From positions 1-38,789 of IMG/VR virus record IMGVR_UViG_3300032213_002584: 38,789 nucleotides of DNA. One strand, given 5' to 3'. The notes beneath the pieces are model-generated. The model saw nothing but the letters and a program-made list of their open reading frames with translations. It was not told the origin of the DNA and searched no databases. The position numbers were made by a program, and so were the translations under genes. This DNA comes from a virus. Its lineage: Duplodnaviria; Caudoviricetes. This document shows positions 1-38,789 of the stretch, one piece after another (positions within the stretch are counted from its first letter, which is position 1; each line of letters starts with the position of its first letter).

Positions 1-34
1 CACCAACAGGTATATTAGCTGCCGTTCTTGCCAT
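1..34 (-). CDS. 5' end of a gene running off the window (MARTAANIPVG...), probably the tape measure protein
   Basis: ATG at 34 preceded by AAGGAG-TAAGGA and a GTGTAA motif at 61-66. It follows the tail tube and putative chaperone genes. Product inferred from synteny only. Confidence 0.5.
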   Translation of the reverse strand, partial: MARTAANIPVG

Positions 35-60
35 TCCTTACTCCTTTTCCTATGATAATA

Positions 61-66
61 TTACAC
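61..66 (-). promoter_or_regulatory. GTGTAA putative late-promoter motif
   Basis: GTGTAATATT, 26 nt upstream of ATG 34; intergenic. Confidence 0.7.
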
Positions 67-96
67 GGAAATTATTATATATTTAATAATATTAAG

Positions 97-1107
97 TTAA
101 ATACCATGCAATTTAAGCATATCTTGCATACTTAGCGTTCCACCCTTTTTGGCAGCTTCGGCCATTAAGCTGATGCCACTTTCATTTTTTATTCCAGCTT
201 TTTGAAGATCTTCCTTTGATGCACCAATAATAGAAGTACCAATTGCGCCTTCTGTATTCTTTTCTATATTGCTCTTTTGCATCATTTCTTCTGCATTTTT
301 AGATGATTCTATCCATTCTATGAGCTTTTCTGGATCTTCATAGTATTCATTTGGAGGTTGATGCTTTGCTGAAGAGATTAAATTCTTAAAATATCTAGCA
401 TATGTAAAAGTCTCAATTTGATAGAAGCTTAAATTAACTATAGGTTTACCATATAGATTATATAAACTATCATTAGATACATTGAATAATGATAAAAAAT
501 ATGATGATAAAGCAATATTCTTTAAATTATTATCTGCAAAATTAGATACAATCTTATTGTAAGTTCTTACCAAGTCAGTAATATCTTGATTATCCAGTTC
601 TTCGAACTCCTCACTTTTAAAGAATAGATTATTTAAATTAAAATGATCATATATGGAGATATACATATAATATTCATTAATTTTTTTAGTAGCATAATCT
701 TCAGCAGTATATCCAATTAACTCTCTCTTTTTGAAATTCAATTCGAACAATTTAATCTCTTCTTTTTTAATTTCATTTTTAAAGAAGTCAATATCAGTTT
801 GCTTAAATACCTTAGACTTTGACTGTTTTAAGCTTATTAGATATTTTCTTATCTTTTCTATTTCTTGATTACTTTCCTCGGTCCAAAGCTTTTCTTGTAT
901 GATATAATCTTCTTTTTCTTTTTGAGTTGGAAGTTTATTTTGAATAGCTTTTTGATAATACTCATCTTTTTTGATATCTATATCGCCAGCATCTAAGCTA
1001 CTGAGATGCTTTATGTATATTTTTTTATCTTTATAAAGAGAGGTAGAATAACCATTAAGAATATCCGTAAAAAATAATTTTAATTTATTTTTTGGTATCT
1101 TTTCCAA
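97..1107 (-). CDS. putative tail assembly chaperone-like protein (336 aa, TTG start)
   Basis: Long helical, charged ORF between the tail tube and the presumed tape measure gene; function by synteny only. Confidence 0.4.
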   Translation of the reverse strand: MEKIPKNKLKLFFTDILNGYSTSLYKDKKIYIKHLSSLDAGDIDIKKDEYYQKAIQNKLPTQKEKEDYIIQEKLWTEESNQEIEKIRKYLISLKQSKSKVFKQTDIDFFKNEIKKEEIKLFELNFKKRELIGYTAEDYATKKINEYYMYISIYDHFNLNNLFFKSEEFEELDNQDITDLVRTYNKIVSNFADNNLKNIALSSYFLSLFNVSNDSLYNLYGKPIVNLSFYQIETFTYARYFKNLISSAKHQPPNEYYEDPEKLIEWIESSKNAEEMMQKSNIEKNTEGAIGTSIIGASKEDLQKAGIKNESGISLMAEAAKKGGTLSMQDMLKLHGI

Positions 1108-1112
1108 GGCAT

Positions 1113-1859
1113 TTAACTTTCCTTAGTTTCTGATTCTAGTATTTTCTCGAATTCGGCTTGAGTAGATGCTCTACCCATATACCAAAATGTTGTATAAAGA
1201 ACTAATTTCTTGGCTAGGTCCTCAAAGAATGGTTCTGATTTTTCTTCTGCAACATCATAGAATTTAAGCTTTTCTTCGAAAGATCCATCACCAAATACTG
1301 GATTAATATTTCCAGATTCATCCTCTTGATAGCTCAAGTTAAGAACCCACCATAAAACAGTTTTATTTCTAGCCCTATTTTCTGCTGTTTGATCAAATAA
1401 ACTAGCTTGTGCCATTTCATAGTCTTGAATTTTATTTCTAGTATCATTAATCTCTTCGATCAATTTTTTATACTTTTCTTTTTCATCTTCTGATCTTGTT
1501 GATTCATCTTTAATTGATAATCTTTGAAAATCATTTTGAAGATTAAATAGCTTCATATATGAGGTGGCATATTCTTCCTTATCTTTTTCACTAAAAACAC
1601 CACCATCATCAACAAATCTTTTTGCAAGTAAAGCTTTGGTTAGTAGACCAGCTTTGATACCTTCTGATAGTCTAACTCCATAAAATAATTCAGCCTCATC
1701 GAACATTATTCTATTTGGCTTTCTTAAGAATAACTTTTGGGCAATTTGCTTTTTAACTTTTTTAATAGTCTTTACTTCTTCGTTTTTTTCATTTACAGAA
1801 GTTTCAACTTCTTCTGCTTCTACCTCTTTATTGATTTTGAATTCAAATAGTTTTTTCAT
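1113..1859 (-). CDS. putative tail assembly chaperone (248 aa)
   Basis: Acidic/helical ORF with AAAGGA SD, downstream of the tail tube; synteny. Confidence 0.45.
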   Translation of the reverse strand: MKKLFEFKINKEVEAEEVETSVNEKNEEVKTIKKVKKQIAQKLFLRKPNRIMFDEAELFYGVRLSEGIKAGLLTKALLAKRFVDDGGVFSEKDKEEYATSYMKLFNLQNDFQRLSIKDESTRSEDEKEKYKKLIEEINDTRNKIQDYEMAQASLFDQTAENRARNKTVLWWVLNLSYQEDESGNINPVFGDGSFEEKLKFYDVAEEKSEPFFEDLAKKLVLYTTFWYMGRASTQAEFEKILESETKES

Positions 1860-1876
1860 ATATTATTCCTTTATTT

Positions 1877-2131
1877 TTACCTTGGGAGCTTATCTATAAA
1901 CTCCTTTACCTTTTTAAAATGAACAACTCCACCAATTGTTTTGATAAATTTATTCTTTTTTTCACTATCCCAAAGATCATATTGTTTCAAGAAATTTGGT
2001 CCAGTAACAACTGAATAGTTAACAGAAGATACTCCAAATTCCTTTTGAAGCGATCTTTGATTGGATTGAAGATCTAAATTACTTATAATAATTTGATCTG
2101 CATTGAAAATATTCTTGAATTTTACTTTCAT
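1877..2131 (-). CDS. hypothetical protein (84 aa)
   Basis: ATGA overlap with the upstream 74-aa gene; same strand as the operon. Confidence 0.7.
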   Translation of the reverse strand: MKVKFKNIFNADQIIISNLDLQSNQRSLQKEFGVSSVNYSVVTGPNFLKQYDLWDSEKKNKFIKTIGGVVHFKKVKEFIDKLPR

Positions 2132-2352
2132 TTTAATTTAATATCTAGAGCTTGAAATTGTTCTTCTAATTCTCTTATTGCATCATTAGCATGATCAAGT
2201 ATTCTTTTACGGATTTTTGTATAAGACTCATCGTTTATATTATATCCATTATCTTGTAAATCTTCTAGAATAAAAAAGAAATTCTTATAGATATTCGTAA
2301 TTTTTCTACGAACTTGAAATAAAGCAAACTCTTTAATTTTATCCTGTTCCAT
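2128..2352 (-). CDS. hypothetical helical protein (74 aa)
   Basis: ATG preceded by three AAGGTT repeats and a GTGTAT motif. Confidence 0.75.
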   Translation of the reverse strand: MEQDKIKEFALFQVRRKITNIYKNFFFILEDLQDNGYNINDESYTKIRKRILDHANDAIRELEEQFQALDIKLK

Positions 2353-2382
2353 AAACCTTTAAACCTTCAACCTTAACAGTAT

Positions 2383-2388
2383 ATACAC
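2383..2388 (-). promoter_or_regulatory. GTGTAT putative late-promoter motif
   Basis: Directly after the U-tract of the tail-tube terminator, 30 nt upstream of ATG 2352. Confidence 0.6.
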
Positions 2389-2419
2389 AAAAAATAACCC
2401 CCACGAGGGGGGTTATTTT
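2389..2419 (-). terminator. Rho-independent terminator after the tail tube gene
   Basis: Minus strand AAAATAACCCCC-CTCGT-GGGGGTTATTTTTT. Confidence 0.85.
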
Positions 2420-2441
2420 AAGTATATTTTATATTAACAGA

Positions 2442-3560
2442 TTAATATAATCCGCTGAAGAATAAGCCATTTGCTCTATCTTCTGGTCCACCTACTTGTG
2501 AACTGAAGTTTAGAGTTACGGATTTATTAGATCCGATATCAGAGCTAAATTCTTGACTATCTAATTTTGCTCTCTTCAATGTATATCTTACAACTGTTTG
2601 ATCTGTGATAGTTGGATTTTTGATAAAGATTGATGGATTATAGAATGTTGAGCTATCTCCACTAACTAATTGAGCTAGTGTTCCAGCACTCAAATCTGTT
2701 ACTTGAGCATCTACTGATAAACTAACTGTAACTGGGAAGTCGATTTCTCTTGCGAATGCGAACTTACTTCCTAGTCTTTCGATTGGAGTACGAGTCAAAT
2801 CAAAACTCAAACTATAGCTTTGAATATTGAAAGTAGCAGTATTTGCTCCAATGGTAGCTGGTAAACTTAATGTAATATCTCCTGGACGCAATGCGCTAAT
2901 TCCAGAAGCACCAACTGTATTAAGAGCGGTACTACTAGCAGCTACTGGTAGTGCATATTTAACATTACCAATTTCTGAACCATTCTCAGGATTAATAGCT
3001 GGAATGATATTACCACTGACTCCGTTTTGGAAAACCATGTTAAGGCCTTCAACATTAACTGAAGCTGTTGGGAAGTTTCCTACTGAACCTTCGGTTGTAT
3101 AGGATGCAATGAATCCGTTTCCGATTCCGATAACTCCTACATTATTTGATGTATCAGTATTTCCAACTGCGTCTGCACCTTCTGTAACAGTTTTAATGAA
3201 GAAATTCTTTTCGTCTTCTACTTTAGACAAGATACCAGAAATAGCACTTACTTCTGGTTGAGTTCCACTTTGAACATAAAAACCTAAACTATATTCATTA
3301 GTAAGGTTTGCTAAAATGTAACTAAAGTCTAATGCGACTGTTGGTGAGGTTAAGATAACTCGATCAATAGCAGCTAATTGACCGAATTGATTAACATCGG
3401 TACGATCTACAGTAAAGCTGTAGTTGGCTGTTTGAACTCTTTGTAATTGATCAACCAAATTTGTTCCTTCGGTTGCACTGTTTCTAAAATGGAAACCTGT
3501 TGCTGGTGTTGGTCCAGCGTATAAAGCTTCAGATTGATAAATAATACGATTTCTTGGCAT
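2442..3560 (-). CDS. major tail tube protein (372 aa)
   Basis: Beta-rich S/T/G/V protein with tube-like segments (RVQTANYSFTVDRTDVNQFGQ; IQSYSLSFDLTRTPIERLGS). Strong AGGAGA SD, own promoter motif and terminator. Follows the neck/terminator genes. Confidence 0.7.
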   Translation of the reverse strand: MPRNRIIYQSEALYAGPTPATGFHFRNSATEGTNLVDQLQRVQTANYSFTVDRTDVNQFGQLAAIDRVILTSPTVALDFSYILANLTNEYSLGFYVQSGTQPEVSAISGILSKVEDEKNFFIKTVTEGADAVGNTDTSNNVGVIGIGNGFIASYTTEGSVGNFPTASVNVEGLNMVFQNGVSGNIIPAINPENGSEIGNVKYALPVAASSTALNTVGASGISALRPGDITLSLPATIGANTATFNIQSYSLSFDLTRTPIERLGSKFAFAREIDFPVTVSLSVDAQVTDLSAGTLAQLVSGDSSTFYNPSIFIKNPTITDQTVVRYTLKRAKLDSQEFSSDIGSNKSVTLNFSSQVGGPEDRANGLFFSGLY

Positions 3561-3585
3561 ATTTTTTCTCCTATTTCTCTATTTA

Positions 3586-3591
3586 TTACAC
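3586..3591 (-). promoter_or_regulatory. GTGTAA putative late-promoter motif
   Basis: GTGTAATAAATA, 25 nt upstream of the tail tube ATG 3560. Confidence 0.75.
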
Positions 3592-3616
3592 TGTTTTTGG
3601 TCTTTGAGAACAAAAT

Positions 3617-4480
3617 TTATTGTCTTGGGTATCTATTTTGTATTAGCTCAAAGTCTACGAAAGCTGAGTATACATTACGATTTAAACCATTAGTAGGAGT
3701 TGATATTCTACTATCAGTTTTTGAGACATTTACTTCATTAATATATACATAATCAAAATCTGCTTGTTTATTTGCTGTTAACTCAAGGTAATTAAAGCAA
3801 TCACCAGTTACAGTATTTAAAGCATTAAATGGCATCTCATTTTGATATATTAATGGCACTAATAGTCTACTAGTATCGCGCATTATACTAGTTACAGCAT
3901 CTAAGCTAAATACGCTATCAGCTAATATAATTGCTCTGACGTTGCAAACTGTTGAATCCATTCCGCCAAATGCCAATGGCTTATTTTGGCCTCCTTGATA
4001 TTTTAAATATATAACAGGATAGGTTTCTGATCCGATAGGTAGTCCAGTAGGATTTTGATAAGTTCTAGGATTAACTTGATATTGAGTTTCAAATAATAGG
4101 TTCTCTTCAGTTCTACTAGTTAAATACATATTAAAATCTTTAACTGCATAATTTCCACTTAAAGCTGTGGTAGGATTACTTATTGGAGCACTAAAATATA
4201 ATTGACCTTCAGTAGCATTAATTCCACTTAAATTATTTTGTCCAACTTGAGTAAATGTACCATTAACATATACTCCACTTATGATATTAGCTCCACTAAT
4301 TGAACAATCTATAACCATTTGCTTGAATGGCGCACCATATGTATAATATCCATATATCATATTTGGTAATGGATAAAATGCACTTTGATGATTAATAAAA
4401 GCTGTTCCTTTAGTTAGAACCTTGTTATCTAACCAAAATAACATACTAGTCATTACAATGTTATCAAATTGTGGTGTCAT
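3617..4480 (-). CDS. putative tail terminator/completion protein (287 aa)
   Basis: Immediately upstream of the tail tube. YPVIYL...VRAIILADS alpha/beta pattern typical of tail terminators; synteny. Confidence 0.45.
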   Translation of the reverse strand: MTPQFDNIVMTSMLFWLDNKVLTKGTAFINHQSAFYPLPNMIYGYYTYGAPFKQMVIDCSISGANIISGVYVNGTFTQVGQNNLSGINATEGQLYFSAPISNPTTALSGNYAVKDFNMYLTSRTEENLLFETQYQVNPRTYQNPTGLPIGSETYPVIYLKYQGGQNKPLAFGGMDSTVCNVRAIILADSVFSLDAVTSIMRDTSRLLVPLIYQNEMPFNALNTVTGDCFNYLELTANKQADFDYVYINEVNVSKTDSRISTPTNGLNRNVYSAFVDFELIQNRYPRQ

Positions 4481-5064
4481 TTATTTAAACCTTTTAAAAA
4501 TATTGATCTCAATTCTGAAAAGTATTTTACTGGTTTATAAGAAGCTTTTCTAACTTTATTTTCAGATTGAATAGCTCTTCCAGATCTACTATTACTAAAA
4601 AGACCATATAAATAATAACCAAATCCAGATATTCCAGATTCTATGCCCTTAAGCCAACTTAACCCAGACTCAAATGGCATTTTAGTAAATGGTTTTAATT
4701 CATCTAAAGATGGACTATTGACTTCAAAAACAATAGCATTATCTTTTTTTTTCATTTTTCCAGTAGATAAAAATGTATTTTGTTTTATTAAAGATTTCAA
4801 ATCTTCAATAGGAGTATCATTTTCATCGAAGCCAATAAATGAAAAAAGATTAGCATCTCCATTTAATGTATTACTTGTATTATTTGCATCTGGTCCAGCA
4901 CTTAATTCTTCAGAAACTGGGTGATCATTTATTTCATTAATATATTCGTTAACTTTTTCTAATAAAATAATTTCAGCTTCTATTTTTGCCTCTTTTTGAA
5001 TAGTTTTTAAAGTAGAATCAATTACTGATTCTCTGACTACTTCTAAATTTAATTTAACAGCCAT
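4477..5064 (-). CDS. putative neck/tail-completion protein (195 aa)
   Basis: Translationally coupled in the head-tail joining block; synteny. Confidence 0.4.
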   Translation of the reverse strand: MAVKLNLEVVRESVIDSTLKTIQKEAKIEAEIILLEKVNEYINEINDHPVSEELSAGPDANNTSNTLNGDANLFSFIGFDENDTPIEDLKSLIKQNTFLSTGKMKKKDNAIVFEVNSPSLDELKPFTKMPFESGLSWLKGIESGISGFGYYLYGLFSNSRSGRAIQSENKVRKASYKPVKYFSELRSIFLKGLNK

Positions 5065-5507
5065 TACTTTGTTTGCTCCAAAATAAAAGCATAATAAATA
5101 TTATTTAAATAAGGTCTTGGTATATCTTGAGATATAATATTAAAAGTTTTTTCGTCAGCTTCTATCTTAATAGTATTTCCATTTAAAATAAAATCTCTTG
5201 CTGGTTTTTTAGTAATTAACATCATATCTCCTTTTGCAAAAATTACTTTTAACTCTGGATTTACAGCATCGACATTACCTTTATTGATAGTATACTCTAC
5301 TCTTCCTTTGAAAGTGCCAGTTACTGGAATATATGTATAATTTTCTGCATTTGAACTAGATCCATATCCAAATAAATTTGGACTTTGTGGTTGAACTAAA
5401 ACTTTAATTGGTTCTTTAAAAACAATAAAATCTCTAGAAAAATAGTCAAAATAACTTTCCATTTCTGCAGAAAAACTCGCTGCTGTTTTTTCGTCTATAA
5501 AACTCAT
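5064..5507 (-). CDS. putative head-closure (stopper) protein (147 aa)
   Basis: Small beta-rich protein following the adaptor-like gene; synteny. Confidence 0.4.
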   Translation of the reverse strand: MSFIDEKTAASFSAEMESYFDYFSRDFIVFKEPIKVLVQPQSPNLFGYGSSSNAENYTYIPVTGTFKGRVEYTINKGNVDAVNPELKVIFAKGDMMLITKKPARDFILNGNTIKIEADEKTFNIISQDIPRPYLNNIYYAFILEQTK

Positions 5508-5510
5508 AAA

Positions 5511-6011
5511 TTATTGACCGAAGAATTGCCTGGATCTAAAATTACTATTTAATGTTCTTGGATTATAGAATCCTGGAATTGTATCGTCTCCTGCAACTTG
5601 AATTGGGCTACTATTATTATTTCTATATTGAGCGATGAGTTGTTTTAATTCATCGTATTCTTGTCTTCTGATACTAACGTAATTTCTTAATAATTCATTT
5701 TTGCTTGATCTTGTTACTGTGCCATAATCATCACGAATAGACATAAAATCTGATGTTGAGCCAGTGCTTTTTATTTGAACATCAAAATAATATATGAAAT
5801 ACATTTTTTTAAATATATATTTTTCTATATCAGACAAAGATGGAGTAATTTCAAATGTAGTACCATCTACCTCAAAATTTTGATTTAAATTAGTGTTTAA
5901 TCCGCCTATATTTCTTCTAAGCCATTGAGTGATTGCAGATATGCTAAAACCACTAGCTTCGCCAATTTCTTCGTATATTTCTTGAGCAATTCCAACGATG
6001 TTATTAGTCAT
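5511..6011 (-). CDS. putative head-tail adaptor protein (166 aa)
   Basis: Helical N-terminus, first gene of the neck block, own GTGTAA motif. Confidence 0.4.
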   Translation of the reverse strand: MTNNIVGIAQEIYEEIGEASGFSISAITQWLRRNIGGLNTNLNQNFEVDGTTFEITPSLSDIEKYIFKKMYFIYYFDVQIKSTGSTSDFMSIRDDYGTVTRSSKNELLRNYVSIRRQEYDELKQLIAQYRNNNSSPIQVAGDDTIPGFYNPRTLNSNFRSRQFFGQ

Positions 6012-6019
6012 ATAATATA

Positions 6020-6025
6020 TTACAC
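6020..6025 (-). promoter_or_regulatory. GTGTAA motif, 8 nt before ATG (leaderless-type)
   Basis: GTGTAATATATTATATG; no SD. Confidence 0.75.
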
Positions 6026-6054
6026 TATATGTTATGTATTATTTATAAATAATA

Positions 6055-6561
6055 TTACCAAGAACTGATTGCTGATCTTCGCCAGTTATTATTAGATATA
6101 CAAAAATATGCATAATTTTGATCTAGCGCCATTTGACCAGATGTTCCAACAGTATTTGGAGTAGCTGGTGGCGATACAAAAGATATTCCAGCACCAGTAC
6201 CACCATTTATTGTAATTGTAGCTGTTGATCCAGCAACAGAAGCAGATACTCCAGCTCCAATAAAATTTAATGTAGAAGCAGAGCCCTGAGAAGATCCTTC
6301 GTCTTGAATTGTTATTAATGAAGATCCTGCTTCTCCACTTAATAAAACTCCAGTTCCATTAACTGTTGGACGTGAAGCAAAAGTTTTAATTCCAGAGATA
6401 GTTTGATTGCCAGTATTGTATACTAAATTCGAACCAAGCACTGGAAAATTACTATCTATTTTAAGATTTCTTACAAATATACCAGAAACATCATCTTTAA
6501 GATAAAATCTTTGACCAGCTGATACTCCTGTATTTGAGAAATGAAATATTTGATTGCTCAT
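6055..6561 (-). CDS. short fibre-like virion protein (168 aa)
   Basis: Contains the shared module NLVYNTGNQTISGIKTFASRPTVNGTGVLLSGEA and a fibre-type C-terminus (GTSGQMALDQNYAYFCISNNNWRR). Confidence 0.7.
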   Translation of the reverse strand: MSNQIFHFSNTGVSAGQRFYLKDDVSGIFVRNLKIDSNFPVLGSNLVYNTGNQTISGIKTFASRPTVNGTGVLLSGEAGSSLITIQDEGSSQGSASTLNFIGAGVSASVAGSTATITINGGTGAGISFVSPPATPNTVGTSGQMALDQNYAYFCISNNNWRRSAISSW

Positions 6562-6570
6562 TTTAATATA

Positions 6571-7497
6571 TTATAGGTTAAATGAATTAATTCCTCCAGT
6601 GCAATTTATGAAAATTCCACTTGCAGTTCCACCACCTCCGCCAAATGATTGATTTCCTCCAGTGCAGTCTGTAAAAGTTCCATTTGCAGTTCCGAACAGT
6701 CCACCAAATGATTGATCTTCTCCAGTGCAATTTGTAAAAGTTCCACTTGCAGTTCCACTATTTCCGCCAAATGAAAAATCTTCACCAGTGCAGTCTGTAA
6801 AAGTTCCATTTGCAGTTCCACCATCTCCGCCAAATGAATAAGATCGGCCAGTACAACCTATGAAATCTCCACTTGCAGTTCCACTAGCTCCGCCAAATGA
6901 AAAATTTCCACCAGTGCAATCTTTAAAAGTTCCACTTGCATTTCCAAGGTATCCGCCAAATGAAAAATCTTCACCAGTGCAGTCTGTAAAAGTTCCACTA
7001 TACTCTATTCCCAATCTCATGCTCCAAACATAACTTGAATTAGAAGTAAATAATACATTTTCTATATATGTTAAATTTAAATTAGTATTTGGAAAATAAG
7101 CTGATGGATCCGTTGAATTATTTGCTTTAATATATCCGAAATTACTATTTTCTATCTTTAGATTATGTAACTTAACATCATTTGCGGTTTGTTGAATTGT
7201 GCCTCTGTTTGCTGCTCCAACATTACTTGTGATATAATGCTTGCTTCTATCTGAGGTAGAACCAATAATATCTACATATTGAGTGTCAAGAATTAAACTT
7301 TGAGTTCCAAGATTATATATTGCTGGTGGCAAAATAACAGCTAATCTATTAGAAGTTGATAAAGATGCGCCGTTAGGAGTTACAGTTTTTGCAAGAGCAT
7401 AAGCCGCTAAAAGATTATTACCATTAACTATAGCATTATCTGTTACTTTAACAGTAACATAATTGGCGCTATTTAACTTATTTAATATATCAGCCAT
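6571..7497 (-). CDS. beta-solenoid repeat protein, probable virion/fibre-associated (308 aa)
   Basis: C-terminal 21-aa repeats (S/N)GTFTDCTGxxxSFGGxxGTA. Confidence 0.7.
   Translation of the reverse strand: MADILNKLNSANYVTVKVTDNAIVNGNNLLAAYALAKTVTPNGASLSTSNRLAVILPPAIYNLGTQSLILDTQYVDIIGSTSDRSKHYITSNVGAANRGTIQQTANDVKLHNLKIENSNFGYIKANNSTDPSAYFPNTNLNLTYIENVLFTSNSSYVWSMRLGIEYSGTFTDCTGEDFSFGGYLGNASGTFKDCTGGNFSFGGASGTASGDFIGCTGRSYSFGGDGGTANGTFTDCTGEDFSFGGNSGTASGTFTNCTGEDQSFGGLFGTANGTFTDCTGGNQSFGGGGGTASGIFINCTGGINSFNL
6590..7000 (-). repeat. 63-bp coding tandem repeat, about 6.5 copies
   Basis: ccagtgcagtctgtaaaagttcca-like unit recurring every 63 nt. Confidence 0.9.
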
Positions 7498-7498
7498 T

Positions 7499-8041
7499 TT
7501 AACTTACTCCATTATCTGCACTTAGGGTCACCCAACCTGTGTAACCTATGTTATTTACACCTAAGAGCTGCAAGCTCTCGTTCTTATAAAGGTTAATGTT
7601 CAAGAATCCATCTATAGTTCTTTGACCAGATCCTGTTATTAACAATATTCCAGTATTAAGATTTTTAACATAATAATTTATACCAGAAGTTATTCCACTT
7701 GGTAAAGTGCCTCTTATATTGTTTGAACTATTAACAATATTTATATAAGTATTACCAAATGTAAAATTAGAATTAACATAATTATAAGATGATAATTTCT
7801 TATTTGTTATTTGAAGAGTATCAAAAGAACCTGTTTGAGCGAAAGTTTTATTTCCGCTTATTGTTTGATTTCCAGTTATATAAACGATTGTATTTGGTAA
7901 AACTGCAGCTTCGCCACTCAAAAGAACACCAGTTCCATTTACTGTTGGACGTGAAGCAAAAGTTTTAACTCCAGAAATAATTTGATTTCCAGTGGCATAA
8001 ACAGGAAGATTTTTATCAATAATGTGTGTTACTGTTGCCAT
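7499..8041 (-). CDS. short fibre-like virion protein (180 aa)
   Basis: Two TGNQxISGxKTF motifs, the SRPTVNGTGVLLSGEA module and a small beta-sandwich C-terminus. Confidence 0.7.
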   Translation of the reverse strand: MATVTHIIDKNLPVYATGNQIISGVKTFASRPTVNGTGVLLSGEAAVLPNTIVYITGNQTISGNKTFAQTGSFDTLQITNKKLSSYNYVNSNFTFGNTYINIVNSSNNIRGTLPSGITSGINYYVKNLNTGILLITGSGQRTIDGFLNINLYKNESLQLLGVNNIGYTGWVTLSADNGVS

Positions 8042-8043
8042 AT

Positions 8044-8196
8044 TTATACTTTCTCTAGATAAACTTTCTTATCTTGTATTACACCTTCTAATTCGGACTC
8101 ATTTTCAATATAAGTTAACCTTTCGCAAAATAATAATTTATTATAAATATCTTCGCGCTCTATTATTGAATCTTTGGTTATAAATATGTTTTTCAT
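8044..8196 (-). CDS. small hypothetical protein (50 aa, MKNIFITKDSIIEREDIYNKLLFCERLTYIENESELEGVIQDKKVYLEKV); not in ORF track
   Basis: Translated by hand; fills the gap between the 1216-aa and 180-aa genes (5-nt and 2-nt spacers). Confidence 0.7.
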   Translation of the reverse strand: MKNIFITKDSIIEREDIYNKLLFCERLTYIENESELEGVIQDKKVYLEKV

Positions 8197-8201
8197 AAGT
8201 T

Positions 8202-11200
8202 TTATTCTGTTGGGTCAGTTACTACTAATTGATCGCTACTGTTGAAATATCTTAATCTATTAGAGTTGTCTGAATTTCTAAATAATGTTGTATTATAAGA
8301 GTCATATACATGAGTTGATGATATAAAATTTATACCTACAAAATAATCTTCGCTAGTGTTATAATTGAAACTATTTGCAATTATGTTAGAAAAGAATTCA
8401 TTTCCAATTGTATTATATCGGAAACTATTTCCAATTTCATTAAATTGGAAACGATTTGCAATTGTATTATATTGGAAACTATTTCCAATTGTATTATATT
8501 GGAAACGATTTGCAATTGTATTACTGTCGAAGCTGTTTCCAATTTCATTAAATTGGAAACGATTTGCAATTGTATTACTGTTGAAGCTGTTTCCAATTGT
8601 GTTTAATTCAAAAAGATTTGCAATTGAATTAGAACTGAAACTATTTCCAATTGTATTAGTGATGAAGTTATTTTCAATTTTATTAGAATTGAAACTATTT
8701 CCAATTGTACTATTAATGAAACTATTTTGAATTTTATTTTGAGTGAAAGAACTTCCAATTGTGCCGTTGTAGAAATTATTTCCAATTGTATTTGATACAA
8801 AACTTTCTCCAATTTTGTTATTTTGAAAATTATCTTCAATTATATTAAATGCAAAACTACTTCCAATTATATTATATTTGAAATCATTTCCAATTGTGTT
8901 ATCTTGGAAGATAAATCCAATTGTGTTATTGTAAAAATTATTTCCAATTATATTACGAAGGATACTACTTCCAAAAATTACATTGCTATAGCCACCTTGT
9001 ATTTTTATATTTTTTACATTATTTAATGTAAATGTACCTAGGCCTGTGAGAGTAGAAGTAAAGGTTGGTTGTTGAATTCTTGAACCAGTAATAGCTGGTA
9101 AATTTATACGAGAATTACTGGTACTAGGATCATATAAAGCTGTAAATCCATTAGTTTCATCTGTGCTAAAAAAAGTCCCACTCTCAACAAAATTTGATAC
9201 TGGAAGCCAAAAATTAGGATCATTTAAAGCATTGCCGCTATTGCCTGTAACATTTGAATAATATAACTTCCCACGAGCACTATTGTTTCCAGTTTCTTTA
9301 ACATAATCTAATCTAGTATATTGATAGTTACCAGAATAATTAGGCACAGAACTAACATCTGGTTTGCAACAATTAACAGTAATATTTCTCCAATCATATG
9401 GTATATCAATATCTAGAAGATTATCTACTCTTCTATAAATCCAACCTTTAAAATCTGGTATAGCTTGATTATTATTAATACTTCCCCAAGAATAAGAACT
9501 ACTTGCATCTATATTATAATAAATTGTATCTTGAGGATAAATTTCTGATTGTGCTATGTGATATATTTTATTATTAGAAAGCGCAGTCACAATAAGAGGC
9601 TCGCCAGAAGCTGCTGTTTTTACTGTTTGATCATTGATTGATTGGTTATTCCATTTAAGAATAAAATCTGAAATTCTATATAATTGGCCGCTGAGTAAAT
9701 TATTGGTTGCTTTTAGTCCAGTTAAATTTGAATATGTGGTATTTAAAATTTGATTGGAAATAGATCCATTAGCAAAAGTTTTGACTCCAAAAATAGTTTG
9801 ATCTCCAGTATTATAGACTAAATTATCACCTAAAATATTTCCATCAACTGTTAATTTTTCAGAGGGATTATTTGTGCCAATGCCGATATTGTCACCCGTC
9901 CAATATAAAACTGGCTGTCCAAGTTGATTTGCTAAATATCTTTCACCCCAATAAATTGATGCAGCATCAATTCCACTTAACACTCTATCATTAAATGCCA
10001 CGGTTATCTGCCCATTAGCATCATATAAACCATATTCTTCTGTACCAAATATTAGAGTATCATTCTGATTTCTAATAAAAACGAAATTATTATCAGTCTT
10101 AATATAATGACTTTCACCTATTCTATTATTTCCACCGCTAAGAAGCATATCACCATAAAAACTCTTATTTCCATTTATAATTTGATTACCAGATATTAAT
10201 ACAGCATTAGTATTTACAAAATTTTCTGTAGCAATATTATCTAATGTTGTTAATCCAGCATTTCGTGATCCTGTGCCAATTTTAAATTTATTATTAATTA
10301 AATCATAGCCCATGATTGGGCCAAGTCCACTTCCTTGAACTCCTGTAATAAAGAATATACCACCAGCAATTGCTCCACCAGTAATATTTAATAAAAGGTA
10401 ATTACTTTCTACGTTAGTATTTGTTGTATTAGCTATTGTTTGAGTTCCAGTTACAGTTAAATTATTAATGAAAATATTATCATAGAATGTTTTATTTCCA
10501 TAAATATTTTGGGCTCCATAAGTTAATACTGAAACGCCGCTAAGTGTATTTATTTTATTATTAAGATTTGCTCCAGTTAAATTAAGATTAGAAATTGTAG
10601 CATATTGAGTTAAATCTACTCCTGTTAGTACTGGATTTCCTCTTACTGTTGGGGTATTTGTTAAGCTAACATTTCCATTTTCTACATATATATCTATTCC
10701 AGAAATAAGAAGATTATCAACATTATTTAAATCTAAACCATTAAAATCTCCAGTTTGTGCAAAAACATTATTAGCATTAATATCTTTAAAATAAGCTGTT
10801 ATATTATTTGCGTATAATTCTCTTGTTCCTTGTATTGACATACTATCTGGTCCACCAAATGCCATGTTAGTGCCAGATGGAGCATACAAACTAAATGTAC
10901 CTTCTCCTATACTAATAGTATTTCCAGCTGCAGTTAAATTTAGAAATGGTTCTTCCGTTCCAAGAGCTTGAATTGTTAAACTTTGAGTAAATCCAGGAGA
11001 ACTTTTTCCACTAATGAATCCAACAATCTGATTGTCTTCAGGAGCTAGAAAATTTATTCTTTCAAATGTTTTAGCTCCACTAATAATTTGATTTCCAGTT
11101 GTATATACTAAAGTACTTGGCAGTCCAGCTGCTTCGCCACTTAAAAGAACTCCAGTCCCATTAACTGTTGGTCTAGAAGCAAAAGTTTTAACTCCAGAAA

Positions 11201-11852
11201 TAATTTGATTTCCAGTTTTAGCAACAGCATTTATTGTATCTGGATCAAGATAATCTTTGCCACCAATTTGATGTGAGCTTTTATGTAATGTTGTATAATG
11301 TATTCTAAAATCAAGAAGCGCGCTTCCAGCTGAACTTGTCCAACCATTCATTGGAACTTGGGCTGCAAATGTAATTGGATCTCCAGCTTTTATAATTGGA
11401 GATTGAGCAACTAAATGTATAGGATTTAATCCACCATAATAAAATTTCCATCTTGAATCTCCAGTATCGAAATACATTTGAGATTCAGTTCCACCATCAA
11501 TTCCTGTATACAAATAGTTTGGATTTGGAGAAATAACTGGTCTATATTCTGGAACTGGTTTTAAAAATAGATTATTTATATAACTATAATCAATTATTAA
11601 ACTAGTATATGGGTCAGTAAGAGGATTGGTTGTATAAATAATATTATCTTGAATAAAATATTTTAAACCACTAACGGTTTGATTGCCAGTTACTGTTAGA
11701 TATCTTAGATCAAACAATCCAGTATTAAATATACCAGGTGCTCCAGCTGGTCCAACTGGTCCTGCTGGTCCAGGAGGTCCTGCAATTCCAGGCAACTCAA
11801 CTGTTGTAGTTTGTGAGCCAGGAACAATTACTTGTACATTATAGTCTGGCAT
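8202..11852 (-). CDS. large mosaic fibre/spike protein (1216 aa) with N-terminal collagen-like repeat and C-terminal beta-helix
   Basis: GIAGPPGPAGPVGPAGAPG; six GxQxIxGxKxF fibre motifs; GNIGIGTNNPSEKLTVDG-type motif; C-terminal 11-aa NTIGNSFxx repeats. Confidence 0.8.
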   Translation of the reverse strand: MPDYNVQVIVPGSQTTTVELPGIAGPPGPAGPVGPAGAPGIFNTGLFDLRYLTVTGNQTVSGLKYFIQDNIIYTTNPLTDPYTSLIIDYSYINNLFLKPVPEYRPVISPNPNYLYTGIDGGTESQMYFDTGDSRWKFYYGGLNPIHLVAQSPIIKAGDPITFAAQVPMNGWTSSAGSALLDFRIHYTTLHKSSHQIGGKDYLDPDTINAVAKTGNQIISGVKTFASRPTVNGTGVLLSGEAAGLPSTLVYTTGNQIISGAKTFERINFLAPEDNQIVGFISGKSSPGFTQSLTIQALGTEEPFLNLTAAGNTISIGEGTFSLYAPSGTNMAFGGPDSMSIQGTRELYANNITAYFKDINANNVFAQTGDFNGLDLNNVDNLLISGIDIYVENGNVSLTNTPTVRGNPVLTGVDLTQYATISNLNLTGANLNNKINTLSGVSVLTYGAQNIYGNKTFYDNIFINNLTVTGTQTIANTTNTNVESNYLLLNITGGAIAGGIFFITGVQGSGLGPIMGYDLINNKFKIGTGSRNAGLTTLDNIATENFVNTNAVLISGNQIINGNKSFYGDMLLSGGNNRIGESHYIKTDNNFVFIRNQNDTLIFGTEEYGLYDANGQITVAFNDRVLSGIDAASIYWGERYLANQLGQPVLYWTGDNIGIGTNNPSEKLTVDGNILGDNLVYNTGDQTIFGVKTFANGSISNQILNTTYSNLTGLKATNNLLSGQLYRISDFILKWNNQSINDQTVKTAASGEPLIVTALSNNKIYHIAQSEIYPQDTIYYNIDASSSYSWGSINNNQAIPDFKGWIYRRVDNLLDIDIPYDWRNITVNCCKPDVSSVPNYSGNYQYTRLDYVKETGNNSARGKLYYSNVTGNSGNALNDPNFWLPVSNFVESGTFFSTDETNGFTALYDPSTSNSRINLPAITGSRIQQPTFTSTLTGLGTFTLNNVKNIKIQGGYSNVIFGSSILRNIIGNNFYNNTIGFIFQDNTIGNDFKYNIIGSSFAFNIIEDNFQNNKIGESFVSNTIGNNFYNGTIGSSFTQNKIQNSFINSTIGNSFNSNKIENNFITNTIGNSFSSNSIANLFELNTIGNSFNSNTIANRFQFNEIGNSFDSNTIANRFQYNTIGNSFQYNTIANRFQFNEIGNSFRYNTIGNEFFSNIIANSFNYNTSEDYFVGINFISSTHVYDSYNTTLFRNSDNSNRLRYFNSSDQLVVTDPTE
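8350..8965 (-). repeat. 33-bp (11-aa) Asn-rich coding tandem repeat, roughly 18 copies
   Basis: tttccaattgta / tttgcaattgta recurring every 33 nt; near-identical 66-bp blocks around 8410-8600. Confidence 0.9.
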
Positions 11853-11857
11853 AACAA

Positions 11858-12229
11858 TTATATTGTTACTTCTGGTGAAACCATAAATCTACCTCTAAGT
11901 AATTTAACTGCATCACCACTTAGATTAGAAGCAGTATATCTTTCTACATCATAAACAAAAGATCCTACTGGTAAATTTTGAGTTAAATAAGATCCTACAT
12001 TAATAAATATAATACCAGATGGAAGATATTCTCCATAAGTACCACTGTAAATGACAGGATGAAATTGTAATAAAAGTCCAGAAATTCCAGTATATCCATA
12101 ACCATATCGTACTTGTCCACGAACATCAAATCCACTTAAATTAATAGCATTCCCATAAGAATCTCTTACAATAAGAGTTAAATTTAAAACGTCACCTTGA
12201 ATTGCTTCTATATTGTATGATGTTGCCAT
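11858..12229 (-). CDS. Ig-like fibre adaptor (BppU N-terminal-like) protein; start corrected to ATG 12229
   Basis: QGDVLNLTLIVRD...INLSGFDVRGQVR...LPVGSFVYDVE...LLRGRFMVSPEVT pattern; ATG lies 8 nt after GTGTAA. Confidence 0.7.
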   Translation of the reverse strand: MATSYNIEAIQGDVLNLTLIVRDSYGNAINLSGFDVRGQVRYGYGYTGISGLLLQFHPVIYSGTYGEYLPSGIIFINVGSYLTQNLPVGSFVYDVERYTASNLSGDAVKLLRGRFMVSPEVTI

Positions 12230-12237
12230 ATAAAATA

Positions 12238-12243
12238 TTACAC
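12238..12243 (-). promoter_or_regulatory. GTGTAA motif, 8 nt before ATG
   Basis: GTGTAATATTTTATATG. Confidence 0.75.
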
Positions 12244-12249
12244 TTTTAA

Positions 12250-14868
12250 TCAAAAATAAAACGGTACATATATTCTTCCAAAATCTGGATGAAAAGCGCC
12301 AACTATGCCTGTTCTGCTTCCAATTTGCAGTGTCATTTGAGGATTTGGGGATGTTCCTTGTCCTGTAGTTAATAAATTTTGACCAGTAGAAACAAAGCCA
12401 GTATAAGGAACAGTAGTACTATTAGATCCAGTTGTATCAACAAAATAATAAAGTCCAGAATCTATTGTTTCTACAATCATCCATTGATTAGCTAGTCTTA
12501 ATCCACTTGCGCTATTAGCAATTGGAAAAAGGTTTCCACTAGTATTATTTCCATAAATTAAACTTAAATAATTATCTTCTGATAGATAATAATTAGTCAA
12601 TGCACTTACATATGTTGGATTAAAGTTATTACTAAAATTATTTGTTAATTTATATCTTTGATTAACGCTTGATGTTAATATTCCAGTACTAAAACTTGGG
12701 GGTGGATTAAAACCACTATAGAGACTTCCATTATATACGTTGATAGATCCAGTACGAACCCAATTTGAAACTGGAAAAGTATTACCGTCACCATTATTAT
12801 AAAAATAAAATCCTTCACCAGTTGAATTTGCTATAACCCATCTTGCTGGAATTAATGCAGTTGTATAAATTATAGCTAATGAATCATTTGGATTACTATA
12901 AAAATAAATTCCAGATACACCATAATCTCCCTGATAAGCGGATACTTGAGTTCTATAAAAATTGCTTGTTGATATAAAATTTGATCCATCTCTAATTCCA
13001 GAATATCCAGAATTTGGAGAATAACTTATAACAGGTATATTTGTACCACCATTTATAATATTAATTTGATCAGCTAGATGGTCAAATTCGTTATCTACTA
13101 TATCTAATTGGCTAAAACTTTGTCCACTAAAAGGCAAATATTCAAAAGAAGCTAATCTATTATTAGAAACAAAATTTCCAGAATCAGCAGATGTCAGTAT
13201 CTTTTGATCATTAATTGTTGGATCTAAAACAGATGTAATTTCAACTTTGTCTAATTTAATACTTAAATTTGTGCTACTTGATGTACCTAAACGAATTTTT
13301 CCTATTTCATTTAAACCAGTAAGATTTTGATTTCTTCCAACTACTATACAGCTTTGTGCTCCAGTTCCTATTATGTTAGATGTACCAAAAGCTGAATTAC
13401 TATTACCAAGAATCAGATTCGTATTTCCTACAGATATATTATTATTTCCATATAAAATATTGTAATTTCCAACATTTAAGAATTGATTAGATAAATTATT
13501 TCCGCTTATTAAGCTCGAATTTCCTAGTAAAATTGAATCTGATATATTATAAATTGATTGACTATTTCCACCAATATAACTTTTATTTACATTTTTAATT
13601 AGATTAGAGTTTCCAACTAAATAATTCCCAGTTACTTCTTCATTTAAAATATTATTATTTCCAACTAAGAAATTATTAAATCCAGAAAAATTATTAGAAT
13701 TTAAATCTCCAATAATTTTATTATTAAGATTTGAATTTAAATTTGCGTTTCCCAAAATTAATGAATTTGTCGAATTTAAATTTAAATTTGAATTACCAAT
13801 TACGATATTATTTGGTCCAACATTACCGTCTATTATTTCTTCTGACTCAAGAGTAACATCTCCTTGAATTGGTGCTCCACTCCAAATTGGATCATAAAAA
13901 TTCCAACCAGTAGCTTGCCAAGGATTAATAGATTGTCCTATTGAATAATAGACATCTTGTCCATCATTTTCGCTATATATATTCCACTTACTTGTGTCAT
14001 TATATATTGTGCTAGAGCCAAATGGATCAAGTGGATCTATAGAATAAACAGCTTCTATTCCAGTACTAGTATCAATTGGATAATACCTTGCATTAATATA
14101 TTCAGCGCCAGCATTGACTACATTTACAAAAGATTGACCACCTGGAACTGTGCTTGCTATTGAAGAATTGTTAGATCCAATTATTAAAGTAAAATCTCCA
14201 GAATTTGAAAGATTTGAAACTCCAAATAATAGACTTGTATTTGAGTTACTAGCTGAATTAGTATTACCAATTAAATTTAAATTTGAAGTATTTTCACCAT
14301 AATTTCCTATACCAAAAATATTATTACTTATTCCTTTTATACTAGTATTAGCTAATCCAATTAAACTTATTGAATTACCACTTTGTAAAACATTACTGTT
14401 TCCTAAATTTACAACTGATACACCACCAGAAATATTATTAAAATCTCCTACGCTATAATTTGCAACTCCATTTTGAATAAAATTAGAAGTACCAAATATC
14501 TCTATACTAGAAGAGCTTTCTAAAGAATTAGATGCACCTATTACATAAACATTATCACCACTACCTAAGTAATTTAATCTTCCAATAATATATTTACTAT
14601 TTCCATCATAAGATGAATTTGCAAAACCAAGTATAAAGTTTTCATTTACATTTTGAATATCATTTGCATATCCAATTGCTGCTGATGGAGCAAAAAAATC
14701 ATTAATACCAGTAGGAATCTTTCCACTATTGAAATTGAATTTACCTATTGCAATTCCAGTTTCAGCATATAAGTAGTTTCTATCTCCAAGTACAATTTGA
14801 TTAGAGGGTAACTCTATAAATTTACCAGAAACGTAATTAAGTAAATACGAACTACCAGAGATAATCAT
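12250..14868 (-). CDS. fibre/adhesin-like protein with YadA-head-like beta-roll repeats (872 aa)
   Basis: Many ~14-aa N/G/S-rich repeats (xxIGxxNxxxx) in two blocks separated by Trp-containing modules. Confidence 0.7.
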   Translation of the reverse strand: MIISGSSYLLNYVSGKFIELPSNQIVLGDRNYLYAETGIAIGKFNFNSGKIPTGINDFFAPSAAIGYANDIQNVNENFILGFANSSYDGNSKYIIGRLNYLGSGDNVYVIGASNSLESSSSIEIFGTSNFIQNGVANYSVGDFNNISGGVSVVNLGNSNVLQSGNSISLIGLANTSIKGISNNIFGIGNYGENTSNLNLIGNTNSASNSNTSLLFGVSNLSNSGDFTLIIGSNNSSIASTVPGGQSFVNVVNAGAEYINARYYPIDTSTGIEAVYSIDPLDPFGSSTIYNDTSKWNIYSENDGQDVYYSIGQSINPWQATGWNFYDPIWSGAPIQGDVTLESEEIIDGNVGPNNIVIGNSNLNLNSTNSLILGNANLNSNLNNKIIGDLNSNNFSGFNNFLVGNNNILNEEVTGNYLVGNSNLIKNVNKSYIGGNSQSIYNISDSILLGNSSLISGNNLSNQFLNVGNYNILYGNNNISVGNTNLILGNSNSAFGTSNIIGTGAQSCIVVGRNQNLTGLNEIGKIRLGTSSSTNLSIKLDKVEITSVLDPTINDQKILTSADSGNFVSNNRLASFEYLPFSGQSFSQLDIVDNEFDHLADQINIINGGTNIPVISYSPNSGYSGIRDGSNFISTSNFYRTQVSAYQGDYGVSGIYFYSNPNDSLAIIYTTALIPARWVIANSTGEGFYFYNNGDGNTFPVSNWVRTGSINVYNGSLYSGFNPPPSFSTGILTSSVNQRYKLTNNFSNNFNPTYVSALTNYYLSEDNYLSLIYGNNTSGNLFPIANSASGLRLANQWMIVETIDSGLYYFVDTTGSNSTTVPYTGFVSTGQNLLTTGQGTSPNPQMTLQIGSRTGIVGAFHPDFGRIYVPFYF

Positions 14869-14877
14869 CTATATAAT

Positions 14878-14883
14878 ATACAC
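14878..14883 (-). promoter_or_regulatory. GTGTAT motif, 9 nt before ATG
   Basis: GTGTATATTATATAGATG. Confidence 0.7.
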
Positions 14884-14907
14884 TTTTTAAAGTGTTTTTT
14901 AAAAAGA

Positions 14908-15252
14908 TTATCTACCTTCGGATAGAATTCTTAATGCTTTTTGATTAGAAGTTGTATTAATTTCTTTCTTAGGAACGCGATAGTTAGAAACATGCTTTCT
15001 AAATTCTTTAATTAATCTTTTAGTTAATGTTTCTCTATCATCAACTGGAATTAAGCCTAATTTACTTGCATGAGTTTGTAGATCGCTCTTATTCATGTCA
15101 GATAAATAATTCATATACTTGTCTTCTTCGAGCGTTTTATACTTTGACATACCAGTATCACCCCAAATTTGATCTAGAGTCCTTGCTTGATATTCTTCTA
15201 CTTTTCCATGAGTTTGTGACAATTCATTAATATTTGTTACCTTTTTCTTCAT
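14908..15252 (-). CDS. hypothetical protein downstream of the capsid gene (114 aa)
   Basis: AAAGGAGA SD; helical LSDMNKSDLQTHASKLGL...RETLTKRLI segment resembles a helix-extension-helix (Rho-N/SAP-like) fold. Confidence 0.7.
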   Translation of the reverse strand: MKKKVTNINELSQTHGKVEEYQARTLDQIWGDTGMSKYKTLEEDKYMNYLSDMNKSDLQTHASKLGLIPVDDRETLTKRLIKEFRKHVSNYRVPKKEINTTSNQKALRILSEGR

Positions 15253-15279
15253 ATTTTTCTCCTTTAACCTTACAAGGGG

Positions 15280-15285
15280 TTACAC
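15280..15285 (-). promoter_or_regulatory. GTGTAA putative late-promoter motif
   Basis: 27 nt upstream of ATG 15252, downstream of the capsid terminator. Confidence 0.65.
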
Positions 15286-15327
15286 GATTTGAATAATAAA
15301 GAGAATAGAAATATTCATATAATTGCA

Positions 15328-15361
15328 ATAAAAAACCCGAGGAATTGCTTCCTCGGGCTTT
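15328..15361 (-). terminator. Rho-independent terminator after the major capsid gene
   Basis: Minus strand CCCGAGGAA-GCAA-TTCCTCGGG-TTTTTT (9-bp stem, GNRA loop). Confidence 0.9.
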
Positions 15362-15381
15362 CTATAACTTTTTGAGTTAGT

Positions 15382-16476
15382 TTAGCGAGTTTGTCTCAAG
15401 CCTACGATTGTACGGGCATCAACACAAACGCGACCTTCTTCGAGAGAACCATAGAATCCAGTTTTCTCAGAGCGAGAAACGAATTGGTCGTCAGGAAGAA
15501 CGGTGAATGTTCCACCGCTTTCTGATTGACGAGCAACTGGACGAATGAATCCTTCGCGACTTAGGTCTAGACCAACTACAATTTCTCCTGTGCTGATATC
15601 GGCTTGAGCACCTCTAAGAGCATTATAAAGAATATTGTATTTAGCACCAACTCCGAGTTCTACTAGGTCATGAATTGTTACGCCGAACAATTCACTGGCA
15701 CCAGCGGAACGGAAGATTTGTTCACGAACTGCTTCTGGAGCAGTTTCGAATGTCCTTGATCCAGCGGTGTTTGTGCCGATTGGATTGAAGGCGATTGAGC
15801 GGATATCAGCCATAACTTCTGGACTTACGAATAGATCGGTTAGTCCGTAGCTATCAACAGTTGTGCCACCAGCATAAGAAGTATTAATTCTTTTTACTAG
15901 TTTCATCAAGTTGCTGAGATCTGCCAATTGGAATGTATTAGCTTGTGAGGCAAGAATATGTCCACCAACAACGCTGTCATTAGTTAGGGAACCATCTCTG
16001 GCTTCAGCAAGAGCTTTTAGAACTACTGCCCAAGCATTACGCTCTTGTTTTACAAGAACTTCATTGCTCATGCGTTCTACTGCTTTGCTTACAACATCAA
16101 GACGGCCACGACGAGCATAGCGCTTTAAGAAGCTAACTGCACTGTCAAGACGGTATGTTGAGACTTTTAGTTCACTGAAGCCTTCTACTGTAGAGGTAGG
16201 AAGACCACCTGCTACATTTTGACTCCAAACTGAAACGTAATCAACGCCTTCATTGTACCATAGATCAAGAGGAATGCTTGGAGCATCGTCTTCATCATAT
16301 GGGGACTCTGAATAAATTGCGCTAGCTGTTCCAGCTTGTAGCAATACTTTGCTTACGACTGGACCAATGAAAGCTGCAAAAGCTTCGGTAGCTTCTCTTG
16401 CTACTGCAACATCTCTGCTGCCCATAGCTTTGATTAGCTCTACTTGTTCTGGTGTATTTTTTAATTTGATTTTCAT
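15382..16476 (-). CDS. major capsid protein (HK97 fold, 364 aa)
   Basis: Downstream of protease/scaffold and decoration genes; AGGAGA SD; strong terminator; biased codons; long-helix segment DVVSKAVERMSNEVLVKQERNAW and LFVSPEVMADIR motif. Confidence 0.8.
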   Translation of the reverse strand: MKIKLKNTPEQVELIKAMGSRDVAVAREATEAFAAFIGPVVSKVLLQAGTASAIYSESPYDEDDAPSIPLDLWYNEGVDYVSVWSQNVAGGLPTSTVEGFSELKVSTYRLDSAVSFLKRYARRGRLDVVSKAVERMSNEVLVKQERNAWAVVLKALAEARDGSLTNDSVVGGHILASQANTFQLADLSNLMKLVKRINTSYAGGTTVDSYGLTDLFVSPEVMADIRSIAFNPIGTNTAGSRTFETAPEAVREQIFRSAGASELFGVTIHDLVELGVGAKYNILYNALRGAQADISTGEIVVGLDLSREGFIRPVARQSESGGTFTVLPDDQFVSRSEKTGFYGSLEEGRVCVDARTIVGLRQTR

Positions 16477-16497
16477 TTTTTAAATTTCTCCTATGAA

Positions 16498-17070
16498 TTA
16501 GAGTTCAATCTTGAGAGGAGCTATGCCATTGACAGAGGTTCCCAAGAATGTTCCAACTTTGGTTGCACCAGCGAGCAAGCTATTTGATGCAACAACTTCT
16601 CCTTGACTAGCAAATGAGATTTGTGCAACTTGACCTGCTGTAGCAGTTACTCCACTATAAAGTACAACACCGCGTGTTAGAACTGGAACTGTTTGTCCAC
16701 TTACAACAACGCCCATTTCTGCAGCTTTACGAGGATTGAAAACGAGTTTTTCACCATTTTCGTCTAGTTCACGAATATCAAGTAGTGTCATACCGAGTAC
16801 TGCACTACCAGATGTGGCTAGAGTTACTTTTGGTACAGCGCCGTAACGATCTGATACAACATTGTTGTAAGATGCGCCAACTGCGCCGAGTGATTCAATT
16901 GGATTTCCCAATGTGTTTGAAGCAACAGGTTGAAAACCTGGGGCTACGACTCTAACGAATGCACCTTTTGTTGCTACAATAGATGGACTTTCAGCAACTC
17001 CACTATATGTAAAAACATTAAGAACATCATTTTCGTCATAACTTCTGAATGGTCTAAGATTATGTGCCAT
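16498..17070 (-). CDS. putative capsid decoration/cement protein (190 aa)
   Basis: Small beta-rich A/V/G/S protein between scaffold and capsid; AAAGGAGA SD. Confidence 0.6.
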   Translation of the reverse strand: MAHNLRPFRSYDENDVLNVFTYSGVAESPSIVATKGAFVRVVAPGFQPVASNTLGNPIESLGAVGASYNNVVSDRYGAVPKVTLATSGSAVLGMTLLDIRELDENGEKLVFNPRKAAEMGVVVSGQTVPVLTRGVVLYSGVTATAGQVAQISFASQGEVVASNSLLAGATKVGTFLGTSVNGIAPLKIEL

Positions 17071-17088
17071 GATTTATTTCTCCTTTGT

Positions 17089-18621
17089 TTATTTTACTAT
17101 GAAACCTTCCTCTAAACTAAAAGCTCTGCCATATTTTTCTTTTAATGTGGCTTCACTTGTAGATGAAGAGTTTGGTATAGATGCTTTTTCAACTTTGCCG
17201 TTGGAAATAGCATCTTCAACTACTTCAGAAACTGTTTCTGAAACGGTTACTGGTTGCTCAGAAGCGATTACTTCTGTTGCAACAGATTGTTCTGCTTTTG
17301 CCATCTTAGCTTTTTTAGCAGCCTTATTTTTTTCTTTCATAAGGACTGCCATTTTCTTTTTGTAAGCGGCAAAAGTTTCTTCTTCTAAATCTTTAATGTC
17401 TGTGGCGAGTACTTGACGATCTTCGTCGTCTAGATCGAATTCTTCGTCAAGGCCAGCCATGCGAATATTAAATGCTTCTTCTTTAGCTTTAGCTGCTGCT
17501 TCGGCTTCGATAGTAGCAAGCTTTTGATTTACTTCTTCGAGTTGTTTCTTTAGAGCTTCATGCTCAGATGAAACGGTTTCGAATTTTTGATTAGCAGCTT
17601 GAATAGCATTATCTTTTTCTGCTTTTTCAGCAATGAATTTCTCGCTAACTTTTTGAAGTTCTTCAGCGATAAAATCTGTTACTGAGGAAGCTTTTACTTC
17701 TTTAAGAAGTTCGTCTGTAATTTCAGATATATTGTTTATCTTCATAATTATTCTATTTGTTATCCTCTCTTGTTTTACATCTAAATTAGATATTTGGGAA
17801 ATATTATTTTCAGCTTGATTAGATTCAACTTCTTGAACCTCATCTTCCTCAATTTTAATTTCTGGAATATCCTCTTCTGTTTTCATTACTACTCCACCAA
17901 CATCTGCTGCTGGATTTGTAGTTAAACCTATACCTAATGGTATAACTTCACCTAAAACTTGTCTATAAATATAAGAATCACCATTTATTTTGCCAGTTCC
18001 ACCCAAAGCTTTTAGATTATTAGATAATTTTTCTTTTTCGGCTTCATCTGTGATAAATTTGCCATTTTCTATATTCTTATCTTTACCTTTTAATACTACA
18101 AGATTATAATCATTAAATCCCAATTCCCAACTAGCACTTATTGTCATATATTCGCTACTTGAAGGATCATTGCTTTCTTCTATAAGATCTGATAGTTTAG
18201 GATTAACTACTTTCCATATTACTCCACCAAGGGTAATATTAAATGGTTCTGTCATTTCTTTTACGTCTAATTCTGCTAGACTTTCATTTGAACCAAATTT
18301 ACTAAAATTGTATGATACAATACAACCTACTATTTTTGTTCTATCATGTTCAAGATTAATAGGTTTATTTATAAAATTTTTAGCTACTTCTGATGCTGTT
18401 AATCCATTAATAACATCGCCATTTTTATTTACTCTATTAACGACACAAGCATCAAAAGCGATAGGTAATAAGTCAATATTTGCTTTTAAGTCTATATCTG
18501 GTAAAAACTTTCTAAGTTCATTTTCAGATGCTAAAGCTAGATATTTATCTTTTTCTTCACTAACGACTGGTCTTAATTTGATACTAGAAAATATTGTAGA
18601 AAATTTAAATTTGTTTTCCAT
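17089..18621 (-). CDS. prohead protease-scaffold fusion; start corrected to ATG 18621
   Basis: N-terminal domain with NKNGD, KPINLEHD (His), ISASWEL (Ser) and GLTTNPA, typical of HK97/herpes-type maturation proteases; C-terminal E/K/A coiled coil. Confidence 0.75.
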   Translation of the reverse strand: MENKFKFSTIFSSIKLRPVVSEEKDKYLALASENELRKFLPDIDLKANIDLLPIAFDACVVNRVNKNGDVINGLTASEVAKNFINKPINLEHDRTKIVGCIVSYNFSKFGSNESLAELDVKEMTEPFNITLGGVIWKVVNPKLSDLIEESNDPSSSEYMTISASWELGFNDYNLVVLKGKDKNIENGKFITDEAEKEKLSNNLKALGGTGKINGDSYIYRQVLGEVIPLGIGLTTNPAADVGGVVMKTEEDIPEIKIEEDEVQEVESNQAENNISQISNLDVKQERITNRIIMKINNISEITDELLKEVKASSVTDFIAEELQKVSEKFIAEKAEKDNAIQAANQKFETVSSEHEALKKQLEEVNQKLATIEAEAAAKAKEEAFNIRMAGLDEEFDLDDEDRQVLATDIKDLEEETFAAYKKKMAVLMKEKNKAAKKAKMAKAEQSVATEVIASEQPVTVSETVSEVVEDAISNGKVEKASIPNSSSTSEATLKEKYGRAFSLEEGFIVK

Positions 18622-18630
18622 ATATTCAAT

Positions 18631-18636
18631 ATACAC
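18631..18636 (-). promoter_or_regulatory. GTGTAT motif, 9 nt before ATG
   Basis: GTGTATATTGAATATATG; the ORF track used the motif's GTG as the start codon. Confidence 0.7.
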
Positions 18637-19230
18637 TTAAATATAGTTATTTATATAAGTTAATACTATATTATCTTTTTCGTCATCTAGATAAAGTTCT
18701 TCTGCACTATTAAAATCAAAATCATTTAAATCAAAAGCTTTAATATCTTCTTCTGCTTGATCGAAATCTTCATTGTTAGGTTCAAAATTTGCCTCGATTG
18801 TATAATCATTTAAAGCGGCTCGAGCAATATCACTATCTGCTTTACGATAAGCATCTTTTACAGGTTTACCGCTAACCATTCTAAGAAACATATTTACTCT
18901 AGCCATCGCCCATTGACCACGAGTTTTTCCTGGCCTATGAGAAGATGAAAATGCTCCAGCACCACGACGATAGACCTTCTTTAATTGACCCAATGTTACT
19001 TTCTTTTTGTACTTAGAATTATGTTCTTTAACTTTATTTTTTAGAGCCTCTATTACTTTTTTAGAAAATTCAATTGCTTTATCACTTTTTGTGCCTGCAC
19101 TTCCTGGCTTATTTCGTGATGATCCTTTTTTTCTTTCACTTGGTTTAGCTGGAGTTTGAGCTGAAGATTTTGGACCACGCCTTTTGGCTTTAATAAATTC
19201 AAAGCCATATTGTTCTGAATTATAGTCCAT
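18637..19230 (-). CDS. basic protein with a DUF5824-like domain; start corrected to ATG 19230
   Basis: LKKVYRRGAGAFSSSHRPGKTRGQWAMARVNMFL motif recalled as DUF5824-like; K/R-rich N-half, acidic tail. Confidence 0.6.
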   Translation of the reverse strand: MDYNSEQYGFEFIKAKRRGPKSSAQTPAKPSERKKGSSRNKPGSAGTKSDKAIEFSKKVIEALKNKVKEHNSKYKKKVTLGQLKKVYRRGAGAFSSSHRPGKTRGQWAMARVNMFLRMVSGKPVKDAYRKADSDIARAALNDYTIEANFEPNNEDFDQAEEDIKAFDLNDFDFNSAEELYLDDEKDNIVLTYINNYI

Positions 19231-19239
19231 AGTATAATT

Positions 19240-19245
19240 ATACAC
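19240..19245 (-). promoter_or_regulatory. GTGTAT motif, 9 nt before ATG
   Basis: GTGTATAATTATACTATG. Confidence 0.7.
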
Positions 19246-19281
19246 CTAATAGCGTATATATTTTAATTATTTTTAATTGTA

Positions 19282-20100
19282 TTAATAGAATCCTGATCTA
19301 TCAATATTATATACTATAATAGTTTTATATTTATCATAAAAATCTTTATTATCTATGTATTGTTTTTTCATTGTCCAATTAAATCTATAACCAATTTCTT
19401 TTAATTTATTTAATATATCAATATTAGTTGTATTAAAAGCTGCAATGTCTATTATAATACCAGTTTCATCAGATATTGATTTTATAGTAAAATTATGAAA
19501 TAAACATAAATAGTAACCATAAATTATATGATCAAATTGAGCGTATCTAATCTTACTGTAATTTATTAATGAAAAAAAATGATCAATGTGTTCTCTTTTG
19601 TATACTGGTAAATCACCCCAAAAAGTATAAATAGTATAGTTTTTTGTAATATTTTTTATTTCGTCTTGATACTTTATTGGAAATATACCAGCGGAATCTT
19701 TCATGATCCAATCATGTTCTGGAAAATCACTACCAAATATAATTTTTTTATTAAAAATATCAAATACTTTATTATATAATGTTTCATAATTATAATTTGC
19801 AGTTAATTCTATCTCACTATCACATACAATAAAATAATCATATTTAGAATCTTTTAATTGTTCAAGCGCATAAAATTTTTTATAATTAATTACTCCTTGA
19901 TGTCCCTCAATTGTATTTTTAGGCATAATAATTTTATTAATTTTTTCTTTGCGTTCGAATCCTCCATAATCAAATTCATCTGAAAAAACTAAAAATAAAT
20001 CACATTCATCAGTTAATTGATCTAAGTAATTATAAACATAATGATAATGTGGAGGATGTACTGATATTATAAATGCTATTTTACTATCTGATTTTTTCAT
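19282..20100 (-). CDS. putative GT-A fold glycosyltransferase-like protein (272 aa)
   Basis: IAFIISVH first strand; KKFYALEQL...YDYFIVCDSE (DxD-like) pattern; very AT-rich. Confidence 0.5.
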   Translation of the reverse strand: MKKSDSKIAFIISVHPPHYHYVYNYLDQLTDECDLFLVFSDEFDYGGFERKEKINKIIMPKNTIEGHQGVINYKKFYALEQLKDSKYDYFIVCDSEIELTANYNYETLYNKVFDIFNKKIIFGSDFPEHDWIMKDSAGIFPIKYQDEIKNITKNYTIYTFWGDLPVYKREHIDHFFSLINYSKIRYAQFDHIIYGYYLCLFHNFTIKSISDETGIIIDIAAFNTTNIDILNKLKEIGYRFNWTMKKQYIDNKDFYDKYKTIIVYNIDRSGFY

Positions 20101-20103
20101 AAA

Positions 20104-20730
20104 TTATATCTTAATTGATTCTTCTATTAATTTAGCTTCTGCATCTCTTCTTCTGCTCATGCCTTTTTCTATACTTCCACCTATCCATATTCTTTTCATA
20201 TTTCTTATTTGATTAGCTATAAAAGATAACGCTTTTTGATCAAAAATAGTTGTTATTGCCATGCCATCTCTTATTAATTTCATTTCGCGCCGTCTATCAC
20301 CTTCTAATGCATTTCCTCTATTAAATACAAGGCTAACTAATCCACCTTTTGCATCTTCTGGAAGATTATCAAAATTAGGAAAAGTTTCTTTTGTTAAATT
20401 CCAGAACTTTGTTACTGTTTTATTATTAAATACTTTTAATGCAAGATCCCAAGGAATAACTATATCTTTTAATCCTCTAATAAGATTCTTTGCATTATAT
20501 CCTTTGATACCAACTACTTTATATAATCTATCAAAAATTTCTTTAGGAAGATCTTTCCAATCTTCACTAAATTCTGCTTTATTTACATAGCCTAAATCAT
20601 AACCAACGCCAATTGTAACTCCGCTTTGACCTTCTGGCCAAGCTGGATTTTTTAAAAATTTATTATAATAGTTTTCTCCACCACCAACTTCAAATTCAAG
20701 AATAAGATCTAAGGATTTTTTGCTTAACAT
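20104..20730 (-). CDS. endolysin, lysozyme-fold muramidase (GH24/pesticin-like, 208 aa)
   Basis: LILEFEVG catalytic Glu, SGVTIGVGYDLG, LVSLVFNRG, GMSRRRDAEA. Confidence 0.85.
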   Translation of the reverse strand: MLSKKSLDLILEFEVGGGENYYNKFLKNPAWPEGQSGVTIGVGYDLGYVNKAEFSEDWKDLPKEIFDRLYKVVGIKGYNAKNLIRGLKDIVIPWDLALKVFNNKTVTKFWNLTKETFPNFDNLPEDAKGGLVSLVFNRGNALEGDRRREMKLIRDGMAITTIFDQKALSFIANQIRNMKRIWIGGSIEKGMSRRRDAEAKLIEESIKI

Positions 20731-20732
20731 AT

Positions 20733-22280
20733 TTATGTATAAAAGTTTTCTACTGGCAATCCATTTCCAAAATTATAAAGAGCTTTAATTTCAGATTCAT
20801 TTAACATCCGATTCCATATACCAACTTCATCTATTGCTCCATTGATTTGATAATTTGGAACGCCATCATAATAATCATTAGATAAATAAAAACCAACAAA
20901 AGCATTATCAAAAGTAGTAACACCAACAATATATTGAGTTCCAGCTAAATTACCATTGATATATAAATACATTTGATTTCTATTAACTACTAAAACTGTA
21001 TGATACCAAGTTCCTAAATCTGGAATAATACTTGTAGTTAAAGTAACATTGCCAGGAGTATTATAAAATTCAAATTGATTAGTAAAACTAACAAAAAGTG
21101 AAGCTACATTAGCTGGATCTGAATTTACTCCCCAAAGGTCTTGTTCTTGAATTGCATTATAAGCATTAAGTTTAACCCAAGATGAAATTGAAAAAGTATT
21201 ATCTGAAGAAACAGTATCATTGTATAAAAATCTACTATTATCAACTGCATCAAAATCAGCAGCATAATTTATTCTACCTATTGTATTAGGAATAGGATCA
21301 TTAGCTTCAAATAAATCATTTCCATTTACTAAATCTACTCTATTTCCGCTTGATTCATCTAGTTCCCAATAATGCAAGATACTTCCACCAAGATTTAAAT
21401 TAAAATTATAGTCTTCAAGTACAGTTAATTGAGAATTATTTGTTAGATTTATATTATCCCAACCCCTTCTATCAATAATGTGTATTCTAAAATAATTAGC
21501 TGGAAGACCTGCTGTTGTATTACCAAGAGTTACTCTCATGCTTCTATTTCCCATATTTAAAAAGTTTATATTTGTTATAGGACTACTTGTTCTAGCTTGA
21601 GTTACAATTGCATGTTTAGTGAAATCGATAACTATTCCAGATTGAGAGGCAACAAAAGCTTTAAAAACTGATGGAACATATCCCATTTCAGTTAATAGAA
21701 AATCAAAATAATTTTCATTTGTTGCTATGGTACTAAAGTTTCTACCATTTGATGCAGAATTTGTACTAAAATTATAAATTGATCCAGCAGTTAATATAGA
21801 TGTAGATACTCCTCCACTTCCAGTATTTGTTTTCTTAACTAAAAATAAAATATTTTTCGCAGTAGATCCATCTGAAATTTGTATATCTCCAGCAGCTCCT
21901 TGAGCAACATAAATTTCCCAATTATTAAAAGGCAAAATATTTTGAGATCCATTTGGATTAACCCATTGATAAGTGCCATCAAACCATAAAGCCCATCTTG
22001 ATCCATCATAAAACATATAACTTTCTAAAGATGAATGTTTATAACCTTCAACTATTGGAGTACCTCCAGAATAAATTAATGAATATTCACTACCATCTTC
22101 ACTAGCATATAAATTATAAGTTACTCCAGATTCAGTTCCTTCAAGTGGAAAAGATGTAATTGGCGAAGGAAAACTTATGTAATTATATGTTCCATTTATA
22201 TCTACTCCATCTTCAGTGACATCCCAATCAGTAAGAGATATTTGTTTTGGTAATTTAACCTGAGTTATTAATGTACCCAT
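20733..22280 (-). CDS. virion protein with C-terminal LamG/ConA-like domain (515 aa)
   Basis: HYWELDE..., FSISSWVK, GTWYHTVLV...LYINGNL, NGAIDEVGIWNRMLNESEIKALYN. Confidence 0.85.
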   Translation of the reverse strand: MGTLITQVKLPKQISLTDWDVTEDGVDINGTYNYISFPSPITSFPLEGTESGVTYNLYASEDGSEYSLIYSGGTPIVEGYKHSSLESYMFYDGSRWALWFDGTYQWVNPNGSQNILPFNNWEIYVAQGAAGDIQISDGSTAKNILFLVKKTNTGSGGVSTSILTAGSIYNFSTNSASNGRNFSTIATNENYFDFLLTEMGYVPSVFKAFVASQSGIVIDFTKHAIVTQARTSSPITNINFLNMGNRSMRVTLGNTTAGLPANYFRIHIIDRRGWDNINLTNNSQLTVLEDYNFNLNLGGSILHYWELDESSGNRVDLVNGNDLFEANDPIPNTIGRINYAADFDAVDNSRFLYNDTVSSDNTFSISSWVKLNAYNAIQEQDLWGVNSDPANVASLFVSFTNQFEFYNTPGNVTLTTSIIPDLGTWYHTVLVVNRNQMYLYINGNLAGTQYIVGVTTFDNAFVGFYLSNDYYDGVPNYQINGAIDEVGIWNRMLNESEIKALYNFGNGLPVENFYT

Positions 22281-22281
22281 G

Positions 22282-22695
22282 TTATTTTACCTTGTCTATT
22301 ACTTTGTCGATTATATTATCTTGAGCAACTTTTTCTTTGAGCCAAGAGTTTAAAACTCCAAAATAAACAAGATGTTCACTATCAATTAAAAATAATTCAT
22401 TACCAAAACTATCCTTATAAGGTTTAATTCCAGAATCTATTTTTAATTCTATTGCTTTTTCTTTTTTAAATTTAATTTTATACATTTCAATTAAATTATT
22501 ATAGCGTTCTCTGGCTTGTCTAGTAATTAATGCATCATCACCAACAAAGGAAATTAATCCACCATTATCTTTATCATATTGCTTTGGAGTACTTGCATCA
22601 TAAGAAGACTTGTCATCTTCTATTTTATTTGGTGTTACAGTTGCACAACCAATTAGGAAAAAATTAAGAACTAGTACGCTTGCGAATTTCTTCAA
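22282..22695 (-). CDS. lipoprotein, candidate o-spanin (137 aa, TTG start)
   Basis: MKK-hydrophobic-LIGC lipobox; AAGGAG SD inside the upstream 66-aa gene, overlapping it by 32 nt. Confidence 0.65.
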   Translation of the reverse strand: MKKFASVLVLNFFLIGCATVTPNKIEDDKSSYDASTPKQYDKDNGGLISFVGDDALITRQARERYNNLIEMYKIKFKKEKAIELKIDSGIKPYKDSFGNELFLIDSEHLVYFGVLNSWLKEKVAQDNIIDKVIDKVK

Positions 22696-22864
22696 GGTTT
22701 TTCTCCTTAACAGCTTTTTCTATTTCACTTTGATGATCAACTTCTTTTTGAGCTTCTTGACGCTCTTTCATTTCTTTTGTATTCTTGGCGCCGAATACGT
22801 TATTAATTGCTGAGAATATTCCAGATACCGCAGAGAGTAATGCTTGAATTATTCCAGTTGGCAT
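22664..22864 (-). CDS. small membrane-anchored coiled-coil protein, candidate i-spanin (66 aa)
   Basis: Hydrophobic/amphipathic N-terminal helix followed by an E/K coiled coil; overlaps the lipoprotein gene. Confidence 0.55.
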   Translation of the reverse strand: MPTGIIQALLSAVSGIFSAINNVFGAKNTKEMKERQEAQKEVDHQSEIEKAVKEKNLEEIRKRTSS

Positions 22865-22866
22865 GA

Positions 22867-23316
22867 TTACTCTACATAACTCGCTGTGGCATCTTTACAT
22901 CCAGATGCAATAGCGTTAAGTACCTTAATCGCAAGAGCTGTATTACCATCTAATCTTGCAAATTGTTGAGCATAAAGATCTTTTATTACAGTAACATAAT
23001 TTGCCCAATGAGTTTTTTCTGCTGGAAGATAATCGTTAAGAGCTTTTTGAAGTTGCTCTGGAGTTGGAGTAGTTCCAACTGTTAATCCTTCAACAATTGC
23101 TGCTACATGATTAATCATTTTAGCTTTTTCAATTCTATCGTTACCAGAAACTGCTTGATCAAGAACTACTGTGCAAGCTAATACAACTGCTGGCTTAACA
23201 TAAGGAAGAGTATTTTCAACACTTGTTGCAACATCAACTTTTCCAGTATTCGTTGTAGCACAAGCACCAAGAAATATGCTCAAAAGAGCAACTGCGGCTA
23301 ATTGTAATTTATTCAT
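22867..23316 (-). CDS. lipoprotein in the lysis cassette (149 aa)
   Basis: MNKLQLAAVALLSIFLGAC lipobox; GGAGA SD; overlaps the holin stop. Confidence 0.7.
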   Translation of the reverse strand: MNKLQLAAVALLSIFLGACATTNTGKVDVATSVENTLPYVKPAVVLACTVVLDQAVSGNDRIEKAKMINHVAAIVEGLTVGTTPTPEQLQKALNDYLPAEKTHWANYVTVIKDLYAQQFARLDGNTALAIKVLNAIASGCKDATASYVE

Positions 23317-23597
23317 ATATTTTCTCCATTTATTCTATCTTTTCCTTCAATTGTTTGAGTTACTGTTGTACCAGTAAATGCTGCATCTTTTACTGTTAAT
23401 GCAAAAATAATGCCAGAAACAACTGCGACTAATTTTGAAATTCCAATAATATAAATTTCTGCATGATCTGGAAGAAAGGCTACTAATGATGGATCAGAAT
23501 GAATTGCTATAGCAGTACAAACTGCTACAACTGTGGCTATTCCAGATGAACTAGATCTCCAATTAGGGCCAAATATTTTAGATAGCATAGTTTTCAT
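23313..23597 (-). CDS. putative holin (94 aa)
   Basis: NWRSS-G N-terminal motif, two hydrophobic segments, then VKDA; heads the lysis cassette. Confidence 0.6.
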   Translation of the reverse strand: MKTMLSKIFGPNWRSSSSGIATVVAVCTAIAIHSDPSLVAFLPDHAEIYIIGISKLVAVVSGIIFALTVKDAAFTGTTVTQTIEGKDRINGENI

Positions 23598-23603
23598 AGT
23601 ATA

Positions 23604-23609
23604 TTACAC
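23604..23609 (-). promoter_or_regulatory. GTGTAA motif, 6 nt before ATG
   Basis: GTGTAATATACTATG. Confidence 0.7.
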
Positions 23610-23646
23610 ATTATTATAATAGTATTTATTTTTAATATCTAATATA

Positions 23647-26100
23647 TTAATAAAGGAAAGTAACATCTACTGAATTACTAACCCCAGTCATTCCAATTAT
23701 ATAATTTGGTACTCTCAAAATCAATTGAACTCGATCCCCAAAATTAATATCTATATTGGGCGTTATTTCACCAGTGAAAATTGCAAGAGTTGCGTTGGCT
23801 GCATGTCTTATTTGTGTGCTTATTATTCCACTCATATTAGTTGTATTGTTTACAAAATAACCAGTAGATTGGTTAGTGGTAGAGTCTTGTTCTCTTGCAA
23901 CAGCTGTGTATGTTCCCCAAGAAGCATATTTAGCTTTACATTTTTGCATCATAGTTACTCTTCTTTGAGTCGAAATTACAGAAGCATCTAAAGCCTGTAG
24001 ATTGGCAAAATGATATGTATTATTATTCATATTTGTATTATCATGAGTAAATGTTGTTATAAAAACACCTTGTCCAGCAGATGCTTCCCCACTTAATAAA
24101 ACCCCTGTGCCATTTACCGTTGGACGAGAAGCAAATGTTTTAACTCCGCTAATAGTTTGATTGCCAAATGTTAATACTGAAACTCCGCTTAAATTATTTA
24201 TTTTTGTATTTAAAGTTGAACCAGTAGAAGCAAGATTAATAATTGTGGCAAATTTATTATCTGCTACTCCACTATAAGCTATAATTTCTTGAACTGATGC
24301 TATATCAGGCAAAGGTGAGAGATCACTATTTCTTGTGCTAATTCCAAATTTAAATTTATTGCTGTGATCAAATCCTATAATTGGACCACTATCATTTATT
24401 CCAGTAAGACCAACTCCAGTAACAAAGAAAATTCCGCCATCAGTTGCGCCACCAGATATATTTAAAAGAAGATATGGATTAGCTATATTAAGGACTGATG
24501 TATTTACAATAGTTTCTGTTCCAGTTACAATTAAATTATTAATAATTGTATTGCCATAAAAACTTTTATTACCAAATATTATTTGATTTCCAGTATTATA
24601 AACTAAATTATTAGCTAATATATTTCCATCTACTTCTAATTTTTCAGAAGGTATGTTTGTTCCAATTCCTATATTGCCGTTATTTTTTATTGCTAATCTA
24701 TTAATCCCTTGACTTGGATTTTCTGCTGTATAAAATATTATATCTCCACCTTGCCAATTATATAATTCAAACTTATCTTCATTAATGCCAAAAAATGCAC
24801 CTTTGCCTGCTCCACCGCTATTTAAAATTTCTAAAAATGTATCTTGATTATTCGATTGGAGACTTAATGTATATGGATAACTTGCATCTACTATAGTATC
24901 ACCAATTACTAAACGACCACTTATATTTTGATCACCAGTATTATAAATAAGATTACTTGCGTTAACTTTATTTAAAACTAAATTATTAGCATAAAGATTA
25001 TCAACATAAAGATCACCATCTATCTGTTCGTCTGTTTTAGAAACGTAAATTTGTCCATCACCATCATCAACTGCACTTTGATATTTTCCATCACTGCTGA
25101 TTGAAATACTACGCCAGCTTCTGTTACTCTCTTTTGCAATCCAAGAGTTTCCATAGTTTGAAGAAACGTAAATTTGTCCGTTATAAACAACTACACTCTG
25201 GTATTTACCATCACTACTTATTGAAACATTAACCCAGTTTCTGTTACTCTCTTTTGCAATCCAAGAATTTCCGTAGTCTGAGGAAATGTAAATTTGTCCA
25301 CCATAAACAACTGCGCTCTGATATTTTCCATCACTACTGATTGAAATACTCCACCAAGTTCTATTGCTTTCCTTAGCAACCCAAGAGTTTCCATAGTTTG
25401 AAGAAACGTAAATTTGTGCACCAGAACCAACTGCGGTTTGATATTTTCCATCGCTACTTATTGAAACATTAACCCAGTTTCTGTTACTCTCTTTTGCAAT
25501 CCAAGAATTTCCGTAGTCTGAGGAAATGTAAATTTGTCCACCATAAACAGTCGCAGTTTGATACTTACCATCACTGCTGATTGAAATACCAAACCAACTC
25601 CTCATGCTTTCCTTAGCAACCCAAGAATTTCCATAGTCTGAAGAAACGTAAATTTGTGCAGAAAGACCAACTGCGGTTTGATATTTTCCATCACTACTGA
25701 TTGAAATTCTAAACCAGTTTCTGTTAATCTCTTTTGCAACCCAAGTATTACCAAAGCTACTATCGACTAATCTGCTGGTATTTTGAGAGAGTTTTGTTCT
25801 TCCTAAGAAATATCCTCCATCATAATTTCCAGAGTATCCTACTCCAGCAAGATATCCACTTGGTTGAGAACTTTGTAAAAGGTTGTCTTGGAGAACTAAA
25901 TTGTTAGTGAAGCTTTTTACTCCACTGATAATTTGGTCGCCAGTATTATAAACAAGATTGCTTGCATTGACTTGATTTAAAACTAAATTTCCACTTGTTA
26001 GTCTTGTAAGATTTCCACTGACTATTCCTAATAAAGAACTATTAGAATAGGTATTAACAGTATCAATTGTAGAGAAGCTATTGACGTTTTTTGATGACAT
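23647..26100 (-). CDS. mosaic fibre protein with Asp-box/BNR beta-propeller repeats (817 aa)
   Basis: About six 40-aa repeats with SxDYGNSW; GNIGIGTNIPSEKLEVDG; shared SRPTVNGTGVLLSGEA module. Confidence 0.8.
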   Translation of the reverse strand: MSSKNVNSFSTIDTVNTYSNSSLLGIVSGNLTRLTSGNLVLNQVNASNLVYNTGDQIISGVKSFTNNLVLQDNLLQSSQPSGYLAGVGYSGNYDGGYFLGRTKLSQNTSRLVDSSFGNTWVAKEINRNWFRISISSDGKYQTAVGLSAQIYVSSDYGNSWVAKESMRSWFGISISSDGKYQTATVYGGQIYISSDYGNSWIAKESNRNWVNVSISSDGKYQTAVGSGAQIYVSSNYGNSWVAKESNRTWWSISISSDGKYQSAVVYGGQIYISSDYGNSWIAKESNRNWVNVSISSDGKYQSVVVYNGQIYVSSNYGNSWIAKESNRSWRSISISSDGKYQSAVDDGDGQIYVSKTDEQIDGDLYVDNLYANNLVLNKVNASNLIYNTGDQNISGRLVIGDTIVDASYPYTLSLQSNNQDTFLEILNSGGAGKGAFFGINEDKFELYNWQGGDIIFYTAENPSQGINRLAIKNNGNIGIGTNIPSEKLEVDGNILANNLVYNTGNQIIFGNKSFYGNTIINNLIVTGTETIVNTSVLNIANPYLLLNISGGATDGGIFFVTGVGLTGINDSGPIIGFDHSNKFKFGISTRNSDLSPLPDIASVQEIIAYSGVADNKFATIINLASTGSTLNTKINNLSGVSVLTFGNQTISGVKTFASRPTVNGTGVLLSGEASAGQGVFITTFTHDNTNMNNNTYHFANLQALDASVISTQRRVTMMQKCKAKYASWGTYTAVAREQDSTTNQSTGYFVNNTTNMSGIISTQIRHAANATLAIFTGEITPNIDINFGDRVQLILRVPNYIIGMTGVSNSVDVTFLY
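25036..25760 (-). repeat. 120-bp coding tandem repeat, about 6 copies, with 240-bp higher-order identity
   Basis: Blocks starting at 25141/25381 and at 25261/25501 are near identical. Confidence 0.92.
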
Positions 26101-26108
26101 AATATAAT

Positions 26109-26114
26109 TTACAC
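26109..26114 (-). promoter_or_regulatory. GTGTAA motif, 8 nt before ATG
   Basis: GTGTAAATTATATTATG. Confidence 0.75.
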
Positions 26115-27317
26115 TTAATAAATTAATACTTTAGAAGTATTTGAATATAAGACATTACCACTAGCGAATAATCCTTTTGTGCCAAAATCTGGATCTAAAT
26201 CAAAAGAAAATGCCAAATTAGCAGTTTTATTAGAACCGATAGATGAACTATAGTTAATATTATTAAATTTACAGCCACTAAATATTAATCTTGTAGGATA
26301 TACATTATTTGGATTATTACCAAAATTTACAATTATATTATAATCACTGTCAGCATTTAAAGTATTAAAAAATGAACCACTAAGATTTTCTTCTACAACA
26401 AAAGACATATCAACATTACCATTTACTGGAAATTGAATTACGCTAGTCAATGGAAATTTATAGTTTAAAGCTCTTAGAGAGTTTCTTCTGAAATCTAGAG
26501 AGAAGTTAAGGCTTTGAATTGTGTCAGTATAGAATAATACCCCAGTTATATTCTTAGTAAAAAAACTAATATTTGCATTTCCTGGTAAAAGAATATTTTG
26601 TCCACTTATACCAGTTTGGTTGTAGTCTAAATTTCTAGGAACAATTACTAATTGATTTTGAATTTGATTTATGCCAGATTTTATATCTAAAACTGTATAA
26701 TTTATTCCGCTTCCACTTGTATACAAAATCATATTATCTGCAGAATAATTTTGAGTTACTGTTGGTATATTACCTACTGAAATATTAAAAGAATATTGAT
26801 TAAGATTACAATGTTGAAAATGTAACAATCCATAATTGGGACTATTAAAATCTATTACATCATTTACTGAAGATGGATTAACTGAAGAATTTAAGAACTT
26901 TGCGTTTTGAGAAAATAAATCATTTTCATTTTTATTTATAGCAAGATAAAAATCTCGATCATTAATTAATGAGTCATTTGAACATAGGCCAGAAAACATA
27001 GGAACTTGATTTCTAGATTGAAAATTTGCTGTGTTAAAATTTAATCTATTCTCGTTTGTAAATCCATCTGGAATATAAGAAAAAGTAAAAGTAACTTCTG
27101 GTGGAGAATATACTCCATTGAAAATATTTTTCTTTTGATTAAAGCCAACTAGATTTGATCTATTTTGTTGAATTGAGTAATCAAAATTTTGTACTTTTTC
27201 TATTCTTTTTAAAATTAAGGAATTTGGTAGATAATAATCTGATGAAGCATTTTGTTCTCCAGAATATGGGGCGACAAATAATCCTTGTACATTGTAGATA
27301 ATTCTATTTCTAGGCAT
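26115..27317 (-). CDS. tail-tube-like paralog (400 aa)
   Basis: Colinear with 2442..3560: MPRNRIIY; IQSLNFSLDFRR vs IQSYSLSFDLTR; IQFPV vs IDFPV; SSSIGSNKTANLAFS vs SSDIGSNKSVTLNFS; GLFASG vs GLFFSG. Confidence 0.75.
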   Translation of the reverse strand: MPRNRIIYNVQGLFVAPYSGEQNASSDYYLPNSLILKRIEKVQNFDYSIQQNRSNLVGFNQKKNIFNGVYSPPEVTFTFSYIPDGFTNENRLNFNTANFQSRNQVPMFSGLCSNDSLINDRDFYLAINKNENDLFSQNAKFLNSSVNPSSVNDVIDFNSPNYGLLHFQHCNLNQYSFNISVGNIPTVTQNYSADNMILYTSGSGINYTVLDIKSGINQIQNQLVIVPRNLDYNQTGISGQNILLPGNANISFFTKNITGVLFYTDTIQSLNFSLDFRRNSLRALNYKFPLTSVIQFPVNGNVDMSFVVEENLSGSFFNTLNADSDYNIIVNFGNNPNNVYPTRLIFSGCKFNNINYSSSIGSNKTANLAFSFDLDPDFGTKGLFASGNVLYSNTSKVLIY

Positions 27318-27339
27318 ATACCTTAATCCTTAAATAGAA

Positions 27340-27345
27340 TTACAC
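27340..27345 (-). promoter_or_regulatory. GTGTAA putative late-promoter motif
   Basis: 22 nt upstream of ATG 27317, leader carries tandem TAAGG. Confidence 0.7.
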
Positions 27346-27347
27346 TA

Positions 27348-29255
27348 TTACGCTTTACTATGATATAATAGTGCAGCCAGATAATTAGTAACTTGATGTT
27401 CGGCAGCAATTTCTTGAATATTATTCACTTGATCTTGGTTTTGATCAAATGGTTTTTCTATATAATTTTCAATTTTAGATTCCCAATTTTCTGGTGATTC
27501 ATTAGCAATAATTACTTCCAAGAGTTTATCAACGTTTTCAATATGAGCATTACTCAATTTCTTAACATTAAGTTTCTTTCTGAAAGTAGATTTAATTTCT
27601 TCTTCTAATTTTTGAGCGGAAGCAATATTCTCTTTAATTTTAACTAAAGAATAATTTGCATTTGTGCCGATTGGTTTAACATTCTTTGTTGATTGTGGTA
27701 TGCCAGTTGATCCGCTTGGTCTTCCACCAGAAGAAGGTTGAGATCCACCAATTAATGGTTGATAGAAACCTTGATCCCTTTGTTCTCTATATTGTGATTG
27801 AGATTCTATTGATTCCTCTGGAGTTGGAAGTCTTCCAGTTTCAATAGCTTTAATACCTTCAGAAGGAGTAAGAATTCCAAGTTCCATAAGTCTATTATAG
27901 ACTCTAGAATATTGAACATCATCTTTAAGATCAATATCTTCAAAATTAGGTTGTGGAAAGTTTTTAAATCCTAAATCCTTACTGATTCTTCTGATTTCTG
28001 GAACTAAGAATTCATTTATAAAGATTGTTCTAGCTTGTTTTAATCTTTCGATGAAAACTTGAACTTTAATACTTGTATTAGCAAATTTTTCACTACCAAT
28101 AAGAATATTATTTAAACCAATTTGAATATCTCTATCAACGACTTCATATTTTTCTGGTCCAATTAAGCTTCCAATATTTGGTATAACAAACTCTGCTTTT
28201 GTTGTATAGTCTGCGATTAGTACTCTGCCAACACTTTGATTTTCAAACAAAGATTGCATGGCTTGTAAATTCTTTTGATTGATTCCACCTTTTTCTGGAT
28301 CAGTTCCCATTGTAACTAATAGAATTGCTTGTTGAGTTGTTCTTGTAACAGCCATATCCATTTTCTTCATTTCGAGCTTCCAGTTAATATCATCTAGAAC
28401 TGGAAAACCCATTGGAATAGAAAGTGGCTCGTAATCTTGTTTTTTATAAAATACAGCACACATCTTTTGACTATCTAATGGAATAAGTACGGAACGGTTA
28501 CCTTTATTTTTAATTTGGTCTTTCACTTGAGGTGGAAGGGATTCAAAAACTTCAAAATCTTCTGGAGTTTTAGGATTTCTTAATCTTTCCAATTCGTAAT
28601 CTGTTACTAGTTTGTAATAATATCCAACGCTAAAATTAATTGTTCCACCAAAATATACATCAGCAGGATTAATAATACTATATCTAGCTGGAATTTTAAT
28701 TGACTCACTTTGAGAAAATGAATTTTTTAATTTATTTCCAAATACTTGAGTAATTCTATTTGCGTCTTCTGGTGTTAGCTCAGTATCGAATCTATAAATA
28801 AAAACATTTCCACTTCTATAATATTCTCTGAAGAATTGATCTTGAAAACTAGCTAGATTAATTTTCCTAAAATATGCTTCAAAAAACTCTCTTGATTTTT
28901 GACTTCCACCAGTTAAATAAATCGAACTACTGGAAAATTCAGTCATTAAATCAATAGTGTTTCTAAAAATACCAACATTATAATAAGCTTTTTGACAAAG
29001 AATAACTGCATCTCTTACGTCAAGAGTAGCTAAATTTTGTATTGAAGCACTATATCTAAAAGGAATTAATCCTCGATCAATATTTATAAATCTATCAGTT
29101 CTTTCTATATCTGCTGCAGCATTTCTTCTAACAGGAGAACTAGCCCTAATTTCATTTCTACTTGCTTTGCTTTCTGATCCATAAACCATAAATGGTGGTA
29201 CTTCTTGATTTTCTGAAGCTTTTGATTCTTTGAGTTTTTTAGTATTTTTAGCCAT
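27348..29255 (-). CDS. portal protein (635 aa)
   Basis: Directly downstream of the large terminase; portal-like AYYNVGIFRNTIDLMTEF and FFREYYRSGNVFIY segments. Confidence 0.8.
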   Translation of the reverse strand: MAKNTKKLKESKASENQEVPPFMVYGSESKASRNEIRASSPVRRNAAADIERTDRFINIDRGLIPFRYSASIQNLATLDVRDAVILCQKAYYNVGIFRNTIDLMTEFSSSSIYLTGGSQKSREFFEAYFRKINLASFQDQFFREYYRSGNVFIYRFDTELTPEDANRITQVFGNKLKNSFSQSESIKIPARYSIINPADVYFGGTINFSVGYYYKLVTDYELERLRNPKTPEDFEVFESLPPQVKDQIKNKGNRSVLIPLDSQKMCAVFYKKQDYEPLSIPMGFPVLDDINWKLEMKKMDMAVTRTTQQAILLVTMGTDPEKGGINQKNLQAMQSLFENQSVGRVLIADYTTKAEFVIPNIGSLIGPEKYEVVDRDIQIGLNNILIGSEKFANTSIKVQVFIERLKQARTIFINEFLVPEIRRISKDLGFKNFPQPNFEDIDLKDDVQYSRVYNRLMELGILTPSEGIKAIETGRLPTPEESIESQSQYREQRDQGFYQPLIGGSQPSSGGRPSGSTGIPQSTKNVKPIGTNANYSLVKIKENIASAQKLEEEIKSTFRKKLNVKKLSNAHIENVDKLLEVIIANESPENWESKIENYIEKPFDQNQDQVNNIQEIAAEHQVTNYLAALLYHSKA

Positions 29256-29267
29256 ATTATTTAAATA

Positions 29268-29273
29268 TTACAC
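29268..29273 (-). promoter_or_regulatory. GTGTAA motif, 12 nt before the portal ATG
   Basis: GTGTAATATTTAAATAATATG; abuts the terminase stop codon. Confidence 0.7.
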
Positions 29274-31118
29274 TTATTTTATCATTATCGGTGTGAAAAC
29301 CTCGGATATCTCCTCTTTTGGTTGCATTATTAAATCATTATAGCACTTGAGGCCCCAATTTGCTAACATAAATGCTGAATAATTATCTTTTCTAGCTTTA
29401 TTTGCAGAAGAGCTACGCTTTAAATGTTGTGGTAAATCGAAGGATTGAGTACCTCTGCTGGTAGAAGAGTGTTCTACAAGAGTACATTGTTTTTTGGTTT
29501 GATATATTAAATCATCTTGACTTTCTATAAAATCCAACATTCCCCAATCTTTACGCTCTTCTGTTTTTAATAAGCTAGTGTCAATATTTGAATTAAATTG
29601 AGTATTAAAAAATTCATCATTAGCGCAAGTTCTACTACCAAACCATACTTTTTTATAATCAATACATGCTTGTAAATGTTCATTTGCTTTTCTAATAAAA
29701 GAACTAGTGAATACTTGATTAATTGCTATTCTTCTATCAGATAAGTTATATTTATTTTTACTATTTTTAAGCATATTATCGTAATCTTGACCCTCTAGAT
29801 CAGAGTCAAAATCAAATGTCTTAATATCTAATTTGCTATTTTTAAATAATTCAGATTCATTACAAGCAGATAAAAATACATCCGCTCCTGCATTATCAAG
29901 AATCATAAATACTATATTAAAATTATTTAAAAGATAATAAAGATAGCCTACATGATTTTTTAAATTTCCAAGTCCAGCATAACTATTAACCAAAATACCT
30001 TGTTTAGTTTCATCATCAACCTCAAGTAATGCCATAGCAAAATAATCTGCATTTGGACTATCGCTCATATTAGGATCGATTCCAAGTATATATTTTTTAT
30101 TTGGCTCGCCTTTTAATAATGTATGAGGTTTTTCACCAATTTTAATTGTGCATTCTTCCATCTTTTTGGCATTAAAATAACTATCACTTCCATCAGTAAA
30201 TCTAGCGCAATATTCTCTTAAGAAACTTGAATGACTTGATCCACCAGCTTGAGCTTCTTCAATAATAGTTTTATCAATCATTTCTTCTGGTAGTGCTTCA
30301 TAACTCAATTGACTTACAAAGTACTTTGCTTCGTTTACTTCTTTATCTAATATCTTATCGCTCCATTCATTATAAGTTTTATATAAATTTTCAAATGTAT
30401 AACTGGCAGATGAAAGAGCTATCATTTTACTTGTATTTTCAAAAACCATTCTCTCTGATTCTTTCATTGATCCTTCTGCGATCAACTTATCTTCTAACTC
30501 TCTTATCTCCATGCGCTCTTTAATATTTTGTGGAGCTACTAAGAATGGCATCAATACATTTTTGATAATTTCTTCTGGAAGCAAAAGGAACTCGTCAAGC
30601 ACAAGAATATTAGCTCGGAATCCTCGAATCTTTTCGCCATTAAGAGGAATTGCTACTATACTGCCACCATTAATTTGCCATTCAAATTGATCATTTCTTT
30701 TTGCTTTTGCTCCAAAGCATTGAGCAAGTAATTCTGCGCCTTTGCTATCTACTATTTTTTCAAGATTATTGAAAATAAAACGTGCAGTTCTAAATGTTGG
30801 ACCAGCAATAAGAATTTTTGTATTAGGTTCAAATATACATTGAAGAAAACAAAATACTGCTGCCATAAATGATTTTCCACAACCACGACCGAACACGCAC
30901 ATATTAAAATTTCTATTCATTAAAGCTTTTAAATGCACTTCTTGATATGCAGCTAATTTGACTCCACTTATTAATTCAGTTGTAAATCCAATATTTGCTC
31001 TCAAAAATTTAGCTAAACTTATTCTAGCCTCTTTATCATTGAGATATCCCTTTAGTTGAGCTAATTCAGCATTAACGTCTTTAACTTCTCTAATGTATTT
31101 ATCTGGACAATATATCAT
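29274..31118 (-). CDS. terL: terminase large subunit (614 aa)
   Basis: YQ adenine-binding motif, Walker A GRGCGKS, IRGFRANILVLDE Walker B, LSSA motif III, FLREY, RNase H-like YILGIDP...DYFA and KDNYSA. Confidence 0.93.
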   Translation of the reverse strand: MIYCPDKYIREVKDVNAELAQLKGYLNDKEARISLAKFLRANIGFTTELISGVKLAAYQEVHLKALMNRNFNMCVFGRGCGKSFMAAVFCFLQCIFEPNTKILIAGPTFRTARFIFNNLEKIVDSKGAELLAQCFGAKAKRNDQFEWQINGGSIVAIPLNGEKIRGFRANILVLDEFLLLPEEIIKNVLMPFLVAPQNIKERMEIRELEDKLIAEGSMKESERMVFENTSKMIALSSASYTFENLYKTYNEWSDKILDKEVNEAKYFVSQLSYEALPEEMIDKTIIEEAQAGGSSHSSFLREYCARFTDGSDSYFNAKKMEECTIKIGEKPHTLLKGEPNKKYILGIDPNMSDSPNADYFAMALLEVDDETKQGILVNSYAGLGNLKNHVGYLYYLLNNFNIVFMILDNAGADVFLSACNESELFKNSKLDIKTFDFDSDLEGQDYDNMLKNSKNKYNLSDRRIAINQVFTSSFIRKANEHLQACIDYKKVWFGSRTCANDEFFNTQFNSNIDTSLLKTEERKDWGMLDFIESQDDLIYQTKKQCTLVEHSSTSRGTQSFDLPQHLKRSSSANKARKDNYSAFMLANWGLKCYNDLIMQPKEEISEVFTPIMIK

Positions 31119-32050
31119 AATAGTTTTAAATCATATGCTAATTGAAGATCTACTTTACTATAAAAACATTTACTAGCAAATATAGATTCAATTGTCCTCT
31201 TCATCTCTTCTCTACCATCAACAAATAAGAATTGCAAATTACTATATTCTTGAATCAAGGATCTTACGTTATGAAATATATATTCTGGCGTAGCTTTAAT
31301 CTTTTTACTAATATGAGGAAGATATTGAAAGCTTAATGCATTTGCTAGTTTTTCTTCAACAATAACAATCAAATAAGAATTATTCTTTTGAGCTTTATCT
31401 ATTTCATTTTTGAATCTATCAAAATTCTTGACGCTTAATGTGCTTATAAAGTCACTTAGGCTTTTTCTTTCTATATAACATCCACAATTATCATTACTAC
31501 AAGCATAATCTCCAAAAGATAATGTTTTAATTTCGAATGGAATATCAAATTTAAGCCAACTTTGCTCTCTTGTATCAACGTAAATTGTATCTTTTTTATT
31601 TAATTTATTATTGAATTGATCTGTTATATTAGATGGATGAATAAATTTATTTTCTAAACCAATACTTGAACACACATCATAATAGTCATGAAATATTTTA
31701 TTATAAAATACAATCGATGGGCTCATTATAGTTCTAAGTTCTATCTGTGATGGAGAATATATTAGATTTTTATCTTTCTTTCTTTTGATTAAAAGATTTC
31801 TACAATATTCTTGTGCTTGATCTAATGACTGTTCTTTAAGCCATTTTTTCATATTATTCTTATCATTAAAATCACTATTTAAGTATTGATCTTTAGTTTT
31901 GAAATTAATTGTTTCGCCAGTAAGAAGATCTTTTTTGGGATAATAAGCGTGATAGTATTTCTCTTTATTTAAACCATAGCCTCTTAACGCAAGATGAAGA
32001 CTTTTTTCATCTTTAAATTCTTTCCCATCTACTTTACATATCACACTCAT
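31115..32050 (-). CDS. ERCC4/XPF-family nuclease with N-terminal extension (311 aa)
   Basis: IYVDTREQ, LSFGDY, IERKSLSDF (ERKxxxD), RFKNEI, LIVIVEE. Confidence 0.85.
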   Translation of the reverse strand: MSVICKVDGKEFKDEKSLHLALRGYGLNKEKYYHAYYPKKDLLTGETINFKTKDQYLNSDFNDKNNMKKWLKEQSLDQAQEYCRNLLIKRKKDKNLIYSPSQIELRTIMSPSIVFYNKIFHDYYDVCSSIGLENKFIHPSNITDQFNNKLNKKDTIYVDTREQSWLKFDIPFEIKTLSFGDYACSNDNCGCYIERKSLSDFISTLSVKNFDRFKNEIDKAQKNNSYLIVIVEEKLANALSFQYLPHISKKIKATPEYIFHNVRSLIQEYSNLQFLFVDGREEMKRTIESIFASKCFYSKVDLQLAYDLKLL

Positions 32051-33141
32051 CCATTTAAAATCTCATCCTTTGAGATTCCTAATATTTTACATTTAATTTC
32101 ATCCATAGTAGATAAACGATCAATTTCTTTTTCAATAGTTTTCTTGCGGAGATCTGCCATCTTTAGGAGCTTTGCTCTGCTGTCTTCTTCTTTCCACATT
32201 TGCACAAGATTAATAATTGATGCAGTTTCTTTTACTTGTTTACTTAGTCTATCGCTTCTCTTAACCTTTAAATCATTATTTAACTTTTGTTGTCTATTAA
32301 CACAATCATTGTATTCTTTACGAGCAGTACTACTTGCTTCTACAATTGTCATTGGAATTTTACCATCCTCTTGCATTGATAATTCTATTTGATTTTGAAG
32401 TACATTAATTGTTTGTTGTATGCTAGATGATATAACTACTTCTGTGCAAAGAACTATATATTGATCGACTTCTTCTTGAGTTAAGTCACTCTTATCATAA
32501 GTATATCTAACAAAACTGCTTTCAAAAAGTTCTCTGTCTGGTTCATTATCATAAATATTAATTTGATGTATGAATCTATGAGTATTCATATAGCCAATAA
32601 GAGAATTAATTTCTTTTTTATGTTTATGAGTTAATTTGTTCTTATCTATACCATCTAAAACATATTTATTGACTTTAGCAATCATTCTTTCTTCACTACG
32701 AGGTGGTCTATATCCTTCTGTTGCAGCATTTTCATTTTCTGTATTATTGAATTTAATATTAGTAGGTATATTTTTCATATACTCTAATACTGATCTAGTT
32801 TCCTGACAAAGATTAGTTAAAGTATCATTTTTGAAAAGTAATCTCGCTATCTCAAGGCCAGTCATTGTAATACAATTATTACTAATAAATTCTTTTTGCT
32901 CTATTGTTAATTCTATTAAACCTTTAGCTTGATATTCATGACTCTTCTTTGGCACAATTTGTCTTGAAGCTAAAAATAGTTTAACAGCTTTACCTTCTTT
33001 TGATCTTCCATCTAGATCATCTCTATCAAATGCAATTTTTACAAGCTCTATAAGAGAAGGTGGATTATTTGGTCTACTATTCCATTCTTGTAGTAGCTTT
33101 AATTGCTGCTCTTCAGTCAATATTAAGACTTCTTCTGACAT
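32047..33141 (-). CDS. hypothetical helical protein, candidate terminase small subunit (364 aa)
   Basis: Two HTH-like N-terminal repeats (LTEEQQ...SLIELVKIAF; LTIEQK...TGLEIARLLF) and a C-terminal coiled coil; coupled upstream of nuclease and terL. Confidence 0.45.
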   Translation of the reverse strand: MSEEVLILTEEQQLKLLQEWNSRPNNPPSLIELVKIAFDRDDLDGRSKEGKAVKLFLASRQIVPKKSHEYQAKGLIELTIEQKEFISNNCITMTGLEIARLLFKNDTLTNLCQETRSVLEYMKNIPTNIKFNNTENENAATEGYRPPRSEERMIAKVNKYVLDGIDKNKLTHKHKKEINSLIGYMNTHRFIHQINIYDNEPDRELFESSFVRYTYDKSDLTQEEVDQYIVLCTEVVISSSIQQTINVLQNQIELSMQEDGKIPMTIVEASSTARKEYNDCVNRQQKLNNDLKVKRSDRLSKQVKETASIINLVQMWKEEDSRAKLLKMADLRKKTIEKEIDRLSTMDEIKCKILGISKDEILNG

Positions 33142-33148
33142 ATATTTA

Positions 33149-33832
33149 TTATACGATATCTATCTCGCCATTATATAAATATTTTCTTACTTTTAACATT
33201 ATAGATTTTTTAAGATTTTTAACTTGTTTATATCCAGCTGATCTATTCTTTTCTGAAGTTCTATATCCCATTATTTTCGCTGCTTCTTCTTCTGTTTTGT
33301 GTTGAATATATACTAGGTTGTAGAATTTCCATTCTATTGGTTTTAGTACTTGTATCATTTTGGTATGAATATTTTTTGCTGTTCTTTCGATATTAGTTAA
33401 ATCTTCTTTCATTGAAAATACTTCTTGAGTATGATTCTCTAATGTTACTGGAAGCTTTACATCATAAGCTGATTTTTTACTCTTTTCCCACTTAGCGTAT
33501 AGTGGGCAAGAGTTGCATTGTTTGCCATAAATTGAACATAAATTTTCGCCTTCAAATGCTGAACATTTTAAACATGGACGAGAATAGTTACCATAATTAT
33601 TGCGAATTAAATTTTTAATCTGATTACTGATAATTCTATTAACCCAAGGAGCTAGGGTCTTAGTTTGATTATATAGCTTCCACTTTTTATAAATATGTAT
33701 TCTTAATATTTGAGCAACATCATTAAAATCCATCCAACCTAAACTAGTTAAATGCCATTTACCACGGCGCTTGTAAATCTCGTTATCTATTTCTTGGATC
33801 TTCTCTTCAAAAGAAGCCTTTTTATTAGACAT
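33149..33832 (-). CDS. ECF-like RNA polymerase sigma factor with Cys-rich insertion (227 aa)
   Basis: Region 2: DFNDVAQILRIHIYKKW...LAPWVNRIISNQIKNLIR. Region 4: LKPIEWKFYNLVYIQHKTEEEAAKIMG. Linker CLKC...C...CNSC. Confidence 0.8.
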   Translation of the reverse strand: MSNKKASFEEKIQEIDNEIYKRRGKWHLTSLGWMDFNDVAQILRIHIYKKWKLYNQTKTLAPWVNRIISNQIKNLIRNNYGNYSRPCLKCSAFEGENLCSIYGKQCNSCPLYAKWEKSKKSAYDVKLPVTLENHTQEVFSMKEDLTNIERTAKNIHTKMIQVLKPIEWKFYNLVYIQHKTEEEAAKIMGYRTSEKNRSAGYKQVKNLKKSIMLKVRKYLYNGEIDIV

Positions 33833-34299
33833 TAGCTTCTCTTAGTTTTTCTAATTGAACCAGCTTCTCTTGCGAAATCTTCTAAAACTTGTTTTTTTGA
33901 TGGTCTTTTTCCAGCCTTAACAGCTCTTGATTCTCTTGGAGCGTCTGGTTCAGTTCCAACTATGTCCTTTAATTTTTGACCTCTCTTTGGACGACTTTCT
34001 GCTTCTACTTCGAGATTATCAATTTCTGGAACAGAGTGTACTTCTTGATCTTGATCATAATCATCTTCATCATCAATATAATCTTCTATATCTTCGACCC
34101 GTGCTCTTTGTGGTCTATTAATTTTTGAGCTTGTTATTTTATTAATTTTAGTTGGGAAATTAGCTTTTGGTTCTTCTTTAACCATTTTAACTTCTACTGG
34201 AGTAACCTTTTCGAATGACTTGCCACAAGTAGAGCAAAAAACTGGTTTTTTATCAATATATTCTGTTGGAGACCCACATGAAGTACAATATCTTTTCAT
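33832..34299 (-). CDS. zinc-ribbon protein with acidic disordered tail (155 aa)
   Basis: YCTSCG...FCSTCG; D/E-rich tract; TAATG coupling to the sigma gene. Confidence 0.8.
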   Translation of the reverse strand: MKRYCTSCGSPTEYIDKKPVFCSTCGKSFEKVTPVEVKMVKEEPKANFPTKINKITSSKINRPQRARVEDIEDYIDDEDDYDQDQEVHSVPEIDNLEVEAESRPKRGQKLKDIVGTEPDAPRESRAVKAGKRPSKKQVLEDFAREAGSIRKTKRS

Positions 34300-34307
34300 T
34301 TATATAT

Positions 34308-34336
34308 ATTATATATAAAAAAAGATTTTATTCTAA
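34308..34336 (-). promoter_or_regulatory. sigma70-like promoter for the Zn-ribbon/sigma/packaging operon
   Basis: TTAGAA-17 nt-TATAAT, 8 nt before ATG 34299; no GTGTAA here. AT-rich context lowers specificity. Confidence 0.45.
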
Positions 34337-34346
34337 ATTATTTAAT

Positions 34347-34733
34347 TTAGCTTCTTTGCCAAGCGACATATACTGGGTTTATTCCGCTTACGCTAACAAT
34401 TCCAGTATAATTAAGATCACTAAGACTTCCACCATCTCCAGCATTTACAGTAGAATTTGCAGCCAAAATAAAATTAAAATTATTTGGCGCAGCATTTAAA
34501 CCATAATCAACATATAAAATACCAGTATTTAAATTTTGAATAAATAATTCTTTTCTGAACTTATTTGCAGTTAATACTGTTCCATTAGATGAGCCAGGCG
34601 CAGAACTTGATATATTAGATCCATCATTATCAATATTACTAAAATTTAAACCTCTATAACCACTAAAACCGACTTCCTCAATATAAACCATTGAGACGTT
34701 TTTATTAAATTCTGGATTTTGAATATTTGCCAT
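34347..34733 (-). CDS. small beta-sandwich, probable virion protein (128 aa)
   Basis: ANKFRKELFIQNLNTGILYV...YTGIVSV; shares NLNTGIL with the 180-aa fibre tip. Confidence 0.55.
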   Translation of the reverse strand: MANIQNPEFNKNVSMVYIEEVGFSGYRGLNFSNIDNDGSNISSSAPGSSNGTVLTANKFRKELFIQNLNTGILYVDYGLNAAPNNFNFILAANSTVNAGDGGSLSDLNYTGIVSVSGINPVYVAWQRS

Positions 34734-34741
34734 ATTTATAA

Positions 34742-34747
34742 TTACAC
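34742..34747 (-). promoter_or_regulatory. GTGTAA motif, 8 nt before ATG
   Basis: GTGTAATTATAAATATG. Confidence 0.75.
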
Positions 34748-34753
34748 GAAAAT

Positions 34754-35473
34754 CTATTTAATTTCTTCGAATTTTTCAATAATATAAGCTAAAATATCAT
34801 TTCTCATAATATCTTCGCGACCGAATTTAAATGTGCATATGCCCTTATCTTTACTTTTCTTGTCATCAAAAAGATTGTATATTCTGTCGAATCCGCTATT
34901 TCTGATATCTGATTGACGAATATCTCCAATTAAAATTAGTTTACTAAACTTGCCCATTCTTGTAGTTATTAATAATAGATCATGTATGCTTAAATTTTGA
35001 GCTTCATCGCATATAATATAACTAGCATTAATACTAAGTCCTCTTAAAAATCCTACTGGCAATCCTTTTACTCGTTCTTGCTTCAGAAGCATTTCTACTT
35101 GATTCTTTGGTAATAATTCATGCAGTTTATCCATTAGAGGTTGAAGATAAGGATCTAATTTACTATGAAGATCACCTTTAAGGAATCCTAAGTTATGAGA
35201 AGAGCTTTCTACTGGATTGCGAATATAGAATATCTCGCCAATTTTTTTCTGATTTATGGCATTTAATGCTGCATATACGCTAAGAAGACTCTTTGCTGTT
35301 CCTGCTGGACCTTTACAGAATACCATTTTAGTATTCTTATCTTGAAGAAGTTGAATAAATTTCTTTTGGTTATCTGTCCATTGTAATTCGCGAATAGTTA
35401 AGAAGCCTTCAATTTTATCTCTTTGAGGAACAGGAACCGACTTGTCTTCTTTTTGTTTATGTTTTTTAGACAT
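34754..35473 (-). CDS. phoH: PhoH-family ATPase (239 aa)
   Basis: GPAGTAKS, LGFLKGDL..KLDPYLQPL, FLRGLS, IICDEAQN, TRMG, GDIRQSD. Confidence 0.93.
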   Translation of the reverse strand: MSKKHKQKEDKSVPVPQRDKIEGFLTIRELQWTDNQKKFIQLLQDKNTKMVFCKGPAGTAKSLLSVYAALNAINQKKIGEIFYIRNPVESSSHNLGFLKGDLHSKLDPYLQPLMDKLHELLPKNQVEMLLKQERVKGLPVGFLRGLSINASYIICDEAQNLSIHDLLLITTRMGKFSKLILIGDIRQSDIRNSGFDRIYNLFDDKKSKDKGICTFKFGREDIMRNDILAYIIEKFEEIK

Positions 35474-35490
35474 GCTGCTTACAGAATATA

Positions 35491-35496
35491 TTACAC
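35491..35496 (-). promoter_or_regulatory. GTGTAA motif, 17 nt before the phoH ATG
   Basis: GTGTAATATATTCTGTAAGCAGCATG. Confidence 0.7.
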
Positions 35497-35500
35497 TAAA

Positions 35501-35977
35501 TTATATGTATACAGTCCAAATACTATTAAATTCTTGTTCTGTTAGATTGTAGATTTTTCCATTTTGTGGTTCAATAAAAATTGGTCTAAAGTTATCTGAT
35601 CCATCATCATTTTTGCCATCATCAATATAAATTATATTAATTGCATGGCCGCCGCTCAAATTATTTTCTGCTTTAGCTATTGCCATATAGTTAATAACTC
35701 CTACAGCTATTCCATTTGCAGTACTCTCAATAACTTGTTCATAATATCCACAACTAAAAAGTTTAAAAGCATCTGCAAAATTATCACAATCCCATCTATG
35801 AACCCATCTTGTTAATTTTAATGATTTTAACCATTGCCAATACTTTGGAAATAGCTCATCTCTTACCATATCAAGTGTAGGACAAAAGTAATCCTTATCA
35901 GAAAGAACAAAATTTCTAGGAAGATTTTTATTAGATATTCTCCAAGGATTAATTAATTGTTGAGATGATATAATCAC
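35501..35977 (-). CDS. papain-like cysteine protease/transglutaminase-fold protein (MOA agglutinin C-terminal-like, 158 aa)
   Basis: WDCDNFA (Cys), GGHAINI (His), FIEPQNG (Glu). Confidence 0.7.
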   Translation of the reverse strand: MIISSQQLINPWRISNKNLPRNFVLSDKDYFCPTLDMVRDELFPKYWQWLKSLKLTRWVHRWDCDNFADAFKLFSCGYYEQVIESTANGIAVGVINYMAIAKAENNLSGGHAINIIYIDDGKNDDGSDNFRPIFIEPQNGKIYNLTEQEFNSIWTVYI

Positions 35978-37080
35978 AATCTATCTATTCTTGCTATATT
36001 CAAGCAACCAAATACTGGTTGACCAATTTGAGCTTGAAAGTCTTCGTTTGTAAATTCATGAATACTTCCTCTGCTTTGGTTTCCAGAGAAAGTATCAGTT
36101 CCACTATCCACAAGAATTCTTATTGGGTCGCTGTCTTCAACTGGAATTTGTAGATAGTATTTGCTCTCGACTATAACAGTGTATTTTTGCAACTCTTCGT
36201 CTTCAAGATTTACTTTTCTAACTCGAGTTTTCCACTTTTGACTAGTTGCGAATTCGATTCCTCCTTCGCTTCCTTCGCCAGTATCAGCAACAAGTGTTCC
36301 AGCCCATGGACTCCAGCAATTTTCTGGTCCACTACCACAAGTAGCTCCATTACAATTCTGTGGTCCATTACTTACTAAAATTGATAATTTTCTCCCTGCG
36401 CTATTTTTAACTAAATTAAAGAAAAAATCCCAATCTTTTACATCTTCTACTTTTTGTACAAAATTACTAGAAACCTGTCCTTTGCGCCATGCTTCTGGTT
36501 GTTCAGGAGCATACCCTACCTCAAAAAAACTATTTGTACAAGTTATTGTTCTATTTTCGCAAGAAATACTTGTGGTACAAATTTCAGAAACTCCATCCCC
36601 AAGAGAACAACTATAAGATATTCCAGGCTCAGGCTCAGGATTCATACGAACATCACATTCTTCTTCTGGTTCAGCTTCACAACTGCTGGTTCTATTCTCT
36701 TTTAGACAATTAGCTGAATTGCTAAAGGTCTGGCGAGGAACTGCAACTGGACTACTTCCATTTTCACCACAATTTTTAGTAGATGTAACTGAACTTATGA
36801 TCTCTCCAAATCTATCTACTGTATGTATATATTCGTCGCTAAGAGAAGAATAAGCGTTAAAAACTATTGGAGATACATCTATATACTCATAATCATCCGC
36901 ATAATTAAGACTATAATTCCAATTTGATGTAATTTTACTATAACGACCTGCACAGGGCGCAGTTAGTCCTGCAAATCCAATAGGATTTTTAGTCGTACTT
37001 GCTTCTATGCTTTCAAATAGAAAAAGATTATTAAAATCGCATCCTCTATTCCCAGCTTTTACATCAGTAATTTGTCCCAT
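35974..37080 (-). CDS. Cys-rich acidic hypothetical protein (368 aa)
   Basis: Long ORF overlapping the downstream gene by 4 nt; many Cys; no family recognised. Confidence 0.75.
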   Translation of the reverse strand: MGQITDVKAGNRGCDFNNLFLFESIEASTTKNPIGFAGLTAPCAGRYSKITSNWNYSLNYADDYEYIDVSPIVFNAYSSLSDEYIHTVDRFGEIISSVTSTKNCGENGSSPVAVPRQTFSNSANCLKENRTSSCEAEPEEECDVRMNPEPEPGISYSCSLGDGVSEICTTSISCENRTITCTNSFFEVGYAPEQPEAWRKGQVSSNFVQKVEDVKDWDFFFNLVKNSAGRKLSILVSNGPQNCNGATCGSGPENCWSPWAGTLVADTGEGSEGGIEFATSQKWKTRVRKVNLEDEELQKYTVIVESKYYLQIPVEDSDPIRILVDSGTDTFSGNQSRGSIHEFTNEDFQAQIGQPVFGCLNIARIDRL

Positions 37081-37084
37081 AAAT

Positions 37085-37309
37085 TTATCTTTTAGAATTA
37101 ATATTATATCCTATTGTGATATAATTTTGGGTTGGGGCCAAATATAAAGCTTTGGGCGCTATAGGTTTTAATGGTTTTTTATCAATAATTTCTGTTTTGT
37201 TATTTTCAATCGGCGCTATTTGTTGTTTCTTTTCTTTCATATGAGATAAAATATATAAGATTGATCCAATTATTATTGTTGTTATTAGTTTCTTATAGTC
37301 TAATATCAT
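37085..37309 (-). CDS. small N-terminally anchored membrane protein (74 aa)
   Basis: KKLITTIIIGSILYILS hydrophobic helix; GTGTAA 8 nt upstream. Confidence 0.7.
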   Translation of the reverse strand: MILDYKKLITTIIIGSILYILSHMKEKKQQIAPIENNKTEIIDKKPLKPIAPKALYLAPTQNYITIGYNINSKR

Positions 37310-37317
37310 ATAATTTA

Positions 37318-37323
37318 TTACAC
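37318..37323 (-). promoter_or_regulatory. GTGTAA motif, 8 nt before ATG; first of the minus-strand late region
   Basis: GTGTAATAAATTATATG. Confidence 0.75.
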
Positions 37324-37434
37324 TAATATTTATATTATCTGTATATATAATAAGGGTTTTATAAAAATAAAGAGCCCCTGGATTTTTTTAGTTTTGAGAT
37401 TTTTTGAATATTTATTCTATGTTATGTTTTTAAG

Positions 37435-37600
37435 AAAAGGGTAGGGGGGATATACATATAGCTATATATAAGATAATATATTATATTTATTGGGGAGATT
37501 GATATTAGTACCCCCGCGTTTAATTTGTAACGCAGAGCGATCTCGCTTTTTCAAAAAAGGGTAGGGTTTTCTAAATAAAATAGGGGTAGGGAGGGTAGAT
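37435..37600 (+). repeat. GGGTAGGG direct repeats / G-tract cluster in the divergent noncoding junction
   Basis: GGGTAGGG at 37439, 37559 and 37584; AAAAGGGTAGGG repeated 120 bp apart. Confidence 0.7.
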
Positions 37601-37617
37601 ATATATAACTAAAGTCC

Positions 37618-37638
37618 TAAGTCGTTGACTATCAATGA
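37618..37638. repeat. imperfect palindromic motif TAAGTCGTTGA-CTA-TCAATGA (copy 1)
   Basis: Left arm TAAGTCGTTG is the reverse complement of CAACGACTTA at the window end. Confidence 0.6.
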
Positions 37639-37658
37639 AATTTAAATGAAGAAATATC

Positions 37659-37686
37659 TTGTGATATTCTTATTCTGTGATAGATT
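37659..37686 (+). promoter_or_regulatory. sigma70-like (extended -10) early promoter, leaderless
   Basis: TTGTGA-16 nt-TAGATT with TGn extension; ATG 6 nt downstream; no SD. Confidence 0.55.
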
Positions 37687-37692
37687 AACTCT

Positions 37693-37845
37693 ATGAAGAA
37701 AAAACTAAGTAAGTATGAACAACTGATCGCAAACCTCAACAAGGCAAGCCAAGACCTCAAGGTGGCTTCTGATAAAGCCATCGCAACCCTTGACGCTCAC
37801 GCCAACAAGGTGGAAGCTATCCATCAGGAAGCGATGACTAAATGA
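37693..37845 (+). CDS. small coiled-coil early protein (50 aa, MKKKLSKYEQLIANLNKASQDL...); not in ORF track
   Basis: Translated by hand; follows the promoter; C-ending codon bias. Confidence 0.7.
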   Translation: MKKKLSKYEQLIANLNKASQDLKVASDKAIATLDAHANKVEAIHQEAMTK

Positions 37846-37925
37846 ATATCGATACCCTCATCTTCACCCTTACCATTGGAAGCATCCTCGTCGGCATCTA
37901 TGGTATGGCAACAGCTAAAAAATAA
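37842..37925 (+). CDS. 27-aa single-pass membrane peptide (MNIDTLIFTLTIGSILVGIYGMATAKK); not in ORF track
   Basis: ATGA overlap with the upstream stop; hydrophobic core and basic tail. Confidence 0.6.
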   Translation: MNIDTLIFTLTIGSILVGIYGMATAKK

Positions 37926-37928
37926 TAG

Positions 37929-37957
37929 TTGACGAAACATAAACAGAAAGGCAATAT
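37929..37957 (+). promoter_or_regulatory. sigma70-like early promoter, leaderless
   Basis: TTGACG-17 nt-CAATAT, ATG 7 nt downstream at 37965. Confidence 0.55.
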
Positions 37958-37964
37958 ACAACCT

Positions 37965-38384
37965 ATGAAACAAAACCTCAAAATCAGTTACCAAACCTTC
38001 GGCGAAAACAATGCTTACCTTCTCGAAGGAAGCATCAAACAAATCAATCACTTCTTCAATAGTATCTATAATTGGGAAGGAACTAACGGCAAGTTGCACG
38101 ATATGGGCAACGGCAAAGCGTTTTACTTCTACGCTCATCCAGATGATGTCATGAAAGCTCTCACTAAGGTTGCGTTGCATAGCTTGGTTAATAAGATCAA
38201 CGCTAAGGGACGCAAAGGTGGACTGCTCGACATTGCAAAAGCAAAGGCACAGAGTGTCATCGATGAGATGGCACAGACTTGCTTCCTTTGGGGTGCGACT
38301 AGCTCCGAAGGATATAGCCTTGGCACTATCAGTGCAGAGAAGCCTAGTGACTACTGTGGTGCAGTTAGCAACGGAAGGGACTAA
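37965..38384 (+). CDS. hypothetical early protein (139 aa); start corrected to ATG 37965
   Basis: The track's TTG start is the putative -35 box; the ATG sits at the predicted +1. Confidence 0.7.
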   Translation: MKQNLKISYQTFGENNAYLLEGSIKQINHFFNSIYNWEGTNGKLHDMGNGKAFYFYAHPDDVMKALTKVALHSLVNKINAKGRKGGLLDIAKAKAQSVIDEMAQTCFLWGATSSEGYSLGTISAEKPSDYCGAVSNGRD

Positions 38385-38388
38385 TACT

Positions 38389-38766
38389 ATGACAGCAGAA
38401 CTATTCATCGTAGCATTAACAATACTTGGCGAAGCTAGGGGCGAGACATTCGAGGGAATGGCTGGCGTTGCTAGCGTCATTCAAACACGGATGATAGAGC
38501 GTAAGCAGACAGCCTCACAGATCTGCCTAGCACCTAAACAATTCAGCTTCTGGAATGGGGGTGTGAGTGAAGCTACTAAGAAGAAGCTACTGGCAACAGC
38601 ACAAGGTAAGAACGCTCTATACCTTGCTGACCTAGTTATCCATCAGCAGATGCCAGACATTGTAAAGGGTGCAAACCATTACCACGCCATCAGCGTCGCT
38701 CCTAGGTGGGCTAGAGACGCAAGGTTAGTGGCTACAATACGCAACCACAAGTTCTATAAGTTGTAA
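38389..38766 (+). CDS. SleB/CwlJ-type cell wall hydrolase (Hydrolase_2, 125 aa); start corrected to ATG 38389
   Basis: ALTILGEARGE..GMAGVASVIQTR, QFSFWN, GANHYHA, PRWA, IRNHKFY. Confidence 0.9.
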   Translation: MTAELFIVALTILGEARGETFEGMAGVASVIQTRMIERKQTASQICLAPKQFSFWNGGVSEATKKKLLATAQGKNALYLADLVIHQQMPDIVKGANHYHAISVAPRWARDARLVATIRNHKFYKL

Positions 38767-38789
38767 GTAGCTGAATACCAACGACTTAC
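38763..38789. repeat. imperfect palindromic motif GTAAGTAGCTG-AATAC-CAACGACTTAC (copy 2)
   Basis: 11-bp arms, 9/11 complementary; directly after the SleB stop, at the window end. Confidence 0.65.

Follow-up and report, generated by a model that had tools for sequence, protein, structure and literature searches.

A GTGTA(A/T) box before virion genes of an uncultured lake phage and its relatives is probably a one-piece promoter

The window analysed here is a 38,789-nt stretch from an uncultured lake phage with many relatives. The hexamer GTGTAA or GTGTAT recurs upstream of its minus-strand gene starts, which raises the questions of what this box does and what reads it. A sequence-only reading had taken it for a late promoter at 16 positions, and GTGTA(A/T) is present on the minus strand at every one. 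The window holds 20 minus-strand and 6 plus-strand copies; shuffles predict 30.9, so these 26 do not exceed chance, and the signal is positional. Sixteen of the 20 minus-strand copies lie within 40 nt upstream of 42 starts (0.9 expected, p=1e-18). In dinucleotide shuffles of the 42 upstream 40-mers, the count averaged 1.2 and never exceeded 6, bearing out the claim that the motif is commoner upstream of starts than in shuffled sequence. GTGTA ranks first among 5-mers in the upstream 40-mers.

The boxes, all on the minus strand, fall into two distance classes, which the earlier reading overlooked together with the leaderless geometry and a sigma gene at 33149-33832. Ten lie 6–12 nt from the start and one at 17 nt, all without an SD. 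GTGTAA is found at 6020..6025 (8 nt before ATG 6011), 12238..12243 (8 nt before ATG 12229; PHROG 1084, a weak tail-fibre assembly match), 23604..23609 (6 nt before ATG 23597, leading a membrane-protein run that includes a pesticin-type endolysin at 20104-20730), 26109..26114 (8 nt before ATG 26100; BppL_N/BNR tail protein), 29268..29273 (12 nt before ATG 29255; the gene after terL, a putative portal), 34742..34747 (8 nt before ATG 34733), 35491..35496 (17 nt before ATG 35473, PhoH), and 37318..37323 (8 nt before ATG 37309, opening the minus-strand module). GTGTAT is found at 14878..14883 (9 nt before ATG 14868; 872 aa, a putative fibre protein), 18631..18636 (9 nt before ATG 18621, leading a three-gene unit whose last gene is the capsid), and 19240..19245 (9 nt before ATG 19230; DUF5824). 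Three starts, ATGs 12229, 18621, and 19230, were re-placed from longer GTG/TTG ORFs. The remaining five boxes lie 22–30 nt from the start with an SD-like word between. They are GTGTAA at 61..66 (26 nt before ATG 34), 3586..3591 (25 nt before ATG 3560, AGGAG; 372 aa, a putative tail tube), 15280..15285 (27 nt before ATG 15252, AGGAG), and 27340..27345 (22 nt before ATG 27317, AAGG), and GTGTAT at 2383..2388 (30 nt before ATG 2352, AAGG). The gene from ATG 34 is cut by the window end, and its N-terminus resembles that of a ~2,080-aa gene of relatives.

Two minus-strand intrinsic terminators are real hairpins with U-tracts, at 2391..2419 after gene 2442-3560 (z -6.3) and at 15330..15357 after the major capsid gene 15382-16476 (z -7.4); the capsid assignment comes from a Pfam PF25209 match at E 0.002, below the cut-off. 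The box was said to reappear right after both. It adjoins the first, but lies ~45 nt beyond the second hairpin. The box is indeed absent before plus-strand genes, but the evidence for this is a single operon of some four genes starting at 37693. This operon has a sigma70-type promoter at 37659..37686 on the plus strand (TTGTGA, 16 nt, TG-extended TAGATT), 6 nt before ATG 37693. Another sigma70-type promoter, at 34308..34337 on the minus strand (TAGA-type -35, TATAAT), precedes a zinc-ribbon, sigma factor, and terminase unit with no GTGTA box. Sigma70-type promoters of relatives also have a modal distance to ATG of 6 nt (101 sites), so the leaderless layout is habitual in the phage family.

In its distribution among relatives, the box behaves as a promoter would and not as a ribosome site. 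Among 2,277 dereplicated genes, whose orthologues are not independent, it precedes 429 of 1375 operon-first genes vs 39 of 823 coupled genes. Box-to-start distances peak at 8 nt (120 sites) and 9 nt (72) and fall below 6 nt in 5 of 479 sites. An SD accompanies 5/343 boxes at 6–13 nt, 51/81 boxes at 20–40 nt, and 277/1798 genes without a box. Boxes paired within 40 nt are back-to-back in 50 cases (41 of these 7–18 nt apart) and face-to-face in 11. The base before TGTA must be G, as ATGTA(A/T) and TTGTA(A/T) are neither enriched at 8–9 nt nor depleted in genes. The motif is kept in related genomes, being above expectation in 12/12 clusters with the sigma factor (top seven in nine) and in 11/11 further clusters (top eight in seven). 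Genomes carry 16–30 boxes, mostly at leaderless distance. In the 148-kb genome G032, the box is likewise above expectation (19/40 vs 2.9), but only 5 of the 19 fall in the structural block past 116 kb, with another at 145 kb, and several are found ahead of non-structural genes.

The lack of a conserved -35 element was upheld in relatives. Across 478 pooled sites in 172 orthologue groups, no position between -64 and -21 exceeds 0.08 bit of information, and the same view of relatives' TAnnnT (sigma70-type) promoters does reveal TTGA. No second box at a fixed spacing from GTGTA was seen. A base-specific -35 contact is probably not needed.

The box is also avoided inside genes. Coding sequences of six genomes contain 79 GTGTA vs 216 expected from synonymous-codon shuffles and 111 TACAC vs 267 expected, ranks 1 and 2 of 980 5-mers for depletion; eight one-base variants have ratios of 0.84–1.14. 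Depletion is weak in G003 (0.76 and 0.66). The same genomes also avoid the restriction-like words CCGG and GATC, so depletion alone is no proof of a promoter, and the word might instead be an avoided restriction site, or be bound by a repressor or some other DNA-binding protein, near ordinary promoters. A restriction site, however, would show no enrichment before starts. The box is non-palindromic and oriented with the gene, its distances drop off abruptly below 6 nt, and boxed starts show no other promoter, all of which leaves such a site very improbable. We give equally little weight to a translation signal, whether a non-SD ribosome site or an RNA-binding-protein site. The commonest box distance, 8–9 nt, is SD-like, and the genes concerned have no SD. 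Yet genes avoid the box on both strands, whereas depletion of the SD word GGAGG is confined to the sense strand (0.53, with CCTCC at 1.11). The box also seldom precedes coupled internal genes, can stand 20–40 nt off with a separate SD, and occurs after terminators and in divergent back-to-back pairs. That the box is a promoter is held with high confidence, and near-leaderless starts, given a promoter, are strongly expected. The late-promoter reading stands insofar as a phage-specific promoter with no visible -35, mostly before virion genes, is indirectly well supported; "late" comes from gene function, not timing.

The best candidate reader, and a likely one, is the 227-aa phage sigma factor encoded at 33149..33832 on the minus strand, here called sigma A. 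It has an ECF-like sigma2 domain, a Cys4 insert in the linker (C87, C90, C99, C109), and a sigma4 domain with a long variable loop. Its match to Pfam Sigma70_r2 (E 4e-5, score 23.8) falls marginally short of the curated cut-off of 24. The AlphaFold model has a pLDDT of 92; sigma factors take the first 11 places among 50 fold matches, with both the sigma2 and sigma4 domains matched. A Foldseek search at E<=0.001 had no match. Profile matches in the PDB are ECFs, namely SigR, a sigmaE/SigW chimera solved with GTAAAA, and SigW. Kept residues are W63 (114/122), N70 (93/122), Q71 (99/122), N74 (121/122), and R77 (108/122). In alignment, W63 and N70 correspond to W73 and N80 of sigmaE, the Trp and Asn that are conserved in its -10 helix (PMC6648896). 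The sigma4 loop and helix vary across relatives; at matched depth, the helix is still fairly conserved (0.81 vs 0.74 overall). Sigma A has 1,942 relatives and no tblastn match among 50,697 GenBank phage records. TAnnnT is present at its operon in 62/69 loci, against only 8/69 with the box. The zinc-ribbon protein at 33832..34299 on the minus strand is coupled to it and is the same neighbor in 69 of 82 unique loci. Searches of sigma A neighbors with Pfam and PHROGs gave no match to anti-sigma families.

On balance, we favor GTGTA(A/T) as a one-piece -10 promoter read by host polymerase with sigma A, with most messages predicted to be leaderless. Host sigma70 would make early, replication, and sigma A messages, and sigma A would then direct host core polymerase to GTGTA boxes, melting DNA at GTA by analogy with sigmaE/sigmaW-type factors. 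Transcription is predicted to start 7–9 nt downstream of the box. An ATG 6–13 nt past the box would give a message with no or almost no leader, whereas one 20–40 nt past it would leave room for a brief SD-bearing leader, the layout of several genes in high demand. Boxed genes would be expressed late.

A one-piece promoter might instead be read by a second sigma factor, sigma B, or by both sigmas, which we regard as unlikely. Sigma B is encoded in relatives' replication region, outside this window. Both near-complete genomes, G001 and G032, carry it, no promoter class specific to it was found in relatives, its profile also matches the chimera solved with GTAAAA (E 1e-4), and 8 of 69 sigma A operons are themselves boxed. 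However, the PDB structures that sigma B matches best are primary SigA/RpoD, its loop exceeds that of ECFs by two residues, and it has Tyr/Phe at the sigmaE N80 position. Among close relatives, its sigma4 recognition helix hardly varies (0.94), which suits a -35 reader. Between G001 and G032, one distant genome pair, the -10 helix is identical at 6/16 positions in sigma B and 9/16 in sigma A, while the box is unchanged and sigma A's five residues are kept. L192, with a distant sigma B, weakly points the same way, as 1 of 11 box copies is upstream in 20 kb, with no enrichment. More improbable still is a host reader, either an alternative (ECF) sigma or sigma70 with a phage activator, the phage sigmas serving otherwise. 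A GTA core is typical of host ECFs, such as the CGTA of SigW in passages of PMC5758882, and many boxes (10/16 in the window) continue as TAATAT, resembling TAnnnT. Yet the sigma70 T-7 equivalent is T in 48–49% of sites, near background, and the extended -10 TGnTAnnnT is not enriched upstream in the window (2/80). Host ECF promoters are bipartite, whereas GTGTA sites have no visible -35, and the box is constant across marine and freshwater lineages alongside a phage-only sigma family.

The earlier suggestion of a class unrecognised from characterised phages does not hold. Passages of PMC8948821 and PMC12276001 describe phiEco32 middle/late promoters as one box, tAATGTAtA / AATGTA, which shares the TGTA core; the phage sigma gp36 reads it together with gp79, and transcription starts 6–8 nt downstream. 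According to the latter, gp36 needs contacts at -37 and -34 despite the one-box consensus. The GTGTA box is not a new promoter class. As far as those passages extend, the likeness covers a single TGTA-core box with no evident -35 consensus, boxes before structural genes, a phage-encoded sigma produced from a host-sigma70 unit, and a start 6–8 nt downstream (predicted here). The box sequence, sigma family, and leaderless layout differ from those of phiEco32. The box is GTGTA(A/T), and the AA before TGTA is not found. Sigma A gives a fold match to gp36 (9m7y_F, Z 7.3, rmsd 10.8, 140 aligned, 10% identity) and differs by its Cys4 insert and sigmaE-type helix residues. The many boxes per genome lie mostly at leaderless distance, and relatives have a second sigma.

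T4 likewise has -10-only late promoters, many per genome, and they also precede homing-type endonuclease genes, as GTGTA does here. Their consensus is TATAAATA, and T4 gp55 is not known to have a sigma4 domain. The sequences are unrelated, as the TATAAATA consensus was not encountered and the top upstream word is GTGTA, and sigma A retains a sigma4 domain. Sigma A had no match to the gp55 family in a PHROGs search of window proteins, and its fold match to T4 gp55 covers sigma2 only (7d7d_F, Z 6.9, 6% identity). According to the abstract of PMC6024815, gp55 acts at late promoters with gp33 and gp45.

Group 4 ECF -10 elements are given as GTC for sigmaE and CGTA for SigW in passages of PMC6648896, PMC6411747, and PMC5758882. 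Sigma A resembles ECFs in its two-domain sigma2/sigma4 build and the GTA core of its box and, as far as these sources describe SigW, in loop length and a D-x-x-R/K motif. ECF promoters are bipartite with a -35, whereas none is seen at the putative targets of sigma A, and sigma A differs in the long variable loop of its sigma4 helix-turn-helix and the Cys4 domain in its linker. Late promoters of Salmonella phage 7-11, read by gp47, were mapped as bipartite GTAAtg-16-aCTA, according to passages of PMC8948821; there, 5'-end mapping replaced a computed single-motif promoter (PMC4331800). That phage also has a sigma with region 4 driving late genes, as sigma A may do here, but no fixed-spacing second box accompanies GTGTA. 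PMC3160421 surveys bacterial leaderless genes led by a primary-sigma TAnnnT -10 box ~12 nt ahead of the start, and infers leaderless messages from this geometry. The sigma70-type promoters of the phage family fit it directly, whereas the GTGTA box is phage-specific.

More tentatively, this very large, uncultured aquatic phage family may run a two-sigma programme in which a zinc-finger ECF-type sigma initiates from five bases alone, needing neither a -35 contact nor a clamp-type activator. Promoters would then be packable back to back at 7–18 bp, and the late programme would be mostly leaderless. If so, this would be the shortest sigma-read promoter known to us and a compact orthogonal sigma/promoter pair. 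Should sigma A work from five bases without a -35, this would bear on the minimal sequence for a sigma factor and on the role of the Cys4 insert. The scheme offers a transcription programme that can be tested for an abundant phage family of which no member has been cultured. In practice, the box can serve to mark late genes and true start codons, with three starts corrected in this window. Non-structural genes are also boxed, including PhoH, GIY-YIG endonucleases, and a GNAT.

The window spans one entire virus record (38,789 nt) and has a GC content of ~31%. Its minus strand holds a block of packaging, head, tail, and lysis genes from a tailed phage, including terL (29274–31118) and a capsid candidate with a weak match (15382–16476). 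BppL_N tail proteins, a pesticin-type endolysin, and PhoH are also encoded. A 364-aa protein (32047–33141, minus strand) lies between the sigma factor sigma A and the ERCC4 nuclease and terL; among named proteins it is most like YonG (score 0.81, a lead only), and it is possibly a small terminase. A short plus-strand operon (37693–38766) has higher GC and encodes a cell-wall hydrolase (Pfam Hydrolase_2, E 7.5e-13) whose true ATG is likely at 38389. The operon opens with a gene similar to the one that comes first in G001, a longer record of a relative. The intergenic region between the divergent modules (37427–37613) carries repeated GGGTAGGG words and may serve as an origin, for packaging, or as an end region.

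GTGTA(A/T) boxes precede many gene starts. All 16 copies located by a sequence-only reading of the window are correctly placed. The window holds 26 copies against 30.9 expected, which is not above chance, and 16 of the 20 minus-strand copies lie within 40 nt 5′ of 42 starts (0.9 expected, p=1e-18). GTGTA is the top-ranked 5-mer in upstream regions, and the 16 occurrences exceed those in shuffled upstream 40-mers (mean 1.2, maximum 6), bearing out the proposed enrichment; the two strong terminators of the same reading fold far better than shuffles. Three start codons were reassigned to ATGs at 12229, 18621, and 19230. Ten boxes lie 6–12 nt from the ATG and one at 17 nt, all lacking a Shine-Dalgarno (SD) word, and five lie 22–30 nt from the ATG with an SD-like word. 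Two opposite-strand boxes face each other 10 nt apart at 7539–7560, inside the end of gene 7499–8041; the minus-strand member is 57 nt 5′ of ATG 7497. RNA contigs from lake metatranscriptomes (4 + 4 runs, one without result) are assembled, and their ends cannot mark starts: one stops at 3561, 1 base before the ATG of gene 2442–3560, and others cross the boxes at 15280, 27340, and 29268.

Genes of relatives were called using a simple motif-blind script, which recovered 38 of 41 minus-strand window ORFs and missed the plus-strand genes. After dereplication, the set drawn from the window, 173 loci, and four longer records held 2,277 genes. The box lies upstream of 39 of 823 coupled genes (those internal to a transcription unit), 136 of 329 genes with a 9–30-nt gap, 196 of 761 with a longer gap, 97 of 285 divergent genes, and 11 of 79 at locus edges. 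Box-to-start distances have modes at 8 nt (120 sites) and 9 nt (72), and fall below 6 nt in 5 of 479. SD words accompany 5/343 boxes at 6–13 nt, 4/50 at 14–19 nt, and 51/81 at 20–40 nt, and are found at 277/1798 genes lacking a box. The near and far classes differ at Fisher p=1e-38, a value that overstates certainty, as orthologous sites are non-independent.

Conservation in related contigs holds throughout: GTGTA is above expectation in 12/12 sigma-A clusters, which span 36–100% identity, and is among the top 7 in 9. Eleven further clusters, from loci of at least 4.5 kb, all have GTGTA above expectation (top 8 in 7; two clusters have a single site). The long record G032 also has the box above expectation (19/40 versus 2.9). 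Queries P0143 and P0130 returned 0 loci. The box is a real, family-wide element. Two GIY-YIG endonuclease genes of G032 (74109–75380 and 83709–84542) carry it at 10 and 8 nt; mobile endonuclease genes likewise carry T4 late promoters.

An element this close to starts could act in DNA or as a ribosome site on the message, and avoidance within genes was measured using synonymous-codon shuffles of six genomes and 980 5-mers. GTGTA (79 versus 216 expected) and TACAC (111 versus 267) are the two most depleted 5-mers, while eight one-base variants of GTGTA show no depletion (0.84–1.14). Depletion is weak in the record G003. GTGTAC and GTGTAG are also avoided, which makes the pentamer the unit. Avoidance on both strands is predicted of a short, self-sufficient DNA element and argues against a ribosome site, since avoidance of the SD word GGAGG is confined to the sense strand. 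Box pairs are arranged back-to-back in 50 cases versus 11 face-to-face, and 41 of the back-to-back pairs are merely 7–18 nt apart. The box is very probably a promoter.

The observation that no −35 consensus is visible stands, with ≤0.08 bit at every position from −64 to −21 (weighted, 172 orthologue groups); the strongest banded upstream word, TTT near −40, is weak. The method is able to detect a −35, because the same phages' sigma70-type promoters show TTGA/TTGC 16–17 nt 5′ of a TAnnnT −10. Those promoters head DnaB, ligase, a PHP-domain gene, GMP reductase, dCMP deaminase, and UvdE, most commonly with 6 nt from −10 to ATG (101 sites). Nor is the box a sigma70 −10 in disguise, as its T−7 equivalent is at background level. 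There is also a genuine −35 variant of the TAGA type, with a weighted count of 7.4 versus 0.3 for a 17-nt spacer over 11 orthologue groups; it was treated as a sigma70 variant because it is mostly paired with a perfect TATAAT (23/31).

The reader is probably sigma A, the window's own ECF-like sigma factor (33149–33832, minus strand). Its structure model (pLDDT 92) has sigma2 and sigma4 domains as top fold matches, with 0 Foldseek matches at E≤0.001, and its insert has four invariant cysteines. Its profile matches ECFs, including a sigmaE/SigW chimera solved with GTAAAA, and its W63 and N70 correspond in the alignment to sigmaE W73 and N80, the residues that grip and melt the −10 (PMC6648896; PMC6411747). 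SigW reads a CGTA −10 (PMC5758882). In the sigmaE/SigW register, the A of GTGTA would be the base read by the loop, at about −9 to −11, and transcription would start 7–9 nt past the box, on the modal ATG. Of 69 loci, the sigma A operon itself carries TAnnnT in 62 and the box in 8, as expected of a late sigma's operon. Its promoter (34308–34337, minus strand) pairs a −35 of the TAGA type with an exact TATAAT, is kept across distant lineages, and could be either a tuned form of sigma70 promoter or a target of sigma B, the relatives' second sigma. A Zn-ribbon protein (33832–34299, minus strand, in the window; also L007, L101, and other loci) directly precedes sigma A in 69/82 unique loci, and some of the other loci look like start mis-calls. 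Its middle is acidic and probably disordered, its C-terminus forms a short conserved helix, and it is a candidate sigma A cofactor; complex prediction for the pair gave no answer (0.00).

Sigma B (G001 102856–103449; L086:2856–3449) could read the box instead. It is encoded in the replication region of G001 and G032, and its profile also matches the GTAAAA chimera. It is closest to primary SigA, with a SigA-like region 2 lacking the tryptophan dyad, and close relatives show almost no variation in its sigma4 recognition helix (0.94, against 0.81 in sigma A). Profile-profile comparison of the two sigmas gives a probability of 0.6%. The box is identical in G001 and G032; across this pair sigma A keeps W63, N70, Q71, N74, and R77, and sigma B alters most of that helix. 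This contrast, seen in one genome pair, favours sigma A as reader. GTGTA is kept in every lineage reached and N70/Q71/N74/R77 in nearly all, leaving no natural variant for motif and sigma A co-variation. Both sigmas occur in only G001 (87% complete) and G032 (95%); the 31 records searched for sigma presence or absence, none ≥90% complete, are uninformative. No sigma B targets were found among the family promoters searched, and the 561 operon-first genes lacking both promoter types yielded no convincing third class. The full account, a box promoter read by sigma A and producing mostly leaderless messages, is on balance favoured.

The sequence-only reading inferred a promoter class that it did not recognise from characterised phages; phiEco32 provides a precedent. 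Its middle and late promoters are described as a single box tAATGTAtA with starts 6–8 nt downstream (PMC8948821). The gp36 structure paper gives the consensus AATGTA centred at −11.5, and gp36 nonetheless requires contacts at −37 and −34 (PMC12276001), so no −35 consensus does not necessarily mean no −35 contact. Phage 7-11 is a warning for sequence-only promoter calls: a single-motif promoter was computed (PMC4331800), and the later-mapped promoter is bipartite (PMC8948821). The family's box differs from that of phiEco32 in its first two bases, sigma family, number per genome, and leaderless layout (for leaderless genes, see PMC3160421). No paper on this box or family was listed in the searched literature, which excludes most subscription journals.

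Relatives are abundant in IMG/VR, reach at least 134–167 kb, and include close relatives in lake metatranscriptomes. The window's sigma has 0 matches among GenBank phages, and its terL is only 23–26% identical to those of c-st, Basilisk, and phiCD211. In a host search, sigma A and terL were absent from the GTDB contigs searched, and ‘Caulobacteraceae’ labels on MAG proteins may reflect misbinned contigs. Phage-borne proteins with PEP-CTERM and PATR matches are encoded in G001 (L081:8616–11760), with a FecR-domain gene nearby; these matches, of kinds associated with Verrucomicrobiota/Planctomycetota, hint at a PVC-type host. Restriction-like words are strongly avoided in coding sequence, lineage by lineage, in four long records: CCGG in G001, G003, and G004, GATC in G032, and TCAGG/CCTGA in several.

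What the first reader, a model, noticed from the sequence alone, without database searches (positions are those of the whole stretch)
33149..33832. Phage ECF-like sigma factor with a 5-Cys (Zn-finger-like) insertion, candidate reader of GTGTAA
Seen: a sigma region-2-like segment (DVAQ...WVNRIISNQIKNLIR) and a region-4-like HTH are separated by PCLKCSAFEGENLCSIYGKQCNSCP. The HTH turn carries extra residues (MGYRTSEKNRSAGYKQV). Inference: an altered region 4 fits promoters lacking a -35 box, and the Cys cluster may bind Zn or an Fe-S cluster as a structural, partner-binding or redox element. With the motif this would be a complete late-transcription system. No other sigma-like gene is in the window, but one could lie outside it.
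Basis: partly seen in the sequence, partly recalled or inferred. Interest (0 to 1): 0.85.

Follow-up and report, generated by a model that had tools for sequence, protein, structure and literature searches.

The report
Four-cysteine phage late-gene sigma factor
A large family of uncultured tailed phages carries a divergent sigma-type transcription protein with a built-in four-cysteine module (likely zinc-binding), and it likely steers the host RNA polymerase to a one-box signal, GTGTA, found just ahead of the virion genes: a known phage strategy in a structural form I did not find described.

Summary
The ORF is real (33149-33832, minus strand, 227 aa) and is a sigma70-type protein by profile and predicted fold (sigma2 + sigma4). 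The Cys cluster is a four-cysteine site, not five: C87, C90, C99 and C109 are invariant in 140 of 140 aligned homologs, C106 in 70. The module sits in the slot of sigma region 3.0-3.1 and matched no solved fold. GTGTA(A/T) is not over-represented in the window, but it precedes 15 of 38 starts (0.9 expected). It marks virion genes, while replication genes carry TTGACA/TATAAT promoters. Calibrated on those, it lies at -14..-9, and the sigma's conserved residues (equivalents of RpoE N84, N80, I77) predict G-12/T-11. No -35 consensus was found. Most relatives have a second sigma, the main rival; two motif-bearing genomes lack it. A sister subfamily at 21% identity keeps the four Cys and, in the one genome read, the motif, but has lost the region-4 HTH. 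Best reading: the late sigma of this clade (0.75). Zinc binding and polymerase binding are untested. New variant of a known kind.

The parts
33149..33832 (-). Sigma70-type gene, 227 aa (P0001)
33593..33811 (-). Sigma region 2 (aa 8-80): D38/Q41 of region 2.2; W63, I67, N70, N74 = RpoE W73, I77, N80, N84
   Evidence: gapless alignment to 5or5_A; conservation
33488..33577 (-). Four-Cys module (P86-W115; C87, C90, C99, C109 invariant) leading into a basic helix, in the sigma3.0-3.1 slot
33431..33454 (-). LPVTLENH, aligned to the PxSLD start of region 3.2
   Evidence: low-probability global profile alignment
33173..33391 (-). Sigma region 4 (aa 148-220) with a 9-residue insert in the HTH turn
33832..34299 (-). 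Zinc-ribbon gene (CxxC-x13-CxxC, 155 aa), first gene of the operon, its stop overlapping the sigma start; candidate cofactor
   Evidence: a CxxC..CxxC ORF lies directly upstream in 141 of 151 clusters; no homolog in G014:C4
34308..34337 (-). Candidate host sigma70-type promoter of the sigma operon (TATAAT 8 nt before the ATG, poor -35); no GTGTA here
   Evidence: sequence; TAnAAT 5-8 nt upstream in 71 of 141 relatives, GTGTA in 21
29274..33141 (-). Rest of the operon: 364-aa unknown, ERCC4 nuclease, large terminase
   Evidence: exactly this order in 90 of 127 clusters
29268..29273 (-). GTGTAA, 12 nt before the 635-aa gene (portal by position and size, inferred)
27340..27345 (-). GTGTAA, 22 nt before the 400-aa tube-like gene, AAGGA in the leader
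26109..26114 (-). GTGTAA, 8 nt before ATG
23604..23609 (-). GTGTAA, 6 nt before ATG
19240..19245 (-). GTGTAT, 9 nt before ATG
18631..18636 (-). GTGTAT, 9 nt before the ATG that heads the capsid operon
15280..15285 (-). GTGTAA, 27 nt before ATG, AAGGAG in the leader
14878..14883 (-). GTGTAT, 9 nt before ATG
12238..12243 (-). GTGTAA, 8 nt before the ATG at 12229
6020..6025 (-). GTGTAA, 8 nt before ATG
3586..3591 (-). GTGTAA, 25 nt before the 372-aa tube-like gene, GGAGA in the leader
2383..2388 (-). GTGTAT, 30 nt before ATG
34742..34747 (-). GTGTAA, 8 nt before ATG
35491..35496 (-). GTGTAA, 17 nt before phoH
37318..37323 (-). GTGTAA, 8 nt before ATG

Best explanation
This gene encodes a sigma70-type protein with a conserved four-cysteine module, and it is likely the phage's late sigma factor, predicted to load onto host RNA polymerase and start virion-gene transcription at the one-box element GTGTA(A/T). 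Steps: (1) host sigma70 transcribes early genes and, in most relatives, the zinc-ribbon/sigma/terminase operon (inferred from promoter sequences). (2) The sigma binds core through region 2.2 (inferred, about 0.9). (3) Region 2.3-2.4 reads G-12 T-11 A-10 as ECF sigmas do (inferred from register and residues, about 0.8). (4) The C4 module binds one Zn (about 0.75) and, with its basic helix, stands in for region 3.0, holding the duplex just upstream (G-14 T-13) so that no -35 box is needed (about 0.45). (5) Many late mRNAs are leaderless or nearly so (inferred from spacing).
For: Fold and profiles. Four Cys invariant in 140 of 140 and in 119 of 119 of a sister subfamily. Motif at two or more starts in 113 of 120 sigma clusters with at least 10 kb, reversed control 8. 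In four large relatives, structural genes have 23 GTGTA against 2 sigma70 calls, replication genes 1 against 13 (p 1.7e-7). Sigma70 -10 boxes end 6 nt before ATG (22 of 64) and GTGTAW 8 nt (28 of 105), giving -14..-9. N74 = RpoE N84 in 139 of 140, and Asn there activates -12G promoters (bioRxiv 2020.06.23.168245). G003 (CheckV 100%) has motif and this sigma but no second-sigma ortholog. G014:C4 (53% GC, sigma 21% identical, HTH collapsed) has all 12 TAGTGTATT of a 4.7-Mb assembly, several before portal, neck and tube genes.
Against: No binding, metal or transcription data, and no mapped start site. A second sigma occurs in 4 of 5 near-complete genomes tested and also has Asn at the N84 position; G003 and G014:C4 carry other, unrelated sigma-like genes. 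In the motif-first sample only 7 of 23 records held the sigma, the rest being fragments or single matches, and G043 is unresolved. The motif did not change in 9 clusters with H, S or Y at the N70 position. The sigma3-slot alignment has 32% probability. One homolog (P0238) lacks the module. In gp36 a -10-only consensus still needs -35 contacts. The gene classes were chosen by hand and the genomes are related.
Confidence: 0.75

Rival explanations
1. The second phage sigma ('sigma B', about 200 aa, in the nucleotide-metabolism block) reads GTGTA, and the C4 sigma does something else.
For: Present in 4 of 5 near-complete relatives tested; Asn at the N84 position in 8 of 8; no third promoter class was found for it.
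Against: Not found in G003 or G014:C4 (best hit 28.6 bits against 135-175 for orthologs, Arg at the N84 position), both of which have the motif. It has W or Y, not N, at the N80 position. The C4 sigma is the one tied to the terminase operon.
Confidence: 0.1
2. GTGTA is read by a host sigma (primary or alternative), perhaps with a phage activator; the C4 protein is an activator or decoy and not the initiating sigma.
For: GTG-TATAAT-like sites exist (19240, 18631, 14878). The host is unknown.
Against: No T is enriched at the TAnnnT position. The same genomes have plain TTGACA/TATAAT promoters as a separate class. The motif persists from 28% to 53% GC and has no match in the other 4.5 Mb of the assembly that holds G014:C4.
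Confidence: 0.08
3. The late-sigma reading is right, but the Cys site holds an Fe-S cluster or a redox switch that times late transcription.
For: Four Cys can ligate either metal (general knowledge). Metal-responsive Cys-rich ECFs exist (CorE; PMC8999054). The module has no fold match that would fix the metal.
Against: CxxC plus two spaced Cys around a hairpin, with loops that vary in length, is typical of structural Zn sites (recalled). No Fe-S family was hit in 140 members. The CorE features (C-terminal CRD, CXC) are absent.
Confidence: 0.12
4. GTGTA is an RNA-level or translation signal unrelated to this protein.
For: Its distance to ATG is sharply fixed (116 at 8 nt, 77 at 9 nt).
Against: It also occurs 17-30 nt upstream with a separate Shine-Dalgarno sequence between. 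In those leadered sites pyrimidine/purine is favoured at the same -1/+1 register. It heads operons, not every gene.
Confidence: 0.03

Closest known systems
phiEco32 gp36 (with helper gp79)
   Same: Phage two-domain sigma for middle/late genes; short single consensus AATGTA that shares TGTA with GTGTA (PMC12276001); fold match Z 7.0 (9m7y_F).
   Different: No sequence homology (HHalign 1.4%); gp36 has no Cys; its -35 contacts are essential; register differs by about one base.
ECF (group 4) sigmas RpoE, SigW, SigR, SigH
   Same: Best sequence matches of region 2; same -10-reading residues; G-12 T-11 core.
   Different: A folded C4 module and a 3.2-like motif lie between regions 2 and 4; no -35 consensus; below the TIGR02937 cut-off (31.2 against 42.9); no anti-sigma seen; HTH insert.
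ECF238 / CorE metal-responsive sigmas
   Same: Conserved Cys inside a sigma factor, including the linker (PMC8999054, PMC7826278).
   Different: CorE has a C-terminal Cys-rich domain and a CXC; here CxxC-x8-C-x9-C is internal and there is no C-terminal extension.
T4 gp55 late sigma
   Same: Late transcription from a -10-only box by host polymerase (recalled); region-2 fold match Z 7.0 over 76 residues (7d7d_F).
   Different: gp55 lacks region 4 and needs gp33 and gp45 (abstract of PMC7892883 names the three; the rest recalled); different box; no C4 module.
Primary sigma region 3.0 and extended -10 promoters
   Same: Region 3.0 reads a TG extension that makes up for a missing -35 (PMC8695583); the module occupies that slot.
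   Different: Here the slot holds a Cys module, not the helical sigma3 domain; no Sigma70_r3 hit in 140 members.

Membership tests
sigma70 family | Region 2 domain with core-binding and -10-reading helices | tested here: met
   Pfam r2 in 117 of 140; D38 invariant; fold
sigma70 family | Region 4 HTH domain | tested here: met
   Z 9.4, 71 residues, 2.4 A to 3mzy_A; Pfam r4_2 in only 9 of 140; collapsed in the sister subfamily
sigma70 family | Binds core RNA polymerase and directs initiation | not testable with these tools
   needs biochemistry; host unknown
ECF / group 4 | Only sigma2 and sigma4, no sigma3 domain | tested here: inconclusive
   no Pfam r3 hit, but a folded module and a 3.2-like motif fill the slot
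ECF / group 4 | Bipartite -35/-10 promoter consensus | tested here: not met
   best upstream 4-mer z 4.1, exceeded by 3 of 60 permutations (584 sites, 153 gene families)
ECF / group 4 | Curated model score | tested here: not met
   TIGR02937 31.2 bits, cut-off 42.9
ECF / group 4 | Autoregulated gene with adjacent anti-sigma | tested here: inconclusive
   GTGTA before the operon in 21 of 141; neighbours are a zinc-ribbon gene and an unknown 364-aa gene
ECF238 / CorE | C-terminal Cys-rich domain and linker CXC | tested here: not met
   sequence, alignment
phiEco32 gp36 family | Sequence homology to gp36 | tested here: not met
   HHalign 1.4%; no tblastn match in 50,697 phage records
phiEco32 gp36 family | Dedicated helper (gp79) | not tested
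   no search for gp79; the zinc-ribbon neighbour is only a candidate
T4 gp55 | Region 2 only, no region 4 | tested here: not met
   region 4 fold present
C4 zinc site | Four invariant Cys in a compact module | tested here: met
   pLDDT 84-92 over residues 11-50 of the 64-residue model
C4 zinc site | Match to a known zinc-finger fold | tested here: inconclusive
   Foldseek 0 rows; VIA best Z 2.1
C4 zinc site | Bound Zn | not testable with these tools
   needs metal analysis

The most novel reading that the evidence does not exclude
A distinct architecture of sigma factor in which a metal-binding C4 module of unmatched fold has replaced domain 3 and itself reads the extended -10 bases, making region 4 dispensable (already collapsed in a sister subfamily). 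One five-base promoter would then be kept across a very large, uncultured phage lineage down to 21% protein identity, giving an orthogonal one-box expression system.
Probability: 0.4. Interest if true: 0.78.

Novelty: new variant of a known kind. Interest (0 to 1): 0.56.

Why it matters
Phage late sigmas are known, but I found no paper on one with an internal four-Cys module in place of domain 3, or on a GTGTAA phage promoter (searches; open-access library only). The family is large (1,942 clusters at 90% identity; a further 175 in the sister subfamily) and has no relative among 50,697 deposited phage records. The sigma-promoter pair is directly testable in vitro. It would show how a sigma can work without a -35 box, and the motif can be used to call late operons and true start codons in these genomes.

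Tried and rejected
Raw count of GTGTAA: not enriched. Fifth Cys as a ligand: rejected. A -35 consensus: none above permutation; only G+C dips near -39, -28 and -18. A third promoter class for sigma B: none seen. Fold of the isolated module: no match, which does not show a new fold. G027 as a counter-example (8 strict matches, no C4 sigma): the contig also lacks terminase, portal and capsid homologs, so the locus is missing from it. Locus of the module-less homolog P0238: not found. Host: MAG hits span unrelated taxa, and the RpoD-like gene of G004 gave no host; unresolved. RNA runs: only contigs, at small word shares; four were laid and give no start sites and no proof of transcription. Complex prediction of the sigma with the zinc-ribbon protein: the queue was full and no job ran, so there is no result. 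Scans with single distant proteins or loose alignments found nothing or could not be run. Cultured relatives by capsid: none; by terminase: about 25% identity only. My ATG-only ORF caller truncated some sigma ORFs, which inflates the count of 162 clusters somewhat. Supplements were not read.

Full report
Setting. The window is a whole 38.8-kb virus record, 31% G+C, with nearly all genes on the minus strand: terminase, a weak capsid hit, tail-fibre genes, lysin and phoH. The gene in question is the second of an operon: zinc ribbon, sigma, 364-aa unknown, ERCC4 nuclease, terminase. In relatives a CxxC..CxxC gene lies directly upstream in 141 of 151 clusters, and the exact downstream order holds in 90 of 127. 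A relative with a 73% identical sigma (G001, 134 kb) has a tape measure, lambda-like tail-tip genes, a DNA polymerase and nrdAB; none of its 103 proteins scanned matched an RNA polymerase family.

The protein. Region 2 is found by Pfam, PHROG and NCBIfam at or below cut-off. The model matches sigma factors in three libraries with weak E-values and Z up to 9.4. There are 1,942 homolog clusters at 90% identity and 318 representatives at 50% with E 1e-10 or better; Atlas clusters are viral. I aligned the query with 125 of the 150 listed representatives (205-260 aa) and added 14 close homologs (A1, 140 rows). Invariant: D38, C87, C90, C99, C109, W115. C106 is present in 70 of 140. Of 252 fetched proteins of 200 aa or more, 232 fit a strict C4 pattern; on reading the other 20, 19 have four Cys with other spacings and one (P0238) lacks the module. 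Folded alone, the module is confident in its core and matches nothing. A global profile alignment to 58 RpoD-like proteins (probability 32%, E 8e-5) puts P86 on the P of RTIRIP, LPVTLEN on PxSLD, and a 9-residue gap in the HTH turn. So the module and its basic helix fill the region 3.0-3.1 slot; this placement is a lead, not proof.

The motif. GTGTAA is no commoner than chance, but GTGTAW precedes 15 of 38 starts against 0.9, either 6-12 nt upstream or 17-30 nt upstream, often with a Shine-Dalgarno-like sequence between. Across 322 sigma-bearing loci (162 clusters) it is the top upstream hexamer, peaking at 8 and 9 nt; 113 of 120 clusters with at least 10 kb have two or more sites, reversed control 8. 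Four large relatives show two separate promoter classes. Among classed genes, structural ones have 23 GTGTA-only, 2 sigma70-only, 1 both and 44 neither; replication ones 1, 13, 0 and 45. Sigma70 boxes end 6 nt before ATG, which implies leaderless mRNA, and this places GTGTAW at -14..-9. No TAnnnT and no -35 consensus were found.

Linking the two. The gapless alignment to the RpoE/SigW chimera 5or5 gives W63=W73, I67=I77, N70=N80, N74=N84, H46=K56. In Todor et al. (bioRxiv 2020.06.23.168245; passages) Asn84 activates -12G promoters, and I77, N80 and a basic residue 56 go with -11T. That is the G-12 T-11 seen here. The match is not unique: 4 of 5 near-complete relatives tested carry a second sigma that also has Asn84. 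Two genomes argue against it. G003 (211 kb) has the motif on portal, prohead, tube and tape-measure-sized genes and no ortholog of the second sigma (local search of 210 of 211 kb). G014:C4, a 158-kb, 53% G+C phage contig in a bacterial assembly, has a C4 sigma at 21% identity just upstream of terminase and portal, no zinc-ribbon homolog and no clear second-sigma ortholog. All 12 TAGTGTATT of that 4.7-Mb assembly are on this contig (the flanks of the pattern were chosen after seeing it). Its subfamily (175 clusters; 119 of the 120 listed aligned) keeps four Cys and both Asn, aligns to A1 at 99% probability, and lacks about 23 residues of the region-4 HTH. The motif was read in only this one genome of the subfamily.

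Motif-first test. A strict pattern gave 122 loci, of which 80 were analysed. Of 27 on contigs over 50 kb, 23 were held and 7 encode the sigma. Among the four near-complete ones, one has it, two have a single strict match, and G027 lacks the whole head module. G043 (3 matches, no family hits nearby, 65% complete) was not followed up. I found no clear counter-example, but this direction is not proven.

Mechanism. Shown: sequence features, conservation, synteny, promoter classes, co-occurrence. Inferred: core binding, reading of GTA by region 2, Zn, the role of the module, leaderless starts. Region 3.0 is held to read the extended -10 TG and to make up for a missing -35 (PMC8695583; passages), which makes the module a natural reader of G-14 T-13. 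Caution comes from gp36, whose AATGTA consensus still needs -35 contacts by Y186 and R187 (PMC12276001; abstract, introduction and one results section). Here Y201 (87 of 140) and K/R202 (109 of 140) head the recognition helix, so region 4 may still touch DNA in the main subfamily.

Comparison. It works like phiEco32 gp36 or T4 gp55 but is a member of neither family. It is ECF-like in region 2 but fails the promoter and model tests. CorE-type Cys sigmas differ (PMC8999054, PMC7826278; passages); the latter notes that phage sigmas escaped the ECF classification. Other papers read as passages: PMC7824862, PMC3397946, PMC12019637, bioRxiv 534826 (77). Searches found no description of this family. 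Three earlier notes of this scan reach the same reading on other genomes; they are not independent evidence.

Verdict. A real and well-supported candidate late sigma with a C4 module, a new variant of a known kind. Interest 0.56.

Noticed in passing
G001:102820-103449 (L333:7820-8449 +); G002, G004, G006, G008, G010, G021, G027, G028, G032, G039: A second conserved sigma-like family of about 200 aa with no promoter class found; G004 also has an RpoD-like gene (159316-160134).
   Followed up: partly
L241 / G014:C4:18781-19374: Sister subfamily (about 197 aa) with the C4 module and a collapsed region-4 HTH, on a 158-kb phage contig inside an assembly labelled Hydrogenophaga.
   Followed up: yes
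P0238, P0239: Homologs lacking all or half of the Cys module; P0238 has a short basic linker in its place. Locus not found.
   Followed up: partly
window 18631-18636, 19240-19245, 12238-12253: Mechanical ORF calling starts these genes at a GTG or TTG at or upstream of the motif; the likely ATG is downstream of it.
   Followed up: yes
G001-G004: Host-type TTGAC/TAnnnT promoters mostly end 6-8 nt before ATG, pointing to a host that translates leaderless mRNA well.
   Followed up: partly
window 2442-3560 and 26115-27317: Two tube-like paralogs, both starting MPRNRIIY, each behind its own GTGTAA.
   Followed up: no
window 6055-6561, 7499-8041, 8202-11852, 23647-26100: Four fibre genes share the block GNQxISGxKTFASRPTVNGTGVLLSGEA, a possible recombination module.
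   Followed up: no
L333:14016-14945 (G001): Hit to phrog_1211 (2-aminooxy adenylosuccinate synthetase, PurA/PurZ-like), E 3e-63.
   Followed up: no
G004:45115-46271 and 25465-27305: Capsid and terminase homologs each appear as two ORFs (frameshift, insertion or assembly error).
   Followed up: no
G001:63318-63370; G002:13394-13440, 17063-17095: Back-to-back GTGTA promoters between divergent genes.
   Followed up: no
window 37400-38789: The end of the record, with overlapping ORFs on both strands and no family hit for the one scanned; not examined.
   Followed up: no
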